61,229 bases of DNA from Raillietiella orientalis (lineage: Eukaryota). Each line of letters starts with the position of its first letter. Position 1 is the stretch's first letter. The stretch is from positions 1 through 61,229 of the forward strand of contig JAYWIR010000151.1 of assembly GCA_036172245.1 (NCBI GenBank), read 5' to 3'. The translations under genes and the position numbers were made by a program. The notes beneath the pieces were generated by a model. The model worked only from the letters and a program-made list of their open reading frames with translations, was not told the origin of the DNA and did not search any database. Shown piece after piece: positions 1 through 61,229 of the stretch.

Positions 1-808
1 ATTCAATGGAGTTTCCGGAGCGTGACGCCTCTCAGGTATTCGCGAAGGTGTTCCTTCGCACCTGGGAGTCGCGTCCAGTTCTCCGGCAGACGCCAATCCC
101 TGGATGGCGGTCCCTTGTCACGAGGCCGCATCTCGAAAATTCATTGGGAATGGTCCGACAACGTCGACGCAACCCTCCCCCGTTTGCCGACCCGTGAACA
201 CAGGTCAGCGTCAAGGAAGACGTGGTCGATGCTGCGGACCATTCCCCTCTCACCCGCGAAAAAGTTGCGCGCACGCATGGTGGCGCAAAACTCGTTCATC
301 GCGTTCTCTTGTGTTTCTGGCTCACCTGTTAGCAGAAAAAGATTGAAATCTGCCGCTATCAGGTGAGCCTTTCGCACATTGGTATCCGCCAGCCAGTCGC
401 GCTTCAGGATTTCCAGCAGCCTGGTGCGGTCGCGGTAACCCTGCTTGCCGCTGGGGCCATACACGTTTGTGACGATTAGGTCGATCGAGTCGGACCAGCT
501 GAGAATCAGCTGACCGATCCGACCGTCGTCATCAAACCGCACGCCCTTTACGGCAGCGTCGATGGCCGGCTTCACGAAGAACGCGACCCCGCAGGTGTTG
601 CGGAGGCCGCATCGCCAATAGAACCGACCCCCCCTGATCGTCTCGATCTCCTGGGCGTCTGCCGCGGTGATCACGTGGATCTCCTGCAGCAGAGCCAGGT
701 CGAGCTCACGCAGGGTGTCGGCCGTATCTCGCCTGTTGCCGTCGTCGCGCCGCCCGTTGACGTTCCAACAGGCCGCGCGAATCCGACGGCGACTGGCGAG
801 CCCAGGTG
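1..808 (-). pseudogene. A1 ORF2 N-terminal AP endonuclease domain (partial)
   Basis: ORF 141-674 has NVYGP, ADFN, SIDH and SDH; an internal stop follows at 143-141. Confidence 0.88.
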
Positions 809-2685
809 TTAGTCCTGGGAAAACGGCGATGCGGCCCCCGCCACCTGCTGGGGCGGGACGCTAGGTGGAGGGGGAGGGGAGACAGATACTGAAGGCACCT
901 GTTCCTCCTCCTCCATCGGTGCCGGCGCGTCGGCCGGATCACCCGCAGGTGGAGTCGCGCCTACCTGTTCGCCCTCCTCCATGGGTTCGGGCTGCTCAGG
1001 TTTCCCTACTGCAGGGAGGACTTCACCCCCCTGCTCACCCTCCTCCATGGGAGTGGCCGACTCGACGGCTACCGGGCGTGGGTATTCCCCTTCCGGGATT
1101 CCCACGCTGTCGCTTCCTTCCGGCTTCTCCTTCTCGCTGTTGGAGGGGAGGCGCCTCCTGGGTTTCTGGGACTTGCGTCATGACTTCCTGGGGGGTGCCT
1201 CTGAGGAGGAGGATCCGCTTCCGGCCCCCAGGTCGCACTCACCTGCAGGGGCCTTCTTCGTCGGAGCCGACCTGCGTACGCCCTTGCGCGACGGGGTTTC
1301 GCGCTCGGCGAGCGTTGCTGCGAGCTCCTCCGCCGCTTTCTCGAAGGCCGCGTCTTCGCCAGTGGCGACCGTTGCCGCGGGCTGCTCCGGGACCTTATCC
1401 AGCGCGGCGTCATCGCTGACGGCAAACCTTGCCGCGGGCTCCTCCGCGATTTTATCGAGCGCGGCGTCCTGGCTGTCGGCGCGCGAGTCTCGCGTCTCAC
1501 CCTCTAAACGTAGAATGGGCTGGTTTACGCGAGTATTCATCGCGTCCGCATCAGCTGTTCCGCGAACATTGCCGCGGGCGGACACGGCAGGAACGGCTAA
1601 GCGTTCCAGTGCCACCGAGCATTCGCGGAGTTGTTTTTTTTTTGAAAGCGGCGCGACCTTTTTCTTGTTGCCGGCAGTTTTCTTCTCCGACTTTTCTTCT
1701 GGCATTAATTTCTTTTTTTTTTCTTTTCTGGCCTGAACCAGCTGCCAACCCCCCTCCATTTCCGCGTTTACGGGAGATCTTTCCTCCGACGTCTGTAAGG
1801 GAGGAAGGGGGGCTGGCATTTGGGAACGGCCATTTTCGCGAGCTGGTCTTTCTACCAGCTTTCCACGTTTTCCCTGCGCCTTTTTGGTAACAAGGGGCAC
1901 CGGGGTGGGGCGCTTGAGGCACACGCGCCAAACGTGACCCTTTTCGCCGCAAAAGTAACACACAATGTTCGGGCACCTTTTTCGTAGATGCCCTACTGCA
2001 TTGCAGTAGCCACAAAATTGGCGTTTCCCCACGTACCAGAGGTCCACCGCTTCTTGGCAGACCTCCAGGTTGTGGAGAAGCGCACCACCCTCTTTTACGG
2101 TGATACGCGCCGCAGCTTGACCTCTGAAAGGCTATTGTAGCCTTGGAAAATCGTGGACTTCGGCCACAACGCGTGCACTTCTGCGTGCTTTTGTAACTGT
2201 TCGCGAACCGCTGATCTAGTCATGCGACTGGAGATCCCAGTGAGATCGACCACCACCGAGCGGTCCATCGTTACCGGCAAGATCTTCCGACCATCAACGA
2301 TCAGCGGGTGGGTGATCAGGTGTCGGGCCAAGGTGATATCCTTGCATACCACCTCGACCCGCTGCCCGCCGCTGAGGACGCAGAGGCCGTCCAGAACTTT
2401 TTCGAAGATATTGGCGTTCTGCAGCGCCTTCGTAAAGGCGCGTGCAGTTCGCCCATCGAGAAGGTTGCCTACCTTGTAGACTAGCGAGGGCTTATACCCC
2501 ACTTTCTTGTAGGCTTCCATCTCGGCCATGGCTTTCACGCTAGGCGCGGCCACCATGGCGCTCCATGACCTCGGCGTAGCCTAGGACAATTCCGGGGCGG
2601 ATGCCCCTGATCCAGTAGGCTGTGGGGACGAACAAGCCTCCATCACGCCTACTTCCATCGCGGTGTCCTCTGCCAACGCTGCCAT
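809..2685 (-). pseudogene. A1 ORF1, gag-like nucleic-acid-binding protein (stop codons and frameshifts)
   Basis: ORF pieces 2095-2556, 1178-2047 (CGYCNAVGHLRKRC, CYFCGEKGHVWRVC) and 809-1105 are colinear with A3 ORF1 (16877-18628). Confidence 0.88.
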
Positions 2686-2787
2686 CGGACACCGACTATG
2701 TGCACGCACAAATCACTCAAGAAAAAAAACCACTCGCCTTGCCACGCAGGCGGAGCGCAGGAAAAGCACGTCCTCTCTCCACAGCGG

Positions 2788-5769
2788 GGATTCGGCGATG
2801 GGCTGAGGAACGACCGGGCATACCACCACGCCCGTCTTTACTCTAGGACTCCCGACGTTCGACGCCTGGCGGAGTATAAAGCTGTGGCTGAGCGACAGAC
2901 CTGGCAATCCGGGTTGCCAGCTTGCTAGACACCCAAGGCCAGGAATGCTCAGCTCCGGCGAAAATAAACCGCATCCTGCGGGACTATTACTCCTCCTTGT
3001 ACGCGCGTAGAACAACAAAGCGCGCCGTGGCGCAGCGCTTGCTTCCGCAATGCGCCCCCGCGCTACAGAAGGAGCAGACACATCAACTCGAGGAGCCCTT
3101 CTCGATGGCGGAAATCAGTTCCGCCATTGGAAAGCTCAGAAAGAGGAAAGCACCAGGGGAAGACGGTCTGCCCGCTGAGTTCTACCAAGGCTTTGTGGCG
3201 GAGCTGGCCTTCCTAGTGCATCGGCTTTGCATGCTGATCCGAGAACAAGGGGACGTCCCCAAATCGTTCCGGTCAGTTAGGGTACGTCTCCTGCCGAAAG
3301 CAGGAGACAATCGCAACGTAGGCAACTGGCGTCCCATCACAGTAGTGGATGCGGATGCGAAGTTGCTTGCCAAGCTTTCGGCTGAGCGACTGGGATGGGT
3401 GACGGAATCCGTGGTGAGTCCAGAGCAGACATCCGCTGTTCCCGGACGAAGCATGGAGGTCAACCTGTTCCTCGCCAGTACATGGTGGCATTTGCAACAA
3501 AGCGAAGACCAGGGAGGTCAAGAGAATCCTGGATTCTCCTCTGACCAGGGAGGGGACGCCCTTCATGGAAGAGCCCCGCCGGGTGCCCTTGCGGTCGCAG
3601 TCGATCTGCGTAAAGCGTTTTATTCCTTCGACCAGGAACTGCTTCTGGATCTCCAGGAACGCTTGGGATTCCCGGCCGTCTTCCGGGCTTACCTGCGCTC
3701 CTGCTGGCGCTTCGCTCTAATAAACATCTCCTTTAGCGGCCGGCACGTGTACGGCGTGCCGGTTCGGCGTGGCAGAAGGCAGGGTGACAGTCTGAGCCCC
3801 TTGCTCTTCAGCATCTACTTCGAGCTGGTGCTGAGGGCATACAGGGAGACTCTGCAACCCTGTCAAGCTCGTGTCCCGGCACGCCTGCCGTGTCGGCCTG
3901 CGCCGACGACCTTCTGCTCCTGCACCCCGGGTCCATTACGGGGTCGGCGCTCGAAGATTTCTTTGAGTTGCTGCGCCGCGGGACGGGCCTCGAGGTGAAC
4001 AGAGAGAAATCTTCCATCGTTCCAACATCACCACAACTTTTCAACCATACGGCGTGGGCCGGACGGCCGAACTGGATCCGCTTGAGTATCCTTACGGGCA
4101 GGTGCTTCAAGTACCTTGGCGTTCGGTTGGGGGATTTCTGCGTTGCAGAAGCCTGGTCCGACCGTCTCCAAAAGGTGGAGTTGGCGATCAACCCGTTCCG
4201 GAACGGCAAGTTTTACTTGCAGGAGCGGGCCGCGGTGTGGAAAGCGTTCGCGGCCCCCCTCCTTCGCCCCTTACTTTTTGTTTGCCCCGCCCCTCCCATC
4301 ATACAGAGTCGGACCAAAGCCCTCTTGAGGACTGCCCTTTGGGGCACAGCGAGGTCGCGAGTCCAATTGAAAGACTTGTGCGCTCAACGCAGGGATGGTC
4401 ACTTGGGCCTCCTTACGTTGGAGCGCATCCAACTACAGACAACACTTCGGAAGTTAGCCCTTGCGGCTAGCTTATGGATCATGCCATTGTGCGATTCGGC
4501 ACGGCTCCTCGCCAGAAGAGCGACCGGCTGCGAAGGATTGTCCTCGATCCTCGTGACCTACCAGCGCAGCCTCTCCAACTTTGAGTCCGATTTGCGCCAG
4601 ATGGTCGCCCTGATGAGGGAGAATACCTGGATCTCCTGCCTCCCCGCGAACTGCATTGCCTGGCTTCAGAGTCAGCTTCCGCGTGGGCTAAGATCAACGG
4701 CAGGAGCGGGGCGGAATACAACTTCCTACGACGAGGACCGTACGCTCGACAGCCGCTGCAGGAGATTATCAACACGCCCCGGAAGTTTCTGTTGGCTCCT
4801 TTCAGCCCCCTTGCCCCCGTTCTGTCCTCCCTAAAAAACATTAGGAGCAGCAACGAGCGGGCATCGTGGGAAGTGTCCTGCCTTGTCCGAGGCAAAAAAA
4901 AACCTTTAAAAACGTAGGCGACTTGGGAGCTCACGGACGTTGCCACCCCGAGCGTCCCTCCTCACGGACATGCGCGCTGGTGAGAGCTGTTTGCAATACC
5001 TCCGGAGGAGGTGAAGTGGCCCCCAGCGTGTTGGGATTGTTGCACACTTCCCTTGAAGTGGCAGGAGACGGCGTTGCTATTGCTGCACTGAGGACTGTTG
5101 AGCAGAGCACGCCTGTCTCACTGGACACTGGAGAATGTGAATGCCCTCTGTGTCGAGTGCGGAGGAAGAGAAACCTTCCCGCATCTCACCCTCGAGTGTG
5201 TCGCCCTGGATGGACTCTGGAGTCGAATCGCCCCAATCCTCCATCTTCCAGTAGGCGACCCTAAAGAAATTTACCGTCGCCTCTTTCTGCGTGACGTCCT
5301 GCGCCCCGCTGCGTCCCTTGCAGTCCTCTGCTGCGTGCGCGGCATTGTGCAAAAATGGCACGCCAGAAGAAGAGGCCGAAGATGCAGGGACGCCATCCAC
5401 TGAACGAGGATCTCTGTAGAGGCGGCGACAAGGTGGCGTCTACCTTTCACAATAAAAACCGGACTTGAGTGTATCCTAAACAGGATGCGGAGGACCGACC
5501 CAGGCGCCCAGTGATACCTTCCCTGCCCCCCCTCCTCTCCCCATATAACTGTTTCCCTCCCCGTTATCTCTCGTTTTGTTTGTGTTTGTTCAAGTTTTCC
5601 CTTTCCATGCGCCTCAGGAATGGACCTAACCGGTCTATGCACCGGCAACCGACACGTCGAGCAAGGTGGGTGAACCCAGTGTTTCCCCACAGAAAACATC
5701 TTTTTAAAGGCTCTATTATCTAATTTTTGTAAAAAATTAGAATAATAAATGCCCCGGCATATCCGGATG
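2788..5769 (+). mobile_element. Non-LTR retrotransposon family D copy D1, 3' half (decayed ORF2 RT and zinc finger, 3' UTR)
   Basis: KAPGEDGLP, WRPIT, RQGDSLSP, CADD, KYLG and CVECGGRETFPHLTLEC across frameshifted ORFs 2922-3998, 3890-4834 and 5098-5403; ends in AATAAA-TGCCCCGGCATATCCGGATG (5744-5769). Confidence 0.9.
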
Positions 5770-8700
5770 ACAAACTTCGGCTGCAGCTAAGCATTCCGGG
5801 CCAGCGTCATCGAGCAGACAAGCCGCTGCAGATTGTCAAACCTGGCGCTCGGCCCTGGCGTTGTATTCCGCCAGACGCCGGACGTCCGGGCATCGGGAGA
5901 AGGTACGCGCCTGCAGATAGGATCTGCTGTTCGCGACACCCTCCCCGAAGCCGCGAGGAAGCAGGTGCAAGGGGAACCGGCAGCAGAACTAGAGGACCGA
6001 TCTTTTCAGATCGTCCCAGTCCTGAAGTTCAGGGATGGCAAAGCCCCGGAAGTGTTGGCGAAGATGCTCTGCCGCCTCCGAATTGTTCAGCCTGTCGGTC
6101 GGCAACCTCCAGACATTCATCGGAGGCCCTTTGCCAGGCGGAAGTAGCTCGAACTCCAGTGTAGGATGATCGGAAATCGCGGACAGCAGGCGCCCTTTCC
6201 GACCTACTCGTGAGAGCAGGTGTTCATCGAGGAACGCATGCTCCGGCGATCTCTCCATCCCGGGCTCACCAGCAAGCAAGTTTTGCACGCGCACGCACGC
6301 CCATACCTCGCTCACCAGTTGCTTCTCCCTCAAGCGGCATCTCTCCTCTGTTAGCAGGTTGACGTTGAAGTCTCCTGCAAGGAGGTGCGCCACGTTAGGG
6401 ACGGAGTCAGCGAGCCAGCGGCTGCGCAGGCCACCCAGGAATGCAAGTCGCTGGGCGTATTGCCAGCCGCCGCTCGGCGCGTAGGTGTTCGTAACGACCA
6501 GGTCGATCGATTCGGACCACTTAAGGACAAAATGGCCCACACGACCTTCCTCGTCGAAACAAACGTTTCGCACCGCCTATGCCACCCTGCCTCGGACGAG
6601 GAACGCGACTCGGCACGTTTGCGCGGAGCCTTGCCGCCAGTGTAGCGTCCCGTCCGCGCGCTCTTCGATATTCGAAGCCTGCCGTTCGGAGATGCTATGT
6701 ATCTTCTGCAGCAGCACCAGATCGAACGCGCGCAAAGAGTTGGCTACCGTCCGCCTTTTGTCAGCATCACGTAGCCCGTTGACATTCCAACAGGTCACGC
6801 TGACGCGACCAGCGGACGCGAGTCCACTCATCACTGCTGCGCACATGACGGCGTGCTCCTCGCCCCGTCCGGCGAGAAGTAAGCTGGTAGGAGAGCGGAT
6901 TGGGAAGCGGAAGCGCTCCCGTTCGCCGCCACATCGCGCCCAGCTGAGTTCTGGGAGCCGAGGATCATCGCCTTGGTTTCCATGCAGGAGCCGGAACTGC
7001 CTCCAGCAGCAGGCTCGTGCATTCGCACTTTAGTCCGGCGCGCTACCAGCTGACCCCGGGATGCGCGCTCCATTTGTTTGCACTCGGACTCCACCTCGGA
7101 GTCCGAGTGCCTGGTGCGAGACTGGCATTTTGCCAGTCTCTTTTTGTTTCGGCAGGTGGAGGCTTGCCCTGCCCACGCGGGGGTCGTCGCAGTCGCCAAC
7201 GCAGCTTCCGGAGCTTTGGCTTTTGCAGCCGCCCTCTCGCGCGAAGCGACGGAGACAGAGAACGCCGCCGTAGTGCGTACCTGGGTACGCACCTTCTTTG
7301 GCGTGCTTCTCTCTTTCCTCCCACCCACCTTAAAGATGAGGAATATTGAAGGGTCAACCTTCTTCTTCCCCTTTGTGGGCGTCCTGGAGACGCTAGTCCA
7401 TCCCGCGTAGGGGACGCCCTCGTAAAAGGCCGACGCCTCCCTCAATTGTTTGGCAGGAGATTCCGGCTCACCTTTCGCGCTCGCGGCGGGAGACGGCTCC
7501 GTCCCCGTTACGCACGGCACCTGCTCCTTAGCCGATGCGGGCGGAACGGCGGGCATTGCCGTCATCCCGCGAGGCTCTATTGCAGCCTTCGTTGCTCGCG
7601 CCTTCGGCGTGGAAGACGTGATGTCCACCGCCGTAGGAGCAGACTGCCGTTCAGAGGCAGTTCCGAGGGTACCCGCACACCGTTTCCCGTGTGCTCCGCT
7701 GGACGCGCAAGCGGACACGGACGGTTCAGTAGCCTTGATTGAGTGCGTGCACACACTCTTAGGCCGCTTCGAATGGAGCGATTTGCACCCAGGGTGACGT
7801 GGCATCTTTCCCATCTGCGCGGCTGTCTGAAATGATGGCTTCCCTGAAGCAACCGCGCCCTTTTTCGCGAGACCGCCACTCCGCGATGCCCCGCCCTTTG
7901 CGCCCGATTTCTCCCGTGGCACAACGGGGGAACTTTTGGGCGCGGACGTTGTCAAATGTTGGCGGTTTTTTGCCTGCCGCTTTCTTTTCAGCTCGGCGCA
8001 CTCTTTGATGGAGTGACCGAGCTGTTTACAATAGCGGCAGTTGAGTGAAGAGCAGGTCCACAGACGGTGGCCCTCTGCACCGCAAATGCCGCAAGCCGGT
8101 CGCTGGCAAGGCAAATTTAAGGTTTACGATCGCATCGCCCACCTGCAAGTGCGGAGGCATTTGCCTCCTATCCGACATGGTGACACGCGGCATGGCAAGT
8201 TCGCTGTGGAGAGATGCAATCCTTTTGATCGGATTGTCTGCTCTCCACAGCGCGTGCACTGAGTCGAATGCACTAAGTGCAGCGACGAGCACGCGATCGG
8301 GCGTGTTCACCTGGACGGCGGACAATCGGACCCCGAACGACTAATCCATAACCGACGGGACGACTTCCTTCCCGCGGATATTTAGCGAAGTTCGGAGAAG
8401 ACGCTGGACTATAGATGCCTCTTTGCAGTGCACCTCCCTGTGTCCGAGCGCGTTTACCGGCATGACGGCCAGGGGGTCGTCCTGTCGGACCCCGACGCGC
8501 AAAAGCTCATCCCATACATTTTCTCCGACCCCGTCGGAGATCGCAGCACTCACCGGATAGCAGAGCGCAGGCTTGTAGCCATGGGCTGCATATGCCTGCA
8601 GCTCTGCTTCGTCGGACGGTGCTCCGTTGGCTGCCGCCGCCTTGACGACGGCGGCGAAGCATCTCGACGGTGGCGAGACACAAGAATCAGAGGCGGACCG

Positions 8701-8854
8701 GACATCTGCAGTAGAGTCTCCACTGCCAGTAGCAGCCTCCACATCCATCTTTTGCTGCAGGGGCTCCGTGGACATCCTAGTGGACGCAATCGGGCACACC
8801 ACACACAAGAAGACGGAAAGGAATCACGCTCGAGGAGCAACACAGAACACGTCC
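5770..8854 (-). mobile_element. Non-LTR retrotransposon family E copy E1, 5' half (ORF1 8775-6831, endonuclease 6831-5770; both disrupted)
   Basis: GGACGTG at 8854-8848; knuckles CGICGAEGHRLWTC and CRYCKQLGHSIKEC; TGATG stop-start at 6833-6829; WNVNG, NTYAP, GDFN and SDH. Confidence 0.9.
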
Positions 8855-9050
8855 GTGCACCGTTGTCGTCGAGCGTATTCCCGACCGCTGCGCAAAAGAA
8901 CTCGCCGCTACCGACGACAACCCCGCTGTTGACTCGGTCAACAGCGAGGGGATCGAGCCGGCGGCGGCGTCCGTCATCGACAGCACCATCGATGAGTTAG
9001 CCTTCGCGCGAGCCGCGGAGGAGCTGGCAGCCTCGTTGCAGCCAGAACCC
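8855..9050 (+). mobile_element. Diverged family C ORF1 fragment (C4)
   Basis: Aligns by eye to about 36863-37070 (CTVVVER...ARAAEELAASLQPEPS). Confidence 0.8.
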
Positions 9051-9920
9051 TCCGCGGTTAGTAGGAGGACGTGTTTTTCCTTCACTCCCCAAAGAGTAGT
9101 AGGAAAGCGCTTTTTCTTCTGTGTGGTGTTTTGTGTACATCGTCGGTGTCCAATGGCCACGACGCCAGAGGACACCGCGATGGAGGTGGGAGTGGGGGAG
9201 GCTAGTTCGCCCCCACAGCCTACTGGAGCAGGGGCAGCCGCCCCGGAATCATCCCCGGCCACGCCGAGGACATGGAGCGCCATGGTGGCCGCGCCCAGCG
9301 CAGAAGCCATGGCGGAGATGGCCGCATACAAGGCCTCCGGGTACAAGCCATCGCTTGTCTACCAGGTAGGCAACTTGTTCGACGGCCGGACAGCGCGCGC
9401 CTTCAGCAAAGCGTTGAAGGACGCGAATGTTAATGAGAAGGATCTGGACGGCCTCTCCGTCCTCAGCGGCGGGCAGCGGGTCGAGGTGGTCTGCAAAGAT
9501 GTCACCTTGGCTCACCGCCTAATCCATGCGCCGCTGAACGTAGCCGGCCGCAAGATCCTGCCAGTATCAATGGACCGCTCCGTGGTGGTCCACATGACTG
9601 GCATCACCAGCCGCATGACGCGGTCAGCGGTTGGTGAGGAATTAAGAAAGTACGCTGAGGTGCACGCACTGTAGCCGAAACCCTACATTTTCGACGGCTT
9701 CGATAGCCTTTTTGGTGTGCAGGCTGCAGCGCGGGTCACCGTAAGGGAGAATTGTGGGCTTCCTCACGAACTACGGGTGGCGAAAGAAAACGTCGACCTG
9801 TGGTATGTAGGGAAGCCCCGGTATTGCGGGCATTGTGATACCGTGGGACACCTAGGTAAAAGGTGTCCCAATATACAATGCCATTTGTGCGGGGAGGGGG
9901 CCACGTTCGGCGCGTGCGGG

Positions 9921-12900
9921 GTAGCTTTCTTTGGTGAGGTGCAGAGCCACTGGCTCAACAACTCCGGTTTCCAAGTGGCGCACCTCGTCGCTGGGGACTT
10001 CAACGTCCGCCTGCTCTCCGACGATTGGAGCCGCCCGAGGGAGCGCGCGCTGCCCATCGAGATGTGCGCGTCCGTGCACGCCGCCAACTTGATGGTCAGC
10101 GAACCTGGAATGAAAAGATCGCTCGATCACGTTTTCCTCGATGAAAACCTGCATTCGCGTGTGGGTAGGAGAGGAAGATTGTTGACTGAGCTTTCTGACC
10201 ACCACAGGTTGAAGTTTGAGATCCTTCCGCCAGGCAGGGGGCCTCCGTTGCAAAACTGGAGGATGCAGGCGGATTGGCTTAGCCAACCGGAGGCTGCGGA
10301 GCATCTACGTGGATACCTCCGAGGCTTTGCCATTCAAGAACTTGCGGACTGCGACGATCTCAAAAGATCTGTCCCCGAGTTCTGCTGCCAATTCCCCTTG
10401 CACAGGCTTCCACGCGGTTCCGGAGAGGGCGTGGCCAACAGTAGAAACTTTCTGCAGGCCCGCACGTTTTTTGAGACGCGCCGATGTCGGGCATCTCGCA
10501 GAGTACAAGGCGAGGGCCGAGCGCCAGGTCTGGCAGTCCGGAGCAGCATGCCTGTTGGACGACAAGGGCCAGGAATGTTCGGCCCCAGCCGAAGTACGCC
10601 GCATTGTGAGACGCTACTACTCCTCGCTCTACGCTAAATCTCCGAAGGAGGATATTCTTTCTGAGATACTCCTGTCTCAGGATGCTCGTGTTGTCGGCGA
10701 GGAGGAACGCGAACGTCTCAACGAGCCCTTCACGGCGGATGAATTTTCGTACGCAATCGCTGGGCTGAAGACACGAAAGGCGCCAGGTGAGGATGGGCTC
10801 CCTGCAGAGTTTTATCACTGCTTTGCAGTGAAGCTCATTTCCTTGATGCTGAAACTCGCGACGCTGATGAGTGAATCCGGGAATGTCCCTGATTCCATCC
10901 GCTCAGCGAAGGTGCGTCTTCTGCCGGAAGGCGGAGACTTGCTTCAACTTAACAACTGGCGTCCGATCACCTTGATGAACTCGGACGTCAAGTTGTTTTT
11001 TAAGCTATTGTTCGCGCGGTTAGGAAGTATCGCGGAATCTGTGGTGAGCCCGGAACAAACCTACGCGGTTCCGGGACGATCCATGGAGGAGAACAACCTT
11101 TTCGCGCGTACATGGATGCAGCTGCAGGAAATTGTGGCGCAGCAAAGTCAGGCTGCTGCGAAAGTCACTGCCGCAGGCAAGAAGAACAGGCGCCGACGGC
11201 AGGAGGGAACGCCAGGTGCCTTGGCTGTCGCGGTCGATCTCCACAAGGCGTTCGACTGCGTAAACCAGAAGCTGCTTTTGGAGCTTATGGAACGCCTTGG
11301 GTTCCCGGCGCAACTCCTGCTGTATTTGCGCGCGTGCTGGCGCCACGCGCTGACCTGCATTACTTTCAGCGGCTGCCGCGTGTATGGTATTCCCGTTCGT
11401 AGAAGCATCCGACAGGGCGACAGCTTAAGCCCGTTGCTCTTCAGGATCTTCTTTAAGTTGGTGCTAAGAGCATACAGGCTGACGCTGTCTCACTTGCCAA
11501 GCTCCTCCCCCGGAACGCCTGCCGTGGCCGCCTACGCTGATGACCTGCTTCTTCTGCACCCCATGTCCACCCCGGCGTCCAGTGTCGAGGATTTCTTCGA
11601 CCTGATTCGTCGGGGAGCGGGCGTGAGCGTGAACAGAGAGAAGAGCGTGGTCGTTCCTGTGGTTACGTCGTGGGAGGGGCAGTCCGACTGGATCCGCATG
11701 GGGATCCCCACGGGCGGGTACTTTAAGTACCTTGGCGTTCCGTTGGGCGCTTTCGGCGCAGCCAAAGCGTGGGCGGACTGTCTTCAGAAAGCAGAGTTGG
11801 CCATCAGCACGTTCTTTAACGGCAAGTTTACCTTGCAGGAACGGGCGACTATTTGGAACACCTTTGTGGCCCCCCTCCTCCGTCCCCTGTTTTTTGTTTT
11901 GGACCCCCCCTATGCGGCAAAACAGCGGGCTAAACGCCTGCTCAGGAACGCTCTCTGGGGTCCGGCGAGATCCAGAATCCGCCTCAAAGATTTGTTAGCT
12001 CCGCGTCGGGATGCTGGTTTAGGTATCTTGACAATGGAGCGAATCGGACTGCAGGTGCAGTTCCGACTGATGGCACTGTGTGCCCAGCTATGGACATCCC
12101 CCCTGTGTGTGCCAGCCCGCATTCTCCTGCGGAGATGCGCCGGCAGCGGAGGATTTCTCTCGCTTTTGCCGGGCACTCAATACATGAAGCGGGGTTTCGG
12201 GTTTCCATTGCGGCAGTTGACCGCACTTCTGGAAGCTCACTCGTGGATCTCCTGCCGCCCAATGAACTTTGAAGCTTGGCGGCAGGAGTCTGTTGAATCC
12301 TGGGCGGCGTTCCAAGGAATACGCTTTGAAGATCTTCGCCCCCTGTGTCAATTTTTTCCACGATCCTTGGAAGAAGTACTGCAGGCCGAGGTGAAGTGTT
12401 CTACCCTGGCTGCCACGCCTCTTGCCGCAGCGCTGTCTGCCCTCTGGGCAAGAAACGATAGTTACCAACCGGCGAGGTGGGAGGTTTCCTGCACGATAGC
12501 GGGAAAAACCAAACTCCTTGGCGCCTGGAAGACGAGTGAGTTGGCGGACGCCGCCACTCCTCGTGTTACTGCAAAGAAACTCCTCCGGTGGGCAGAACAA
12601 CTTGCTGTCACCCCCGAAGAACTTGTAGTCCCTCCACAGTGTATTGACTGTTCGCTGCTTCCCCTTGCTTGGAAACAAGCCGTGCTGCTTTTCGTTCACT
12701 GGGGTTTTCAGTGCAACGAGCGTTGGCATCGTGACTCCGGGGGACTTGCGTCTGCGAACTGCGTTCTGTGCGGATCGACGGAGTGGATTCCGCACCTACT
12801 TCTGGACTGCGGTGTCCTACAAGGACTGTGGCGTAGGCTGGCAACAGCACTAATGCATCCCGTGGACACCGCAAGAGACTTGCTGCGACGATTCTTCACG

Positions 12901-13131
12901 CCGAGCGGGCTTTCACTAAGCGCAGGGATTGAAGCCATCGGTTGCATACGCGCGATAGTTTCCGTCCGCCAGGCGTTGGTAATCAACGGACAGCACCAAG
13001 AGGTAATCAGCAAACCATCCTTCTACATGGGAGCATCTGCTAGATGGCCTCATTTGACAGAGGAGACAAAAAGGAATCTCGCCGCAATACACCGCCGGTT
13101 TGCACACCCTCAGCAGCGGCCAACCCGGTGA
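9921..13131 (+). pseudogene. B1 ORF2: truncated endonuclease, frameshift near 10470, then uninterrupted RT and zinc finger
   Basis: ORF 10216-13131 has WRPITL, DLHKAFD, RQGDSLSP, YADD, KYLG, GLG and CVLCGSTEWIPHLLLDC. Confidence 0.9.
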
Positions 13132-13443
13132 TCATTGCCCTACCCTCCATAAACTAATTTTGTATTTTGTTTTTACACCCGCGTCCCCATAGGCTCCGGA
13201 ACATTTGAGGTGCTCATCCTTTAAATCCCCGTGAGTACGGAGCCTAACCAAAAACCCTTCACCCTTCCCTCCAGTTTTTGATTTTTGTTTGTTTCCCCTC
13301 ATTCCCCCACGCTGCGAGCGGTTTGTTTACCAGGCCTGCGTGCCGGTAATTTTTCTATGTTCTCTGTAGTTCTGTTGGTTGAGGACATTGTGCCTGACCA
13401 GTTTATTATTATTAATAAACGCTCCGGCGTGACCGGTTGATAA
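9921..13443 (+). mobile_element. Family B copy B1 (5'-deleted) nested in A2
   Basis: Colinear with B2 21481-25003; terminal AATAAA and hairpin at 13414-13440. Confidence 0.9.
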
Positions 13444-16400
13444 ATTTCAATCTCCGCCTGCTAACAGGTGAGCCGGACAAAAAAGTGAACGCGATGAACG
13501 AGTTGTGCGCCGCCATGCGTGCGCGCAACTACTTCGCGGGTGAGAGGGGAATGGTCCGCAGCATCGACCACGTCTTCCTCGACGCTGACCTGTGTTCACG
13601 GGTCGGCAAACGAAGGAGGGATGCGTCAACGTTGTCGGACCATTCCCGGTTAATTTTAGAGATGCGGCCTCGCAACAAAGGACCGCCATTCAGGGATTGG
13701 CGTCTGCCGGGGGACTGGGCGCGACTCTTAGGTGCGAAGGAACACCTTCGCGAATACCTGAGAGGGGTCACGCTCCGGAATCTCTATGACTGGGACCTTT
13801 TTAAGCAATCGGTCCGGGATTTCTGCGAGCAGTTCCCACTGGACCGCCTGCCCTCCGGATTCGGCGAGGGTCCTCGCAACCATCGCGCCTATTTACAGGC
13901 CCGTAGGTAAGAGCGAACCCCTAATGTCCGTCGCCTGGCCGAGTACCGCGTTGGGGCCTAACGCCAAGCCTGGCAATCCGGGTCGACCAGCTTGCTGGAC
14001 GACCAGGGCCAAAAATTATCGTCCCCAGCGTCAGTACGGCATCTCGTGCGAAGTGATTATCCCTCCCTTTACGCCAGGGCGCCCCCGGATCAAGATGCCT
14101 CTCGGCTCTTGCTTCCGGATGGTGTCGCGGCAATAGGGGAGGAGGAGACGTTAAGCCTCGATGAGCCTTTTACCAACGGCGAAATTCTCGCTGGTATCAA
14201 AAGGCTCAAGAGGCGGAAAGCTCCAGGGGAAGACGGCTTGCCCGCGGAGTTCTATCGGAACTTCGCGGAAGAGCTGGCACCCCTGCTGCTTCAGCTGACA
14301 AGGCTGATCCGAGACGAAGGCGAAGTTCCCTCCTCGTTTCGGTCAGCCAGAGTGAGGCTCCTTCCGAAAGGGGGAGACCTTAGGAATTTGAACAGCTGGC
14401 GTCCGATCAAGATTGTGAATACAGACGCCAAGTTTGTTGCCGGTCTATGGGCTTCGCGTCTGGGGCAGGTGGCAGAATCCATAATTAGCCCGGAGCAGAC
14501 ATATGCTGTTCTTGGGCGAAGTATGGATGCCAACCTCTTCTTCGCGAGCACATGGATGCACGCGCAGAGGTGTCAAAAGGAAGGGAAAGAAAAAATCGGC
14601 AACCCCACTTTGGGGCCGCCAGCAGGGCAGGGAATGGAATCCCGGGCGCGGAAGGAAGCCTTAGCGCTCGCAGTCGATCTTCATAGGGCGTTCGACTGTG
14701 TTGACCAGGGGCTTTTGTTTGAGCTCCTGGGTCGCATGGGCTTCCCACCCTCCTTGGTTACCTACCTGCGCTCTTGCTGGCGGAATGCGATTATCTCCAT
14801 CTCTTCCAGAAGTCAGAATTTGTATGGCGTGCCGGTGCGGTGAGGCATCAGGCAGGGAGATAGCCTCAGTCCCCTGCTCTTCAGCACCTACTTTGAGTTG
14901 GTGCTGAGAGCCTACAGGGTGACTTTTGCCTTCTTGCCGAGCTCGTGTCCCGGCACGCCCGCCGTAGCAACCCATGCCGACGACCTTCTGCTCCTGTTAC
15001 CTATGTCCACCCCGGCGAAGGCGGTCGGAGACTTCTTCGATCTGCTCAGCCGTGGGACCGGACTGCAGGTCAACAGGGCGAAGTCGTCGGTGGTGCCAGT
15101 AAGTGCGCCGTGGGCAGGGCAGCAGAACTGGGTCCGTCTAGGGATCCCCACGGCAAGGTGCCTCAAGTACCTTGGTGTGCCGTTGGGTGACGACTCCCCT
15201 GCGGAAGCGTGGTCCAGCTGTCTTCAAAAAGTTGAGACGGCGATCGGCCCGTTCTTGGAAGTCAACTTTCACTTGCCGGAACGGGCCGCGGTTTGGAACG
15301 CCTTCGCGGATCCCATTCTCCGCTTCTTGCTTTTTGTTTGCCCCGCCCCCAGAGAATGCAAAAGAGGACAAAGGACCTCCTCCGCATAGCCCTTTGGGGC
15401 AAGGGGAAGCCCGAGTCCCTCTGAAGGACTTGTGCGCTCCGCGTCGGGACGGCGGCCTTGGCCTCCTGATGCTGGAGCGCGTGGAAATCCAGATGCGGTG
15501 GCGAACTCTCGCCATCGCAGCGAAGATGTCGAGCACCCCTTCGTGCGTTCCGGCCCGCCTCCTCGCCAGGCGTGTGTCCCGATGCGAAGGACTCGCGTCG
15601 TTTCTTCTGTGCCCTGGCCGGAAGTTCCGAACATGCGGCCTTATGCTCAGACGCATAGCAATCCTGGCGAAGACGAACGGTTGGATGGTTTGTGGCCCCG
15701 CCAACTGCTGTCACATGAGCTAAGCAGAACCGGAGGAGTGAAAACAATATGAACTGCCTGCGAATCAACCCATACGCCAACCGCACCATGCGGGAAATAC
15801 TGGAATTTCCCCGGAGTCGCAGGTGGGCGTTGACGATCCCCCTTGTTACGGCTATGCCCTACCTCCTGAGGGCGCTTCAGGATCGCCAGAAGCCGAGGTG
15901 GCAAGTCACCTGCCAGATCGCAGGCAGGGAGAAGATGTTAAGCGGCTGGACCACAGGAAAACTGGCGGACGCCACGACCCCGAGCGTCCAGCCGCGTGGA
16001 CTAATGAGATGGGGCGAGCTGCTCGCCATCCCTACGGATGTGCTGAAGTGGCCCCCGGTATTAAAGGAATCCAGGATCCTGCCATTTAAGTGGCAAGAGT
16101 CGGCGTTGCTTTTGTTGCACTGGGGTCTACACTGCAACGCGCGCCGCTTCCACTGGACGAGGGGAGCTGTGGATCCTGCGTGTGCCAGGTGCGGGGAGCG
16201 GGAGTCGCTTCCCCACCTTATTGTGGATTGTGCTGCCATCCGACCCCTCTGCGAACGGTTCGGGGCGACCCTAGGTGTCCCTACGGGCAGCACCCCCAGA
16301 GACGTTCTTCGGCCCCTCTTCGTGAAGGACGCACTGCAGCCAGCCGCAGCCATCGCAGCCTTGTGCTGTGTCCGTGGCATCGTGGCGGCATGGAGCGACG

Positions 16401-16790
16401 CCAATAACGAAGGAGTGGGTCCACACGCGAGGGATGTCGTCCCATACGCCCAACGCTTCATGCGGAGAGCTGCCGGATGGCCCCAACTGGGGAATATACG
16501 GACGGACCTCAAGGGCTTCCTTCAACGGATGGGCCCTCCTCACAGCGTTCAGTGATCCCTTCCCTGCCCTCCAACTTCTTTTTGTCTGTTTATGTTTTTT
16601 ATTTTTCTTTTTGTTTTATCCCCATCCCCCTTCGCTGCTGAGGAACGCTACGCTGGGCTGCGTCCCGGCGTCCCGGCAGGTCCAGTGCATATGGCCGTGA
16701 GCGGGGCCTTGTACCGCGGATGTAGAGTTTTTTTTTTTAAAAATAAACGCCCCGGGCGTACCCGGGTGTAAACCTCCGCGGCCAGTTGGA

Positions 16791-16797
16791 GGACGTG
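16791..16797 (+). promoter_or_regulatory. Conserved 5' GGACGTG motif (DPE-like); also at 9067, 19103, 35690 (+) and 2773, 8854, 50724, 60048 (-)
   Basis: Present within about 16 nt of eight 5' junctions from five families whose UTRs are otherwise dissimilar; function is inferred. Confidence 0.6.
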
Positions 16798-16876
16798 TTT
16801 TTCCTTCACTCCCCAAAGAGTAGTAGGAAAGCGCTTTTTCTTCTGTGTGGTGTTTTGTGTACATCGTCGGTGTCCA

Positions 16877-18628
16877 ATGGCCACGACGCCAGAGGACACC
16901 GCGATGGAGGTGGGAGTGGGGGAGGCTAGTTCGCCCCCACAGCCGACTGGAGCAGGGGCAGCCGCCCCGGAATCATCCCCGGCCACGCCGAGGACATGGA
17001 GCGCCATGGTGGCCGCGCCCAGCGCAGAAGCCATGGCGGAGATGGCCGCATACAAGGCCTCCGGGTACAAGCCTTCGCTTGTGTACCAGGTAGGCAACTT
17101 GTTCGACGGCCGGACAGCGCGCGCCTTCAGCAAAGCGTTGAAGGACGCGAATGTTACAGAGAAGGATCTGGACGGCCTCTCCGTCCTCAGCGGCGGGCAG
17201 CGGGTCGAGGTGGTCTGCAAAGATGTCACCTTGGCTCACCGCCTAATCCATGCGCCGCTGAACGTAGACGGCCGCAAGATCCTGCCAGTATCCATGGACC
17301 GCTCCGTGTTGGTCCACATGACTGGCATCACCAGCCGCATAACGCGGTCAGCGGTTGGTGAGGAATTGAGAAAGTACGGTGAGGTGCACGTACTGTGGCC
17401 GAAACCCTCCATTTTCGACGGCTTCGATAGCCTTTTTGGTGGGCAGGCTGCAGCGCGGGTCACCGTACGGGAGAATTGTGGGCTTCCCCACAAACTACAG
17501 GTGGCGCAAGAAAACGTCGACCTGTGGTATGTAGGGAAGCCCCGGTATTGCGGGCATTGTGATACCGTGGGACACCTACGTAAAAAGTGTCCCAATATAC
17601 AATGCCATTTGTGCGGGGAGCGGGGCCACGTTCGGCGCGTGTGCCCAAAACGTCCCACCACGGTTCCCCCTGCCGCGAAAAAAGCGCAGGGGAAACGCGC
17701 TTCAAAGGTCACTAGACCTAAAGTGGAAAAGGGCCAGCACAAGCTGCCAACACCTCAACCTCCGGCGCGTAAGCCGGAGGATAAACCTTCTGAAACGGTG
17801 GAAGGCGAAGAGGGATGGCAGCTTGTAGAGGCCAGAAAACCAAGGAAACTCCCACCCGCGGAGAGCAAAGAGCGCAAGACGGCCGCAAAGCCAAAAAAAC
17901 CCGGTCCGCGCTCGAAAACTCTGCGCGAGTGCACGGTGGCACTCGAACGAATCGTCGTTCCCGAGATTGCCATCCGGAGCGTCGATCCTCCCCTTGCCGT
18001 TTCCGCTGCGCCCTAGGCTCGCGACGGCGAACCCTCTGTTTACACAGAGGGTGAGCCGCGCGACATAGCGGCGGTCGAAGCCGCGGACGCCGCGTTCGCG
18101 CAGGCGGCGGAGGAGCTCGCGGTCACGCTGGCCGAGCGTGAGAACCCCTCGCGCAAGGCCGTGCGAAGGCCGGCTCCGGCGAGGAAGGCCCCAAAAGGTG
18201 AGTTAGACCTGGGGGCCGGAAGCACATCCTCCTCCTCGGAGGCACCCCCCAGGAAGTCGGGACGCAAGTCCCAGAAGCCCAGGAGGCGCCTCCCCTCCAC
18301 CAGCGAGGAGGAGAAGACGGAAGCCGTCGCCAGCGTGGGAAATTCGGAGGAGGAATTCCCACGCTTGGAAGCCGTCGATGCGGCCACCCCCATGGAGGAG
18401 GGTGAACAGGGAGGTGAAGTCCCCCCTGCAGGCGCCGACCCTGAACAGCCCGCCCCCATGGAGGAGGGCGAACAGGTAGGCGCGACTCCACCTGCGGATG
18501 ATCCGTCCGACGCGCCGGCACCGATGGAGGAGGGGGACCAGGTGCCTTCAGCACCTGACCCCCCTGCTCCACCTAGCGTCCCGCCCCAGCAGGTGGCGGA
18601 CGCCGCACTGCCATCTTCCCAGGAGTAA
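16877..18628 (+). pseudogene. A3 ORF1 zinc-knuckle protein (reading frame broken near 18016)
   Basis: ORF 16847-18016 has CGHCDTVGHLRKKC and CHLCGERGHVRRVC; acidic C-terminus in ORF 18161-18628. Confidence 0.88.
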
Positions 18629-19174
18629 CACCTGGGCTCGCCAGTCGCCGTCGGATTCGCGCGGCCTGTTGGAATGTCAACGGGCTGCGCGACGACGGTA
18701 ACAGGCGAGATACAGCCGACACCCTGCGGGAGTTGGACCTGGCTCTGTTGCAGGAGATCCTCGTGATTACCGCGGCAGACTTCCAGGAGATCGAGACGAT
18801 CGCGGGGGGTCGGCTGTAGTGGCAATGCGGCATCCGCAACACCTGCGTGGTCGCGTTCTTCGTGAAGCCGGCCATCGACGCTGCCGTGAAGGGCGTGCGC
18901 TTCGATGACGACGGTCGGGTCGGTCAGCTGACTCTCGGCTGGTCGGACTCGATCGATCTGATCGTCACGAATGTGTACGCCCCCACCGGTCAAAAGGGAT
19001 ACAGCAACCGTACCAGGCTGCTTGAATCCTTGAAGCGCGACTGGCTGGCGAACACGAGCGTGCGGAAGGCTCACCTGATAGCGGGAGATTTCAATCGAGT
19101 GCGGACGTGTTTTTCTTCGCTCTCGTCTCCGTGCTTTCATCCGCTTCATCTTGGCGTTGTACATTTTGACGACG

Positions 19175-21097
19175 ATGTCGACCCAACTTGAAGCTACTGA
19201 AGTTGGAGGAACAGCATCTGGATCTGCAATCGCGGAACCGACGGCCGCCTCCACCTCGTCTTTCTCGCCAATGGAGAGGAGTTTTGCTGACGTTGCTGCC
19301 ACAGCAGCCGTCAAAGGGAAGCCACTCGACGAGTCGGAGTTGCGGGCATACGTAGCCCAAGGCTATAGACCTGCTCTCCGATATAAGGTGAGTGGTTTTC
19401 TTTCTGCGCGCGACGGGAATCAGTTCAACGATGAACTGACCCGTGTTGGCGTGCGGGAGGAGGACCTTCTCGCCAGTATGCCCGTAAAAGACATGGGCTA
19501 TTTCAAGGTGCGTTGCAAAGACGCTGCACTTGTGCAACGCTTGCTGCGCACCCCGTTGTCGATCCGTGGCCAGAAGGTCTTCCCGGCCGCCATGGACGAC
19601 TCATTTGTGGTGGAGATTTTCGACATCGAGTCGGAAATCTCCGATACTGATATTCGGAACGCGTTGGCGAAATTCGCCACGGTCCATGCGCTGTGGAGGG
19701 TGCGTAGCAACCTCAAGGACTACCCGTCCATACACAGCGGAGTCGCTGGAGTCCGACTTACAATGCCGGACCGCCGTCTGCTGCCCACCAAACTACAGGT
19801 GAAAGACACGGTCGTTCACCTGTGGTTCGTGGGCAAAGTAAAAACGTGCGAGCAATGAGGGAAGGAGGGGCATTGTTTGGATAAATGCCCCTTTGGAAAA
19901 TGCCGTTATTGCAAACTATCCGGGCACCAATTGAAAAATTGCCCGGATCTTTTGCGAAAAAAGGCAGCCGCGGAGCTCCATTTTAAAAAACAAAGCGCGG
20001 ATAAAAAGAAAAAATCTGCGAAAAACCTGGAGACCCCACGGCAGAAATTCGGTAAAAACGCGAGGCGGAATGTCGCCCCAAAGCAGCAGGAAACCTCGCA
20101 CGCAAAGCCCTGCGCACCCCCTCTCGCGGCAGGGGAGCCGCAAAAGAAAGGGTGCGGGGAATCCGGGGCAATGGTAAGTCCCCCTAGGCGCAATAGCTGT
20201 CCTTCCCAAGCACGCCCGGCTCTTTCGGAGTTCGAGCAACCGGCGGGGACGTCAATGGACAACGGCGGTAAGGACACTTCCAGTACCGTCAGATCCATTC
20301 CTTCACCTCCTGCAGTGGCTGAGAAGCCCAAATCGGGTAAGAAGGGTTGTGCCGTGTCGACTTCGAAAGTCGGCAAAAAAAAATCCGCGTCGCGAACCAA
20401 CACCGCGAAAGCGGAGAAAAATCTCACGCCGTCGCAGTCGGAGAGCAAGCTCTCGACTGGCGCGGATGCCATACCAACGAAGGGATTAAAAGCCCTTCCG
20501 AAAGCAGCGTCCATGAAGAGCGTGTCGGAGCCATCGAAAGTGCTGTTGTCCAAAGACGCGGATGGCTTCAAAGATGGCCATGGAGCACAATCTCCATTTA
20601 CGGCGCCACGCGAAGTGAGGAACCGTAATGAAGTAAAGAAGACTTCAGCAAAGGTCCCTCGTGCAACTGCGCGTGAGCACGCTGAAAACGCGCGCGCCGG
20701 GAAAGCAGCCGTCACCAAAAGCGATGCTCTGGTGACGGAAAACGAAAACAGGACAGCTGTCAATCCAGCAGAACCTGTCACTACTTCGCGGAAGGCCGAA
20801 ACCCGATCGAACATGCGCCGGTCGGACTCCGAAATGGATGCCGTTCCGATCACCGAGACGAGGACAACTCGTTCGAAAGCGTGTGCGCGCCGATCAAAAG
20901 TAGGCAGCCAGGCAACTCTAGCCGCGAAGCCACGCGAAGTCTCCACGAAACCCGACGGGGATAAGCCTGGCGTGGAGGCACTACATGCATGCAGCACGAC
21001 AGAGGACGGTGGCGACCGTCCCCTCCAGCCAGTCGTGCTGCTCGCCGTCTGCTCGGCGGATAAAGCGAGCAAAAAGCTGCCACCTTCCCAGCAGTAA
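19175..21097 (+). pseudogene. B2 ORF1 (one in-frame TGA at 19856-19858, inside the first knuckle)
   Basis: ORFs 19151-19858 and 19877-21097 are in the same frame; knuckle CRYCKLSGHQLKNC. Confidence 0.88.
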
Positions 21098-24000
21098 TGC
21101 GGGGAATCGCGTCTTCTCGTCGTCTGTCCGTAACGTGTTGGAACGTGAACGGACTGCAGAACGACGAGAAGAGGCGATTAGTAGCCAACGCCCTGCGCCC
21201 CTTCGACCTCGCGCTCCTGCAGGAGATTCACGTAATCTCCGACGAGCAGGCAGCCGAAATCAAGGAGCGCGCAGGCGGAACGCTACATTGGCGGTGCGGC
21301 GGCGCACACACGTGCGGCGTCGCGTTCCTCGTAAGAGGAAAAATGGCGGAAGCGGTGCGTAGTGTTCGTTTCGATGACGACGGACGGATAGGCCAGCTTT
21401 TCATCAAGTGGTCCGAGTCCATCGATCTCGTCGTTACGAACGTCTACGCGCCGAGTGGCTCTCGCTACCTCGAAGAAAGAGTAGCTTTCTTTGGTGAGGT
21501 GCAGAGCCACTGGCTCAACAACTCCGGTTTCCAAGTGGCGCACCTCGTCGCTGGGGACTTCAACGTCCGTCTGCTCTCCGACGATTGGAGCCGCCCGAGG
21601 GAACGCGCGCTGCCCATCGAGATGTGCGCGTCCGTACACGCCGCCAACTTGATGGTCAGCGAACCTGGAATGGAAAGATCGCTCGATCACGTTTTCCTCG
21701 ATGAAAACCTGCATTCGCATGTGGGTAGGAGAGGAAGATTGTTGACTGAGCTTTCTGACCACCACAGGTTGGAGTTTGAGATCCTTCCGCCAAGCAGGGG
21801 GCCTCCGTTGCAAAGCTGGAGGATGCAGGCGGATTGGCTTAGCCAACCGGAGGCTGCGGAGCATCTACGTGGATACCTCCGGGGCTTTGCCATTCAAGAA
21901 CTTGCGGACTGGGACGATCTCAAAAGATCTGTCCGCGAGTTCTGCTGCCAATTCCCCTTGCACCGGCTTCCACGCGGTTTCGGAGAGGGCGTGGCCAACA
22001 GTAGAGACTTTCTGCATGCCCGCACGTTTTCGAGACGCGCGGATGTCGGGCGTCTCGCAGAGTACAAGGCGAGGGCCGAGCGCCAGGTCTGGCAGTCCGG
22101 AGCAGCATGCCTGTTGGACGACAAGGGCCAGGAATGTTCGGCCCCAGCCGAAGTACGCCGCATTGTGAGACGCTACTACTCCTCGCTCTACGCGGAATCC
22201 CCGACAAAGGATATTCTTTCTGAGATACTCCTGTCTCAGGATGCTCGTGTTGTCGGCGAGGAGGAACGCGAACGTCTCGACGAGCCCTTCACGGCGGATG
22301 AATTTTCGTCCGCCATCGCTGGGCTGAAGAGACGAAAGGCGCCAGGCGAGGATGGGCTCCCTGCAGAGTTTTATCAGTGCTTTGCAGTGGAGCTCATTCC
22401 CTTGATGCTGAAACTCGCGACGCTGATGAGTGAATCCGGGAATGTCCCTGATTCCTTCCGCTCAGCGAAGGTGCGTCTCCTGCCGAAAGGCGGAGACTTG
22501 CGCCAACTTAACAACTGGCGTCCGATCACCTTGGTGAACTCGGACGTCAAGTTGTTTTCCAAGCTGTGGGTCGCGCGGTTAGGAAGTATCGCGGAATCTG
22601 TGGTGAACCCGGTACAAACCTACGCGGTTCCGGGACGATCCATGGAGGCGAACATCCTTTTCGCGCGTACATGGATGCAGCTGCAGGAAGTTGTGGCGCA
22701 GCAAAGCTAGGCTGCTGCGAAAGTCACTGCCGCAGGCAAGAAGAACAGGCGCCGACGGCAGGAGGGAACGCCAGGTGCCTTGGCGGTCGCGGTCGATCTC
22801 CACAAGGCGTTCGACTGCGTAAACCAGAAGCTGCTTTTGGAGCTTATGGAACGCCTTGGGTTCCCGGCGCAACTCCTGCTGTATTTGCGCGCGTGCTGGC
22901 GCCACGCGCTAACCTGCATCACTTTTAGCGGCTGCAGCGTGTATGGTATTCCCGTTCGTAGGGGCATCCGACAGGGCGACAGCTTAAGCCCGTTGCTCTT
23001 TAGCATCTTCTTTGAGTTGGTGCTAAGTGCATACAGGCTGACGCTGTCTCACTTGCCAAGCTCCTGCCCGGGAACGCCTGCCGTGGCCGCCTACGCTGAT
23101 GACCTGCTTCTTCTGCTCCCCCTGTCCACCCCGGCGTCCAGTGTCGAGGATTTCTTCGACCTGATTCGTCGGGGAGCGGGCGTGAGCGTGAACAGAGAGA
23201 AGAGCGTGGTCGTTCCTGTGGGTACGTCGTGGGAGGGACAGTCCGACTGGATCCGCCTGGGGATCCCCACGGGCGGGTACTTTAAGTACCTTGGCGTTCC
23301 GTTGGGCGCTTTCGGCGCAGCCGAAGCGTGGGCGGACTGTCTTCAGAAAGCAGAGTTGGCCATCAGCCCGTTCTTTAACGGCAAGTTTACCTTGCAGGAA
23401 CGTGCGACTATTTGGAACACCTTTGTGGCCCCCCTCCTCCGTCCCCTGTTTTTTGTTTTGGACCCCCCCTATGCGGCAAAACAGCGGGCTAAGCGCCTGC
23501 TCAGGAACGCTCTCTGGGGTCCGGCGAGATCCAGGATCCGCCTTAAAGATTTGTCAGCTCCGCGTCGGGATGCTGGTTTGGGTATCCTGACAATGGAGCG
23601 ACTCGGACTGCAGGTGCAGTTCCGACTGCTGGCACTGTGTGCCCAGCTATGGACATCCCCCCTGTGTGTGCCAGCTCGCATTCTCCTGCGGAGATGCGCC
23701 GGCAGCGGAGGATTTCTCTCGCTTTTGCCGGGCACTCAATACAGGAAGCGGGGTTTCGGTTTTCCATTGCGGCAGTTGACCGCACTTCTGTAAGCACACT
23801 CTTGGATCTCCTGCCGCCCAATGAACTTTGAAGCTTGGCGGCAGGAGTCTGTTGAATCCTGGGCGGCGTTCCAAGGAATACGCCCTGAAGATCTTCGCCC
23901 CCTGCGCCAATTTTTTCCACGATCCTTGGAAGTAGTACTGCAGGACGAGGTGAAGTTTTCTACCCTGGCTGCCACGCCTCTTGCCGCAGCGCTGTCTGCC

Positions 24001-24690
24001 CTCAGGGCAAGAAACGACAGTTACCAACCGGCGAGGTGGGAGGTTTCCTGCACGATAGCAGGAAGAACCAAACTCCTTGGCACCTGGAAGACAAGTGAGT
24101 TGGCGGACGCCGCCACTCCTCGTGTTACTGCAAAGGGACTCCTCCGGTGGGCAGAAGAACTTGCTGTCACCCCCGAAGAACTTGTAGTCCCTCCACAGTG
24201 TATGGACAGTTCGCTGCTCCCCCTTGCTTGGAAACAAGACGTGCTGATTTTCGTTCACTAGGGTTTTCAGTGCAACGAGCGTTGGCATCGTGACTCCGGG
24301 GGACTTGCGTCTGCGAACTGCGTTCGGTGCGGATCGACGGAGTCGATTCCGCACCTACTTCTGGACTGCGGTGTCCTACAAGGACTGTGGCGTAGGCTGG
24401 CAACAGCACTATTGCATCCCGTGGACACCGCAAGAGACTTGCTGCGACGATTCTTCACGCCGAGCGGGCTTTCACTAAGGGCAAGGATTGCAACCATCGG
24501 TTGAATACGCGCGATAGTTTCCGTCCGCCAGGCGTTGGTAATCAACGGACAGCACCAAGAGGTAATCAGCAAAGCATCCTTTTACATGGGAGCATCTGCT
24601 AGATGGCCTCATTTGACAGATGAGACAAAGATGAATCTCGCCGCAATACAACGCCGGTTTACACACCCTCATCAGCGGCCAACCCGGTGA
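21097..24690 (+). pseudogene. B2 ORF2 APE-RT-zinc finger (in-frame stops at 22710, 23793, 24261 and near 24505)
   Basis: ORFs 21097-22710, 22780-23793 and 23821-24261 are in one frame and carry all APE and RT motifs. Confidence 0.92.
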
Positions 24691-24973
24691 TCATTGCCCT
24701 ACCCTCCATAAACTAAATTTGTATTTTCTTTTTACACCCGCGTCCCCATAGGCTCCGGAACATTTTAGGTGCTCATCGTATAAATCCCCGTGAGTACGGA
24801 GCCTAACCAAAAACCCGTTACCCTTCCCTCCAGGTTTTGATTTTTGTTTGTTTCCCCTCATTCCCCCCACGCTGCGAGCGGTTTGTTTACCAGGCCTGCG
24901 TGCCGGTAATTTTTCTATGTTCTCTGTCATTCTCTTGGTTGGGGACATTGTCCCTGACCAGTTTATTATTATT

Positions 24974-25000
24974 AATAAACGCCCCGGCGTGACCGGGTGA
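24974..25000 (+). other. Conserved 3'-terminal AATAAA plus CCGG-N5-7-CCGG hairpin (one of ten copies)
   Basis: Also at 5744, 13414, 16742, 28317, 41188, 53291 (+) and 29760, 33592, 54519 (-). Confidence 0.85.
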
Positions 25001-25003
25001 TCA

Positions 25004-28000
25004 ATTTCAATCTCCGCCTGCTAACAGGTGAGCCGGAAACACAAGTGAACGCGATGAACGAGTTGTGCGCCGCCATGCGTACGCGCAACTTGTTCGCGGG
25101 TGAGAAAGGAATAGTCCGCAGCATCGACCACGTCTTCCTGGACGCTGACCTGTGTTCACGCGTCGGCAAACGGGGGAGGGTTGTGTCGACGTTGTCGGAC
25201 CATTCCCGGCTAATTTTCGAGATGCGGCCTCGCGACAAAGGACCGCCATCCAGGGATTGGCGTCTGCCGGGGGACTGGACGCGACTCTCAGGTGCGAAGG
25301 AACACCTTCGCGAATACCTTAGAGGCGTCACGCTCTGGAATCTCCAGGACTAAGACCTTTTTAAGGAATCGGTTCGCGAGTTCTGTGAGCAGTTCCCCCT
25401 GGATCGCCTGCCCCCCGGATTCGGCGAGCGTGCTCGCAACCATCGGGCCTATTTACAGGCTCGTAGGTACGAGGGAACCCCTAATGTCCGTCGCCTGGCC
25501 GAGTACAGCGCCGGGGCCGAACGCCAAGCCTGGCAATCCGGGTCGGCCAGCTTGCTGGACGCCCAGGGCCGGGAATGTTCGTCCCCGGCGTCGGTACGGC
25601 ATCTTGTGCGGAGTTTTCATTCCTACCTTTACGGCAGGGAGCCCTCGGATCGAAACGCTTTTCGACGCTTGCTTCCGGATGGCACCCCGGCCAATAGGGG
25701 AGGAGGAGATGGAAAGCCTCGACGAGCCTTTTACCACCGGCGAAATTCTCGCCGGTATCAAAAGGCTCAAGAGGCGTAAAGCTCCAGGGGAAGACGGCTT
25801 GCCTGCGGAGTTCTTTCAGAGCTTCGCGGAAGAGCTGGCACCCCTGCTGCTTAAGTTGATCAGGCTGATCCGAGACGAAGGCGATGTTACCGCCTCGTTT
25901 CGGTCAGCCAGAGTGAGGCTCCTTCCGAAAGGGGGAGACCTCAGGAATTTAAAGAACTGGCGTCCGATCACAATCGTGAATACGGACGCCAAGTTGATAG
26001 CAGGGCTATGGGCTTCGCGTCTGGGGCAGGTGGCAGAATCCGTAATTAGCCCGGAGCAGACTTATGCTGTTTCCGGGCAAAGTATGGATGCCAACGTCTT
26101 CTTCGCAAGCACATGGGTGCACCTGCAGAGAAGAGAGAAGAAAGGGATAGGGAAAGTCGGCAACCCCACATTGGGGCCGCCAGCCGGGCTGGGAAGGGAC
26201 CCCCGGGCGGGAAAGGGGGCCCTAGCGCTCGCAGTCGATCTCCACAAGGCGTTCGACTGTGTAGACCAGGAACTTCTCTTGGAGCTCCTGGGTCGCATGG
26301 GCTTTCCACCCTCCCTGATTTCCTACCTGCGCTCTTGCTGGCGGAATGCGATAATTACCGTCTCTTTCAGCGGTCAAAAGGTGTATGGCGTGCCGGTGCG
26401 GCGGGGCATAAGGCAGGGCGATAGCCTCAGCCCCCTGCTCTTTAGCACCTACTTTGAGTTGGTGCTGAGAGCGTACAGGGTGACTTTGGCCCCCTTGCCG
26501 AGCTCGTGCCCCGGCACGCCCGCTGTAGCAGCGTACGCCGACGATCTTCTGCTCTTGTTGCCAATGTCCACCCCGAGGAAGGCGGTCGAAGACTTCTTCG
26601 ATCTGCTCAGCCGCGGGACCGGACTGCTGTTTAACAGGGCGAAGTCGTCGGTTGTGCCAATAGGTGCGGCGTGGGCAGGGCAGCAGGACTGGGTCCGTCT
26701 GGGGATCCGTACGGCGAGGTGCTTTAAGTACCTTGGTGTGCCGTTGGGGGACTTCTTCCCTGCGGAAGCGTGGTCCAGCTGCCTCCAAAAAGTCGAGACG
26801 GCGATCGGCCCGTTCCTGGAAGGCAAGTTTCACTTGCCGGAACGGGCCGCGGTTTGGAACGCCTTCGCGGCCCCCATCCTCCGCCCCTTGCTTTTTGTTT
26901 GCCCTCCCACCGTGGAATCCAAGAAAAGGACGAAGGACCTCCTTCGTATCGCCCTTTGGGGCAAGAGGAGTCCCCGAGTCCCAATTAAGGACTTGTGCTC
27001 TCCGCGTCGGGACGGCGGTCTTGGCCTCCTGACGCTGGAGCGCGTGGAGAAGCAGCTGCGGTGGCGATCCCTCGCCATCGCAGCGAAGATGTGGTGCACC
27101 CCTTGGTGCACTCCAGCCCGCCTCCTGGCCAGCCGTGTGTCCCGGTGCGATGGACTCGCGTCTTTTCTTCTCAGCCTTGCCGGAAGATGCGAAGATGCGG
27201 CCTACTGCTCGGGCGCATGGCAACATTGGCCAAGGAGAACAGCTGGATGATTTGCTGCCCCGCCAACTCCCCCGCCTGGCTGGAGGAAAATATTGGAACG
27301 TGGGCAGTGGTTAACAAGACAAGCCACGAGACGTGGAATCGTTTCCGATGCAGCCCCTACGCCCGCTGCACGCTGCGGAATCTCCTGGAGAGTCCAGCAA
27401 GATGCACGTGGGCAGAGACGACCTGTCTAGCTACGGCGCTGCCCTTCCTGAAAAGGGCACTTCACAGCAGCCGGACGCCAAGGTGGCAAGTCTCCTGCTG
27501 CATCGAGGGACGCGAAAAGTTGATCAGCGGCTGGACAACAGGAGAACTGGCAGACGCCACGACCCCGAGCGTCCAGCCGCGAGGAGTAAGAAGATGGGGC
27601 GAGCTGCTGGCCATCCCTATGGATGTGCTGAAGTGGCCCCCGCTTCTTCAGGAATCCAGGATCCTGCCTCTTAAGTGGAAAGAGTCGGCGTTGCTGTTGT
27701 TGCATTGGGGTTCACCCTGCAACGCACGCCGCTCTCACTGGACAAGAAGAGTTGTGGATCCTGCGTGTGTCAGGTGCGGAGAGCGGGAATCGCTCTCCCA
27801 CCTTATTGTGGACTGTGCTGCCCTTCGTCCCCTTTGGGAACGGTTTGGGACGATCCTCGGTCTCCCAACGGGCAGTTCCCCTAGAGACGTTCTTCGGCCC
27901 CTCTTCGTGAAGGACGCCCTGCAGCCAGCCGCAGCCCTTGCAGCCTTGTGCTGCGTCCGAGGCATCGTGGCGGCATGGAGCGACACCAACAAGGAAGGAG

Positions 28001-28140
28001 TGGGTCAACACGCGAGGGATGTCATCCCAGATGCCCAACGCTTCTTGCGGAGAGCTGCTAGATGGCCCCAACTGGGGAATCTACGGATGGACCTCGAGGG
28101 CTTCCTTCAATGGATGGGCCCTCCTCTCAGCGAACAGTGA
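25004..28140 (+). pseudogene. A3 ORF2 remainder (end of endonuclease, RT, zinc finger; frameshifted)
   Basis: ORFs 24997-25353, 25292-27250 (DLHKAFD, RQGDSLSP, YADD) and 26995-28140 (CVRCGERESLSHLIVDC). Confidence 0.9.
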
Positions 28141-28343
28141 TCCCTTCCCTGCCCCCCAACCTCACTTGTTTGTTTGCCTTTTTGTTTTTATTTTTGTTTT
28201 TCCTATTCCCTTTCGCTGCCGGGGAGTGCCACGCCGGGCTGCGTCCCGGCGTCCCGGTAGGTCCCGTGCATAAGGCCGTGAGCGGGGCCTGGTACCGCAA
28301 TTGTGGAGTTTTTATAAATAAACGCCCCGGGCGTACCCGGGTG

Positions 28344-31300
28344 GCAACGCCGAAACCTGGAGGGAGACGGTTCAGGGGAAACTGGTCGCAGAACTCGCGG
28401 ACTGAGCTCTTCAAGTCGTCCCAGTCCGCGAGCGACTGCAGATGGAAGCCTTGCAGGAACAAGCGAAGATGTTGCGCTGCTCCTGCGATGCGCAACCAGT
28501 CCCCTGGCAAACTCCACGCTGTGGTGGGTGGACCTCTACCGTGCGGGTGTATTTCTAGCGCGAGCCGGGGATGGTTGCAAAGTTCGGATGGCACTGCTTC
28601 TCGATTTCCCACCCGCGAACACAGGTGGTTGTCGAGGAACATGTGGTCGATCCTCGTCCCCTTCCCGGCGTCACCGGCCAACAAGTTGCGCGCGTGCATG
28701 GCAGCGCACATCTTGTTGATCAGTTGTGCGCGAATGTTGGGCGCACCTGCCAGCAGGCGGACGTTAAAGTCCCCGGCAATGAGGTGCGCCTTTCGTATGT
28801 CTGCTTCGGCCAGCCAATCTCGCCGCATGCCTTCGAAGAACGGAGTGCGTTCCCCGCGCCTGTGGCTCGTGCCGGGCGCGTACACGTTGGTCACGACGAG
28901 GTCGATCGCGTCGGACCACTTGGCAACAAGCTGCCCGATTTGACCTTCCCCGTCGAAGTGCACGTCGCGCAGCGCATCAACGACGGCTGGCTTCAGCATG
29001 AAAGCCACACCGCGAGTGCGGTCTTTCTTGTTTTGGTATACGAGCCGCCCGCCTGCGATCCGTTCGATTTCCTGGGCCTCCCCTGCGTGGAGCACGTGCG
29101 TCTCCTGCAGAAGCGCCAGGTCGAAGTCCCGCAGGCTGGCGGCCACTTCTCTCCTCTTGCGGTCGTCGCGCAACCCGTTGACGTTCCAACAGATTACGCG
29201 CAGTCGCCGGCAGGAGGAGAGTCCACGCGTTGGTGTGTTTATTGTGCTTGCTTACCGTCCTCCGCCTGCTGTTCAGCAGGCGGGAGTTGTGTATCCATTG
29301 CGACGGGCTGTTGCTCGAAAGGAGGCGGTCCGTCGGTAATTGTGGTGGAGGTTGGAGGATCCTGCTTGGCCAGGGATTTCTCCGGCGAGGAGAAGCGAGA
29401 CCTTGCGGACATCGCCTCCCCGTCGTCGTGGTCCGACCGCATTTCCTCCTCCGCCGGTGGAGGTGCGGAGCGAAGCGGGTTGCCTACCTTGCGGCCCGCT
29501 TTGCGCTTCGGGAGAGCGACAGCCGGAGAGTTGCCGGCTTCGGCTTCGGACTAAGAAGTCTCCGGTCCTTTCGCCTCATACGGACGCCTCAAGGCCTTCT
29601 TCTGGGCCTTGGGAGGCTGCTGGAGCATGGCTGCCAACTCTTCCGCCGCCTTGTTGAAGTCCCGGTCGTCGCTGCTCACGCTGGGCTCGCGACTTTGTCG
29701 CGGCGTCGGCGTTCGCGCGGCGGCGGGTTGTTCACACCCGGATGTGCCGGGGCATTTATTTCATAGAAATAAAATTACAGAAAAATGTCGCGTGGCGAAC
29801 CCGAAGGTTCACCACTCCAAAACAGCTTGCTGGTTACCGGCTCCGTGCCGGAGAGGTCCTTCCGATGCGCGGGGATTAGAAATAAAGAAAAACAAAAAGA
29901 AACAAAAAGTTCAAATGTGGGGGGGAACAAATGTTGTAGGGGTGGGAGGGCGGGGAAGGGATCACGGTGCGCGTGGAGAGGTCCTCTAGATCCTATTCAG
30001 GATCCGCACAAGCTGAGTCCTTTCAGCGCCCAAGTGGCGCCACTTGCAGACACTGCGCGCGAAAAGGCGAGTCCAGTGTAAGGCGTTGCCGGTTGGCTGA
30101 CGCCTTCTTCTGGTGGCGTTCCAAGCTGCCACTATTCCTCTGATGCAGCCGAGGACTGCTACACTAGCGGGCGGGGACAAGGCGTCACTACAGAAGAGGC
30201 GCCTGAAAACGTCCTTTGGGCCGCATCCGCGCAAGTCCAGGATCGCCGCGAGACGATCCCATAAAGGGCGGATGGCACTGCACTCGATGAGAAGGTGGGA
30301 GAAGGTCTCTTTTTCCCCGCACCGGTCACAATAAGGATCCACAGCCCCCCGGGTTGTGTGATGAAGGCGTGCTTTGAATGGAAGTCCCCAGAAAACCACA
30401 AGCAACGCCACATCCTGCCATTTCAGGGGGAGGGATGCACTGTTCCAGGACGCTGGGGGCCACTTCATCTCCTCCGGAGATAGTCCGAGTAGCTCGCCCC
30501 AGCGTCGAATTCCGTTGGGCGGGACACTCGGCGTCGCAGCGTCAGCTAGCTGCCGAGATGTCCACGCCTTTATCGAGTGTGTCCTGCCGCCTATAGTGCA
30601 GGACACGGTCCATTTCCCCTGCTCGCTACTGTCCCTGGCATTCACAAGGAAGGGCAGCACTGGGGCGAGGGGGTTATCAAGGCCCACAGAAGCTTGTCGT
30701 GGGACTGCACGATCTCCTGCAGCGTCCAGCGGGCGTGCCTTTTCATACAAGTGTTCCTTGTGCCCGCCGGAACGTGGATCTTTACCCAGGTGGAGACTGA
30801 CTCGTGCACCCAGGCGGAGTAGTTCCCTGGGAGGCAGGAGATCCAGGCGTTCTCCCGAACCGCAACAAAGATGCGTCGCAGCATAGAGCCACAGTATGGT
30901 CTTCTGCAGACGCGCGCAGACAGAAACGACAAAAGTCCGCCGATTCCGCAGGCTTGTTGGGCCAGGAGGCGTGCTGGAACGCACCAAGGCGTGTCCCACA
31001 ATTCTGCCGCAAGGGCGAGAGTCCTGAATCGAAGTTGTATTTCGATGCGCTCCAGCGTAAGTAAGCCAAGTCTACCGTCATTACGTGGAGCGCACAAGTC
31101 TTTGAGCCTCACACGGGACCTCCCTTTGCCCCAAAGGACTGTCCTCAGGAGGCCCGCTGCTCGTTTCCGAATAAAATAAGGGGCGGGGCAAACAAAAAGT
31201 AGGGGGCGAAGGAGGGGAGTTGCGAACGCGTTCCACACCGCGGCCCGTTCCTGCAACTAGAACTTGCCTTCTTGGAACGGACCGATCGCCAACGCTGCCT

Positions 31301-33272
31301 TTTGGAGACGGTCGGACCAGGCTTCTGCTGCGCAGAAGTCCCCCAACGGTACGCCGAGGTACTTGAAGCACCTGCCCGTGGGGATCCCCAAGCGGATCCA
31401 GTCCGACTGTCCAGCCCACGCCGAACCGACGAAGACCATGGACGACTTCGCCCTGTTCACCTCCAGGCCCGTCCCGCGGCGCAGCAACTCGAAGAAGTCC
31501 TCGAGTGCACTCGCCGGGGTGGACCCGGGAAGCAGCAGCAGAAGATCGTCTGCATAGGCCGACACGGCAGGCGTTTCGGCACACGAGCTCGGCAGGGTTG
31601 CCAGAGTTACCCTGTATGCCCTCAGCACCAACTCGAAGTAGATGCTGAAGAGCAAGGGGCTCAGGCTGTCACCCTGCCGGATGCCGCGGCGTACGGGCAC
31701 GTCGTACACGTGCCGGCCGCTGAAACCGATATTGATTGACGCGTTGCGCCAGCAGGAGCGCAGGTAAGATTGAAGCACGGCAGAGAAACCCATGCGTTCC
31801 AGGAGCTCCAGAAGGAGATCCTGGTCGACGCAGTCGAATGCTTTGTGCAAATCGACCGCGACGGCAAAGGCTCCCGCCGAGTCCATCCCACCCTCTGCCC
31901 GATCTTCTTAGTCAGAGGGGGGCGCGAGGCTCCCTTGACCGTCCTGTGCAACGCGTTGTCGCAACTGCCACCATGAGCTGGCGAGGAGCAGGTTGGCCTC
32001 CATGGTTCGTTCGGGAACAGCATAGGTCTGCTCGGGACTCACCACGGAAGCGGCCACCCGCAACAAACGCTCAGCCCACAACTTGGCATACAACTTTGCG
32101 TCCGCATTCACTACTGTGATGGGACGCCAGTTGCCAATGTTGCGGTCAAATGCACTACGATCGAATTGTCGGCCGTGAACGGGAAGATCCTTCTCCCGTT
32201 CACGGTGACCGGCAGGCGGAGCAGCTGCTGAGCCATCCCTGCAGACTTGCAGTTCAGCTCTGCCAGCCTTCCTCGTCGGCAGTCTTTTCCGGGAGCTCCT
32301 GTACCGAGTCCCTTTCCTGCTGCGCGACTTTTGTCGGAGCCGACGGCTGATCCCGTTATGTGGGGTTTATCACTATTTTTGCCTTCTCTTCCTTCTTTTG
32401 CGGAAGTTCCGGCGTTGCAGCGACGTTCATCGGGCACACCACTTTGGTGTGGCTTCTCAGGCCTCACGTTGGGCAAACTGCGTCCGGACACTGCTTTTTC
32501 AAATGCCCGAACGACTTACAATTGCCACAAAATTTAGGTTTCCCCACAAACCAAATGTCGACGAACTCGTCGTTAATTTGGAGCTTGTGGGGAAGCTGTA
32601 CGCTTTCTCGAAGCGTCACGGGTGCGCCTACTCGCCCACTAAATGCACCGTTCACTCCGAAGGTGTTGGGCTTTCTTCACATCGCGAGAACGCTTGCGAA
32701 TTTTTCCAGTTCAGCGCGGATGGCGTTCTCATCCATCAGCACTGTTGTCCCTGTTAGGTGGACCACAATGAAGTAGTCCACCGTGTGTGGGAGTAAATTC
32801 CTGCCCTCAAATTGTACGGGCGTGCAGAGCATCTTGTGGTTAAGAGCTGCATCCTTGCAGATGAGCTCCGCCAAATGCCCTCCGCTCCGCAGTGATAGGC
32901 AAAGGATTTCATGGTCGGCAATGCCCATCTTTTTGATGGTATTGCCGAACTTTTGCGGCCTTAACGGGGAATATAAATTTACTACCTTGTACAGGAGGGC
33001 CGAATTGTAGCCCTCTTGGATGTAGGATTGGATTTCGTCGGCGACATCGGGCGTTTCCGCCGCTGCCACCGCGCTCCAGGCCCTTGCCGTAGTGGCGGGT
33101 TCAGAAGAAGTGGTGGGGCGTGATCCCACCTCCTTTGGTTTAGGAGACGCGGTCTTCCCGCCTCCCTCACTTGGAACTGCAGCGTTCACAGGCATTTCTG
33201 CCTGTCAACGGCCGCGAAACACACACGGAACACCAGAAAATAAAAACTCCCTATCCAAGGAGCGCGCAACAA
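28344..33272 (-). mobile_element. Probable family D copy D2, 5' half (ORF1 33195-32276 and 29730-29239; endonuclease about 29229-28344), interrupted by G
   Basis: ORF1 pieces 32677-33195 and 32464-32655 (CGNCKSFGHLKKQC); APE ORF 28127-29173 (LQETH, NVYAP, GDFN). Joining the two parts and assigning them to D is inferred from junction positions, because there is no overlap with D1. Confidence 0.65.
29733..32275 (-). mobile_element. Family G (D-related) internally deleted copy: short ORF1 fragment fused to the RT-zinc finger 3' half
   Basis: WRPITVVNADAK near 32130, DLHKAFD, YADD and CDRCGEKETFSHLLIEC; terminal AATAAA-TGCCCCGGCACATCCGGGTG at 29760-29735. Confidence 0.85.
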
Positions 33273-33274
33273 TT

Positions 33275-33562
33275 GCGTCCGCCGTGCACCGCGCAGTCAG
33301 ACGCTACTACTTCTGGTTGTACGCAAAGGAGTCCACGGAATGCAGTCTCTTTGAGCTGCTTCTTCCGACGGGTAACCCTGCTATCGACGAAGAGGAACAC
33401 GCCAGATTAGATTGGCCCTTCAAGGCGGAAGAAGTATCTTCCGCTATAGCGGGCCTGATGAGGCGTAAGGCGCCTAGGGAGGATGGCCTGCCCACGGATT
33501 TCTTTCAGTGTTTCCCGGCGGAGGTCGTCCTTCTGGTGCTAAGCCTTTTCTCTCTGATGCGT
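33275..33562 (+). mobile_element. Copy E2, first fragment (ORF2 linker and RT start)
   Basis: AVRRYYFWLYAKES...RRKAPREDGLP...LFSLMR; continues as SLMRETGDVP at 50736. Confidence 0.8.
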
Positions 33563-35772
33563 TTTAAACCCGGTTGCGCCGGGACGTTTATTTGTGAAAA
33601 CGAACCACAATCTTCAAGGCAAATTCATCCTTTCTAGACACAAGAAACGCCCATACAGAAAGTTCAGTTCAGAAAGATCACCGGCACGCAGGTTGCCTTC
33701 CAAAAGAAAGGAACAGAGGAAGAGGGATACAAAATAAGCAAAACATGAGAAAACAAACAAAGAAACAGTGGAGGTTGGGGTCAGGGATCCATGGTAGTAA
33801 ACGTTCCTGATCTTTCTAGAAGCGCTGTTTGACAATGGCGAATTCCCTGGAGACTTTTCTGCGCAGATGAGGCCACTTGACAGCTGCTTTCATAAGGTTC
33901 GTAGCGATTCTAACGGCGTCCGTTCGCTGCGAGCTTCCTTCTAGTTTACGGCGAGCGATCACGATGGCGCGGATGCAAGAGATTGTTGCGATAACAGCGC
34001 ATTTATTTAGTCCGTCTTTGCTGAATAAGCGTCGAAGCAGGTCTGTGGCAGTGTCCTGAGGACGACGAAGTGCCGAAGCAAGTCTCCGCCATAACTCCCG
34101 CAAGTCATTACACTCAAGGAGCAGGTGCGTAAGCGATTCTATCGCCCCGCACCTGAGGCAGTTCGGGGAGACGACTTTCCCTGTAACCAAGTTTCTGCGC
34201 TTATTGCACTAGAATCCCCAGTGCAGAAAAAGAAGAACATCCTGTTTCCATCGAAGCGGGAACACGAAGCTGTCCACACACAAGGAAGGGACCACGAGTT
34301 CTTCGGGGAGTAATCCAAGAACCTCACTCCAACGAAGAAGTCCCTTTGCCAGATTACGAGGAGTGGCAGCGACTACTAACACGCTCGTTCTGCAGCGGCT
34401 CAGCAGACTTCCCATTTCTGCAATGCTGCAGAAGAACTCCCATTTTGCCGGTTGGCTACTGTCGTTGTTTGCTCTGAGAGCAGACAGCGCTGCGGCGATA
34501 AGTAAGACGACTATCCGGGACCAAAGCGACCAGTCCCTTAGGATCACTCCTAGCGGTTTGCGTAAGATACCCTGTAAGGGTCGCAGTTGCTGTGGGCGCA
34601 CATCCAAAGTGGACGTCCAGTGCTCCGAAGCTTCCTGCTGCCAAGCATTCCAATTGGAGGGGCGGCAGGAAATCCAGGAATGGGCTAACAGCAACGAGGA
34701 CAAGTGCCTCAGTGGATAGCCAAATCCAGTTCTCCGGCGAAGGTTGCGCGGCAGCAACGAAAGCAATCCTGCACTGCCGACACATCGCTGGAGAATATGG
34801 CGAGCCGGAGCACACCAGTGACTTGACCACAATTTCCCACGTAGGAATAGAAGCCGGAACTGCACTTGCAGTTCAATCTTCTGGATAGTCAGGATGCCCA
34901 GGCCTGCGTGCTGGCATGGCGCCACCAAATCTTTGAGGCGAACCCTGGATCGGGCAGCGCCCCACAAGACCTTACGTAGGAGACGCTTCGCCCGGAGTTT
35001 AACCAAATAGGGAGGCGGGCAAACAAAAAATAAGGGGCGGAGGAGGGGTAAAAGAAAAGTGTTCCATATGCACTCTTTTTCCAACAAGACAAACTTGCCT
35101 TCCAGGAACGGGCCTAGAGCCATCTCTGCCTTTTGAAGACAGGCCGACCACGATTCAGACGAGCAGAAGTCGCTTAACGGTACGTCAAGGTACTTGAAGT
35201 ACCTGAGCGTGGGGATTCCCAGGCGGATCCAGTCGACCTGTCCCTTCCACGACGCACCCATGGGCACGACGGACCACTTCGCCCTGTTAACGCTCATGCC
35301 CGCTCCACGACGGATCAGCTCGAAGAAGTCTTGGACCGAGTTCGGCGGATTAGACATGGTCAACAGAAGCAGAAGGTGGTCGGCGTATGCTGCCGCGGAC
35401 GGAGTGCACGAAGAGGCGCTGGGCAGAACGGCCAGCGTCTGCCTGTACGCTCTTAGCACCAACTAAAAGTAGATGCTGAAGAGCAACGGGCTTAAGCTGT
35501 CGCCCTGCCTGATGCCTCTGCGCACGGCCACTCCGTACACACGGGAGCCACTGAAATGCAAGTTGATCATCGCGTGGCGCTACCAGGAGCGCAAGTACAG
35601 GAGAAGATGATTCGAAAGCCCAAGACGCTTCAGGAGCCCCAAGAGGAGTTCCTGGTTTTCACAGTCGAACGCCTTGTGCGCTCTAGGGTGGACGTGTTTT
35701 CTCGGTGCTCCTCGTGCCAGGAAGTCTCCCTCAGTGCAAGCGTCGTGTGATTCGGTGGTCGATCAGGCAGCT

Positions 35773-37433
35773 ATGCCTGACGCGACCACCAGGGATGGCC
35801 AGAGGGCAGCGGCAACGCCGCCCCCAGAGGCGATGGAGAGCCAGGGGGCGGCGGAAACGTCGCCCCCATAGGCGATGGAGGTGAGGGCATCCGCATCCAC
35901 AGAATCGGTCCCCTCTGCAGCGCGGGCGTGGAGCGCCGTTCTGTCGGCGCCATCGCCTGCAGCCGCGGCGGAATTGTCGGCCTATGTAGAGGAGGGGTAC
36001 AACCCCTCATTGTTCTACAAGGTAGGCAATTTATATTCTTTAGAGAGCGCGTGCGCCTTCTCGAAGGGCATGCGCGCTCTCGATGTGAAAGAGGAGGAGC
36101 TCAGCGCTATGACCATCCGCAGCGGGGGTCAGTACGTTGAGGTCATCTGCAAACATGCAGAGCTGGCCCAACGACTGCTTAAAACCCCCGTTGTGATGGG
36201 GACGCGCAGGGTTCAACTCACTACGGCGGACCGCAGCATGGTGGTCCACCTGTTAGGCGTGACCGCGCGAATGCGCAAAGACCAGGTTCGCGCCGCTTTG
36301 GAACAGTTTGGAACGGTCCACGCTCAGTGGACGAAAGTTAGTCCTCTCGGAGACTACACGGGGCTGCAACACGGCCTCACTGCTGCGCGCATGACCGTTC
36401 GGGAGGGCTGCACTCTTCCCCACAAACTGGTGGTCGAAGGCGAAACCGTCGAAATCTGGTATGTGGGGAAGCCGAAATACTGTGGCTTCTGCAATACGTC
36501 GGGCCACCTCAAAAAAAGGTGTCCCAATGTGCAGTGCCAAGTATGCGGCACAATGGGCCACACGAGGGAGGTGTGCCCAAAAGCAGCAGTGCGGGTGGTT
36601 TACAAGAGAAACCTTAAAAAACGCGCCCGGCTTCTGCAGAAAAGACTGGAGGCGAAAGCTGCCGCGAAGGCTGTGCCACCCGCGCCCAAGACCCAGGCCG
36701 CACCCGAGACCCCGGCGACCAACGCCGAAAAAGTTGAGGGAGCCGGCCAGGAGACTGAGTGGCAAGTGGCAACAGCCAAAAAATCAAAGAAGGAGAGGAG
36801 GATGGAAAAGAAAATCGCCTACCAACAGAAGAAGAAAGAGCAGGGTAGCGCGATAATTAAAGAGTGCAGCGTCGTTGTCGAACGCGTTCTCGATGTTGCC
36901 GAACGCTGCCGGAAAGAATTCGCCGCTACCGACGACCTCCCTCTGTTGACACAGTCAACAGCGAGGGGAGCGAGCCGGCGGCGGCGTCCGTCATCGACAC
37001 CACCATCGATGACGTAGCCTTCGCGCGAGCCGCGGAGGAGCTGGCAGCCTCGTTGCAGCCAGAACCCTCCAAGGCTGGCAAGAAGGCCGTAAGGCGTCCG
37101 GCCTCCCCTCAGGAGTCCCCCACTTCCTACCCCGAGGTGGAGGCCGGAAGCGCAGCCTCCGTTTCCACAGAACCGCGCAAGAAGGCTGGACGTAAGTCCA
37201 CAAAGCCAAGGAAGCTCGTCTCCCCCGCCGAAGGGGAAGAGATGGCTTCCGCAAGCGAGGGTGCCATGAGCGTGCGAAACTCTCGGGACCCGTCGCCCGA
37301 GAGACTCCCACGCACGGACACGGAGGGGATGGAGGGGGTGGAGGCCGAACAGGTGCCTCAGGTGCCTGAGAAGGCCGAAACCCCCATGGACATCCCGCCC
37401 GCCTCGCAAGAGGAGGGCTCCACCACACCTTAA
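35773..37433 (+). pseudogene. C1 ORF1 (TAG at 35869-35871, frameshift near 36940)
   Basis: ORF 35875-37017 has CGFCNTSGHLKKRC and CQVCGTMGHTREVC. Confidence 0.88.
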
Positions 37434-37447
37434 TCTTCCCAGCAGTA

Positions 37448-40400
37448 ATGCCGGGAATCTCCTCCCGCCGTCGTCTGCGCATCGCCGTTTGGAACGTGAA
37501 CGGCATGACAGACGCCGGCAGGAGACAAGACATGGTTGCCCTTCTGGAGTCCTACGACCTTGCGCTGCTGCAGGAGATCCACGTGATCTCTGCAGAACAA
37601 GCGCAGGAGATCGAACGGATCTCCGGAGAGCGGCTATGGTACAGGCGTGGGAGAGCGAAAAGTTGCGTTGTCGCCTACCTGCTTCGGCCAGCCGTCGAGG
37701 CCGCGGCTTGGGGCGTGCGGTTCGACGATCACGGTCCTGTCGGCCAGCTGACTCTCAGGTGTTCCGACTCGATCGATCTGATCGTCACGAACGTGTACGC
37801 ACCGAGCGGCAAGAACCTGATGAACAGGAGGGCGAGGAAAGAGTTTTTCCTTGCCCTCCGGCGAGACTGGCTGACCGAAACAGGCGTGCGGAATGCCCAT
37901 CTGGTTGCAGGCGATTTCAACGTTCGCCTGAAACCAGATGAGCAGAATGCCGAGCGTGACCTGGTCAACGAGGTGTGCATGGCGGTGCACACCTGGAATC
38001 TGTTGGCCAGTGCACCGGGGATGAAAGACAGCGTTGACCACGTGTTTCTTGACCAGCACCTGTGCCCTCGCGAGAGCAGGCGCGGCAAGTTACCGTGCGA
38101 GTTGTCCGACCATCGCCCGCTAGTCCTCGAGATCCATCCGCGCGACAGGGGCCCCCCCTCGTCAGCGTGGCGTCTCCCAGGGGACTGGCTGAAGCTCCCG
38201 GACGCGGCGGAACATCTCCGCACGTTCATACGGAGCTTCAGTCTGCGGACACTCCAGGATTGGGACCGCTTCAAGCGGTCGGTCCAGGAGTTCTGCGACC
38301 AGTTTCCTCTGCACCGCCTACCTACGGGTTTTGGGACCGGGGTCCGTAACGAACGAGCCTACCTTGAGGCCCGTCGTTACGCCAGGACCCCCGACATCCG
38401 CAGGCTGGCAAAAGACAAAGCGGAAGCCGAGAGGCAAGCCTGGCAGTCCGGATCGGCCAGCTTACTGGACGATCAGGGCCAGGAGCACTCGGCACCTTCC
38501 CAAATGCGCGGCCTGCTGCGGAGTTACTACACCTCCCTGTATGCCAGGGCACCTCCGGAGAGGAACGTCTCACGTCTCCTGCTTCCGGAAGGCACTCCAT
38601 CGATCATGGAGGAGCAGAGAAAGACCCTCGACGAGCCTTTCACGATGGACGAGATCCTCTCGGCCATCGGAAAGCTCAAGAGGCGAAAGGCTCCAGGGGA
38701 GGACGGCCTGCCCGCGGAGTTTTATCAAACTTTCGCGGCTGAGCTTACCCCCCTGGTACAGCAACTCACCTTGCTGATACGCGAAACAGGTGACGTTCCC
38801 GCCTCGTTTCGTTCGGCAAAGGTGCGGCTCCTCCCTAAGGGAGGAGATCTGAGGAGCATGAAGAACTGGCGTCCCATCACAATAGTGAATGCGGACGCCA
38901 AGTTGGTGGCCAAGGTTTGGGCAGAGCGTCTGGGACGGGTTGCCAACATCTTCATCAGCCCGGAACAGACATATGCTGTTCCCGGGCGAAGCATGGAGGC
39001 GAGCCTGTTCCACGCTTCCACCTGGCTAGAGCTCCAACATGAAAGGAGCTTGGTGCGCAGCTGGAATTCCGGTGCGTGCGCCGGCAAGGGGTTGGATGGT
39101 CGGGTGGGGGAGGGAGCCCTTGCGGTCGCAATCGACTTGCAGAAAGCATTCGATTGCGTCGACCAGAATCTCCTTCTGGAGCTTCTGGAACGCTTGGGCT
39201 TCGCGGCCTCATTAGTGGCCTATCTGCGCTTCTGCTGGCGCGACGCGCTCATCATTGTTACTTTCCGCGGGCAGACGGTGCAAGGCGTGTTGGTGCGGCG
39301 TGGGATCCGGCAGGGAGAAAGCCTGAGCCCCTTGCTCTTCAGTACCTACTTTGAGTTGGTACTGAGAGCGTACAGGGGAACTCTAGCGCACCTGCCGCAC
39401 GACTGTACCGGTACGCCGGCCGTTTTAGCATACGCGGAGGACCTTCTGCTGCTGCTACCTATGTCCACCCCGGCTGCGGCGGTCGAGGAGTTCTTCGACC
39501 TGCTACATCGGGGAACCGGACTTACGGTGAACAGGGCGAAGTCGTCCGTGATGCCAGTTTGTGCGGCGTGGGCAGGGCAGCAGGACTGGGTCCGTTTGGG
39601 GATCCCCACGGTGAGGTACTTCAAGTACCTTGGTGTGCCGTTGGGGGACTACTCCCCTGCGGAAGCGTGGTCCGGCTGCCTTCAAAAAGTAGAGACGGCG
39701 ATCGGCCCGTTCCGAGGCGGCAGGTTTTTCCTGGCTGAACGGGCCGCGGTTTGGAACACGTTCGCGGCTCCTCTCCTCCGCGCCCTGCTTTTTGTTTGCC
39801 CCCCCACAGAGATGATTAAAAAGCGGACAAAGGACCTCCTCCGTATCGCCCTTTGGGGCAACGGGAGGGCCCGAGTCCGCTTAAAGGACTTGTGCGCTCC
39901 TCGTCGGGATGGTGGTCTGGGCCTCCTGACGCTGGAGCGGCTGGAGCTTCAGCTCCAGTTCCGCTTGTCGGCTCTCGTTCCAGAGTTGTGGTGCACCTGT
40001 TGCTGCGTCCCTGCTCGTCTCCTACTCCAGCAAGCCACCGGCAAGACGGGACTGACGTCGTTTCTTGCACTCCGTCGCCGCGTCAACCGATGCGGACTCC
40101 AGCTACGGAGGGTGGCTGCGCTGTATCGGAAAAACCCAGGATTGCTCACCTGTCGCCCGTTTAACGGTAGTGCCTGGTTGCAGGAAACCGTTCGAACGTG
40201 GGGACGGTTCGGCATGCAACGCTCCCAACAGGAACGAAGGTTCCTGTTTGGGGGTTACAGAAGTTGCACACTCCGCGAGATCCTGGAGGATCCAAAGAAG
40301 AGAGCGTGGGCGGGATGAACCCCCCTCGCTGCTGCGCTTCCTTCCCTGAAGGAAGATCTGGACAGCGATGTTGCGGCGAAGTGGGTGGTTTCAGTATCAA

Positions 40401-41000
40401 TCTCGGGAAAGGAGAAGAAGATAGGAGAGTGGAAGACGGGGCAGTTAACAGACGCTGCTGCCCCGAGTACGCCTCGCAATGGACTTCTGCACTGGGGCGC
40501 GCTGCTCGATGTTCTCATTGAACATCTGAAGTGGCCCCCGGTGCTCATGAACACTTCCGCCCTCCTTTTAAAATGGCAGGAGTCGGCTCTCCTGTTGCAG
40601 CACTGGGGACTCCCCTCCAACGCCCGCCGACACCACTGGACCTGGGGAGCGGTGGTCCCCAATTGCGTCAGGTGTGGGGAACGGGAATCCCTCCCCCACC
40701 TGCTATTGGATTGTGTTGCCCTTCGGCCCCTTTGGTTTCGCTTTGCCGCGGCCATCGGAATCCCCTGCGGCAACCCCAGGGACGCACTGAAAGCCCTCTT
40801 CGTTGCCGACGCCCTTCGGCCAGCGGCCTCGTTAGCAGCTTTGTGCTGCCTACGCGGGAGGACAACGCGACCAGGGTGCCATCCAGCCAGCCTCCCAGTT
40901 CCTGAGGAGGGCGTCCCGATGGCCCCACCTGGATCCAGGAATACAGAAGAAGCTTGCCGGCATCCTGCAAAGGATGCAACGGCCCCACCAGCAACTGTGA
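37448..41000 (+). pseudogene. C1 ORF2 APE-RT-zinc finger (956 aa open, catalytic YADD changed to YAED, stop at 40318)
   Basis: WNVNG, LQEIH, NVYAP, GDFN, SDH, WRPIT, DLQKAFD, RQGESLSP, YAED and KYLG; zinc finger in ORF 40385-41107. Confidence 0.92.
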
Positions 41001-43798
41001 TCCCTTCCCTTACCCTCCCAACTTTTCTTTTCTTTTTTGTTTTGTTTTTTGTTTTTCCCCCTTCCCCCTGCTGCCGTGGTGGACCGTACCGGTCTGCAAA
41101 CCGGTGACCCGGCAGGCTCTGTGTTTCTTCGTGCGTGGCTGGAGCAATGGTCCAGCCACCGCACGTCTTTGTAAAAGTTTATTTTACAATAAACGCCCCG
41201 GCGAAATCCGGGTGAAAATCGAATGCTTTGTGCAAATCTACTGCTAGTGCCAAGGCTCCCGGCCTTTCTCCCGTCCGTCCGCACTAGCGCACGCAGTCGG
41301 CAGAAGTTCTTGCTGCTGTTCGGCTATCCGCAGCAACGCGCTCTTAAAGCTGCCACCAGGTGCGCGCGTGAAGAAGGTTCGCATCCATGGATCTACCCGG
41401 TACAGGGTAAGACTGCTCTACGCTTACCACGGACTCCGCGACTTTCCCTAAGCGCGTGACTCACAGCTTTGAAAACACCTTGACGTCCGTATTCACTAAT
41501 GTGATCGGACGCCAGTTGTTGAGTTGGCGCAGATCTTCTCCTTTCGGGAGGAGACGCACCCTCGCTGAGCGGAAGGAAGAAGGGACATCGCCCGTCACCC
41601 TAATCAGCGTCGAGATTCTAAGCACTAGTGGGGCGAGTTCCGCCGCGAAGCTCTTATAGAACTCCGCGGGCAGTCCGTCCTTACCTGGCCTCTTCCTTCT
41701 CTTGAGTCCTGCGATGGCGCAAGAAACTTCCTCCAACGTGAAGGGCTCGTCGAGACGATCGCGTTCCTCCTCGCCGACGCCATGTGCAGTTCGCGGCAAA
41801 AGTAGTTCGAAGAGGACTCTTTCCGTCGGGGAATTAGCGTAGAGCAAGGAGAAGTGACGCTTTAGTGCTCGCCGCACTTCGGCAGGAGCCGTGCATTCCC
41901 GAACTTGGTCGTCGAGCAGAATAGCCGCTCCAGACTGCCAGCCCTGGCACTCGGCCCTCGCCTTGTACTCTGCGAATTGCCGGACTTCCGTAAGTCTCGA
42001 GAAGGTGCGCGCCTGCAGAAATGCTCTACTATTGGCCACGCCTTTCCCGGAGCCGCGTGGTAGCAGGTGCAGGGGGAACCGGTCGCAAAACTCACGAACC
42101 GATCGATCTTTTAAGATGGTCCCAGTCTGCTAGTTCCCGGATGGCAAAGCCGCGAAGGAACTGGGAAAGATGCTCCGCGGCTTCCTTATGACTCAGCCAA
42201 TCCTCCGGCATCCTCCAAACATTGTTTGGAGGTTCCTTGCCCGGTGGGAGTAGCTCGAACTCCAGCCTATCATGGTCCAATAACGTGGACGGCACCCTGT
42301 CTCTCCTTCCCACTCGTGAGAGTAGGTGTTCATCGAGGTAGAGGTGATCCACGCACCTTTCCAGTTCAGGCTCGCCGGCTTCCAAGTTACGCGCGTACAC
42401 CGAAGCGCATGCCTCTTCCACGCACGACCGTTACGCCGGAGACCTCGTCCCGTTGCAAAGCAGGTGGACGTTGTATTCCCCTGCGACGAGATGTGACACT
42501 CTGGCTCCGGAGTTCCTGAGGCATTGGCTCTCCAGCACATCAAAGAACTCGATTCTTTCGACACGCCGATGAAAGCCGCTCGGTGCGTAGACGTTCGTTA
42601 CGACGAGGTTGATTGAATCTGACCACTTGAGTACAAGTTGGCCCATTCGCCCTACATGGTCGAATCCAACGCTGCGCACCGCTCCCGCCATCCTACTATG
42701 TACGAGTAACCCGACTCCGTACGATTGTGCAGAACCTTCTCGCCAGTATAGGGTGCCACCCGCGCGCTGTTCGATTTCGGCAACCTTCGCATCGGAGATG
42801 TAATGCATCTCCTGAAAAATCGCCAAATCGAAATGTCGCAGGGTGTCTGACACGTCTCGCCTTTTTCCGTCCCTGGGCAGTCCATTGACGTTCCAACAGG
42901 CTACGCTGAATCGACGAAAAGAGGCGACTTCCTGCATTAAGGCTGGGAAGGTGAGCACAGATTTCTCGCCTTGTCCGGCGAGTGGTCACGAGACAGAGCG
43001 GTCGATCTCGGAGACTGGACATCTCCATTCGACGCCGCACTGCTTGTTGCCGTTAGCTCAGAGGTGAGGTCCTCTTGCTGCTCTTTGCTCCCCAGCAACA
43101 CTTCCTCCTCGGCAACCACGCGCTTGCGGGTCTTCGGGAGGCGATTGCGCGGTTTCGGGCGGTTGTCGCGCTGTTTGCTTTTTCTGTCGGAATCTAGATC
43201 AGAATCCGACAGTCGAAGGCTTGCCAGGCGCTGCTGCTGTTTCCCGGAATTAGGGAAATCGTTCGCAGCCTGTTTCCTAGCGCTTTCTGCAACTGCGGCT
43301 GGGACACTCGTCCTTTTAGCCACTGCAGCAGCCTCCCGCTCCATCCACGAGAGGACGACTGCGCAGTAAGAAAGAATTCGCAATCCTTTTCTGGGTAGGT
43401 TTCGCGGGTTTCTTTCGCTCACTACACCTTAACACAGAGCTGCGAAGACCTTGATGGTTTCTTTCTAATGAACCTTCTAACCTGCAGCCAGCCGTCTTCC
43501 TTCGCGTCGCAGTTATCTTTGCCATCCTGAGATGGCGCTGCTTCCAAGGATGTAAGAGGCGTTGCCTTGGCTGCCTCTTGGAGTGCTTCCTCCTCGCAGG
43601 CGTAAGCAACTCCTCTAGCGATCGCGAGAGCCTTGCGCACGGGCGGTATCGCCGCCGCTGAACGAAAGGGAGGCGTGATTATAGCTAGTTTAAAACTATA
43701 CCCAATACCCCGCCAAGGCAGTGTTTAAAACCACTGCCAAGCCAATTTTTGAGTGCCCTGAGAGAGCAAGTGTTTGAGTGAACGCCAGTGTGGAAAGA

Positions 43799-45685
43799 AT
43801 GCAACCCGGGACCATCATCAGCAGCAGCAGCAGCGCCGAGAAGTCCACGGTGGAAGTCCTGAAGTCGTCCCGAGCAGCCGGAACAGCTGCCAGGATACAG
43901 GCATCTGGAGTTGGAGGAGTGGTGAGGCCATCGTCCCCCATGGAAGCCATGGAGGTAACGTGAGGCAACGGCGAGGTGGCATCAGGCATGCCGAAGATCG
44001 CGCCCGCAAAGGGCTTTGCTGCGCCGGCTGCACCGATGCCAAGGGTCGTGCCCGCGGCGACGACGGCAGAGGTCGTGCCCGCGGCGGCGACGACGAGGAT
44101 CGTGCCCGCGGCGGGGAAGGTCGCGCCTGCGGCGACGATGCCGAGGGTGCCGCCCGCGGCGGTAACGGCGGCAACGTCGAGGTTTGCGCCCGCGGCGGTG
44201 GCGTCCCAGGCGGGACCCGCGGGCGTCCACGCGGTGCAGGGAGCGACGCCATCTTGTTCGGCTGCGGCGTCGCGGCCCTTTTCTTATGCGTCGGTGGCGG
44301 CTGGACAGGCGAGTGTCCACCCACCTAGGAAATTCGGTAAGCCGCTTAGCGGAAAAGTACTAAAAGTGGACCGACCAATAGTCGAAATAGGCCCCAACGT
44401 GAAGCCCATTATCTTCAAGACGGGGCTAATAAAATTTAATAACATGAGGGAGATCTATCTGTCCCTCGACAAGACGGACATAGACTTTGATCGCATTCAG
44501 GCGATCATTCCATCGAACAACGGGTTCACAGTCTTTACAGACTGTGAAAACATTAGAGAGCGATTGATCCAGAAGGGGATCAATATACAAGGACGGATGG
44601 TTTGTGGTATTGGCGAGATGCCATACACAACCGTCTTTTTAAACGGCATCTCCATCCTCACACAGCAACTAGCGGTGTGGAATTACTTGGAGCAGTTTGG
44701 GGAAGTATTGGACGTTGATTTCCAGAACTTCTCTGGAAACATATTTTCTGGCGACATGATCACCAAGATGAAGTTGAGGGAGGGAGCGGTGATCCCTGGA
44801 CTCGCCGTTATTGACGAACAATCCCAGGGAGTGAATGTGCGTTACCGGCAACAACCGGTATTCTGCACCGGGTGCAAGCAGTTCGGCCACAGGGCCAGCG
44901 CTTGCTAAACTTGCCGCTGCTTTCAATGCGGCAAACTAGGACATCAAGTCCGAAACTGCCCGCAGCCGGAGGTGTGCTCCTTCTGCAAGAAACACGGACA
45001 TGCGAAATGGAGCTGTCCGGAGTTTCAAAACTGCAGAAGGATTCGAAGTCTGTCTCCCGTGAGAGAGAGATACATCAAGGAGGCCGCACAGCCTCAGAAG
45101 GCAGGAAGGCAGAAAAACGTCAAAGAAGCCGTCCCGGTGTCGACAGACGGCTTCATAGAAGTGGGAAAGAAGGGAAAGAGAAACATGCTCGTCAAAAAGC
45201 AAGGAACTCCTCAAATCCTGGAAGCAGCAGAGCAGGAAGGCGAGAAGATGGAGGTAGCGCAGGAAGGCGCGGAGGAAAAGAGACAGGAAGCCACTAAAGT
45301 GCCACAGGAGGCTCTGCAGACCACGGAGGAGTTAACAACACTGGCGGAGGAGATCATGGAGGTGCAGAGCGGTCCTCAACAAGAGAAAATCTTGCAGAAG
45401 ATCTGCACTGCACAAGAGAACATCAACCAGGTGGTGGAGGTCGCTGAACGCGAGAAGTTAGAGGAACAGCTTCTCGACGTGAAGGCGAACTTCTGCGCCA
45501 AAGTCGAAATAGAGGCGCTATCTCGAAAATTGAACGCGCAGGCGGAACACTCTACGGAGGAGGCGGAAATTACCGACCTCACAGGTACGGAGAGTGACGC
45601 CGGCAGCGAGAAGCCCGCTGCTTCTTCGACGTCTGGAAGAGCACGCTCTCGCAGACAGAAGAAGCTCAGGAAGGCCAAGAAATAG
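43799..45685 (+). pseudogene. L ORF1 (in-frame stops at 43963 and 44908)
   Basis: ORFs 43778-43963, 43976-44908 and 44972-45685 share a frame; knuckles CTGCKQFGHRASAC, CFQCGKLGHQVRNC and CSFCKKHGHAKWSC. Confidence 0.85.
44030..44200 (+). repeat. Degenerate coding minisatellite (units of about 21-30 bp with a GTGCCCGCGGCG core) in L ORF1
   Basis: Repeated CCCGCGGCG encoding VVPAATT, VVPAAATT, IVPAAG, VAPAATM and VPPAAV. Confidence 0.75.
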
Positions 45686-45698
45686 GTCTTCCCCTTTT

Positions 45699-48614
45699 AT
45701 GACCTCTTCCCTATCGACCGCCAGGAGGCTGAACATCGGCTCCTGGAACGTAAACGGTGTGGTCGACCAGGGAAAAAGAAGAAGGATTGTGCGTACCATC
45801 GCACAAAAAGACATCGTGTGCCTGCAGGAGACCCACAGGATTGGTCTCGAAATCAGCCAGCGAATGGAACGGCGATTCAACGGGCAGATGTTCGTCAGCG
45901 AAGGAGAACGGAACACGAAGGGTGTGGCGCTGCTAATAAAGAAACACTTAGCCCCCACTATTCTGGAAGTGTTCTGTCCCCAACCCGGACGAACCATCAG
46001 CGTGCGACTGGCCTGGTCCGCAACTGTTCACCTTATCCTGGTGAACGTGTACGGGCCGCACAGGCTAAAACATCGTTGTGCGGAGGCGCTGCATACAGCA
46101 CTCCGGCAAAAGGTCTCCCCAAAGGACGAATGGATTGTTGCTGGGGATCTCAACATCTTGGATGAGATCATTCATTCAGTACACGCCAGAGGAAGGACGG
46201 CGTATCGACGGCTATCCGACCAGTTCGGACTGATCTGGCGAACAGCAAGCCACAAGCCGATCGATCACGCCCTGCACAGCACCGAATTTGGGAACCGCAT
46301 CCAGGGGTTTCGCGACACTATGACTACGGTGTCCGATCACCCCCTGGTACGGTTATCCTTAAGAACGGCGAATCCTCGGCGGAGGCAAGGCACCAGGGCG
46401 GCGCTCATCAGCATGCCCGCCTGGTTCGGAACCCATCCCGGACATCAGGGTGTCCTGGAGGTGATTCTGAGGGCAACAACAATCCGAACAGTCGCCGACT
46501 GGGACAGCCTGAAACACAGGATACACCTGTTTGCGAACATGCAGTTCAAGGATAGGCGCTTGAGGCAAGTGGCGTACCGGGAGCTGAACATCCAAGATCG
46601 CTCCCTCTCAAAGTACTTCGATCAGTACGAGAGTCGGTACGTCCTCAATAACATAACAGGGGAAGTCGGCGTGCTGGAGAAGAGAAATCTGGCAACAGAT
46701 ATCTTCTGCATCCAGTACGACGGCCAAAAGCGACAGTCGTCTGAGGACATCGTGGATGCCTTTCACAGGCATTACACGAAACACTTCAGGCGACAACAGC
46801 TGTGTCGTTCTAGTCAACAGGCCTTCTTGAGTTATCTCGAGAAGAGGACCAACGACCTCCAGCGGAACAGACTGGAGGAGCAGTTCTCCGAAGAAGAGGT
46901 GAAGACTGCGTTTCGGCAACTTCGCAAGGACGTGGCAGCCGGCCCTGACAGTGTACCCATCACGCACTATCAGCGGTACCTGCACGCCTACCTGCGCTTG
47001 TTCCACCAGTTGACCCTCTCCATCCGGGAAGAAGGCAGACTACCTCAGTCCTTCTACGAGAGTCGGATGAGATTGCTGCCGAAAGGAGGCGACTCTACCC
47101 AGATCGCCCAATGGAGGCCAATCTCGATTCTAAACTCCGATGCCAAGTGGTTGGCGAAGATCAGGTCCAACCGCTTAGGCAAGGTCATGTCGAGGCTGAT
47201 CTCTCCGGTCCAGACATGTGCAGTCCCAGGACGACACATGTCATACAATGTCAAGTGTGCCCAGGCCACTGTTGGACTCAGTCGATACGTCGGCGAGAAC
47301 CTGTTGCTGTTGTTCACTGACACGGAGAAGGCCTTCGACTCCATCGACCATGGGATGCTGCTGAAGGTTCTGGAGAAGCTAGGGCTTCCGGAACACTTCA
47401 GCAACTTCGTGAGGGCGGTACTCCAGAACCAGTACTGCCGGATCAAGATCAACGGCAAGGAGACGGCAGCAATCAGGATGGAACGAGGAGTCCGACAGGG
47501 CGACTCGCTAAGTCCGATGCTGTTCGTCATCTATATGGAGGCGTTGTCGTCCTTTATCGAGAAGAGCGGACGACTAAGCGGGTTTACCATCGATAGCCAG
47601 CGTCTTACCCATCTGGCATACGCCGATGATCTACTCTTCTTCATCAAAGGAGACAAAAATCAGCGTGCGTTTCTGGATTTCGTGGACCTGATGGAACAGG
47701 GCTTGGGCATAAAAATCAATTCCCAGAAGAGCCAGCTTTTGCCCGTCGGAATCCTGAACCTCTCCACTCTAACAAGTACTGAAGTCCGTACGGTGGACAC
47801 GGCCAAGTACCTGGGAGTCTACATCGGCGACGACTCGGCGTCGAAGCTGCTGTGGAAGGAAATCCTGGGGAAAACGGCCAAGGAAGCAGCCAAGTACACC
47901 CGCACGGACCTTGGGATGAAGCGAAAGGCCAACATATGGAACGGAGTACTCCTTTCGAAAGTGCTCTTCGAGGCGGCCTACGCGAGGATGAATAAGGACA
48001 CTACTAGGGGGTTCGACAAGTTGCAAAGAAAAACACTCTGGGGCCACTATCGCCCAGGAGTAAGACTGAAACCCCTGTGTCGTCCCAGGGAAGAAGGCGG
48101 TTCCGGAATGAAGTCGCTTGCACATTCCATGGAAATCATGGATACGCGACACATCCTGGACATTGCCACTCACTGTGATGACTGGCCGTATGCGGCGCAC
48201 AGGGCCTACGCGTTGTTGCTTAACAACTCGAAAGGCCTGATGACTGCGCTGCTAGGCCGAGCAGGAAAGTGGAACAAAATCGACCCCACCTGGACGAGGA
48301 AGCAACGGCTGGTGCGGAAGCACCAAATCAAGATCGTGCCGCGAAGCAGGGAACTCTGGCAGGACGAGTCCATCCTGGTGATCCCTTGGATGCTTCCTGT
48401 CCCGCCGGATACCAGAAGCTGGATCTACCAGCGGTCCAGACTTACCCTACTTCAAATCCAGGAGTGGAGGCGAGGAGGCTACCTACATCAAACTCGTATA
48501 CTTCGGTATACAGAGATGATGTTAGGAAGGTTTAATCACAGTTTCCGCGAAGTGTGGTTCAACCACAACGACTTCGCATGGTCGAGGGTAACCAGAACAA
48601 ACCTCCGAATCTAA
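45699..48614 (+). CDS. L ORF2 endonuclease-reverse transcriptase (open through the RT; zinc-finger tail to about 49165 is cut off by stops and frameshifts)
   Basis: WNVNG, LQETH, NVYGP, GDLN, SDH, WRPISILN, DTEKAFD, GVRQGDSLSP, YADD and KYLG; CAACGDDDTRLHVLTC downstream. Confidence 0.9.
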   Translation: MTSSLSTARRLNIGSWNVNGVVDQGKRRRIVRTIAQKDIVCLQETHRIGLEISQRMERRFNGQMFVSEGERNTKGVALLIKKHLAPTILEVFCPQPGRTISVRLAWSATVHLILVNVYGPHRLKHRCAEALHTALRQKVSPKDEWIVAGDLNILDEIIHSVHARGRTAYRRLSDQFGLIWRTASHKPIDHALHSTEFGNRIQGFRDTMTTVSDHPLVRLSLRTANPRRRQGTRAALISMPAWFGTHPGHQGVLEVILRATTIRTVADWDSLKHRIHLFANMQFKDRRLRQVAYRELNIQDRSLSKYFDQYESRYVLNNITGEVGVLEKRNLATDIFCIQYDGQKRQSSEDIVDAFHRHYTKHFRRQQLCRSSQQAFLSYLEKRTNDLQRNRLEEQFSEEEVKTAFRQLRKDVAAGPDSVPITHYQRYLHAYLRLFHQLTLSIREEGRLPQSFYESRMRLLPKGGDSTQIAQWRPISILNSDAKWLAKIRSNRLGKVMSRLISPVQTCAVPGRHMSYNVKCAQATVGLSRYVGENLLLLFTDTEKAFDSIDHGMLLKVLEKLGLPEHFSNFVRAVLQNQYCRIKINGKETAAIRMERGVRQGDSLSPMLFVIYMEALSSFIEKSGRLSGFTIDSQRLTHLAYADDLLFFIKGDKNQRAFLDFVDLMEQGLGIKINSQKSQLLPVGILNLSTLTSTEVRTVDTAKYLGVYIGDDSASKLLWKEILGKTAKEAAKYTRTDLGMKRKANIWNGVLLSKVLFEAAYARMNKDTTRGFDKLQRKTLWGHYRPGVRLKPLCRPREEGGSGMKSLAHSMEIMDTRHILDIATHCDDWPYAAHRAYALLLNNSKGLMTALLGRAGKWNKIDPTWTRKQRLVRKHQIKIVPRSRELWQDESILVIPWMLPVPPDTRSWIYQRSRLTLLQIQEWRRGGYLHQTRILRYTEMMLGRFNHSFREVWFNHNDFAWSRVTRTNLRI

Positions 48615-51600
48615 TTCAAGAAGAACACAGTGATGTTAATGCCCGCCAGGAAGATGCCGATCGCTACGGGAGTGACCGGATGAATCTGTTAGAGATTGGC
48701 ACGACGCTTTGGAGGAGTGACCTTCCGCCGTGCACCCAGGATGACCTCCTGATGTTTTATCACGGAGGAATCCAGAGTGGGTCCCGATTGCAGCACTTCG
48801 CAGGAAGACGGGAAGACCGAGACTGCGCAGCATGTGGAGACGACGACACGAGACTTCACGTCTTGACGTGTCCCACACTGCTGCATGACTGACTGATCCT
48901 GAAATGGATCATAGGACTTACCAACAAGTCCGTTATGGAGATCCTCGCCGGGATGTTTCATGGGGATGGTAATGTTTCCTGTTACAATCCCATGGTGCGG
49001 AGGGCCATAGCCCTCTTCGTCATCGCCATACTTGTGCGGTGGTGGAAACTGAGGAAAGCCAGGAGAGCCGCAGCACCGATGAAGATCCTACAAGGGCTCT
49101 TGAAGAGGGAAATGGGCATCAGAACTGCGGGAAGATCCACGCCTGGACGTACCGATTCATCCTGAAGAGGATCCAGGACGACGCCCGGGACCATCCAGCT
49201 GGAATTTCTTCCTGAAAAGCAGAACTCTAGTGCAACCCAAGGACCCCCAAGTGCAAAAGGTTTGTTTTGAGTGAATGAGAGTGCGAATGTAAATATTGTA
49301 TTTTTATAGAAAAATAAACTTACTTACCCCTTTTGGGACTTGGGGAAACTTAGTGATTGCGAGAGGCGCTGCCTCTTCCAGATCGGAGGGCTCTTGCGTT
49401 GCTTTTGCTACCGTTGGGGGCAGTGCTGTAGCGGTTGTCCTCGCCCTAGCGGTTTCTTTCTTGGCCGCAGTCGGCGCTACGTCCGCGAGCGAGGACTGCG
49501 GGTTTGCCGGCTGTTTCTTCGCAGCACTGGGCGCCTCTGGCATTTTGGCCGCGGTAGGTTGAGACGGCGCGGTATTCTTTGCCCGCGGGCGCGTTTTTCC
49601 CGTTTCGGGCGAACGACCGAATTCTGCGCCGCTCGTCGAGGCCTTGGTACGAGGTTTCGCGGTCGTGATGCCGACTGTTGTAGGCTTTTTGACCTTCGGC
49701 ACAATGTCTCCTGCATTCAACAATTGGCTGCGAGGTCTCCTAGAAAGGTCACATTCTTCGTGAGCTTCCTTCGCGTCGATAGCCGGAGGCTTTGCCGCGA
49801 CGTGTTTTTTTGTTTTTCATGACTTCTTTGTGGGGGCGAGAAACAGTTTTCTGCACGTGCGTGGTCGCGGTTTTCGCAACGCTTTTCGGAGCTTTGATGT
49901 TTCTTTCTCTCGATTCGCGGAGATTATTCCTTAATGCGGAACGCGATTCGTTCCTGCGCTTTTCGTTTTTTAAAAAGAGCTCCGGGCACGTTCCTTCAGT
50001 GTGTCCGTGCTCGTAGCAGTAACGGCAAGCGGCCGAGAAACACTTCGTATTGCGGTGACCCTCCTGCCCGCATTCCGCGCATACACGCGTTTGCCCGGCA
50101 AACCACAGGCGGACGGTCATTCCATCCACCTGCAGTCGCGTGGGCATTGCACGGCGATCCGTCATCGTCACTCGCACTTGCGCGAGCCCGCTGTGGTGGT
50201 CTTCGAACCCTTCAGCAGGGTTTGGCAGCCTCCAAAGCGCTTGGACGGTAGCGTATTTTTCAAGGGCCGCCACGACTTGGAGGTCCGAAAGGCCCTTACA
50301 CTCCCCACTGAGCCGGACAACGAACGACTGGTCCGTTGTGACAGGGAGTATTTCCTGCCCACGAATGAGCAGCGGCGTGTGCAGAAAACGCTGCGTAAGG
50401 ACAGCGTCCTTACTGGACACCTCCCAGAAGCCGCACCCAATCATGGGCATGATGGACACCAGTTGGACTTTTTGAACTCCAATCCGTTAGAGTTCCTGGA
50501 CAAACTCGCGCCCAATTCACTCAGGCATGAGGACACTTACGTTATACCTGAGTGCAGGCGAGGACAGAGGCTCCTTGCTAGCAGCCGAAGCAGCCATCTC
50601 AGTAGCAGGTGGCGTTCCCTTCTTGCGGCTGATTTTCTTCTTTGCTCCCATTGCAGCACAGAAGCACAGAAGAACAAAAAATCACAAGAGTCAGCCTACC
50701 GCGTAGCGACGCAAGAGCACGTCCGTACGCGACCGTCGCTGATGCGTGAGACGGGAGATGTTCCCGCTTCTTTCCGCTCAGCAAAGGTGCGTCTCCTGCC
50801 GAAAGGCGGTGATTTGCGCGTCCTCAGCAACTGGCGTCCGATCACCTTCGTGAATTCGGACGTCCAGTTGTTCTCCAACCTATGTGTCGCGCGCCTGGGG
50901 AGAATCGCGGAGTTCTTGGTAGGTCCGGAGCAGACGTATGCTGTTCCGGGGCGGTCCATGGACGCGAATCTCTTCTTCGCGCGAACATGGTTCGACCTGC
51001 AACAGCGCGTGGCGCAGCAGAGTCAGGCAGCCGAAATCGCCGCTGCCAAAGGTAAGCGGCGGTGTTCAAGGCACGATGGAACGCCGGAAGCCTTAGCGGT
51101 CGCCGTCGATCTCTGCAAAGCGTTCGAAAGCGTAAACCAGGACCTCCTTCTGAAGCCTCTGGGACGCCTAGGCCGCCCGACGCACCTCATCGCCTACTTG
51201 CGCTCTTGCTGACGCCACGCGTTATGCTGTATCTCTTTCAGCGGACGCCACGTGTATGGCGTTCCCATATGGCGGGGTATCAGGCAGGGAGACACCTTAA
51301 GCCCCCTGCTCTTCAGCATCTTCTTTGAGTTGGTGCTGAGTGCGGACAGGCTGACGCTGGCCAACCTGCCGAGCTCCTGCCCGGGAACACCGGCCGTGAC
51401 CGCCTATGCTGACGACCTTCTGCTACTGCCCATGTCCATCCCGGCGTCCAGGCTCGAAAACTTCTTCGAGCTTATTCGTCGCGGAGCGGGCCAGAGCGTC
51501 AACAGGACCAAATCAACCGTTGTACCGGTTGGCTCTACGTGGGAGAGGCAGTCCGACTGGATCCACCTGGGGATCCCCACAAGCAGGTGCTTGAAGTACC

Positions 51601-52349
51601 TCGGCGTTCCCTTGGGCGCCTTCTGACCAGCAGAAGCGTGGTCGGACTGCCTTCACAAGGCCGAGACCGCTCTAGGCCCGTTCCATGGCACCAGGTTTCT
51701 CCTGTCCGTACCCGCCTTCGTGTGGAACATTTTCATTGCCCTTCTCCTCCGTCTCCTCTTTATTGTTTGCTTCCCTCCCTACTTGGCTAAGCGCCAGAAG
51801 CAACGCCTGCTGCGTAACGCCCTGTGGGGACCGGCGAGGTCCAGGATACGCCTGAAGGACTTGGCGGCACCTCGGTGGGATGCAGGATTGGGCATCCTGA
51901 CGCTGGAGTGGATCGGACTGCTAGTGCAGTTCCGCATGCTGGCACTTTGCGCCCAGCTCTGGACTACTCCCTGGTGTGCTCCAGCGCGGCTGCTGCTTCG
52001 AAGCTGCACGGGTGGCGACGGATTGCGTTCGTTGCATCTGCGCACGGAGCGCGTCCAGAGAGGATTCGGCTTCCCTTTGTAGCAGCTCGCCACGCTTCTG
52101 GGAAAGCATGAGTGGATCTCCTGCCGGCCGACGAACTTCAACGCCTGGAGGCAGGAAGCCTTATCGTCCTGGGCAGCGCAACAGGATGTGTCCCGTTTGG
52201 AACTCCGTTGCGCGAAACTTTCCCCATACTGTCCAGTGGGGAAGCTGCTGGATGACCAGGACCAGTGGACACGCCTAGCCGCTACGCCACTCGCCGAAGC
52301 ACAGTGTGCACTGATGGTGCGAGATGATAGTGACCTGCCGTCGAGGTTG

Positions 52350-52489
52350 GTGCCCAGACCACTGTTGGACTCAGTCGATACGTCGGCGAGAACCTGGTGC
52401 TGGTGTTCACTGACATGGAGAAGGCCTTCGACTCCATCGACCACGGCATGGTGCTGAAGGTTCTGGAGAAGCTTGGGCTTCTCCGGAAC
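52350..52489 (+). repeat. Captured 140-bp copy of the family L RT (matches 47257-47394)
   Basis: Direct alignment with about 8 substitutions and a 2-nt insertion. Confidence 0.9.
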
Positions 52490-52510
52490 CTAACCTAACC
52501 TAACCTAACC
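52487..52510 (-). repeat. Interstitial (TTAGG)n telomere-type repeat
   Basis: AACC(TAACC)4 on the plus strand, perfect. Confidence 0.85.
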
Positions 52511-53320
52511 GTTGCCGAAACGCGACTGATGTGCGGCTGGAGGACGTGCGAGGTAGCAGACGCTGCTACGATATGCCTTCGTGCCAAGGGACTTCTCTGG
52601 TGGAGTGAGCTCCTCGGGGTGCCCACCGATGAACTTGTGGTCCCTTTTGCGTGTTTCGACGAGACTCTCTTTCCCCTTCGGTGGAAGCAGAACGCTTTTC
52701 TGCTGGTGCATTAGGGTTTGTACTGCAACCAGCGGGAGCACCTGATTTCCGGGGTAGTTGCGTCCCCGAACTGTGCCAACTGCGAAGCGGTGGAATCGCT
52801 TTCGTATTTGCTGTTTGAGTGCGGTACCCTCCGGGAGCTGTGGCAGCGGCTGTCTTCAGCGCTCCTGCACTCTGGACACACCGCACTGGATTGGATGCGC
52901 CGCTTCTACACGCGTGGCGGACTTTCTCTTGAAGCGGTCGTCGCAATCATCTGCTGCGTCCGCGCCATTTTCAAGGCCCGCACGTATTGCAGATGCGAGC
53001 AGTCCCAACATCGGTCTCCGACACCGCAGCCTGCAACCTGCAAATGGCTGCCGGGTGCCCACATCTTTGAGCAGAAGTGAAGACGAAGATCGGCGGCATT
53101 CACCGCCGGTTCTGAGAATAGGAACGGTTAGACTGTATACCCCTGTCCCCGCACTTCCACCCAATTTATTTATTTATTGTGCCCCCCTCTACCGTTTCTA
53201 ACTCTCACTGTGCCCGCACTGCGTTCCGGGAAATCTACTCCCCATTTTCTGTTCCCCTTGCCTGGGAACACAGTTCCCAGTTGATATTATAATAAAACTC
53301 CCGGCGCAATCGGGTAATAA

Positions 53321-54473
53321 ACGACAACGCTTCATTCTTTTATCTGCTCGCTTGCCTGCTGTTTTTTCTGGCGGTATGCAAGCTTTTTCTCTAATCTCCT
53401 CTCCTTCTTTGATTTTTTCGCCGTTGCCAATTGCCACCCATTCTCCTGCCCGGCTCCCTCAACTTTTTCGGCGTTGGTCGCCGGGGTCTCGGATGCGGCC
53501 TGGAACTTGAGCGCGGGTAGCACAGCCTTCGCGGCAGCTTTCGCCGCCAGCCTTTTCTGCAGAAGCCGGGCGCGTTTTCTAAGGTTTCTCTTGAAAACCA
53601 CCCGCACTGCTGCTTTTGGGCACACCTCCCTCGTGTGACCCATTGTTCCGCATACTTGGCACTGCACGTTGGGGCACCTTTTTTTCAGGAGGCCCGACGG
53701 ATTGTAGAAGCCACAGTATTTCGGCTTCCCCACATACCAGAGGTCGACGGTTTCGCCTTCGACCATCAATTTGTGGGGAAGAGTGCAGCCCTCCCGAATG
53801 GTCACGCGCGCAGCCGTGAGGCCATGTTGCAGTCCCGTGTAGTCCTCGAAAGGACTAACTTTCGTCCATTGCGCGTGGACCGTTCGGTATTCCTCCAACG
53901 CGGCGCGATCCTGTTAGTTGCGCATCCGCGCGGTAACACCCAACAGGTGGACCACTATGCTGCGTTCCGCCGTAATAGGGAGGAGCCTGCGCATCCCCAT
54001 CACACCTGGGGTTTCAAGCGGTCGTTGCGCCAGCTCAGCATGTTTGCAGATGACCTCAACGTACTGATCCCCGCTGCGGATGGTCATAGCGCTGAGCTCC
54101 TCCTCTTTCACATCGAGAGCGCGCATGCCCTTCGAGAAGGCGCGCGCGCTCTCTAAAGAATAAAGGTTGCCTATCTTGTAGAACAATGAAGGGTTGCACA
54201 CCTCCTCTACATAGGCCGACAATTCCGATGCTGCTGAAGGCGATGGCTCCTACACAATGGCGCTTCACGCCCGCGCTGCATTGGCACTGATTCTGTAGGG
54301 GCGGATGCCCCCACCTCCATCGCCTCTGGGGGCGGCGTTGCCGCTGCCGCCTGGCCATCCCTGGTGGTCGCGTCAGGCATCACTGCCCAATCGACCACCG
54401 AACCACACGACGCTTGCACTGGGGGAGACTTCCTAGCACGAGGAGCCCCGAGAAAACTCTACCACCCTGGAGC
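53321..54473 (-). mobile_element. Family C copy C3, 5' UTR and ORF1 part, more diverged, in tandem with C2
   Basis: ORFs 53914-54222 and 53332-53898 are homologous to C1 ORF1; 5' end GCTCCAGGGTGG. Confidence 0.9.
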
Positions 54474-54488
54474 ACGCAAGGCGTTCGA

Positions 54489-57400
54489 TTTTCACCCGGA
54501 TTTCGCCGGTGCGTTTATTATAAAACAAACATTTACAAAGACGTGCAGTGGCTGGACGATTGCTCCAGCCACGCACGAAGAAACACAGAGCCTGTCGGGT
54601 CATCTGCTCGCAGACCGGTACGGTCCACCACGGCAGCAGGATGAAAGGGAAAAACAAAAAACAAAACAAAAAAAGAAAAGAAAAGTTGGGAGGGTAAGGG
54701 AAAAGATCACAGTTGCTGGTAAGACCATTGCATCCTTTGCAGGATGCCGGCAAGCTCCTTCTGTATTCCTCGATCCTAGTAGAGCCATAGGGACGCCCTC
54801 CTCAGGAACTGGGAGGCTGGCTGGAAGGCACCCTGGTCGCGTTGACCTCCCGTTGCCTTCCTCCAATTGGTGACGATCCCGCGTAGGCAGCACAAAGCTG
54901 CTAACGAGGCCGCTGGCCGAAGTGCGTCAGCAACGGAGAGGGCTTTCAGTGCGTCCCTGGGGTTGCCGCAGGGGATTCCGTTGGCTGCGGCAAAGCGAAA
55001 CCCAAGGGGGCGAAGGGCAACTCAATCCACTAGCAGGTGGGGAAGGGACTCCCGTTCCCCACACCTGACGCAGTTGGGGTCCACCGCTCCCCAGGTCCAG
55101 TGGTGACGGCGGGCGTTGCAGTGGAGTACCCAGTGCTGCAACAGGAGAGCCGAATCCTGCCATTTTAAGGGCACGGTGGAAGTGTTCATGAGCACCGGGG
55201 GCCACTTGAGATGTTCAATGGGAACATCGGGCAGCGCGCCCCAGCGCAGAAGTCCATTGGGATGCGTACTCGGGGACGCAGCGTCTGTTAACTTACCTGT
55301 CTTCCACTCTCCTAACTCCTTCTCATTTCCGGAGAACTTAACTGAAACCTCCCACTTCGCCGCAACATCGCTGTCCAGATCTTCCAGCAATGAGGGTAGC
55401 GCAGCAGCGAGGGAGGTTCTTCCTGCCCACGCTGTCTTCTTTGGATCCTACAGGATATCGCGGAGCGTGCAACTTCTGTAACCACCAAACAGGAACCTTC
55501 GTTCCTGTTGAGAGCGTTGCATGACGAACTGTCCCCACGTACGAACGGTTTCCTGTTACCAGTCACTACCGTTAAATGGGCGACAGGTGAGCAATCCTGG
55601 GTTTTTCCGATACAGCGCAGCCACCCTCCGTAGCTGGAGTCCGCATCGGTTGACGCAGCGACGGAGTGCAAGAAGCGACGTCAGTCCCGTCTTGCCGGTG
55701 GCTTGCTGGAGAAGGAGACGTGCGGGGACGCACCAACAGGTGCACCACCACTCTGGAACGAGTGCCGACAATCGGAACTGGAGCTTAAGCTTCAGCCGCT
55801 CCAGCGTCAGCAAGCCCAGACCACCGTCCCGACGAGGAGTGCACAAGTCCTTTAAGCGGACTCGGGTCCTCCTGTTGCCGCAAAGGGCGATAAGGAGGAG
55901 GTCCTTTGTCTGCTTTTTAATTCTTCCTGTGGGTGGGCAAACAAAAAGCAGGGAACGGAGGAGAGGAGCCGCAAACGTGTTCCAAACCACGCCCCGTTCA
56001 GTCAGGAAAAACCTGCCGCCTCGGAACGGGCCGATCGCCGTCTCTACTTTTTGAAGGCAGCCGGACCACGCTTCCGCAGGGGAGTAGTCCCCCAACGGCA
56101 CACCAAGGTACTTGAAGTACCTCACCGTGGGGATCCCCAAACGGACCCAGTCCTGCTGCCCTGCCCACGCCGCACCAACTGGCATCACGGACGACTTCGC
56201 CCTGTTCACCGTAAGTCCGGTTCCCCGATGCAGCAGGTCGAAGAACTCCTCGACCGCCGCAGCCGGGGTGGACATAGGGAGCAGCAGCAGAAGGTCGTCC
56301 GCGTATGCTGAAACGGCCGGCGGACCGGCACAGTCGTGCGGCAGGTGCGCCAGAGTTCCCCTGTACGCTCTCAGTACCAACTCAAAGTAGGTACTGAAGA
56401 GCAAGGGGCTCAGGCTGTCTCCCTGCCGGATCCCACGCCGCACCGGCACGCCGTGCACGGTCTGCCCGCTGAAAGTAACATTGATAAGCGCGTCGCGCCA
56501 GCAGGAGCGCAGATAGGCCATTAATGAGGCCGGGAAGCCCAAGCGTTCCAGAAGCTCCAGAAGGAGATTCTGGTCGACGCATTCCAATGCTTTTCGCAAG
56601 TCGATTGCGACCGCAAGGGCTCCCTCCCTCCACCCGACCATCCGACCCCTTGCCAGAGCACGCACCGGAATTCCGGCTGCTCAATAAGCCCCTTCCTTGT
56701 TGGAGCTCTAACCATGTGGAAGCGTGGAACAGGTTCGCCTCCATGCTCCGCCCGGGAACAGCATAAGTCTGTTCCGGGCTGATGAAGATGTTGGCAACCC
56801 GTCCCAGACGCTCTGCCCACATCTTGGCTATCAACTTGGCGTCCGCATTCACTATTGTGATGGGACGCCAGTTGTTCATGCTCCTTAGGTCTCCTCCCTT
56901 CGGGAGGAGCCGCACCTTTGCTGAACGAAACGAGGTGGGAACGTCACCTGTTTCACGGATCAGCAAGGTGAGTTGCTGTACCAGGGGGGTAAGCTCAGCC
57001 GCGAAAGTTTGGTAAAACTCCGCGGGCAGGCCGTCCTCCCCTGGAGCCTTCCGCCTCTTGAGCTTTCCGATGGCCGAGAGGATCTCGTCCATCGTGAAAG
57101 GCTCGTCGAGGGTCTTGCTCTGCTCCTCCCCGATCGCTGGAGTGCCTTCCGGAAGCAGGAGTCGTGAGACGTTCCTCTCCGGAGGTGCCCTGGCATACAG
57201 GGAGGAGTAGTAACTCCGCAGCAGGCCGCGCATTTGGGCAGGTGCCGAGTGCTCCTGGCCCTGATCGTCCAGTAAGCTGGCCGATCCGGACTGCCAGGCT
57301 TGCCTCAAGGCTCCCGCTTTGTATTCCGCCAGCCTGCGGATGTCGGGGGTCCTGGCGTAACGACAGGCCTGCAGGTAGGCTCGTTCGTTACGGACCCCGG

Positions 57401-60058
57401 TCCCAAAACCCGTAGGTAGGCGGTGCAGAGGAAACTGGTCGCAGAACTCCTGGACCGACCGCTTGAAGCGGTCCCAATCCTGGAGTGTCCGCAGCCTGAA
57501 GCTCCGTATGAACTTGCGGAGATGTTCCGCCGCGTCCGGGAGCTTCAGCCAGTCCCCTGGGAGACGCCACGCTGACGAGGGGGGACCCCTGTCGCGCGGA
57601 TGGATCTCGAGGACTAGCGGGCGATGGTCGGACAGCTCGCACGGTAACCTGCCGCGGCTGCCCACGCGAGGGCACAGGTGCTCGTCAAGAAACACGTGGT
57701 CAATGCTGTCTTCCATCCCCGGTGCACTGGCCAACAGATTACAGGTGTGCACCGCCATGCACACCTCGTTGACCAGGTCACGCTCGGGATTCTGCTCATC
57801 TGGTTTCAGGCGAACGTTGAAATCGCCTGCAACCAGATGGGCATTCCGCACGCCTGCTTCGGTCAGCCAGTCTCGCCGGAGGATAAGGAAAAACTCTTTC
57901 CTCGCCCTCCTGTTCATCAGGTCCTTGCCGCTCGGTGCGTACACGTTCGTGACGATCAGATCGATCGAGTCCGACCACCTAAGAGTCAGCTGGCCGACAC
58001 GACCGTGATCGTCGAACCGCACGCCCCGAGTCGCGGCCTCGACGGCTGGCCGAAGCAGGTAGGCGACACCGCAACTTTTCGCTCTCTCACACCTGTACCA
58101 TAGCCGCCCTCCGGAGATCCGTTCGATCTCTTGCGCTTGTTCTGCAGAGATCACGTGGATCTCCTGCAGCAGCGCAAGGTCGTAGGACTCCAGAAGGGCG
58201 GCTATGTCTCGTCTCCTGCCGGCGTCTGTCATGCCGTTCAGGTTCCAAACGGCGATGCGCAGACGACGGCAGGAGGAGATTCCCGGCATTACTGCTGGGA
58301 AGATTAAGGTGTGAGGGAGGCCTCCTCTTGCGAGGTGGTCAAGATGTCCATGGGGGTTTCGGCCTTCTCAGGCACCTGAGGCACCTGTTCGGGCTCCACC
58401 TCCTCCATCCCCTCCGTGTCCGTGCGTGGGAGTCTCTAGGGCGACGGGTCCCGAGAGTTTCCCACGCTCATGGCACCCTCGCTTGCGGAAGCCATCTCTT
58501 CCCCTTCGTCGGGGGAGACGAGCTTCCTTGGCTTTGTGGACTTACGTCCAGCCTTCTTGCGCGGTGCCGTAGAAACGGAGGCTGCGGTTCCGGCCTCCAC
58601 CTCGGGGTCGGAAGTGGGGGACTCCTGAGGGGAGGCCGGACGCCCTACGGCCTTCTTGCCAGCCTTGGAGGATTCTGGCTGCAAAGAGGCTGCCAGCTCC
58701 TCCGCGGCTCGCGCGAAGGCTACGTCATCGATGGTGGTGTCGATAACGGACGCCGCCGCCGGTTCGCTCCCCTCGCTGTTGTCTGTGTCAACAGAGGGGA
58801 GGTCGTCGGTAGCGGCGAGTTCGTTCCGGCAGCGTTCGGCAACATCGAGAACGCGTTCGACAACGACGCTGCACTCTTTAATTATGGCGCTACCCTGCTC
58901 TTTCTTCTTCTATTGGTAAGCGATTTTCTTTTCCATCCTCCTCTCCTTCTTTGATTTTTTAGCTGTTGCCACTTGCCACTCAGTCTCCTGGCCGGCTCCC
59001 TCAACTTTTTCGGCGTTGGTCGCCGGGGTCTCGGGTGCGGCCTGGGTCTTGGGCGCGGGTGGCACAGCCTTCGCGGCAGCTTTCGCCTCCAGTCTTTTCT
59101 GCAGAAGCCATGCGCGTTTTTTAAGGTTTCTCTTGTAAACCATTCGCACTGCTGCTTTTGGGCACACCTCCCTCGTGTGACCCATTGTGCCGCATACTTG
59201 GCACTGCACATTGGGACACCTTTTTTTGAGGTGGCCCGACGTATTGCAGAAGCCACAGTATTTCGGCTTCCCCACATACCAGATTTCGACGGTTTCGCCT
59301 TCGACCACCAGTTTGTGGGGAAGAGTGCAGCCCTCCCGAACGGTCATGCGCGCAGCAGTGAGGCCGTGTTGCAGCCCCGTGTAGTCTCCGAGAGGACTAA
59401 CTTTCGTCCACTGAGCGTGGACCGTTCCAAACTGTTCCAAAGCGGCGCGAACCTGGTCTTTGCGCATTCGCGCGGTCACGCCTAACAGGTGGACCACCAT
59501 GCTGCGGTCCGCCGTAGTGAGTTGAACCCTGCGCGTCCCCATCACAACGGGGGTTTTAAGCAGTCGTTGGGCCAGCTCTGCATGTTTGCAGATGACCTCA
59601 ACGTACTGACCCCCGCTGCGGATGGTCATAGCGCTGAGCTCCTCCTCTTTCACATCGAGAGCGCGCATGCCCTTCGAGAAGGCGCACGCGCTCTCTAAAG
59701 AATATAAATTGCCTACCTTGTAGAACAATGAGGGGTTGTACCCCTCCTCTACAGAGGCCGACAATTCCGCCGCGGCTGCAGGCGATGGCGCCGACAGAAC
59801 GGCGCTCCACGCCCGCGCTGCAGAGGGGACCGATTCTGTGGATGCGGATGCCCTCACCTCCATCGCCTATGGGGGCGACGTTTCCGCCGCCCCCTGGCTC
59901 TCCATCGCCTCTGGGGGCGGCGTTGCCGCTGCCCTCTGGCCATCCCTGGTGGTCGCGTCAGGCATAGCTGCCTGATCGACCACCGAATCACACGACGCTT
60001 GCACTGAGGGAGACTTCCTGGCACGAGGAGCACCGAGAAAACACGTCCACCCTAGAGC
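54489..60058 (-). mobile_element. Family C copy C2, full length (ORF1 59965-58304, ORF2 58289-54707; both disrupted)
   Basis: GGACGTG at 60048-60042; ORFs 58910-59863, 56382-58289 and 55556-56665 (YADD); 3' hairpin at 54519-54493; flanks 54474-54488 and 60059-60073. Confidence 0.95.
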
Positions 60059-61217
60059 GCACAAGGCGTTCGACTGTGAAAACCAGGAACTCCTCTTGGG
60101 GCTCCTGAAGCGTCTTGGGCTTTCGAATCATCTTCTCCTGTACTTGCGCTCCTGGTAGCGCCACGCGATGATCAACTTGCATTTCAGTGGCTCCCGTGTG
60201 TACGGAGTGGCCGTGCGCAGAGGCATCAGGCAGGGCGACAGCTTAAGCCCGTTGCTCTTCAGCATCTACTTTTAGTTGGTGCTAAGAGCGTACAGGCAGA
60301 CGCTGGCCGTTCTGCCCAGCGCCTCTTCGTGCACTCCGTCCGCGGCAGCATACGCCGACCACCTTCTGCTTCTGTTGACCATGTCTAATCCGCCGAACTC
60401 GGTCCAAGACTTCTTCGAGCTGATCCGTCGTGGAGCGGGCATGAGCGTTAACAGGGCGAAGTGGTCCGTCGTGCCCATGGGTGCGTCGTGGAAGGGACAG
60501 GTCGACTGGATCCGCCTGGGAATCCCCACGCTCAGGTACTTCAAGTACCTTGACGTACCGTTAAGCGACTTCTGCTCGTCTGAATCGTGGTCGGCCTGTC
60601 TTCAAAAGGCAGAGATGGCTCTAGGCCCGTTCCTGGAAGGCAAGTTTGTCTTGTTGGAAAAAGAGTGCATATGGAACACTTTTCTTTTACCCCTCCTCCG
60701 CCCCTTATTTTTTGTTTGCCCGCCTCCCTATTTGGTTAAACTCCGGGCGAAGCGTCTCCTACGTAAGGTCTTGTGGGGCGCTGCCCGATCCAGGGTTCGC
60801 CTCAAAGATTTGGTGGCGCCATGCCAGCACGCAGGCCTGGGCATCCTGACTATTCAGAAGATTGAACTGCAAGTGCAGTTCCGGCTTCTATTCCTACGTG
60901 GGAAATTGTGGTCAAGTCACTGGTGTGCTCCGGCTCGCCATATTCTCCAGCGATGTGTCGGCAGTGCAGGATTGCTTTCGTTGCTGCCGCGCAACCTTCG
61001 CCGGAGAACTGGATTTGGCTATCCACTGAGGCACTTGTCCTCGTTGCTGTTAGCCCATTCCTGGATTTCCTGCCGCCCCTCCAATTGGAATGCTTGGCAG
61101 CGGGAAGCTTCGGAGCACTGGACGTCCACTTTGGATGTGCGCCCACAGCAACTGCGACCCTTACAGGGTATCTTACGCAAACCGCTAGGAGTGATCCTAA
61201 GGGACTGGTCGCTTTGG
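60059..61217 (+). mobile_element. Family F copy F2, RT C-terminal fragment (host of C2)
   Basis: Near-identical reverse complement of 34521-35679; begins HKAFDCENQELL. Confidence 0.92.
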
Positions 61218-61229
61218 ACAGGAAGCATC

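Follow-up and report, generated by a model that had tools for sequence, protein, structure and literature searches.

Element families in the window

We analyzed a single stretch of DNA of 61,229 bp, referred to here as the window. Non-LTR retrotransposons make up 100% of it, without any non-element DNA, and every part was assignable to an element encoding both an apurinic-type endonuclease (APE) and a reverse transcriptase (RT). The elements belong to seven sibling families (A, B, C, D, E, F, and X), whose RTs are 47-73% identical to one another, and to a distant family, G, which stands apart. ORF2 carries the endonuclease at its N-terminus followed by the RT, a layout that fits an APE-type L1-like LINE. 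The C and G ORF2 products matched PF03372 (APE) at E values of 1e-9 to 5e-15 and PF00078 (RT) at 5e-18 to 2e-31, and an APE match was also obtained for D and B. The zf-RVT profile PF13966 (cut-off, 27.5 bits) scored 19.7-25.7 bits, while the CCHC-knuckle profile PF00098 (cut-off, 20.8 bits) scored 20.2-21.2 bits on ORF1. The nearest named protein matches were mammalian L1 at 22-26% identity. Among the best 150 of 1.84 billion protein representatives, identity exceeded 37% only in P0001 (71%) and P0095 (65% over 132 aa), which suggests that the lineage is almost unsampled in these protein sets. A metagenome scan with the 3’ motif described below returned 64 loci, of which 0/64 had tblastn similarity to the window ORFs, indicating chance matches, and when contigs of viral and prokaryotic genomes were scanned with protein guidance, 4 and 29 pattern stretches were returned, respectively, none of which encodes a relative.

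Both termini of the siblings are conserved. Their 3’ ends follow the pattern AATAAA-N3-4-CCGG-loop-CCGG-(G/A/T)T, which was invariant in 10/10 aligned ends and occurs 10 times in the window versus 1.25 expected by chance. A poly(A) or A-rich tail was absent from all 10 of these ends, so they depart from L1-like elements in this feature, and the G 3’ end is of a different type. None of the predicted stem pairs showed covariation (4/4 invariant or one-sided); since the stem is invariant, the hairpin is a predicted structure only. The 5’ terminus carries a GGACGTG motif and is reached by ten copies. X is the only truncated copy, whereas the 5’ part of B’ was lost through a deletion.

Arrangement of the elements and their junctions

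From HKAFD onward, the left flank of F2 occupies 60059-61229 (plus strand) and continues past the window end. Beside it lie full-length C2 (54489-60058, minus strand) and the 5’ part of C3, from its 5’ terminus to ECSVVV (53321-54473, minus strand), the C2 3’ end being separated from the C3 5’ terminus by 15 nt that repeat the F target, TCGAACGCCTTGCGT (54474-54488, minus strand). A second C3 fragment, equivalent to C1 coordinates 36864-37070, was found at 8855-9053 (plus strand) between the ECSVVV site and the site of an A array. The array begins with a hybrid unit (9054-16768, plus strand) in which a deletion joint connects an A’ 5’ part (to 9916) to B’ (9921-13443), with an A’ 3’ part (13444-16768) beyond. 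The spacer TAAACCTCC (16769-16777, plus strand), which repeats the C3 target GAACCCTCC (9045-9053), separates this unit from a second one (16778-28343, plus strand) in which A (16778-19096 and 25004-28343) carries full-length B (19097-25003) at GDFN. A candidate junction of A in D at 18085/18086 was ruled out, as the region aligns colinearly to the C inter-ORF region and lacks the 5’ motif.

E is present as a 5’ part from the 5’ terminus to AEV (5776-8854, minus strand), a middle part from AEV to SLMR (33279-33562, plus strand), and a 3’ part from SLMR to the 3’ end (50736-53320, plus strand). The last of these also includes a 140-bp G-like RT patch (52350-52489). D is similarly divided into a 3’ part from GFG to the 3’ end (2788-5775, plus strand), a middle part from GFG back to the inter-ORF region (28344-29730, minus strand), and a 5’ part with ORF1 and a degenerate 5’ terminus (32273-33261, minus strand), at whose 5’ junction ~17 extra nt are found (33262-33278). 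X (29731-32272, minus strand) lies in sense orientation inside D and comprises the 3’ end and ORF2 from ~aa 495 (29731-32144) together with a foreign ORF1 fragment (32147-32272). F1 spans 33563-50735 on the minus strand in three pieces (33563-35679, 41219-43628, and 49351-50735) and hosts both full-length C1 (35680-41218, plus strand, antisense in F1 at HKAFD) and a full-length U4 snRNA (43629-43766) fused to G (43629-49350, plus strand). At the left edge, the terminal 6 nt of an F-like 3’ end (1-6, minus strand) interrupt, in antisense, a diverged A subfamily designated A2 (7-2787, minus strand), whose homology to A/A’ stops at 6/7. A2 extends from its 5’ terminus (GGACGTG, 2761-2773) to ~aa 296 of ORF2 and is empty at GDFN (342-356); compared with A, its ORF1 gives a dN/dS of 0.20 and the 5’ part of its ORF2 one of 0.30.

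Target site duplications (TSDs) of 8-15 nt flank B, C1, F1, and U4+G directly, and A* (the A insertion in D), D, and E when the two sides of the inversion are paired, a variable length that fits target-primed reverse transcription. The initial annotation had named six junctions, all of which are real in position and carry a TSD. B in A at GDFN has the TSD ATTTCAATC, identical at 9/9 positions (19088-96/25004-12), while C in F at HKAFD has a 15-nt TSD with 2 differences, both synonymous (35665-79/41219-33). The others are A in D at GFG (14 nt, 3 differences, 2788-2801/28344-57), D in E at AEV (an overlap of ~8 nt with ~3 differences), E in C at ECSVVV (15 nt, 3 differences, 8855-69/53321-35), and F in E at SLMR (12 nt, 1 synonymous difference, 33551-62/50736-47). 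U4 and G are enclosed together by one 13-nt TSD, identical at 11/13 positions (43616-28/49351-63). In addition to the named set, we found four other junction types: A lies twice in C3 (C1-coordinate 37070), D hosts X, F1 hosts U4+G, and the F-like end interrupts A2. Differing TSD copies had been taken as a sign that the flanks derive from different host copies, but their age plus a conversion tract explain them better. Both ECSVVV copies carry the same derived variant, CGTTGTCGT, which is absent from C1 and C2, and thus one host copy is the source.

A single proper nest formed by 13 insertions, combined with one inversion between A copies in opposite orientation, accounts for the order of the blocks, and all 13/13 inferred insertions land in other group members. 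The order F2 > C3 > E > F1 > C1, already proposed from the right side of the window, holds, and so does the accompanying caution that the two sides might be complementary halves split by an inversion: the left blocks are the exact complementary junction sides of the right blocks. We infer this inversion from the topology of the blocks, and the derived TSD variant common to the fragment at 8855-9053 and the C3 5’ part is in line with it. When the inversion is undone, A-in-D, D-in-E, and E-in-C each become single events seen as complementary half-junctions. The full nest would then read F2 > {C2, C3 > {A array (A’, A > B), E > {D > {A*, X}, F1 > {C1, U4+G}}}}. Eight L1-like LINE families, seven of them siblings, appear to have assembled this pile through target-primed reverse transcription, with later rearrangement putatively through inversion and conversion. 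Homologous recombination between the inverted A copies would have split three junction pairs across the window, while other such recombination would have produced the hybrid A unit with a DNA-level copy of B and a very recent conversion tract over the F/C junction.

Reuse of exact sites by C and A

Reuse of an exact site in independent events could be demonstrated for just two families, C and A. In this one window, 3/3 C junction sets (C1, C2, and C3) lie at HKAFD of F, with C2 and C3 in tandem and C1 in F1. The C3 5’ part is 85% identical to C1 and C2, and the comparison of C1 with C3 gave a dN/dS of ~0.40 (p = 3e-5). Since this divergence accrued largely under purifying selection, C3 was derived independently of C1, and the recurrence of C at HKAFD is thereby upheld. 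For C1 and C2, dN/dS was 0.66 (p = 0.004), which weakly suggests that they too are independent, and their F flanks are homogenized. Around the F/C junction, only 3 mismatches were found in 2037 bp (99.85% identity) versus 5.7% divergence beyond 36558, and the F2 and F1 flanks differ by two mismatches in 1158 bp. This pattern indicates a probable recent gene conversion that would have replaced the C1 left flank. The 15-nt C target is also present, identical and empty, in three copies (A, B, and B’). The apparent confinement of C to F despite these 15-mers could reflect either recognition beyond the TSD, or timing, or chance.

The A family struck one C3 site (C1-coordinate 37070) twice, and 2/3 A insertions lie there and 1 in D; recurrence at a single site was thus borne out for C3 and not for GFG of D, where it had been claimed. 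We replaced codon-position counts with a spectrum-corrected synonymous/non-synonymous test because GC-rich third positions could mutate faster. A and A’ differ by 122 synonymous and 146 non-synonymous single-difference codons, with a neutral synonymous fraction of 0.27, and dN/dS over the 3’ part was ~0.44 (p = 6e-11). The divergence is largely under purifying selection, and A and A’ are thus separate retrotransposition products. The remainder of the hybrid unit behaves otherwise. Its identity to the second unit is 97.0% in the A’ 5’ part and 96.05% in B’ versus 85.9% in the A’ 3’ part, with a change point at 13760 (support 13478-13785), and dN/dS was 0.71 (p = 0.3) for the A/A’ 5’ part and 0.73 (p = 0.07) for B/B’. 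At the DNA level, B-in-A’ seems to be a duplicate of B-in-A.

These results do not extend to the other families. B, D, E, and F each have one independent event at their supposed fixed sites (for B, B-in-A plus the DNA-level copy), and as family-specific positions the six named junctions fare poorly: 4/6 pairs are single events and the duplicated B/A junction lies in a neutrally diverging block. The proposal of one sibling target for each family is further contradicted by two of the four added junction types. A has two unrelated targets, for which the GAAMCC similarity between the C3 and D sites was not significant (P = 0.39), and the F-like end in A2 occupies a second site without similarity to the F site in E (P = 0.94). 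The criterion for specificity in PMC4494074 is that >20% of family flanks are of one sequence type; the corresponding counts, which are small and from a single window, are 3/3 at HKAFD for C, 2/3 at the C3 site for A, and for F one insertion in E plus one F-like end in A2. Accordingly, "specific" describes C and A on the basis of n = 2-3 events each. The locus is a real nest with partial site-specificity, and the endonuclease is the putative source of that specificity. C would nick HKAFD of F and the A/A’ subfamily would nick one site of C, with each insertion regenerating the target in the TSD and hence permitting tandem reinsertion.

Competing explanations and known systems

The reading that we consider reasonably probable is a single nest built by target-primed reverse transcription and later recombined, in which at least two families (C and A/A’) are site-specific. 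The initial annotation went further, proposing that every family has an endonuclease specific to a single fixed coding site in a sibling and that the group forms a closed, self-perpetuating cycle (C->F->E->C, B->A->D->E). The elements are indeed inserted in each other with TSDs, the nest graph does contain the cycle C->F->E->C, 13/13 events fall in group members, C and A reuse exact sites (3 and 2 junction sets), and the HKAFD and SLMR TSD differences are synonymous only. A closed targeting ring is nevertheless unlikely, since its arcs are mostly single events: E->C, F->E, D->E, and A->D occur once after the inversion is undone, and B->A’ is a DNA-level copy. It also has to accommodate the unrelated second targets of A and the F-like element and the empty C 15-mers, and in a window made up 100% of such elements an insertion has nowhere to land but in a sibling. 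We regard it as similarly doubtful that sibling endonucleases each recognize a conserved coding motif of another member, such that insertions disable a competitor, add targets, and yield self-propagating islands of elements only, possibly centromere-like.

Specificity could also be lacking altogether, with insertions collecting in a sink, for instance a centromere or heterochromatin, and with segmental duplication, unequal crossing-over, and gene conversion generating the repeated junctions. The large duplicated blocks (9921-16768 matching 21481-28343, and 34521-41230 matching 54477-61217 in inverted orientation), the clear conversion tracts, the neutral divergence of B/B’ and A5’/A’5’, and the precedent of single-family nested LINE clusters such as Zepp (PMC3446292, PMC8226300) all speak for such a sink. 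We nonetheless judge it quite improbable, because dN/dS marks A’/A (0.44) and C3/C1 (0.40) as separate retrotransposition products, the tandem copies share nick positions with a target copy between them, and both duplicated blocks stop exactly at an element 3’ end plus TSD. A nest order produced by collapsed or mis-joined near-identical repeats is very improbable. Inverted tracts 99.85% alike over 2 kb are apt to mislead assemblers, and the public read run X1 holds only 23% of sampled words, and its contigs are too short to bridge junctions; of 597 X1 contigs matched to the window, 49 are at least 99% alike and none bridges a junction by at least 31 nt. However, a TSD is present at every junction and the order is a legal nest plus one inversion, unlike random mis-joins. 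Among the joints listed for X1, one alone was interpretable, in a contig that links A-coordinate 25346, via TTG, with the F-type 3’ hairpin at 33566 (depth 4.5, 27-nt side); it speaks for the F-like end in A2.

The U4-G fusion resembles snRNA-LINE chimeras in having a full-length U4 snRNA at the G 5’ end and one TSD around both. Such chimeras form by RT template switching, with U6-L1 as an example. Template switching onto snRNAs is among the topics discussed in PMC4494074. The fusion is single copy in the window, and the G family may carry U4 as a standing "head". LINEs homing to other mobile elements and single-family self-nesting LINE clusters are already known. In the Tx1 clade, PMC4494074 describes the Xenopus element Tx1 as inserting in the DNA transposon Tx1D, Tx1-Mar in Mariner-N4_AMi, and Tx1-8_Crp and Tx1-4_AMi in LTR retrotransposons. 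Like these, the window elements are APE-type and L1-like, and C and A/A’ insert with TSDs at one exact sequence inside a mobile element. Unlike in the Tx1 elements described there, each target is a coding motif in a sibling LINE from the same lineage, host and guest relations run both ways, and the elements end in a conserved stem-loop-like 3’ motif. Zepp and ZeppL of green algae are described as GC-rich L1-type LINEs in pure clusters of nested copies (PMC3446292, PMC8226300), and the window is likewise a cluster of copies inserted into earlier copies. However, Zepp as reported is one family of mostly 5’-truncated 3’ ends, whereas the window combines seven siblings with G, has 10 copies extending to the conserved 5’ terminus, and shows reuse of exact sites. 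HeT-A/TART/TAHRE of Drosophila similarly comprise several LINE families sharing one niche in head-to-tail arrays, but in these accounts they attach to chromosome ends rather than to internal coding sites of each other (PMC6581046, PMC13534243). The papers listed in our literature searches include no multi-family nest in which siblings reuse each other’s exact coding sites.

If a network of siblings targeting one another is true, the same-site reuse by C and A/A’ would represent its first two arcs. Should the specificity hold genome-wide, competing retrotransposons could create their own safe harbor, several natural APE endonucleases with distinct ~15-nt targets would be at hand, and there would be a mechanism for the formation of element-only chromosome domains.

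Element content and terminal motifs

All of the 61,229 bases (59% G+C) could be assigned to non-LTR retrotransposons, and a tblastn search with the ORFs of one element as query located ORF1, APE, and RT plus C-terminal pieces on both strands across the whole window length. Pfam searches confirmed Exo_endo_phos and RVT_1, with zf-RVT sub-threshold and CCHC knuckles borderline. According to an RT tree and identity matrix, seven sibling families (A, B, C, D, E, F, and X) have 47-73% RT identity, while an eighth family (G) is distant at 27-34%. Among the best 150 of 1.84 billion protein representatives, the only matches with >37% identity were a single public representative, P0001 (71%; ~70% identical to both A and C), and one 132-aa fragment (65%). 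Scans of metagenomes with the 3' motif and protein-guided scans of viral and prokaryotic contigs found no relatives. Judged by sequence matches, the lineage is almost missing from public protein data.

The siblings have in common a 5' terminal GGACGTG(T/C)TTTTC motif and a 3' terminus of the form AATAAA-N3-4-CCGG-loop-CCGG-(G/A/T)T, without poly(A). The 3' motif occurs 10 times in the window versus 1.25 expected and is unchanging in 10/10 aligned ends. As no covariation was found in the 3' hairpin among these ends, it is considered a sequence motif, with its structure not proven. By eye, the 5' motif GGACGTGTTTTT (e.g. 5' termini at 16791-16803 and 19103-19115) is similar to GGGGCGTTTATT, the reverse complement of the 3' motif AATAAACGCCCC (e.g. 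28317-28330), and thus the transcript ends may be partly complementary.

A full-length U4 snRNA at 43629-43766 (+) (RF00015, 78.2 bits, model positions 1-138 of 138) is joined directly to the 5' end of G, and one 13-nt target-site duplication (TSD) surrounds both (43616-43628 and 49351-49363, 11/13 identical). This arrangement reads as either an snRNA-LINE chimera created by RT template switching or a U4-headed LINE. In the C-terminal region of E ORF2, a 140-bp patch at 52350-52489 (+) is 93% identical to the G RT motif region (EKAFD) at 47257-47394 (+), even though the E and G proteins are only about 31% identical. The homology of E to B ends exactly at the start of this patch (52350), for which template switching and conversion are both candidates. 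X ORF2 is joined, at about aa 495, to a foreign ORF1 piece at 32147-32272 (-) that covers about aa 75-127 and matches the ORF1 of D at only about 65%; a contig from one public read run (X1) extends beyond this break. X is an internally deleted or composite copy. The 5' UTRs of the C copies C1 (35798-35880) and C2 (59858-59940) both contain two copies of a 42-bp unit (87% matches).

Junctions and nesting order

The initial annotation had proposed that six families each target one fixed site of a sibling in a closed insertion cycle. All six of its junctions exist, each with a TSD or overlap at a host coding motif: B in A at GDFN (TSD ATTTCAATC, 9 nt, 0 differences), C1 in F1 at HKAFD (15 nt, 2 differences, both synonymous), F1 in E at SLMR (12 nt, 1 synonymous difference), A in D at GFG (14 nt, 3 differences), D in E at AEV (overlap of about 8 nt, about 3 differences), and E in C at ECSVVV (15 nt, 3 differences). 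Its nesting order F2>C3>E>F1>C1 is likewise right. The 5' junction of D in E includes ~17 extra nt (33262-33278) belonging to neither element.

The blocks left of 9053, consisting of A2(-), D(+), E(-), and a 199-bp C fragment(+), supply the junction sides missing on the right, namely A 3' end/D(-), D 5' end/E(+), and E 3' end/C3(-). If a further A copy is assumed in C3 at C1-coordinate 37070, its recombination with the inverted A copy inside D (A*) would flip the DNA between them and yield the observed order. Undoing this inversion resolves the blocks into a consistent nesting, F2 > {C2, C3 > {A array, E > {D > {A*, X}, F1 > {C1, U4+G}}}}. In support of this model, both ECSVVV TSD copies carry CGTTGTCGT in place of the CGTCGTTGT found in C1 and C2, so a single C copy is their source. 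A-in-D, D-in-E, and E-in-C thus each represent one event, as allowed for by the initial annotation's caveat that complementary halves of one event might have been split by an inversion.

Copying and probable conversion at the DNA level

Self-comparison of the window revealed two large repeats, one direct and one inverted, neither of which is uniform. Within the direct repeat, the A 5' part (97.0% identity; dN/dS 0.71, not significant) and B (96.05%; dN/dS 0.73, not significant) contrast with the A 3' part (85.9%; dN/dS 0.44, p = 6e-11), the identity change point being 13760 (support 13478-13785). A' and A therefore arose by separate retrotransposition from active lineages that had diverged, whereas the A 5' part plus B was duplicated as DNA, which makes B-in-A one event. 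At 9916/9921, A' coordinate ~872 is joined to B coordinate ~2385, and 3.8 kb present in the second unit is deleted here.

In the inverted repeat, 34521-36558 and 61217-59180 have only 3/2037 mismatches and span the F/C junction, while the remainder of C1 and C2 is 5.7% different, and close to the 3' end this figure climbs to about 9%. The pattern points to a very recent gene conversion across the F/C junction between inverted copies ~20 kb apart. The conversion tract would also explain why the left and right TSD copies of C1 have synonymous-only differences.

Reuse of exact sites and the insertion cycle

Both large repeats stop exactly at an element 3' end. A 15-nt copy of the F target, TCGAACGCCTTGCGT, separates the C2 3' end from the C3 5' terminus. 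C3 shares 85% identity with C1 and C2, and its dN/dS versus C1 is 0.40 (p = 3e-5). Similarly, TAAACCTCC, which copies the C3 target GAACCCTCC, separates the A' 3' end from the A 5' terminus. A site-specific element able to re-enter the site remade by its own TSD would create such tandem independent copies with a target copy between them. When the C1 insertion into F1 is counted, three junction sets of C fall at a single site, across two hosts. The C1 and C2 comparison yielded a dN/dS of 0.66 (p = 0.004), and C1 might tentatively be regarded as independent of C2. Within this window, C and the A/A' subfamily act like site-specific elements.

Tx1-clade LINEs are described in PMC4494074 as targeting DNA transposons and also LTR retrotransposons, and PMC3446292 and PMC8226300 describe nested single-family clusters of Zepp/ZeppL LINEs formed via targeting of existing copies. 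Among the papers listed by our literature searches, no description of reciprocal LINE-to-LINE coding-site targeting was found.

Both the nest and the cycle within it are confirmed, and C and the A/A' subfamily reuse exact sites, but A and an F-type end are each found at a second, unrelated target. For A, the targets in D and in C3 do not resemble each other significantly (P = 0.39). An F-type 3' end lies inside A2, as seen from the window's first 6 bases and one X1 contig, at a site unrelated to SLMR (P = 0.94). Furthermore, the C target CACAAGGCGTTCGAC occurs unchanged in A, B, and B', and all three copies are empty. These exceptions argue against a network of one site per family. The occurrence of 13/13 events in siblings is uninformative here, because the window contains these elements only. 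From the sequence of this window, a closed network of evolved mutual specificity among these families is possible but less likely than partial site-specificity.

Follow-up and report, generated by a model that had tools for sequence, protein, structure and literature searches.

The window, i.e., the whole stretch of 61,229 nt analysed here from Raillietiella orientalis contig JAYWIR010000151.1, holds copies of LINEs (non-LTR retrotransposons) that land inside other LINEs. Among the 20 ORFs scanned, Exo_endo_phos and RVT_1 occur together in four and RVT_1 alone in eight more, and for the C-terminal cysteine-histidine motif of ORF2, zf-RVT was seen in one C-terminal ORF at 25.7 bits, below the 27.5-bit cut-off. 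The features of an APE-type LINE, namely an AP-endonuclease followed by a reverse transcriptase (RT) and flanking target-site duplications, were both found. Human L1 ORF2p is the best solved relative of ORF2 (1e-41, versus 1e-12 for R2), most LINE clades having no solved structure, and the best named protein relatives are rabbit L1 ORF2 proteins at 22-26% identity. Judged by these similarities, the lineage would appear to be L1-like; its LINEs combine APE and RT domains and are read here as target-site-specific.

Every one of the ten lineage copies whose ORF2 C-terminus falls inside the window (an eleventh runs off it, and so lies outside this count) ends in the same tail of 30-31 nt (Table 1), composed of an invariant AATAAA (10/10), YG, a CCCGG/CCGGG stem of 5-6 bp, a loop of 4-6 nt and about 6 nt ending in A, with 1-4 A at the end of each tail. 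At positions 5744-5769, for example, the + strand reads AATAAATGCCCCGGCATATCCGGATG, with GGA where the consensus has GGG. The strict pattern AATAAA-N0-8-CCGG-N3-10-CCGG has nine matches in the 61-kb window (0.05 expected; 0/100 shuffles reach nine), at every tail of Table 1 except 53291+, which is degenerate and whose stem contains a G.U. The original prediction of ten 3' ends with a common AATAAA-hairpin terminus is thus borne out, and all six loops that it had named are present. The covariance model that it had proposed was built from the ten tails and run on the window, where it returned exactly ten matches (E 1e-8 to 5e-7) and nothing further up to E=10 with filters off; since those ten are the model's own training set, the informative part is the absence of others. 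A 3' poly(A), typical of the L1 clade although not universal in it, is absent from all ten copies, just as had been claimed: no A run after the hairpin exceeds four, the longest in +20 to +60 being 2-4.

Table 1. Coordinates of the tails and of the upstream 3' UTR features in the window; tails are named by the position of the first A of AATAAA.
Feature	Position	Strand	Remarks
Tail 5744+, loop CATAT	5744..5774	+	right arm decayed to CCGGA; found by pattern and covariance model; host homology back at offset 31
Tail 29760-, loop CACAT	29730..29760	-	found by pattern and covariance model; end not set by flank homolog
Tail 13414+, loop CGTGA	13414..13444	+	duplicate of tail 24974, decayed, one pair now U.U
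Tail 24974+, loop CGTGA	24974..25003	+	last base of full-length element 19097-25003
Tail 33592-, loop CGCAA	33562..33592	-	found by pattern and covariance model
Tail 53291+, loop CGCAA	53291..53321	+	degenerate, ACT for CGC, G.U in stem; found by covariance model
Tail 16742+, loop GCGTAC (or 6-bp stem, loop CGTA)	16742..16772	+	then directly 5' end of another element
Tail 28317+, loop GCGTAC	28317..28347	+	adjoins antisense LPPGFG codons of host ORF2
Tail 41188+, loop CGAAAT	41188..41218	+	end of element 35680-41218
Tail 54519-, loop CGAAAT	54489..54519	-	C to A at predicted bulge; then target-like 17-mer and 5' end of related element
H1, best copy, ACGCCGGG-CTGCGT-CCCGGCGT	28229..28254	+	CCGG core, conserved CUGCGU loop
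H1, other copies	16648-16673, 41084-41109, 24886-24911, 13326-13351, 53209-53234, 5625-5650	+
H1, other copy	29832-29856	-
H1, decayed copy	54598-54623	-	tail 54519
H1, decayed copy	33676-33701	-	left arm decayed; tail 33592
H2	41134..41160	+	long stem, family-specific sequence
H2, other copies	5665-5691, 24934-24962, 13374-13402, 53261-53281	+
H2, other copies	29791-29816, 54547-54573	-
Stop-proximal block GTGATCCCTTCCCTGCCC	16552..16569	+	180-233 nt upstream of tail
Stop-proximal block, other copies	5511-5528, 28137-28154, 40997-41014	+
Stop-proximal block, other copy	29948-29965	-

Across seven families the tail is 0.78 identical, versus 0.42-0.49, i.e., shuffle level, for fixed-offset UTR windows and the downstream flank; the ORF2 segments of these families are about 45-70% identical. 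Seven had been the number originally put forward, and it is right once three duplicated pairs are collapsed: 13414/24974 and 16742/28317 belong to one duplicated block of 6.9 kb (90.7% identity) and 41188/54519 to an inverted duplicate of 6.7 kb (95.5% identity), so that the ten tails represent seven independent lineages. The loops group as the RT tree does. None of the ten copies is still alive, and decay after insertion is visible in tails 5744, 13414, 53291 and 54519, from which it follows that conservation acted on the active masters. That the tail has no function at all, being common merely by descent or by conversion among neighbouring copies in a repeat nest, is in our view hardly credible. 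All copies do lie within 61 kb, and three of five pairs of similar tails sit in duplicated blocks; however, if conversion were at work its tracts would not all break off at the same 31 nt from family to family, the shuffle level of UTR and flank contrasts with a tail 78% identical in seven families, and the four decayed tails place the conservation before insertion.

The junctions themselves are exact. In eight of the ten copies, homology to other LINE copies is back 29-34 nt past the first A of AATAAA, and tails 29760 and 33592 have no adjacent homolog to set the end. Target-site duplications were worked out for two elements only: a 9-bp duplication, ATTTCAATC, at 19088-19096 and 25004-25012 around element 19097-25003, which lies in GDFN codons of the host endonuclease and sets the end at 25003, and a 15-bp duplication, TCGAAYGCYTTGTGC, at 35665-35679 and 41219-41233 around element 35680-41218, which runs antisense to the codons for HKAFD in the host RT and sets the end at 41218. 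The element DNA ends 24-25 nt past the AATAAA hexamer, and the resumption of homology together with the two duplications upholds the expectation of only a few bases between hairpin and flank. From DNA run X1, 378 short diverged contigs could be placed on the window, 44 of them at >=99%; one has a joint at 33566, where tail 33592 past ...GGGTTT plus 3 bases is joined to a different host position, and nothing else on element ends was found in these contigs. In the junctions read, the final bases of the tails share no consistent microhomology with the target.

An identity of 78% despite shuffle-level UTRs, presence in ten of ten copies and a place always exactly at the 3' junction support the tail as a selected 3' signal. 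Such a signal could in principle act as DNA, with the CCCGG...CCGGG palindrome, the same on both strands, marking where the next element lands or serving as a site for a host protein. The 5' end of another element does stand directly after the tail in two of the seven families (at 16770 and, on the - strand, at 54488), but the 54519 junction has the usual family target of 15-17 nt, so that re-insertion into a duplicated target explains the tandem, and the other five families adjoin unrelated host codons. Moreover, conservation is just as strong in AATAAA and the 6-nt end, both of them strand-specific. We regard a role at the DNA level as very improbable.

As an RNA structure, the terminal hairpin (H3) is less easily defended. 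None of its seven pairs shows a compensatory change, most being invariant, and pairing at 91.4% is no better than in shuffles (279/500 reach the same). Folding of the isolated 31-mers gives z-scores between -0.5 and -1.7, again not better than shuffles, and one of the ten (13414) does not form the hairpin as an isolated 31-mer. In minimum-energy folds of 150-nt context the local terminal hairpin is kept in only two of ten copies, its CCGG arms pairing elsewhere, often with the upstream hairpin H1. A search of Rfam at the gathering threshold, histone stem-loop included, gave no match at any tail. The last 150 nt as a whole have z <=-2 in nine of the ten copies, and in a separate same-script comparison the UTR ends (mean z -2.68; 8/10 <=-2) exceed ORF2 control windows (mean -1.46; 12/40 <=-2), a modest folding excess. 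The original prediction had made its hairpin depend on covariation, and in this window the result, 0/7 pairs, formally goes against it; its proposal of an RT-recognition or processing signal stands as regards a conserved 3' signal (0.78 vs 0.42-0.49) and falls short as regards the terminal hairpin as a fold. The negative result is tempered, nevertheless, by the fact that invariant pairs say nothing for or against RNA structure, and by the covariation of H1 in the same UTR.

The H1 alignment was anchored by hand on the loops and has nine distinct rows from seven related families. Its covariation score is 0.368 versus 0.145 +/- 0.045, a value that 0/500 shuffles reach and that slid controls (<=0.153) do not approach; three of eight pairs show compensatory changes, and the loop-closing pair is CG in three rows, GC in two, UA in two, AU in one and UG in one. 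A hairpin carrying CCGG on each arm is rare in the window (0.022-0.027 per 60 nt), but four of the seven families have one 86-114 nt upstream of AATAAA. All four arms of H1 and H3 being CCGG palindromes, it is conceivable that the functional fold brings the H1 region and the terminal region together, through long-range pairing or a loop-loop contact, by which the 3' UTR would be closed into one domain read by the RT. In keeping with this, the terminal arms are paired long-range in eight of ten 150-nt folds, several with H1; the H1 and H3 loops can form a duplex of 5-6 bp in four of the seven families, and an apparent double compensatory change distinguishes the 5744 family from the CGCAA families. 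We nonetheless think such a contact quite unlikely, given that palindromic CCGG arms make predicted alternatives of this kind unavoidable, that cognate loop pairs (-4.4) are overall no better than non-cognate ones (-3.6 +/- 1.7 kcal/mol), and that three of the seven families (29760, 41188 and 24974) have no good duplex, so the contact is not general.

The structured 3' UTR, about 190-260 nt long, runs in a common order: a C-rich block at the ORF2 stop, then a tract rich in T, H1, H2, an A/U-rich stretch often with UGUA, AAUAAA, H3 and about 6 bases ending in A. H2 was aligned by MAFFT and RNAalifold, and its three compensatory pairs of eight (covariation term -0.1) come from an alignment too poor to count; the 16742/28317 family has a different strong hairpin in its place, and for tail 33592 no clear H2 was made out. 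The stop-proximal block has six matches (0.04 expected), five of them upstream of a same-strand tail. It had been stated that the 3' UTRs are unrelated between families, and this holds at fixed offsets, where identity is at shuffle level, but not for the architecture, since H1, H2 and the stop-proximal block are common.

Closer to the tail, TGTA lies 16-21 nt upstream of AATAAA in five of ten copies (0.065 expected per copy), and the 30 nt upstream of AATAAA are A/T-rich, with GC of 0.10-0.43 versus 0.58 for the window. These features, together with an AATAAA invariant in ten of ten copies and an element end 24-25 nt later, would suit a pure 3'-end formation signal, in which AAUAAA, with the hairpin as a spacer, forms a short poly(A) site independent of the flank, as would be needed by elements that land inside other LINEs. 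The RT would then not read the tail, poly(A) being absent since priming occurs at the body/poly(A) junction for other reasons, and the terminal 1-4 A could be the first bases of poly(A). But the same cDNA start base in every family goes unexplained without specific positioning, the downstream GU/U-rich element cannot be carried by the element, a poly(A) site has no need of the H1 covariation 70-110 nt upstream, and the stem sequence is kept far beyond the needs of a spacer; we consider this explanation unlikely.

With moderate confidence, we favour the view that one L1-like, site-specific LINE lineage has a structured 3' UTR of the stringent type in common, and that the tail is its final module. 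Most likely, the 30 bases are a tag recognised by the elements' own copying enzyme, a known strategy in a new form. In a canonical animal poly(A) site, AAUAAA is followed by the RNA end 10-30 nt downstream. AAUAAA in the tail may be the element's own Pol II poly(A) signal, inasmuch as the genomic end lies 24-25 nt past the hexamer, where cleavage is expected. ORF2p would bind the structured tail in the fashion of stringent LINEs, and the terminal hairpin, fixed 6-7 nt from the end, would position the enzyme for target-primed reverse transcription from the last templated bases, with the consequence that no poly(A) would be copied. The conserved stem would be the lineage-wide element, and loops, H1 and H2 would diverge with the families. 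RT recognition and 3' processing, which the original prediction had offered as alternatives, are then not alternatives, the module probably doing both.

One may go further and see in the 30-nt module a self-contained "cut here, start here" signal: AAUAAA would set the RNA end, and the hairpin 6-7 nt before it would serve as a ruler by which an L1-type ORF2p starts cDNA at the cleavage site and skips the poly(A). The stem common to at least seven site-specific families, which reside in one another, would then be a guild-wide currency open to cross-mobilisation. Family specificity would come from the loops and from H1 and H2, with a contact of the H1 and H3 loops as one conceivable means. We hold this extended scheme to be doubtful; if true, it would mean an L1-clade enzyme that has lost its poly(A) dependence altogether.

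L1-type elements serve as the standard example of "relaxed" template choice, which depends on poly(A). Descriptions of L1-clade lineages with a specific 3' signal are few, and in these the poly(A) tail is kept (PMC3472496). The stringent ones, with a conserved 3' hairpin, include monocot lineage 1a (LINE1-1_ZM with ZmSINE2/3) and Chlamydomonas L1-1_CR (Ohshima 2012, PMC3472496), and there the last 45-80 nt are conserved and the rest diverged (divergence 0.144 vs 0.570; PMC3472496). The present elements resemble them in an L1-like ORF2 and a conserved 3' end (here identity 0.78 vs about 0.45), the 3' hairpin being taken there as the RT signal. In those lineages, however, the stem varies with compensatory changes and loop and flank are conserved, whereas here the terminal stem is invariant and the loop variable; it is H1, with its variable stem and conserved loop, that resembles their hairpin. 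Again unlike them, the elements of this window have no 3' repeat and no SINE was seen with them, and AAUAAA lies inside the module.

Tails of the UnaL2/ZfL2 type end in short repeats, and start by slippage has been studied there. According to Hayashi 2014 (PMC4176376), ORF2 of eel UnaL2 and zebrafish ZfL2-1 and ZfL2-2 (L2 clade) recognises the 3' stem-loop, the stem generally via a conserved region and the loop specifically via a variable one. Although these LINEs belong to another clade than ours, that division of stem and loop matches what the original prediction had proposed. In human L1, as set out in Thawani 2023 (PMC10830416), the C-terminal segment of ORF2p holds an RNA hairpin upstream of the start that helps to set the start of target-primed reverse transcription, an unpaired stem giving heterogeneous start sites; about 15 nt of single-stranded poly(A) lie between stem and active site, with adenines read specifically. 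The 6-7 mixed bases after the stem here, with no poly(A) copied, do not fit that 15-nt geometry.

Bombyx SART1 and R2 are reported to resemble the present elements in inserting at specific sites, in needing structure in the 3' UTR to choose the template and in starting reverse transcription at a defined point (PMC7265360, PMC11194090, PMC3472496), but SART1 (R1 clade) keeps and needs poly(A), as cited in PMC3472496. R2 (R2 clade), for its part, has a restriction-like endonuclease, unlike the APE here. To our knowledge, it has no AAUAAA-defined end. The tail also recalls the histone mRNA 3' stem-loop, a short GC stem-loop a few bases before a non-polyadenylated 3' end, but it differs in lacking an Rfam histone stem-loop match and in having AAUAAA, which histone ends lack. 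Formation of a histone 3' end also requires an element further downstream, which would be lost from a retrocopy. In the literature searched, no description of this tail, nor of Tx1 3' ends, was found.

The original prediction had also suggested that a common tail may allow cross-mobilisation, with the loop possibly giving family specificity. Cross-mobilisation is without support in the window: all ten covariance-model matches follow ORF2 remnants of their own element, no short non-autonomous element (SINE) with the tail occurs in the 61 kb, and the loops track the RT tree. For a conserved stem set against a family-specific loop there is precedent in zebrafish ZfL2 (PMC4176376). A stem common to seven families that insert into each other's genes makes the tail, all the same, the obvious place to ask whether this guild competes for or shares enzymes. 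More broadly, if an L1-like enzyme does work with a repeat-less end made up of AAUAAA, a hairpin and six bases, a start dictated wholly by the tail would be within reach of the L1 architecture. It would also give a compact natural RT-start signal, some 30 nt long by itself and some 130 nt if H1 and H2 are included.

Beyond the window, 25 metagenome loci with the tail pattern gave no RT homology by tblastn (0/25) and were set aside as chance matches in bacterial sequence. Of 105 candidate stretches from a scan of genome contigs with the ORF2 alignment, two encode an RT; each is a fragment on a short MAG contig, only distantly related (25-33%) and with no tail to compare. One close protein relative, P0001, was recovered, with 69% identity over ORF2 residues 365-975 on a metagenome contig of 2870 bp. 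Inside the window, a distinct LINE at 45534-48614, present as a single copy, carries an AATAAA close to its end, at 49313, and after it a C/G stretch that resembles a hairpin but is not the one of the tails, and the sole Rfam match in the window is a U4 snRNA.

With a GC content of 53-61%, the window consists almost wholly of LINE fragments with AP-endonuclease and reverse transcriptase (RT), which lie one inside another on both strands. All of these fragments but one belong to a single lineage, whose ORF2 segments are ~45-70% identical among themselves; the odd one out (ORF2 45534-48614), only ~28% identical to the main lineage, is a different LINE. The solved structure nearest to the lineage ORF2 is human L1 ORF2p (1e-41, against 1e-12 for R2) and the nearest named protein is rabbit L1 ORF2; we use "L1-like" as a label resting on these neighbours, not as a clade assignment. 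Among the proteins searched, the sole close relative was P0001 (JGI metagenome contig, 2870 bp; 69% identical across residues 365-975); no other match exceeded 27% identity.

Copies of this lineage end in a common module, the tail, named here by the first A of its AATAAA. The original prediction of such a terminus at 5744-5769, recurring at ten 3' ends, was borne out by the sequence there and by a strict pattern that matched nine times in the window against 0.05 expected, the tenth tail (53291) being a degenerate copy. A covariance model built from the ten found the same ten (E <=5e-7) and nothing further in the window up to E=10, filters off. The tail follows the ORF2 C-terminus in 10/10 lineage copies with that end in the window, an eleventh copy, which extends past the window end, standing outside this count; the distinct LINE carries no tail of the lineage type. 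Over 30-31 nt the order is AATAAA, YG, a 5-6 bp stem CCCGG/CCGGG with a 4-6 nt loop, TG (two families have TT or TA instead) and some four closing bases, the last one to four of which are A. Beyond the ten tails, runs of A never exceed four, in agreement with the predicted absence of poly(A). The expected few bases before the flank were likewise found: homology to other LINEs restarts 29-34 nt past the first A of AATAAA in eight of the ten copies (29760 and 33592 have no homolog adjoining the tail), and two target-site duplications fix element ends to a single base. In a contig from the only public run with related DNA, a 33592-type tail is joined to another host position three bases past its GGGTTT, which adds one more copy without poly(A).

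The ten tails represent seven families, as predicted: the RT tree sorts the copies into the same seven, and three pairs lie within duplicated blocks (13414/24974 and 16742/28317 share a 6.9-kb block whose two copies are 90.7% identical; 41188/54519 are in inverted duplicates of 6.7 kb that are 95.5% identical). Elements that were nested already have been duplicated in large blocks (9046-17641, 21481-28343, 34521-41230 and 54477-61217): a 7.7-kb unit stands in tandem, another copy is 90.7% identical and an inverted one 95.5%, so that the nest grows by segmental duplication as well. Among the seven families the tail is 78% identical over 31 nt, whereas the 31 nt that follow it, like five UTR windows of equal length upstream, show 42-49% identity, the level of shuffled sequence. 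This sharp boundary at 31 nt contradicts the reading that the families share the tail through passive descent or conversion. Post-insertion decay is visible in 5744, 13414, 53291 and 54519, and the conservation must therefore have acted on active masters. Selection for the tail as a real 3' module is, we argue, the strong part of the finding.

The 3' UTRs had been described as unrelated between families; this holds for fixed windows, at shuffle level as given, but not for the architecture, which the families have in common. The block GTGATCCCTTCCCTGCCC at the ORF2 stop matches six times against 0.04 expected, five of them 180-233 nt upstream of a same-strand tail in four families, and a T-rich tract comes next. 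An upstream hairpin, H1, whose loop begins 72-109 nt before AATAAA, has a CCGG core and, in five families, the loop CTGCGT; the window has few hairpins whose two arms both contain CCGG (0.022-0.027 per 60 nt on each strand). The H1 stem changes between copies yet keeps pairing (loop-closing pair CG 3, GC 2, UA 2, AU 1, UG 1), with both partners changed in ten cells (4.4 in shuffles) and a covariation score of 0.368 against 0.145 +/- 0.045, reached by 0/500 shuffles and by no slid control (all <=0.153), in an alignment anchored on loops by hand, whose nine distinct rows come from seven families that are themselves related, two copies being decayed. A middle hairpin, H2 (8-14 bp stem, family-specific sequence), lies between H1 and an A/T-rich stretch in six of the seven families; its automatic alignment was too poor for a covariation count. 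The 30 nt before AATAAA are A/T-rich (GC 0.10-0.43), with TGTA 16-21 nt upstream of AATAAA in 5/10 copies. The last 150 nt reach a folding z <=-2 in 9/10 copies. In a separate run that scored UTR ends and ORF2 control windows with one script, the mean z was -2.68 for the UTR ends and -1.46 for the controls, which are somewhat structured too (12/40 at <=-2).

Covariation in the terminal stem itself failed to appear. Across the ten tails none of seven pairs shows a compensatory change: three are invariant, two change in a single partner (C-G to U.G, G-C to G.U) and two deviate solely through unpaired cells. The stem pairs at 91.4%, a value equalled in 279/500 shuffles because its columns hardly vary. 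Isolated 31-mers form the hairpin in 9/10 copies with folding z of only -0.5 to -1.7, and in 150-nt context the minimum-energy fold retains it in only 2/10. Small points in its favour are that the two left-arm positions hit by substitutions are those at which one C out of four has to bulge, and that one family gained a complementary G...C at both loop ends, giving a 6-bp stem. We regard the terminal hairpin, H3, as a putative RNA structure. Four of the seven families could form a long-range fold between H1 and H3 or a contact between their loops, the two loops being complementary across 4-5 bases; two clades also differ by what looks like a double compensatory change, but the pattern is not general.

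Beyond the anatomy of the tail, every step of the mechanism is one we infer. The module would do two jobs. AAUAAA is the canonical animal poly(A) signal, and since the DNA end of the element lies 24-25 nt past it, at the expected cleavage distance, it may serve as the element's own signal for 3'-end formation, which an element landing in genes of other LINEs would need. The tail would also serve in template recognition and fix the start of target-primed reverse transcription, given that all families share one end and that poly(A) is not copied. Were the tail a pure processing signal, the precise start and H1 would be left without explanation. The class of mechanism is already known; the tail is L1-like, poly(A)-less and of the stringent type, with a built-in AAUAAA. 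A conserved 3' hairpin occurs in stringent L1-clade lineages (PMC3472496); in ZfL2, recognition is general for the stem and specific for the loop (PMC4176376). In human L1 ORF2p the C-terminal segment grips a template hairpin, stem unpairing scatters start sites, and ~15 nt of poly(A) span stem to active site (PMC10830416), whereas the lineage tail has 6-7 nt after its stem, so that mechanistic details must differ. It is the L1-type enzyme, together with a guild of mutually nesting families, that makes the tail worth a bench test.

Terminal loops follow descent: in the RT tree CGAAAT joins GCGTAC (support 93/96), two CGCAA families join CGTGA (99/98), and CATAT and CACAT are unplaced at the base. 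The window gave no support for cross-mobilisation, holding neither an ORF-less element with the tail nor a mismatch between loop and RT clade, a weak test with seven families.

Positions of features in the window
Feature	Position	Strand	Remark
Element	19097-25003	+	ATTTCAATC on either side (19088-19096 / 25004-25012); target in GDFN codons of host endonuclease, sense
Element	35680-41218	+	TCGAAYGCYTTGTGC on either side (35665-35679 / 41219-41233); target antisense to HKAFD codons of host RT
Target site	28348-28370		antisense to LPPGFG (LPxGFG) codons of linker; adjoins tail 28317
H1 loop-terminal loop complementarity	5630-5645 with 5757-5762	+
H1 loop-terminal loop complementarity	33676-33701 with 33574-33579	-
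5' motif GGACGTG(T/C)TTT(T)C	9060-9080, 16790-16805, 19103-19115, 35695-35710 (approximate)	+
5' motif GGACGTG(T/C)TTT(T)C	about 2745-2760 (approximate)	-
U4 snRNA, complete	43629-43766	+	Rfam RF00015, 78 bits, model 1-138 of 138

Families use fixed targets in genes of other LINEs (endonuclease, RT and linker). The 5' end of another element directly follows two tails, at 16770 and 54488 (-), and these head-to-tail junctions weakly suggest a DNA-level role for the tail; however, that at 54488 has a copy of the family's normal target between the tail and the next 5' end, which fits re-insertion into a duplicated target and accounts for the junction without the tail. Several tail-bearing families share a conserved motif 6-25 nt inside their 5' ends, which may act as an internal promoter or as an initiator element. 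Near the 3' end of the distinct LINE there is likewise an AATAAA (49313-49350, +), then a different C/G hairpin-like stretch (CCCC TTTT GGG), its end not being fixable from a single copy in the window. A U4 snRNA sits ~200 nt upstream of ORF1 of this LINE (from 43964), and the two together could represent an snRNA-associated, target-specific LINE or a chimera.

What the first reader, a model, noticed from the sequence alone, without database searches (positions are those of the whole stretch)
19088..25012. B inserts into the catalytic GDFN codons of the A endonuclease; two occupied copies and one empty site are visible
A perfect 9-bp TSD ATTTCAATC flanks B2. The same 3' junction recurs at 13444-13452 in a diverged A host (10 differences in the first 120 nt by my count). 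A1 shows the empty site with a single ATTTCAATC near 341-349. The insertion destroys the host active site, which is a sequence the host cannot easily mutate. It is the only sense-orientation link.
Basis: partly seen in the sequence, partly recalled or inferred. Interest (0 to 1): 0.8.

Follow-up and report, generated by a model that had tools for sequence, protein, structure and literature searches.

The report
LINE nested in another LINE's endonuclease codons
A 5.9-kb jumping gene (a LINE retrotransposon) sits at exactly the same nucleotide, inside the codons for the endonuclease motif GDFN, in two clearly diverged copies of a related LINE. This suggests it targets that sequence, but with only two neighbouring cases the point is not proven.

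Summary
B2 (19097-25003, 5,907 bp, L1-like APE+RT LINE) lies in sense orientation inside the ORF2 of a related LINE, A2 (~16772-28347). It is flanked by a perfect 9-bp duplication, ATTTCAATC, which covers the D-F-N codons. A1 (minus strand) carries the uninterrupted site at 341-349. The same B-3'-end/ATTTCAATC junction recurs at 13444.

The two occupied loci are not a plain duplication. The B parts are 96.05% identical, with differences even across codon positions. The host A 3' halves are only 85.9% identical, with a third-position excess (Fisher p=3.5e-51).

Three things complicate this. The loci lie head to tail. Copy 1 has lost its 5' junction through an internal A-to-B break. Its A 5' 868 bp is again 97% identical to A2.

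My best reading (0.6) is two separate target-primed integrations by a sequence-specific, Tx1L-like LINE. The main rival (0.27) is one insertion followed by DNA-level copying and recombination close to the junction.

No whole genome was available, so the decisive census of B flanks could not be run. The "target the host cannot mutate" idea is untested. Other families in the window also show junctions at recurring codons.

The parts
16772..19096 (+). Host LINE A2, 5' part: 5' end motif, open ORF1 (starts 16877, 381 aa, CCHC knuckle), and the N-terminal APE part of ORF2 ending in ...AHLIAGDFN. The start is uncertain by about 2 nt.
   Evidence: It is colinear with A1.
19088..19096 (+). Left copy of the 9-bp target-site duplication ATTTCAATC, i.e. 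(G)AT TTC AAT C, the D-F-N codons of A.
19097..25003 (+). B2, a full-length L1-like non-LTR retrotransposon of 5,907 bp. It has the 5' motif GGACGTGTTTTTC at 19103-19115. ORF1 runs from about 19175 to 21099, with one in-frame TGA at 19856. ORF2 runs 21097-24690 (APE, RT, weak zf-RVT), with premature stops at 22708, 23791, 24259 and 24502 and no frameshift. The 3' end is AATAAACGCCCCGG..CCGGG hairpin (24974-25003) with no poly(A).
25004..25012 (+). Right copy of the 9-bp target-site duplication.
25004..28347 (+). Host LINE A2, 3' part: the rest of APE, RT, the C-terminal domain and the 3' hairpin. It is decayed, with frameshifts and stops. It ends GGGTGGCAA, followed by CGCCGAA inside the antisense ORF2 fragment H.
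9054..9916 (+). Copy 1, block X1: the A 5' end plus the ORF1 N-terminal part, 97% identical to 16774-17641 of A2. It joins a G-like ORF1 fragment (8853-9053) through the microhomology CCTCC (9049-9053).
9917..9920 (+). A 4-nt filler (CGGG) at the break that joins A position 17641 to B position 21481 in copy 1.
9921..13443 (+). B1, the 3' 3.5 kb of B (from within the APE domain to the 3' end), 96.05% identical to B2. It has sense codons where B2 has stops, and a private +1 T at 10467.
13444..16772 (+). Copy 1 host 3' half (A-alpha). It begins with ATTTCAATC at 13444-13452, is 85.9% identical to the A2 3' half, and its 3' end abuts the A2 5' end directly with no intervening duplication.
1..2790 (-). 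A1, an A-family copy that runs off the left edge of the window. It has the uninterrupted site at 341-349. The flanking sequence differs from the occupied hosts: GCAGATTTCAATCTTTTTCTGC against GGAGATTTCAATCTCCGCCTGC.

Best explanation
B is a sequence-specific APE-type LINE of the L1 superfamily. It behaves like Tx1L, and its target is the stretch of the related LINE A that encodes the endonuclease motif GDFN.

Inferred mechanism:
1. The B endonuclease nicks the bottom strand immediately 5' of ATTTCAATC (top strand GGAG^ATTTCAATC).
2. The freed 3'-OH primes reverse transcription from the B RNA 3' end, a conserved hairpin with no poly(A).
3. The top strand is cut 9 nt downstream (ATTTCAATC^TCCGCC), which gives the 9-bp duplication.

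This happened at least twice, in two A copies from different A lineages.

For copy 1 I propose one aberrant integration. Reverse transcription of B began at the same nick in an older A copy. It switched template at B position 21481 to an A RNA at position 17641, adding a 4-nt filler, or alternatively it copied an A-promoter read-through RNA ending at the B 3' end. It then ran to the A 5' terminus. The cDNA was joined by a 5-nt microhomology to an upstream LINE fragment, deleting the host's 5' half.

Shown: the anatomy, the TSD, the empty site, the identical 3' junction, and the contrast in divergence. Inferred: the nick positions, the specificity of the enzyme (or guidance by 3' read-through RNA), and the template switch.
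For: 1. B2 has complete termini and a perfect 9-bp TSD, and A1 supplies the empty site.

2. The same B-3'-end/ATTTCAATC junction is present in copy 1, to the nucleotide.

3. B1 against B2 gives 139 mismatches in 3,522 aligned nt (96.05% identity). The host 3' halves give 467 in 3,314 (85.9%). Fisher p=3.5e-51.

4. In the first 349 nt after the junction the two hosts differ at 28 sites, against 13.8 expected at the B rate (p=0.0012). They are as far from each other as from the empty A1: private sites are A1 20, A-alpha 16, A2 10.

5. Host differences are enriched at third codon positions (68/52/103, chi-square p=1e-4), so the hosts diverged while still coding. This is impossible after B had split ORF2. 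B differences are even across positions (38/32/45, p=0.33).

6. B2's four premature ORF2 stops and B1's frameshift are each private, so the two B copies decayed independently from an intact source.

7. The high-identity block in copy 1 ends at natural element termini: the A 5' end on the left, with a microhomology join, and the B 3' end on the right. That is what an RNA-mediated event predicts.

8. The APE and RT domains are present, the closest solved protein is human LINE-1 ORF2p, and B's GDFN aligns with L1's GDFN.

9. Precedent: APE-type LINEs of the Tx1 and R1 clades are target-specific, and Tx1L inserts in the transposon Tx1D (passages read in PMC4640811, PMC1950540 and PMC6719617).

10. 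Other families in the window show junctions at recurring codons.
Against: - Only two B copies could be examined, and they lie in adjacent head-to-tail elements. That is where DNA-level copying is most likely.
- Copy 1 has no 5' junction, so its TSD cannot be checked.
- The A 5' block X1 is 97% identical to A2 (25 mismatches and 1 gap in 868 columns). This is statistically the same as the B-B divergence (p=0.16). X plus B therefore behave as one unit of one age, which a duplication also predicts.
- A single change-point fit places the rise in divergence at 25320, with a 2-log-likelihood support interval of 25038-25345. The junction at 25004 falls just outside it. The first 100 nt after the junction (6 mismatches) cannot be told from the B rate.
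- My model for copy 1 needs a template switch (or an internal deletion) plus a large deletion of target DNA at the 5' side.
- No biochemical evidence for specificity exists.
Confidence: 0.6

Rival explanations
1. There was one B insertion only. The composite A(B) was then copied at the DNA level, or as a composite RNA, next to itself. Later the A 3' half of one copy was replaced by ectopic gene conversion or recombination with a diverged, empty A copy. The left boundary of that tract was held close to the junction because the donor lacks B. On this reading nothing is learned about target specificity.
For: - The two loci are direct head-to-tail neighbours.
- X1/X2 (97%) and B1/B2 (96%) have the same divergence (p=0.16), as expected for one duplicated unit.
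- The best single change point lies 34-340 nt inside A, not at the junction.
- The first 34 nt after the junction are identical in both hosts.
Against: - It needs a conversion tract spanning essentially the whole 3.3-kb homologous segment between sequences 14% apart.
- One tract boundary would have to fall within about 100 nt of the B junction.
- Within the first 349 nt the two hosts are already 8% apart, and are star-like with the empty A1.
- It does not explain why copy 1 starts exactly at an A 5' terminus joined by microhomology to an unrelated LINE fragment.
- It still needs the internal deletion as a separate event.
Confidence: 0.27
2. There were two integrations at the same nucleotide, but the precision comes from RNA-DNA pairing rather than from the endonuclease. 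B transcripts made from a copy already sitting in A read through into the downstream A sequence. That tail anneals to the nicked site of other A copies and sets the register, as proposed for R1/R2-type elements (recalled). On this reading the choice of the GDFN codons is a historical accident of the first hit.
For: - B has no poly(A) tail.
- Both occupied hosts share 34 identical nt downstream of the junction, while the empty A1 differs at 5 of those 34.
Against: - No read-through transcript was seen, because no RNA data could be examined.
- An endonuclease nick at or near the site is still required.
- This is a variant of the best explanation rather than an alternative to site-specific insertion.
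Confidence: 0.2
3. The result is either a chance coincidence of two non-specific insertions, or a mis-assembly of a repeat-rich region that created the second junction.
For: - The window is a dense LINE nest, so any new insertion lands in a LINE.
- No laid contig bridges either B2 junction by the tool's 31-letter rule.
Against: - Landing on the same nucleotide in the same orientation within a 5.7-kb host has a chance of about 1 in 11,000, given that the insertion is in an A copy at all.
- An assembler does not create a perfect TSD at element termini.
- An assembler would also not produce 4% (B) against 14% (A) divergence on either side of a junction.
Confidence: 0.04

Closest known systems
Tx1L / Tx2L of Xenopus laevis (L1-superfamily, Tx1 clade), which insert at one site inside the DNA transposons Tx1D / Tx2D
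   Same: It is an APE-type LINE with a specific target that lies inside another mobile element, giving composite elements. Specificity resides in the APE endonuclease (PMC1950540 introduction and results passages; PMC6719617 passage).
   Different: Here the target is the protein-coding sequence of a related autonomous LINE, at the codons of a catalytic motif, in sense orientation. Clade membership by RT phylogeny was not tested. Specificity here is inferred from two junctions, not from enzyme assays.
R1Bm, TRAS/SART and R2: site-specific LINEs in rDNA or telomeric repeats
   Same: Precise insertion at one sequence with a fixed short duplication or deletion. Stringent 3'-end recognition instead of poly(A). 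Tandem or nested arrays. The specificity of the Tx1 and R1 clades is stated in the PMC4640811 introduction.
   Different: Those elements target host multicopy genes or repeats as a 'safe haven'. B targets, and inactivates, another retrotransposon's enzyme gene. R2 uses a restriction-like endonuclease, not an APE.
Human LINE-1 ORF2p
   Same: It is the closest solved structure by sequence (E=2.6e-33). The APE and RT domains are colinear, and B's GDFN aligns to L1's GDFN.
   Different: L1 nicks a loose TTTT/AA consensus and uses poly(A). B has a hairpin 3' end, no poly(A), and an apparently unique target.
U6-L1 chimeric retrocopies and end-to-end template jumping by LINE reverse transcriptases (recalled, not read here)
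   Same: They offer a model for copy 1 (an A 5' part fused to a B 3' part with a 4-nt filler), for the direct head-to-tail A-alpha/A2 abutment without a TSD, and for the U4 snRNA directly upstream of another LINE in the window.
   Different: No experiment or read data here shows template switching. It is inferred from junction anatomy alone.

Membership tests
APE-type non-LTR (LINE) retrotransposon | An N-terminal apurinic/apyrimidinic-like endonuclease domain in ORF2 | tested here: met
   Pfam Exo_endo_phos, E=1.1e-12, 48.6 bits against a cut-off of 24.5, residues 15-222. The region aligns to L1 EN structures.
APE-type non-LTR (LINE) retrotransposon | A reverse transcriptase domain downstream of the endonuclease | tested here: met
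   RVT_1, 54.2 bits against a cut-off of 29.6, in the segment 22711-23790. E=2.6e-33 to human L1 ORF2p over the RT N-terminal part.
APE-type non-LTR (LINE) retrotransposon | No terminal repeats, and a target-site duplication of variable or short length | tested here: met
   A 9-bp TSD. The self-BLAST lists no terminal direct repeat within 19097-25003.
L1 superfamily / Tx1 clade | Placement in an RT phylogeny with reference elements | not tested
   No reference LINE library was available. The only indication is that human L1 ORF2p is the best solved match.
L1 superfamily / Tx1 clade | ORF1 with a CCHC zinc knuckle, and a C-terminal Cys/His motif in ORF2 | tested here: inconclusive
   A ORF1 hits zf-CCHC just below the cut-off (20.3 against 20.8 bits). 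B ORF2's C-terminus hits zf-RVT at 19.2 against 27.5 bits. B ORF1 has no Pfam hit, although Cys/His spacing is visible in its translation.
Sequence-specific (target-specific) LINE | Independent copies at the same target sequence | tested here: inconclusive
   2 of 2 B copies in the window share the 3' junction. Independence is favoured by the 96% against 86% divergence and the codon-position patterns. However, the loci are adjacent and copy 1 is rearranged.
Sequence-specific (target-specific) LINE | A constant TSD at both junctions of each copy | tested here: inconclusive
   Complete for B2 only. The 5' junction of copy 1 is missing.
Sequence-specific (target-specific) LINE | The endonuclease nicks the target sequence specifically | not testable with these tools
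   This needs recombinant B APE and oligonucleotide substrates.

The most novel reading that the evidence does not exclude
The window samples a guild of related, sequence-specific LINE families. Each homes to a fixed, conserved coding sequence of other LINEs in the guild:
- B to the GDFN codons of A's endonuclease, in sense.
- G to the RT 'HKAFD' codons, antisense.
- A to the 'GFG' codons, antisense.
- E to the codons around ORF2 residue 350-353, antisense.

These LINEs would be hyperparasites that both shelter in and knock out their relatives. Catalytic-motif codons would be favoured targets because the victim cannot change them freely, while the attacker escapes through synonymous codons (B's own site is GACTTCAACG against A's GATTTCAATC).
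Probability: 0.25. Interest if true: 0.8.

Novelty: new variant of a known kind. Interest (0 to 1): 0.55.

Why it matters
Target-specific LINEs are known for rDNA, telomeres, snRNA and tRNA genes, microsatellites, and one DNA transposon (Tx1D). A LINE that homes to the catalytic-motif codons of another autonomous LINE would be a clear case of transposon-on-transposon parasitism.

- It would add a new class of target.
- It would give a natural model of conflict between mobile elements, in which the target is constrained by its own function.
- It would explain how pure LINE islands, such as this 61-kb nest, are built.
- It would provide another naturally reprogrammed APE endonuclease with a defined target of 9 bp or more. 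That is of interest for understanding, and possibly for engineering, LINE target choice.

If the rival holds, this is an ordinary nested insertion that was later copied.

Tried and rejected
- **Whole genome.** None is held for this window.
- **Earlier scan notes.** Nothing was found by place, by sequence or by words.
- **Public runs.**
  - One DNA run, X1, holds 0.67 of the words of B. All three runs are Logan contigs.
  - No listed contig bridges a B2 junction by the tool's 31-letter rule. Record 1 (19067-22821) has 30 letters on the A side, and record 5 (23983-25022) has 19.
  - One contig shows the empty-site joint 19087->25004, but with only 21 letters on its shorter side.
  - Seven contigs read A at 25002 (the B1 state), but their flanks are not given.
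  - Of the loose-end rows, 377 were not shown.
  - I draw no conclusion from any of this, nor from depth.
- **Metagenome scans.** The 23-nt B 3' end gave 0 matches. The generic 3' hairpin pattern gave 2 loci, neither with LINE protein similarity by tblastn. These are chance hits.
- **Protein homology.** Only 7 proteins had E<=1e-3 among the 8,000 candidates scored, the best at 59% identity over 37% of the query. None gives context.
- **Stop-codon reassignment** as the reason for B2's in-frame stops is rejected. B1 has CAG, GAA, TGG and TGC at those positions.
- **Simple duplication of a dead composite** is rejected on the 96% against 86% contrast and the codon-position pattern.
- **Unequal crossing-over between tandem A copies** is rejected, because it predicts an extra A copy upstream of copy 1. 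A G-like ORF1 fragment is there instead.
- **A 5' ribozyme (HDV-like) in B.** No Rfam match was found in 18900-19500 apart from a chance miRNA hit at E=1.2.
- **Literature.** Six searches found no report of a LINE that targets another LINE's coding motif. This covers only the open-access library searched.
- **Full history of the nest.** I tried to reconstruct inversions and arrays but could not, because several insertions have non-matching left and right flanks.


Full report
**What the window is**

The 61-kb window is almost entirely nested non-LTR retrotransposons at 53-61% G+C. No whole genome is held for it. All structural conclusions therefore rest on the window itself, plus one weak look at public contigs.

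**Checking the observation**

ATTTCAATC occurs four times, against 0.32 expected; 0 of 100 shuffles reach four. The positions are 341-349 (-), 13444-13452, 19088-19096 and 25004-25012.

The 5,907 bp between the last two copies form a complete element, B2:
- It has the 5' motif GGACGTGTTTTTC, which begins the other families too.
- Its 3' end is AATAAACGCCCCGG...CCGGGTGATCA, a short hairpin without poly(A). That motif matches 9 element 3' ends in the window at up to 2 mismatches.
- ORF1 and ORF2 lie in single frames. Pfam finds an APE domain above its cut-off (48.6 bits) and an RT domain (54.2 bits).
- The closest solved protein is human LINE-1 ORF2p (E=2.6e-33), and B's ...VAGDFNVRL aligns to L1's ...IMGDFNTPL.

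The host, A2 (~16772-28347), is a related LINE. With B and one repeat copy removed, its ORF2 reads ...AHLIAGDFNLRLLTGE... in frame. A third copy, A1 on the minus strand, is colinear across the site. Its two BLAST segments overlap by exactly the 9 bp. The TSD, the empty site and the nesting in the D-F-N codons are therefore real.

13435-13452 reads GGTTGATAA|ATTTCAATC, against GGGTGATCA|ATTTCAATC at 24995-25012. I count 9 differences, not 10, in the next 120 nt.

**Is the second occupied site independent?**

At first sight it is not. 9921-16768 is colinear with 21481-28343 across B, the junction and A, and the two composites lie head to tail.

The identity, however, is very uneven:
- The B parts differ at 139 of 3,522 aligned sites (96.05% identity, 2 single-base indels).
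- The host 3' halves differ at 467 of 3,314 sites (85.9%, 9 indel events). Fisher p=3.5e-51.
- Host differences are enriched at third codon positions (68/52/103, p=1e-4). B differences are even (38/32/45, p=0.33).

Part of the host divergence therefore arose while both A lineages still coded for protein. That cannot have happened after B split ORF2.

B2's premature stops (22708, 23791, 24259, 24502) are sense codons in B1, and B1 has its own frameshift at 10467. Both copies thus decayed separately from an intact B. There is no sign of recoded stop codons.

In the 349 nt after the junction that A1 also covers, the three A copies are star-like. Private sites number 20 for A1, 16 for A-alpha and 10 for A2, and 2 sites differ in all three. 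The two occupied hosts differ at 28 sites, twice the B rate (p=0.0012).

A plain duplication of one dead composite is therefore rejected.

**Complications**

1. Copy 1 lacks its 5' junction. At 9916/9921 an A 5' block (X1, 9054-9916) is joined through a 4-nt filler to B position 21481.
2. X1 is 97% identical to the first 868 bp of A2 (25 mismatches and one gap). That does not differ from the B-B divergence (p=0.16) but is very different from the host 3' halves (p=7e-25). The young block in copy 1 therefore runs from an A 5' terminus to the B 3' terminus.
3. A single change-point fit puts the rise in divergence at 25320, with support 25038-25345. The junction at 25004 lies just outside this interval, and the first 100 nt after it (6 mismatches) are uninformative. 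The three-way comparison suggests this reflects a locally conserved stretch of A rather than a shared tract. A short tract of 100 nt or less cannot be excluded.
4. X1 starts exactly at the A 5' end. It is joined by the microhomology CCTCC to a 200-bp fragment of a G-like ORF1 (8853-9053), not to the upstream half of its host.
5. The 3' end of A-alpha abuts the A2 5' end directly, with no target duplication between them.

**Most likely history**

The ends of the young block coincide with natural RNA ends: the A transcript start and the B 3' end. The left join is a microhomology join, typical of LINE 5' junctions (recalled). I therefore favour an RNA-mediated second integration at the same nick in an older A copy.

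In that event either the reverse transcriptase switched from B RNA to A RNA, or the template was an A-promoter read-through RNA ending at the B 3' hairpin. The host's upstream part was lost.

Any single-insertion scenario needs a recombination boundary within about 100 nt of the junction, inside 3.3 kb of homology between sequences 14% apart, and it still leaves the left join unexplained. The absence of B from an empty donor would, however, naturally hold a conversion tract at the junction. Adjacency also favours DNA-level events.

I put two integrations at 0.6, a single insertion plus recombination at 0.27, and artefact or chance at 0.04. Whether specificity lies in the APE domain or in pairing with a read-through RNA tail cannot be told. 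Both occupied hosts share 34 identical nt downstream of the junction, and the empty A1 differs at 5 of them.

**Context in the window**

Other junctions recur at equivalent codons.
- Element G (35680-41218) splits a minus-strand LINE at the antisense RT 'HKAFD' codons, with a 15-bp duplication (35665-35679 and 41219-41233, 2 mismatches).
- A second G-family 5' part (85% identity) follows the inverted duplicate G' head to tail, with the same 12 nt (TCGAACGCCTTG) between them.
- The A1 5' end and the A2 3' end both abut antisense ORF2 at the 'GFG' codons, sharing CGCCGAA (2791-2797 and 28348-28354). These could be two events, or the two ends of one rearranged array.
- Two E-family elements abut antisense ORF2 at residue 350-353 in two different hosts.
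- A 17-kb minus-strand LINE (33562-50738) has an 8-bp TSD, CGCATCAG, in the 'LMR' codons of another LINE.

Because the region is nearly all LINE, nesting itself is expected. It is the recurrence at the same codons that hints at a family trait. The hint is weak, since each case has n<=2.

**Comparison with known systems**

APE-type target-specific LINEs belong mainly to the Tx1 and R1 clades (PMC4640811, introduction passages). Tx1L inserts at one site in the transposon Tx1D, and its endonuclease nicks almost exclusively at that site (PMC1950540, passages). A review cites it as an example of TEs that target other TEs (PMC6719617, passage).

B works like this. The differences are the target, which is the coding sequence of a related autonomous LINE at a catalytic motif, and the orientation. 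Clade membership was not tested.

Six literature searches found no such case. They cover only the open library.

**Verdict**

- This is a new variant of a known kind, if the second integration is accepted.
- The evolutionary story remains a hypothesis. For reference, A's site is GGA GAT TTC AAT CTC CGC and B's own is GGG GAC TTC AAC GTC CGT.

Noticed in passing
window 43629-43766 (+), with ORFs at 43976-48614 (+): A full-length U4 snRNA (Rfam RF00015, 78.2 bits, model positions 1-138 of 138) sits directly upstream of a distant LINE family whose ORF2 is 28% identical to B. The whole unit lies inside a minus-strand LINE. It could be an snRNA-LINE chimera made by template jumping, an snRNA-derived head, or a U4-associated element.
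   Followed up: partly
window 35665-35679, 35680-41218, 41219-41233; also 54477-54488 and 53321-54488 (-): Element G splits a minus-strand LINE at the antisense RT 'HKAFD' codons, with a 15-bp duplication (2 mismatches). Its inverted duplicate G' is followed head to tail by a second G-family 5' part (85% identity), with the same TCGAACGCCTTG between them. The same 12-mer lies unoccupied in B1, B2 and A2.
   Followed up: partly
window 2786-2799 (-) and 28339-28354 (+): The A1 5' end and the A2 3' end both abut antisense ORF2 fragments (E1 and H) at the 'GFG' codons, sharing CGCCGAA. This is either two same-site A insertions or the two ends of one A array separated by a rearrangement.
   Followed up: partly
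window 5773/5774 and about 33280/33284: The 3' end of element E1 and the 5' end of the related element I abut antisense ORF2 of two different LINEs at the same protein position, residues ~350-353 ('A-x-E/A-V').
   Followed up: partly
window 33554-33561 and 50739-50746 (-): An 8-bp duplication, CGCATCAG, flanks a ~17-kb minus-strand LINE (33562-50738). That LINE itself carries G and the U4-LINE unit. It interrupts another LINE (33284-33523 plus 50736-52981) at its 'LMR' codons.
   Followed up: partly
window, 9 sites listed (e.g. 5744, 16742, 24974, 28317, 41188): All LINE families here end in AATAAAYGCCCCGG-(loop)-CCGGGTG followed by a few A-rich bases, with no poly(A). They begin with a GGACGTGTTTTTC-like motif. 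This is probably the RT recognition hairpin and a shared 5' promoter element. The stem is the palindrome CCGG, so covariation cannot be scored.
   Followed up: no
window 34521-41230 against 61217-54477: A 6.7-kb inverted segmental duplication (95.6% identity) covers part of a host LINE plus the nested G. Its two copies have different right-hand flanks.
   Followed up: no
window 16764-16781: The A-alpha 3' end abuts the A2 5' end directly (GGGTGTAAA|CCTCCGCGG), with no intervening target duplication. This is the anatomy expected from end-to-end template jumping in one integration event.
   Followed up: no
window 8853-9053: A 200-bp remnant of a G-like ORF1 (91% identical to 36896-37070) is bounded on the left by the 5' end of a minus-strand LINE (F) and on the right by the 5' end of copy 1. 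Left and right flanks of several insertions in the nest do not match, which implies deletions or inversions.
   Followed up: partly

Follow-up and report, generated by a model that had tools for sequence, protein, structure and literature searches.

Antisense insertions of a LINE in the RT HKAFD codons of another LINE, and a TSD mismatch that may reflect exchange between two loci

The window, the whole 61,229-nucleotide stretch of DNA analysed here, contains a LINE (F) on the minus strand whose RT coding sequence is interrupted by a second LINE (C.1). The features of this locus (locus 1) and of a second, inverted one (locus 2) are collected in Table 1. The two flanks of C.1 are identical at 12 of 14 positions, and the repeat becomes 15 bp long if the next base, a C common to both sides, is counted. 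Such a 12/14 repeat, abutting the insertion precisely on either side, cannot be put down to chance. The translation of F-right ends in ...ALALAVDLHKAFD, that of F-left begins with HKAFDCENQELL..., and deleting C together with one 14-mer yields a continuous F RT frame, collinear with the window's other LINEs. The two flank mismatches are C/T changes that each occupy the third position of an F codon, and translation of both F parts shows that they are synonymous (Lys, AAG/AAA; Ala, GCG/GCA). The first-pass annotation had already placed C antisense in the RT HKAFD codons of F, with TSD copies that differ only synonymously, and the flank reads and F translations bear out both points. Its caution about third-position statistics is also justified: under uniform mutation, both mismatches fall at third positions with p = (4/14)(3/13) = 0.066, a weak value obtained from two sites. 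The target is, as had been claimed, a conserved RT motif; an HKAFD-type motif (x-K-A-F-D/E) aligns in 10/10 other LINE copies examined, with decay in B and C.2, and in C's own ORF2 the motif falls within the stretch that matches Pfam RVT_1.

Table 1. Features of the two C-bearing loci, and the recurrent nesting sites of the window
Feature	Position	Strand	Description
F-left	33562..35664	-	3′ part of LINE F: ORF2 codons just past HKAFD to C-terminal Cys/His motif, and 3′ UTR
Left TSD copy	35665..35678		14 bp, TCGAACGCCTTGTG; F sense: CAC AAG GCG TTC GA
C.1	35679..41218	+	Full-length L1-like non-LTR retrotransposon, 5.5 kb, antisense in F's HKAFD codons
Right TSD copy	41219..41232		14 bp, TCGAATGCTTTGTG; F sense: CAC AAA GCA TTC GA
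F-right	41233..42982	-	5′ part of F ORF2: APE domain and RT up to HKAFD
Near-identical patch	34522..36557 vs 61217..59181		1143 bp of F-left, left TSD and first 879 bp of C
F-left.2	60074..61217	+	Second copy of F part downstream of HKAFD; F sense on plus strand
14-mer between F-left.2 and C.2	60060..60073		CACAAGGCGTTCGA on plus strand; identical to locus 1 left TSD
C.2	54489..60059	-	Second full-length C
14-mer between C.2 3′ end and C′ 5′ end	54475..54488		C orientation: TCGAACGCCTTGCG
C′	53321..54474	-	5′ 1.15 kb of third C; 85% identical to C.1 and C.2
Recurrent nesting sites			C: RT HKAFD; D: APE GDFN; B/K-like: near aa 352; F/P: near aa 440

C has the L1-like architecture of an APE-type LINE, with CCHC knuckles in ORF1, APE and RT domains in ORF2 and a C-terminal Cys/His motif. 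The element begins CGCTCTAGGGTGGACGTGTTTTC. In C.1, ORF1 (35875-37433) contains two CCHC knuckles, CGFCNTSGHLKKRC and CQVCGTMGHTREVC, recognized by eye in the translation, and a private 1-bp deletion at 36938; a Pfam search of C ORF1 assigned no family. ORF2 starts at 37448 and matches Pfam Exo_endo_phos (1.1e-9, aa 14-222) and RVT_1 (4.3e-18, aa 463-731). It has YAED replacing YADD, a private TGA at 40316-40318 and, in frame past this stop, a C-terminal CxxC...H...C motif, CVRCGERESLPHLLLDC, again read by eye. Relatives have the same domains together with zf-RVT, and a search of a protein atlas and for homologues returned no clade name. The element's own RT motif is CAGAAAGCATTCGA, which encodes QKAFD (CAG, not CAC). 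The 3′ end of C.1 reads ...AATAAACGCCCCGGCGAAATCCGGGTGAAAA, with the terminal letters ...CCGGGTGAAAA, and it lacks the poly(A) of L1/Zepp-type 3′ ends. All LINE families in the window end just past a conserved box, AATAAACG followed by CCGG-loop-CCGG; we found no covariation in this 3′ hairpin, whose stem is invariant.

Both parts of F are decayed. F-left, whose 3′ UTR carries the AATAAACG-hairpin box and ends at 33562, matches ORF2 aa 565-930 by tblastn (35678..34581), and its translation has three in-frame stops, no frameshift and YADH replacing YADD. F-right has one frameshift near 42103 and four in-frame stops, and its homology to D.b stops at 42982. When placed separately, as the first-pass annotation had suggested, the two parts group in a single clade, (D,G,F), with 100/100 for the upstream part and 70/97.6 for the downstream part. 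Their nearest rows are the same, they lie at similar path distances from D, and they are decayed to a similar degree. This placement among the window's LINE copies points to one lineage at the level of the family and lends no support to an origin of the two parts from different F copies.

Locus 2, absent from the first-pass annotation, runs from 61217 to 53321 and consists of F-left.2, a 14-mer, C.2, a second 14-mer and C′. The private lesions of C.2 are several stops, insertions of 1 bp (opposite 39107) and of 29 bp, and a change of KAFD to KALE; its YADD is intact. C′ has an intact 5′ end, with the same first base as the other C copies; LINE G (50734-53320, plus strand) truncates it with its 3′ end, at C position 36878. 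Because C′ shows so low an identity to C.2 and stands in tandem with it around one 14-mer, the two are, as judged from their sequences, certainly separate insertion events. C.1 and C.2 may or may not be independent insertions; they may be one insertion that was later duplicated. At least two independent insertions have thus used the same site, and C is therefore likely to be site-specific. Within the window, independent insertions share their position, orientation and TSD, and every visible flank of the three C copies is the same 14-mer (5/5). That the same site was struck more than once, one element of the earlier idea, agrees with these flanks and with the tandem of C.2, 14-mer and C′. The earlier note would have abandoned its idea on finding both that the F parts form one lineage and that other C copies have unrelated flanks; the former is seen at family level only, and the flanks are the opposite of unrelated.

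All of the evidence on C's use of this site comes from one 61-kb window. Here, the 14-mer is perfect but unoccupied in four copies (D.a, D.b, E.b and K), and therefore the 14-mer alone does not guarantee an insertion. A metagenome scan with a 19-mer of the C 3′ end found 20 loci, 0 with C-like sequence around the match, and we read these matches as chance, mostly in apparent coding sequence. The sequencing run X1 contains 0.15 of the sampled words, and 329 of its pieces align at 85% likeness; these are short contigs of relatives, mostly 200-480 bp long, with 127 under 90% alike. None of the X1 pieces listed spans a C/F junction. Two X1 contigs run through 35678 into 13 letters that match a D/E-type uninterrupted RT motif and are not assignable to F, and one X1 joint (34971 to 41834) does not fit an empty site.

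We now turn to the comparison of the two loci, whose identity changes abruptly along collinear copies, the mark of gene conversion or ectopic exchange. Within the near-identical patch there are 4 differences in 2037 sites (99.8% identical), whereas the remainder of C has ~295 differences in 4675 sites (~94% identical; Fisher p = 1.5e-41) and shows a second step in divergence, from 4.4% to 8.4% (p = 2e-8). The patch's right breakpoint is sharp and lies between 35985 and 36557, inside C ORF1, and sequence has therefore very probably been exchanged between the loci through C. Recombination through C, another element of the earlier idea, gains its support from this break and the contrast in identity. 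The left edge of the patch is real, as the final 12 window bases mismatch. These 12 bases past 61217 match the minus strand at 48389-48400, perhaps only by chance (7/100 shuffles gave at least 2 matches). A second pair of copies sharing a junction, D in HE, is likewise mosaic (3%, 4% and 14%). From the two loci's sequences, we cannot tell the donor of the patch from its recipient.

C.1 and C.2 share no inactivating lesion, the lesions of each being private. A shared frameshift, which would have pointed to a single dead ancestor of the two copies, was looked for and is absent, and the stop at 40318 is private to C.1. Their ORF2 differences show a synonymous excess (dN/dS 0.66, binomial p = 0.016) and a third-position excess (codon-position chi-square p = 0.007), and therefore part of the divergence arose in active lineages. 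Such divergence favours either independent insertion of the two elements or their conversion by further copies of C.

We propose the following account of how the TSD mismatch originated. C would be a target-site-specific, APE-encoding, L1-like LINE whose endonuclease, to go by the junctions and the standard model of target-primed reverse transcription, nicks the F sense strand between TTCGA and CTGTG. The opposite strand would be nicked 14 nt away, so that each insertion comes to lie antisense in the HKAFD codons with the same 14-mer flanking it. The 14-bp duplication regenerates the target, and a later C can therefore insert beside an earlier one, producing the C.2-14mer-C′ tandem. Many loci would share the F::C junction, with homology extending across it, and these loci would trade sequence by gene conversion or ectopic recombination. 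The 2.04-kb patch would have been recently copied between two loci, with one tract end in C ORF1; in that case, the two 14-mers of locus 1 need not derive from one target molecule. The two 14-mers of locus 2 agree at both variable positions (C, C) and the pair at locus 1 is discordant, a pattern as expected if the left side of locus 1 was imported. Both wobble states are found naturally among the LINE families of the window: D.a, D.b and E.b have AAG GCG, and K and C itself have AAA GCA. We lean slightly towards AAG GCG/AAA GCA being a synonymous difference between two F copies that were joined by exchange. Whether exchange between loci caused the TSD mismatch is, in our estimate, evenly balanced, and we give the whole account, from a site-specific C and a regenerated target to exchange and a mismatch drawn from two F copies, the same even chance. 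If locus 1 was the donor of the patch, it still has the two 14-mers that it started with, and mutation alone accounts for their mismatch. The earlier idea that two F copies were struck and then recombined through C is thus partly supported, in its site reuse and its exchange but not in the different-copy origin of F-left and F-right.

The same mismatch could have arisen by plain decay, a possibility to be taken seriously although we place it below an even chance. C would have inserted once into one F, between two identical 14-bp TSD copies; the right copy would later have acquired two unrelated C>T substitutions, at third positions by coincidence, and locus 2 would be a segmental duplicate that later gained C′ and a conversion patch leaving the 14-mer states unchanged. 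Decay is numerically adequate. The probability of at least two changes ranges over 0.07-0.33 with the age that is assumed, and that of at least two in 28 sites is 0.13-0.33 at 2.2-4.2% decay per lineage; the C 3′ end beside the right TSD is 8-10% diverged between loci, from which about one TSD difference is expected. F is dead, with stops in both parts, and so would be under no selection, F-left and F-right belong to a single lineage at the level of the family, and the dN/dS of 0.66 between the C copies is not far from neutral. The earlier claim that recombination explains the mismatch more easily than decay is sustained in part: exchange is seen, but decay would suffice. Against decay, both changes are synonymous, with the chance probability of 0.066 given above, and both match states found in other families. 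CpG observed/expected is ~1, on which ground CpG deamination was rejected as the source of the C>T changes, and there is no hypermutability to call upon. The left TSD lies inside a patch demonstrably copied between loci, the 14-mers of locus 2 agree at the variable positions, and the uneven divergence of C (0.2%, 4.4% and 8.4%) is impossible from one duplication alone.

An artefact of assembly or polishing, in which reads of one repeat copy corrected the other, could have produced the 2-kb patch and perhaps the left 14-mer state. The dense nest of repeats, the position of the second locus at the window's end and the lack of confirmation of the junctions in X1, the only public run found (share 0.15, short contigs of relatives), would allow it, but the patch edges are sharp on both sides with 4 real differences between them, the D in HE pair is mosaic in a similar way although its values are quite different, and the C.2-C′ tandem and the TSD are independent of the patch; we regard the artefact as improbable. 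It is less probable still, and hardly credible, that the 14-mer belongs to C as a terminal direct repeat instead of being duplicated F sequence. A 14-mer stands at every visible C end and C's own RT motif, CAGAAAGCATTCGA, resembles it; however, each flank continues the F frame (…DLHKAFD / HKAFDCENQ…), intact relatives carry the motif once, at the collinear position, and removal of C plus one copy restores F. Two other origins for the mismatched flanks were discarded. Locus 1 is not a 5′-transduced retrocopy with its true left TSD, TCGAATGCTTTGTG, at 31834, as that 14-mer lies inside an uninterrupted family K RT; the surrounding K sequence is about 70% identical to F-right. Templating of the right TSD by a read-through RNA from a donor flank is rejected on mechanism, since the primer strand should retain the target's own letters.

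Target-specific APE-type non-LTR retrotransposons are known from the Tx1 and R1 clades, for example Tx1L, which resides in the Tx1D transposon, and R1, which resides in 28S rDNA. Like C, members of these clades have an ORF2 with APE and RT, use one defined sequence of a multicopy target, generate a TSD of fixed length and form tandem copies separated by regenerated target. Unlike them, C targets the codons for a conserved catalytic motif in the RT of another LINE, which it enters in antisense; C is likened to them by its insertion habit. In the portions of the literature on target-specific LINEs that were accessible, we found no description of an antisense RT-motif target.

LINE-rich clusters elsewhere offer partial parallels. 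Zepp and ZeppL of green algae are described, in the available portions of the reports, as forming GC-rich clusters that, like the one in the window, consist of little else than L1-type LINEs inserted into each other (PMC3446292; 10.1101/2020.06.13.149070; PMC9940879), and by these descriptions they share with the window the nested-cluster habit only. Zepp and L1-1_CR end in (A)n according to the table that we consulted (PMC3747384 Table 3), unlike the window elements, which end in the AATAAACG-hairpin box without poly(A) and comprise several distinct families, not one. The LINE clusters of Chlamydomonas change by unequal exchange, not by active transposition, according to the available part of another report (PMC9977147), and such exchange parallels the mosaic in the window. 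For Cnl1 of Cryptococcus, the accessible sections of a further study describe subtelomeric LINE arrays that expand and contract, for which its authors weigh recombination besides transposition, a preference for GC-rich regions, and TSDs that are variable (1-12 bp) or absent (10.1101/2021.08.11.455996). As described there, Cnl1 resembles the window in its arrays of LINE copies and, unlike C, has no fixed 14-bp site in an RT motif.

Besides the C site, three further recurrent nesting sites lie in ORF2 codons within the window. The window may tentatively be viewed as a piece of a self-targeting LINE guild, a reading that we hold with less than even confidence, in which the endonuclease of each related L1-like family is specific for a different conserved ORF2 coding motif of the others. 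LINE ORF2 would then act as a multicopy safe harbour, as rDNA is for R1/R2, and growth of the nest would come from hierarchical insertion into regenerated targets, with gene conversion homogenising it over shared junctions. C's own QKAFD (CAG vs CAC) could represent self-immunity.

Site-specific LINEs are natural examples of programmable, RNA-templated insertion and models of transposons that avoid harming their host. If the account is true, C would add a new target class, the coding sequence of a transposon at its most conserved, and hence most durable, positions, and it would supply a mechanism for the nucleation and growth of LINE-only clusters, for example at algal centromeres. The mosaic indicates that shared element::element junctions let gene conversion pass from an insert into its host element, and conversion across junctions bears on the dating of nested insertions by TSD or flank divergence.

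The LINE C lies antisense within the HKAFD codons of the reverse transcriptase (RT) of LINE F, and its copy at locus 1 (C.1) is bounded by two copies of a 14-mer target-site duplication (TSD). The host F runs along the minus strand, where F-right, the upstream part (42982..41233), ends ...ALALAVDLHKAFD and F-left, the downstream part (35678..33562), starts HKAFDCENQELL, so that the 14-mer corresponds to the F codons CAC AAR GCR TTC GA. The two mismatches between the C.1 14-mers are synonymous third-position changes in F, and a collinear RT is regained on taking out C and one 14-mer, which bears out the first-pass annotation that C interrupts these codons with flanks differing only synonymously. 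Under TPRT, the primer strand would be the F sense strand, nicked after TTCGA, and the second nick would fall on the other strand, 14 nt away, after TTGTG. The RT motif of C itself reads CAG AAA GCA TTC GA (QKAFD, 39140-39153), with His changed to Gln and a single-base difference from the target in its AAA GCA form; the matching motif in the decayed second copy, C.2, is CGA AAA GCA TTG GA. The CAG variant may or may not shield C from self-insertion.

Coordinates of the insertion, the compared segments and other elements of the window
Feature	Position	Strand	Details
C.1	35679-41218	+	between two 14-mer copies
Left 14-mer of C.1	35665-35678		TCGAACGCCTTGTG
Right 14-mer of C.1	41219-41232		TCGAATGCTTTGTG
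Locus 1 vs locus 2	34522-36557		4 differences / 2037 positions
Locus 1 vs locus 2	36558-41232		~295 differences / 4675 positions
D.b	19096-25002		within HE.b, 16770-19095 + 25003-28343
D.a	9921-13442		precedes E.a, 13443-16768
Intact HE, empty D site	2775..1	-	window start
U4 snRNA gene, complete	43629-43766	+	Rfam RF00015, 78 bits, model 1-138/138
3′ ends	5773, 13442, 16768, 25002, 28343, 33562(-), 41218, 53320, 54489(-)
5′ ends	9046, 16770, 19096, 35679, 54474(-), 60059(-), ~50733(-)

C.1 is a dead copy. Its ORF1 encodes two CCHC knuckles, its ORF2 carries Exo_endo_phos and RVT_1 domains with an in-frame C-terminal Cys/His motif, and its 3′ end reads ...AATAAACGCCCCGGCGAAATCCGGGTGAAAA, without poly(A). 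C.2 and a C-like fragment at 8878-9053 polarise a 1-bp deletion in ORF1 as private to C.1; a TGA at 40316-40318 is likewise private. C.1 also has YAED in place of the YADD seen in 9 of the 11 other copies examined; of the other two, F reads YADH and B is frameshifted at this point. A 42-bp tandem duplication (two copies, 87% matches) lies in the C 5′ UTR and ORF1 start in C.1 (35798-35880) and C.2 (59858-59940).

By self-BLAST, 34521-41230 matches 61217-54477 in inverted orientation; the first-pass annotation was right about C in F at one locus and overlooked this second one. Read in the orientation of C, locus 2 runs from F-left.2 through TCGAACGCCTTGTG, C.2 and TCGAACGCCTTGCG to C′. This third copy shares its start base with C.1 and C.2 but has just 85% identity to them, and the 3′ end of LINE G cuts it off at 1.15 kb. 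A diverged C.2/C′ tandem with exactly one 14-mer between its members is what repeated insertion into a regenerated target would be expected to leave. The contrary outcome named beforehand was that other C copies would have unrelated flanks; instead, all five visible flanks of the three C copies in the window are the 14-mer. Consequently, C behaves as a site-specific element, and the window supports this specificity well. Perfect unoccupied 14-mers in D.a (11242), D.b (22801), E.b (26243) and K (31834) argue against target saturation and against sufficiency of the 14-mer. LINE G (50734-53320, +) is itself antisense in C′ at C position 36878, with its junction (53320/53321) beside TCGAACGCGTT, which is similar to the 11 bases with which the target of C begins.

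The divergence between the two loci is non-uniform along their length. A near-identical patch, comprising 1143 bp of F-left, the left 14-mer and the first 879 bp of C, adjoins a diverged segment (4/2037 vs ~295/4675; Fisher p=1.5e-41), inside which divergence is 4.4% over 36558-39000 and 8.4% over 39000-41218 (p=2e-8). The patch's right edge falls in C ORF1, between 35985 and 36557; the left edge is genuine, since the final 12 bases of the window no longer match locus 1. The identity is not creatable by crossover alone, and therefore requires that sequence was copied from one locus to the other, through gene conversion or a process equivalent to it. Exchange between loci through C is thus demonstrated, and the mosaic is direct evidence for the recombination through C that had been proposed. 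A comparable junction-sharing pair, two adjacent units with D inserted at an identical point of HE, has diverged by ~3% in H, ~4% in D and ~14% in E. The 12 terminal bases (61218-61229), beyond the homology of the loci, equal 48389-48400 of the minus strand, inside LINE M, possibly by chance.

We give even chances to inter-locus exchange as the explanation of the mismatched TSD at locus 1, a plausible but unproven reading. It is favored by the placement of the 14-mers at locus 1: the copied patch includes the left one but not the right one. The 14-mers of locus 2 are concordant at both variable positions, whereas those of locus 1 are discordant, which fits import of the left side of locus 1 from locus 2, although copying may have run either way. 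Both wobble states are found among the LINE families of the window, and a CpG observed/expected ratio of ~1 indicates no deamination bias, which also counts in favor of exchange. C.1 and C.2 have no inactivating lesions in common, and their ORF2 comparison shows a synonymous excess (dN/dS 0.66, p=0.016) and a third-position excess (codon-position p=0.007), so that part of their divergence arose in active lineages; this points to separate insertions or to conversion from further C copies.

Plain decay of one TSD is a tentative alternative that we take seriously. Given the 8-10% divergence at the C 3′ end, the probability of at least two changes in the TSD pair is 0.07-0.33, the third-position coincidence (p=0.066) rests on two sites, and decay is similar in F-left and F-right. 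The suggestion that the two F parts are different copies found no backing in trees built from 870 bp on the upstream side of the site and 1100 bp on the downstream side, which place F, as the sole F copy, to family only: both parts join the same (D,G,F) group (100/100 upstream; 70/97.6, unstarred, downstream), with Db, Da and G as the nearest rows alike. An artefact or some other cause of the mismatch is improbable.

The window, with a GC content of 53-61%, consists almost wholly of non-LTR retrotransposons that are nested in one another and belong to one broad L1-like group (self-BLAST and tblastn map), and the U4 snRNA gene is the sole non-LINE gene found in it. LINE M (ORF1 from 43976, ORF2 45594-48614) starts at most ~200 bp downstream of this gene and is distant, its ORF2 being 29% identical to C ORF2; it is possibly an snRNA-associated LINE. 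All families have a common 3′ box, AATAAACG(C/T)CCCGG-loop-CCGGGT, a few bases before a terminus without poly(A); its hairpin showed no covariation, the 4-bp stem being invariant across families. Full-length elements of different families start 6-13 nt upstream of a common GGACGTG(T/C)T(T/C)TT motif, which may be a common initiator or internal promoter.

In the portions of the literature available to us, target-specific APE LINEs of the Tx1 and R1 clades are directed to rRNA genes, tRNA genes, microsatellites, telomeres and transposons (PMC4640811), and green algae contain nested L1 clusters, Zepp/ZeppL (PMC3446292; 10.1101/2020.06.13.149070; PMC9940879), which in Chlamydomonas evolve by unequal exchange (PMC9977147). 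Zepp and L1-1_CR carry poly(A) (PMC3747384), in contrast to the elements of the window. Those portions contain no LINE aimed at catalytic-motif codons of another LINE; an earlier description of such targeting may exist.

Other nesting sites recur within the window. D occupies the APE GDFN codons of HE in sense orientation, with a perfect 9-bp ATTTCAATC duplication. The 3′ end of B adjoins N (5773/5774) at the equivalent of D.b 22154, and the 5′ end of a minus-strand element adjoins a plus-strand ORF2 fragment starting at D.b 22148 (~33279-33283); these two points are at most ~10 nt apart, near aa 352 of two different D-like targets, both antisense. Similarly, the F 3′ end (33562; junction 33554-33562) and the P 5′ end (~50733; junction 50725-50746 vs G) coincide, both antisense, at one ORF2 point (D.b 22418-22430, near aa 440), and their overlapping flanks (CGCATCAG..., 8-13 bp) imply a duplication of 8-13 bp. 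F itself may be site-specific, and P may or may not belong to the F family. Taken together, these sites suggest that the families form a guild, every one having its own ORF2 target in other LINEs.

Follow-up and report, generated by a model that had tools for sequence, protein, structure and literature searches.

Within the 61,229-nucleotide stretch of Raillietiella orientalis DNA analysed here (the window), two copies of a LINE that we call C are arranged head to tail, separated by exactly one target unit of 15 bases: on the minus strand, the 3' end of copy C2 is followed by the 15 bases TCGAACGCCTTGCGT and then by the first base of copy C3. The reading that we favour, with moderate confidence, is that a target-specific LINE was inserted twice at one site, as in the tandems of R1. 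It draws on one window with two independent target instances (the site of a third copy, C1, in a host LINE, H, and the C2/C3 spacer) and three elements.

LINE C and its insertion into host LINE H

The reference copy of C, its flanks and the two parts of its host were delimited as follows.

35680..41218, plus strand: C1, reference copy of LINE C, 5539 bp, with ORF1 and ORF2 both open
35875-37017, plus strand: C1 ORF1, an open frame
37448-40318, plus strand: C1 ORF2, encoding endonuclease and reverse transcriptase (RT), an open frame of 956 aa
35665..35679, plus strand: 5' copy of the C1 target-site duplication, TCGAACGCCTTGTGC, flanking C1
41219..41233, plus strand: 3' copy of the C1 target-site duplication, TCGAATGCTTTGTGC, matching the 5' copy at 13/15 positions
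41234..42982, minus strand: host LINE H, ORF2 residues 1-569, up to RT motif A
33566..35664, minus strand: host LINE H, ORF2 from motif A to its end, 3' UTR and 3' hairpin (33591-33579)

Judged by its sequence, C is a 5.5-kb L1-like non-LTR retrotransposon with an apurinic-type endonuclease. C1 opens with GCTCTAGGGTGG and ends in ...CCGGCGAAATCCGGGTGAAAA; it is bounded by a 15-bp target-site duplication, where elements of this kind are expected to duplicate variable host sequence and to lack terminal repeats. ORF1 of C carries two CCHC knuckles, and C1 ORF2 matches PF03372 (Exo_endo_phos; 1.1e-9, residues 14-222) and PF00078 (RVT_1; 4.3e-18, residues 463-731). The closest solved relative of this ORF2 is human LINE-1 ORF2p (9.4e-42), with R2 proteins near 1e-12. 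C1 has YAED in its RT box, where C2 and other copies have YADD, and the reference copy may be inactive.

A 3' poly(A) tail is typical of L1 proper; the 3' end of C lacks one. The 3' ends of C1 and C2 form a terminal CCGG...CCGG stem, and their last 100 nt fold with z = -5.7 and z = -4.5, respectively (0/200 shuffles folded as well in each case); a 3' end of the form ATAAACGCCCCGG...CCGGGTG is common to at least six families in the window. A ribozyme was sought in the 5' region of C (35500-36100) by an Rfam scan, which found none at E up to 1. A 'FADD' motif on the strand opposite C ORF1 (54043, 59585 and 36153) was dismissed as a chance match, about two being expected by an estimate from pattern frequency.

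Outside the window, a protein search with C returned one relative of 619 aa at 69% identity, on a 2.9-kb contig, and otherwise matches at 30% or below; named database relatives are 21-30% identical, and in a protein atlas C falls in generic endonuclease/RT clusters. Loci related to C ORF2 number 68 in metagenome contigs, 66 of them at 20-37% identity and two, both tiny segments, at 50% and 73% (L066 and L068). These loci are generic LINEs, and neither relatives of C nor further junctions were found among them; an exact scan of metagenome contigs for the last 21 bases of C gave 0 matches.

C1 divides host LINE H into two halves. Its 15-bp repeat is a true duplication: the 15-mer stands on both sides of the element and once in empty sites. 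Allowing up to two mismatches, the 15-mer occurs eight times in the window, where shuffles expect 0.21 and 0/100 shuffled windows reached eight. It is single in at least seven uninterrupted LINE copies (at 11241, 22800, 26242, 3608, 14681, 39139 and 51113), in the context ..GTCGATCT-15mer-CTG..; the putative target is given as TCGAAYGCYTTGYGY and the putative nick site as ..GGCGTTCGA/CTG... Antisense to C, these 15 bases code for RT motif A (HKAFD). The idea that no 15-mer of the RT gene is better conserved than the target was rejected, as the target ranks 509th among 1316 windows in a comparison of seven RT copies. Two points count against the favoured reading: the target is not particularly conserved, and the site is unoccupied in seven or more further LINE copies of the window.

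The junction between C2 and C3

The features at and around the junction are these.

54489..60058, minus strand: C2, LINE C at full length, with 94.7% identity to C1 across 5571 columns
54489..54512, minus strand: C2 3' terminus, a hairpin (CCGG-CGAAAT-CCGG) followed by GTGAAAA, with no poly(A)
54512->54489, minus strand: last 24 bases of C2, GCACCGGCGAAATCCGGGTGAAAA, the terminus aligned to C1
54474..54488, minus strand: spacer T2, one 15-bp target unit, given above in element sense
54473->54462, minus strand: opening bases of C3, GCTCCAGGGTGG, the boundary aligned to C1
53321..54473, minus strand: C3, 5' fragment of a diverged C copy, 1153 bp, C positions 1-1199
60059..60073, minus strand: target unit upstream of C2, TCGAACGCCTTGTGC, identical to the unit upstream of C1
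60074..61217, plus strand: copied 3' part of host LINE H, from RT motif A onward, 99.83% identical to 35664-34521
50725..53320, plus strand: 3' part of LINE B'', ending in …CCGGCGCAATCGGGTAATAAA and adjoining C3 at C position 1199
33278-33565: 5' part of LINE B'', across host H from its 3' part

The boundaries of C2 and C3 were set by comparison with C1 (35680-41218), and element boundaries are base-identical at four junctions (C1 5', C1 3', C2 3' and C3 5'). The order given in the initial annotation, in which the 3' hairpin of C2 leads into the 15-bp target and then into the 5' end of C3, is borne out base by base, with the elements on the minus strand. On the plus strand the spacer reads ACGCAAGGCGTTCGA and encodes R-K-A-F-D. 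Its length and register are those of the C1 target-site duplication, and it matches the 5' copy of that duplication at 13/15 positions and the 3' copy at 11/15. As both the spacer and the 3' part of C2 (5-9% different) depart from C1, the junction is not a copy of the C1 locus.

This bears on the proposal that C has no sequence specificity but a regional or chromatin preference, the shared 15-mer having come from a rearranged single locus or from an assembly mis-join. We consider this very unlikely, although the window is indeed a mosaic of rearranged LINE pieces in which 74% of bases recur, the recent 2-kb near-identical inverted copy at this locus is of a sort that confuses assemblers, and one public run (X1, Logan contigs) contains just a 0.15 share of the sampled words. 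The spacer nevertheless differs from both C1 duplications, and over 4.6 kb separate the junction from the near-identical stretch. Without specificity, a pair of hits at one and the same base of the same motif would have a probability of about 1e-4, by a rough estimate that assumes about 10 such sites, 61 kb and two strands. At 85% likeness, 268 X1 contigs fall on 52800-61229 (28 at 99% or above, 66 at 95-99%, 84 at 90-95% and 90 below 90%); they are short and mostly diverged, with a depth of 0.95 at 54205-54485, and none among the matches listed bridges the C2/C3 junction, which they neither confirm nor deny. Two X1 contigs extend upstream of 60060 with an uninterrupted host motif, that is, an empty site.

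The initial annotation had also described an alternation of target, element, target and element, and the pattern here is weaker than that description implies. An upstream unit is present, but the target unit, flank and first ~880 bp of C2 are near-identical to the C1 locus, from which they depart at only 3 positions in 2037 bp. Because this unit is part of a recent copy of the C1 locus, it is not independent, and the locus no longer displays its original upstream host. Given the proven recombination between C1 and C2, older conversions may also have reshaped C2. The downstream side was lost with the cut of C3 at position 1199, where C3 adjoins the 3' end of B'' with no target duplicated; neither a target unit nor a host flank is left beyond this point. 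The remainder of C3 was not found in the window on the far side of B'', and the sole other C-like piece in the window (8850-9053) overlaps the end of C3 on the opposite strand. A search for other C-target-C arrays found none within the window. The junction had been put forward as the best single evidence for the specificity of C; the best evidence is instead the clean 15-bp duplication of C1 combined with the junction.

Descent of C2 and C3 and the origin of the dimer

C3 is, as had been noted, the more diverged copy: it is 85.0% identical to C1 over C positions 1-1199 (88-89% when gap columns are left out), as against 94.7% for C2. It carries four in-frame stops and a 1-base deletion and has lost the first zinc knuckle. 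C2 has one stop and a 1-base insertion in ORF1, and a 1-base insertion and two late stops in ORF2. Divergence between C3 and C1 bears the mark of selection (dN/dS = 0.34 over 326 ORF1 codons, against 1.27 and 1.16 in shifted-frame controls; P = 2e-7 by Fisher's exact test), and against C2 a dN/dS of 0.30 is obtained for the 102 codons in which C2 retains its own sequence. At the eight sites in this part of C2 at which C1 and C2 differ, C3 sides with C2 at none (0/8). C3 and C2 are separately descended, selected sub-lineages and not twins that arose in place. The dN/dS comparison proposed in the initial annotation thus speaks against C3 as a neutral tandem duplicate of C2, and re-insertion at a regenerated site, which it had proposed, is also the reading preferred here.

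The same data weigh on the explanation that both copies stem from one C insertion, doubled where it stood by unequal exchange or replication slippage between its 15-bp duplications, with later divergence and overwriting of C2 by conversion from C1-like copies. Unequal exchange is the accepted route by which such dimers expand, in the part of the R1 study that treats them (10.1101/158386). Conversion or recombination between C1 and C2 is directly visible, and a direct duplication of 11.56 kb (9921-16768 versus 21481-28343) is also present in the window. However, twins decaying side by side should show dN/dS near 1, which is not seen; where C2 retains its own sequence, none of its eight private states is found in C3; and the exchange would have to fall inside 15 bp of homology. 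To rescue this explanation, conversion would be required over all of C2 that overlaps C3, stopping exactly at the junction. We therefore give in-place duplication very little weight.

Under the favoured reading of repeated insertion, C would integrate antisense at 15 bases that encode RT motif A (..H/R-K-A-F-D) of other LINEs in a LINE-only island, and its integration would duplicate those bases. The endonuclease of C would make one nick in the host-sense strand, after ...GTTCGA, and another in the opposite strand at a distance of 15 bp, and read-through RNA carrying the target may aid priming. A first insertion would leave a copy of the target on either side, and a second could use the upstream one, with the 15-mer and the flank on that side still intact. 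Two elements of different sub-lineages would thus have entered the site at 54474-54488 in succession; successive insertion at one site yields an element-target-element order with exactly one unit in between. Later, another LINE cut C3 at position 1199 and, in a separate event, a recent conversion or inverted duplication put C1-locus sequence in place of the first ~880 bp of C2 and its upstream flank.

C3 is probably the first of the two insertions, a tentative ordering to which both defect load and nesting order point. C3 has five disabling changes in ~1.0 kb and C2 five in ~3.3 kb (one-sided P = 0.058); C3 is cut by B'', B'' is split by H, and H carries C1.

Alternatively, the dimer could have been made by a single retrotransposition, in which a C3-type RNA starting in the upstream target was copied, followed by a template switch to the 3' end of a C2-type RNA. 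In a variant of this explanation, the RNA that was copied had read through a C-target-C dimer that already existed. The 15-mer would then derive from a source locus and not from this site. Together, these two forms appear unlikely to us, if less so than the other alternatives. A single event permits different sub-lineages for C2 and C3, their difference in age is weak (P = 0.058), and the island seems to have seen template switches or foreign RNA added at the 5' end, as in a U4 snRNA fused to LINE A. Yet a spacer of duplication length, which double insertion predicts, would be a coincidence unless C RNAs start or end exactly at the target edge, the read-through version merely shifts the origin of the dimer to another locus, and C3 meets the 3' end of another LINE at position 1199 with no target duplication there. 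Even under a single event the 15-mer places the C3-type source copy in the same target, so the specificity of C would stand.

Relation of C to known target-specific and nested LINEs

The target-specific LINEs known so far insert into rRNA genes, snRNA genes, telomeres, microsatellites and some DNA transposons. If the targeting is true, a LINE with the RT coding sequence of other LINEs as its target would be a parasite of parasites; C would then have a new endonuclease specificity, of possible use in targeted insertion. On present comparisons, C appears to be a new variation on known target-specific and nested LINEs such as the Tx1 and Zepp types.

The R1 arrays of Drosophila melanogaster, as far as they are described in the relevant part of the R1 study, resemble C2/C3 in that endonuclease-type LINEs stand head to tail with a short duplicated piece of target between them (10.1101/158386). 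There, double insertion is the reading given both to R1 tandems, in which identical 33-nt rDNA duplications stand between the copies, and to P-element dimers, in which the 8-nt duplication of the element does so (10.1101/158386). R1, however, targets the 28S rRNA gene and forms an expanded array with identical 33-nt spacers, whereas C is found in a coding motif of another LINE, with a 15-bp spacer, as a dimer only, and with members of different sub-lineages. The C2/C3 junction, a case from one window, illustrates how double insertion may seed tandem repeats.

Tx1-clade LINEs target specific sites within other transposons and, in the portion of the survey concerned with them, resemble C as L1-related LINEs with an apurinic-type endonuclease that occupy a defined place inside a mobile element (PMC4494074). 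Examples include Tx1 in Tx1D, Tx1-Mar in Mariner-N4_AMi, and others in LTR elements and Harbinger (PMC4494074). In that portion, the animal targets given for the Tx1 clade comprise DNA transposons, LTR elements, snRNA genes and microsatellites, whereas the target of C is the RT-coding region of a LINE.

Zepp and Zepp-like LINE clusters of green algae are described, in the excerpts bearing on them, as LINE-only islands that arise by nested insertion aimed at copies already present (PMC8226300, PMC3446292). From the same excerpts, the window is like Zepp in its nested LINE-only architecture and GC-rich L1-type elements, a likeness by architecture alone, and Zepp arrays consist mostly of 5'-truncated 3' ends of one family. 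In the window, by contrast, there are many families, alike at 65-75%, several of the copies are full length and the site is precise to the base. The 3' end of Zepp is poly(A), that of C a hairpin followed by GAAAA.

A broader proposal, which is possible but doubtful, is that this LINE-only island, perhaps a centromere-type cluster, was built by about ten related L1-like families inserting base-precisely into each other's genes. In this proposal C would enter RT motif-A (KAFD) codons in antisense, B would enter the endonuclease GDFN codons of the E/D family in sense, and E would enter the ORF1-ORF2 spacer of C-like elements. If mutual targeting is true, the island would grow while each insertion disabled a competitor's enzyme, with one-unit dimers as a by-product, and a mechanism at nucleotide level would be at hand for the confinement of Zepp-like LINE clusters to one place per chromosome. 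The targeting of C, if true, could explain the origin and confinement of LINE-only islands, for example the proposed centromeres of some green algae. B1 and B2 may be independent insertions at the GDFN site; identity between them drops from ~96% to ~87% across the junction, but does so gradually.

The window also contains a full-length copy of U4 snRNA (43629-43766; 78 bits) joined to the 5' end of LINE A, and this fusion is enclosed by one 13-bp direct repeat whose copies are alike at 11/13 positions. It resembles snRNA-LINE chimeras of the U6/L1 type and the snRNA-headed SINEU, a likeness that concerns LINE A and not C, and for which the mechanism is presumptive.

Element C and its target site

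The window, with a G+C content of about 58% across its 61 kb, is a eukaryotic island made up almost throughout of non-LTR retrotransposons. Exo_endo_phos and RVT_1 domains are encoded in its large open frames. With one ORF2 as query, tblastn matched 28 segments, grouped here as about 19 element pieces distributed over the two strands, and ORF1 relatives occupy most of the remainder. Within the window 74% of bases recur elsewhere, and a U4 snRNA is the sole Rfam match. At least six LINE families, with ORF2 only 65-75% alike, share a 3' terminal motif, ATAAACGCCCCGG-loop-CCGGGTG, followed by a few A or a short A-rich tail; it was found at nine places with at most two mismatches and at one more by a second pattern. 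These families also share GGACGTGTTTT near the 5' end, and the two motifs together suggest one RNA recognition signal and possible cross-mobilisation.

Common LINE 3' ends in the window
5745, 13415, 16743, 24975, 28318, 41189 and 53301, plus strand
54518, 33591 and 29759, minus strand

The reference copy of the L1-like element C, designated C1, interrupts H, a host LINE in minus-strand orientation.

C1 and the tblastn matches of its host
35680-41218, plus strand, C1, 5539 bp
42937-41218, minus strand, H ORF2 residues 1-569
35678-34581, minus strand, H ORF2 residues 565-930

C1 has a leader of 195 nt, an ORF1 of 380 aa in whose translation two CX2CX4HX4C knuckles are seen, and an ORF2 of 956 aa with endonuclease and reverse transcriptase (RT) domains, for which the nearest solved structure is human LINE-1 ORF2p (9e-42). 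Its 900-nt 3' region folds into three hairpins (z = -5.7 over the final 100 nt) and ends in GAAAA; C has no poly(A) tail like that of L1 proper. Because the RT box reads Y-A-E-D in C1 (39431) in place of the Y-A-D-D found in C2 (56305) and in seven other RT copies, C1, which alone among the C copies has two open frames, may be catalytically impaired.

C1 is bracketed by 15 bases, TCGAACGCCTTGTGC at its 5' side and TCGAATGCTTTGTGC at its 3' side. The same stretch is single in seven uninterrupted LINE copies, in the context GTCGATCT-15mer-CTG, which codes for V-D-L-H-K-A-F-D, so that the repeat around C1 qualifies as a genuine target-site duplication of 15 bp. It falls within the RT motif A codons, with C antisense to its host. 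Among RT copies the 15-mer ranks 509 of 1316 windows for conservation and is thus not unusually conserved, so that conservation does not explain the choice of site.

The junction between C2 and C3

Two further copies of C lie in tandem on the minus strand.

Copies of C at the tandem locus
60058-54489, minus strand, C2, full-length
54473-53321, minus strand, C3, 5' fragment of 1153 bp

The initial annotation had placed a 15-bp target unit between the C2 3' end and the C3 5' start, and this is borne out to the base. Read on the minus strand, C2 ends in ...CCGGCGAAATCCGGGTGAAAA (last base 54489), the 15 bases TCGAACGCCTTGCGT follow (54488-54474), and C3 starts with GCTCCAGGGTGG (first base 54473). 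Both boundaries agree to the base with those of C1, and the spacer, which in the host sense codes for R-K-A-F-D, has the length of the C1 duplication and matches its two copies at 13/15 and 11/15 positions. Target-like 15-mers with at most two mismatches number eight in the window, against 0.21 expected. The C2-target-C3 junction is thus real and non-random. None of the listed pieces of public run X1, which are short, mostly diverged contigs, bridges it. A regional preference without sequence specificity, a rearrangement or a mis-assembly is an improbable source of the arrangement.

C3 shares 85% identity with both C1 and C2 (88-89% without gap columns), compared with 94.7% overall between C1 and C2, in keeping with the earlier remark that C3 is the most diverged of the three. 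Over 326 ORF1 codons, C3 and C1 differ with dS = 0.256 and dN = 0.088 (dN/dS = 0.34), whereas shifted-frame controls on the same columns give 1.27 and 1.16 (P = 2e-7 by Fisher's test on the substitution counts). As most of the C2 overlap with C3 is now C1-like, we repeated the calculation on C positions 880-1195, where C2 retains its own sequence, and obtained 0.30 over 102 codons; of the eight sites in this part that distinguish C1 from C2, C3 has the C1 state at six, the C2 state at none and neither state at two. Judged from these substitution patterns, the bulk of the C3-C2 divergence arose under selection in separate active lineages, and not by neutral decay in place. The initial annotation had set against re-insertion the possibility that C3 is an old neutral tandem duplicate of C2, which the ratios of 0.34 and 0.30 contradict; duplication in place followed by conversion is likewise at odds with them, and we consider it improbable too.

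C3 is dead, with four in-frame stops, a 1-base deletion, gaps of 42 bp and 3 bp, and its first knuckle destroyed; C2 carries three stops and two one-base insertions in ORF1 and ORF2. The density of disabling changes (five per ~1.0 kb in C3 vs five per ~3.3 kb in C2, one-sided P = 0.058) suggests, but does not prove, that C3 is the older.

On balance, the best reading of the junction is that a LINE whose precise target lies within other LINEs inserted there twice. This is favoured by the exact spacer length, the identical boundaries, the separate descent of the two members and the downstream position of C3, the likely older one. The first insertion would leave an upstream copy of the target with its upstream flank, and this site could be used again if recognition resides in that flank plus the 15-mer. 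Target-primed integration of the usual kind would begin with a nick in the host-sense strand just past ..GTTCGA, another nick presumably following 15 bp away. A dimer made in a single event, by template switching or read-through, has a possible parallel in the U4-LINE A chimera of the same window; however, an exact 15-bp spacer is not its natural product and a C3-type source copy in the same target would still be implied, and we regard it as unlikely.

Later reshaping of the locus

When the C1 and C2 loci are aligned in inverted orientation (34521-36557 vs 61217-59181), only three differences are found in 2037 bp, a stretch comprising 1144 bp of the 3' part of H, then the target unit, then ~880 bp from the 5' end of C. 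From 36558 onward C1 and C2 differ by 3-10%, the step being sharp, with identities of 95.3% in the spacer, 94.9% in ORF2 and 91.1% in the 3' region. Such a step shows a recent conversion or inverted duplication, by which C1-locus sequence took over the 5' part of C2 and its entire upstream flank to the window end; the inverted copy may continue beyond. Of the tandem originally described the junction stands, but its elements are in minus-strand orientation, C3 amounts to no more than a 5' fragment, and the target unit on the upstream side of C2, being copied from the C1 locus, does not count as independent.

C3 extends only to C position 1199 and there adjoins the 3' end (...CCGGCGCAATCGGGTAATAAA) of B'', a LINE on the plus strand. 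H in turn divides B'' into collinear pieces at 33278-33565 and 50725-53320 (ORF2 residues 351-432 and 443-919); the 5' end of H is at 50724 and its 3' hairpin at 33591-33579, and both LINE A and C1 are nested inside it. From this we infer the nesting order C3, B'', H, C1. The remainder of C3 beyond position 1199 was not found within the window, so further rearrangement must have occurred.

Known systems and other junctions

Target duplications inside tandem junctions have been read as double insertions for R1 (33-nt rDNA units) and P elements (10.1101/158386), and the C2-C3 junction likewise holds a target unit, here a 15-bp spacer. The Tx1 clade includes LINEs that aim for mobile elements of other kinds (PMC4494074), and Zepp and Zepp-like LINEs of green algae form clusters by nested insertion into existing copies (PMC8226300, PMC3446292 and 10.1101/2024.02.27.582245). 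The C2-C3 junction is a variation on these known themes, likened to them by target choice and architecture. The passages and literature searched yielded no LINE directed at RT motif-A codons in a different LINE, though one may already have been described. Scans of metagenome contigs returned no C relatives, and the protein database a single relative at 69% identity, without context.

Other junctions in the window were also observed. A full-length U4 snRNA copy (43629-43766; Rfam model 1-138, 78 bits) is joined directly to the 5' end of LINE A, a distinct LINE in host H.

Open frames of LINE A
43988-44908, ORF1
45699-48614, ORF2

Together they (43616-49363) lie inside H within a 13-bp direct repeat (43616-43628 / 49351-49363, 11/13 alike), and look like one retrotransposed chimera, formed by template switching as in U6/L1 or bearing an snRNA-derived head.

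In the stretch 16770-28343, a full-length LINE, B2 (19097-25004), lies in sense within the endonuclease G-D-F-N codons of an E/D-family LINE.

Junctions of B2
19096/19097 and 25004/25005, B2
13440/13441, sister junction

TTTCAATC occurs on both sides of B2, with an intact site near the window start (minus strand, ~340-350), and B1/D1 has the same 3' junction as B2. With B1-B2 ~96% and D1-D2 ~87% alike, B2 may represent another case of site-specific pairing, or else an old duplication that underwent conversion.

At a second head-to-tail LINE junction (16750-16800), the D1 3' end ...CCCGGGTGTAAA is followed by CCTCC and the E 5' end GCGGCCAGTTGGAGGACGTG. At 9030-9080, CCTCC also precedes the 5' end of E', a sister of E (96.9% alike) that breaks a C-like fragment in its ORF1-ORF2 spacer, where C1 reads ..GAACCCTCC/AAGG. 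In one contig of run X1, a B-type 3' end, ...AATAAACGCCCCGGCGTGACCGGGTGAGAA, is fused to C-like sequence at the point corresponding to 58126, a nested insertion absent from the window. Finally, 9921-16768 is repeated in direct orientation at 21481-28343 (period 11.56 kb). The two units are 90.7% alike overall, though the likeness varies from part to part, and a deletion lies upstream of the first unit relative to the second.
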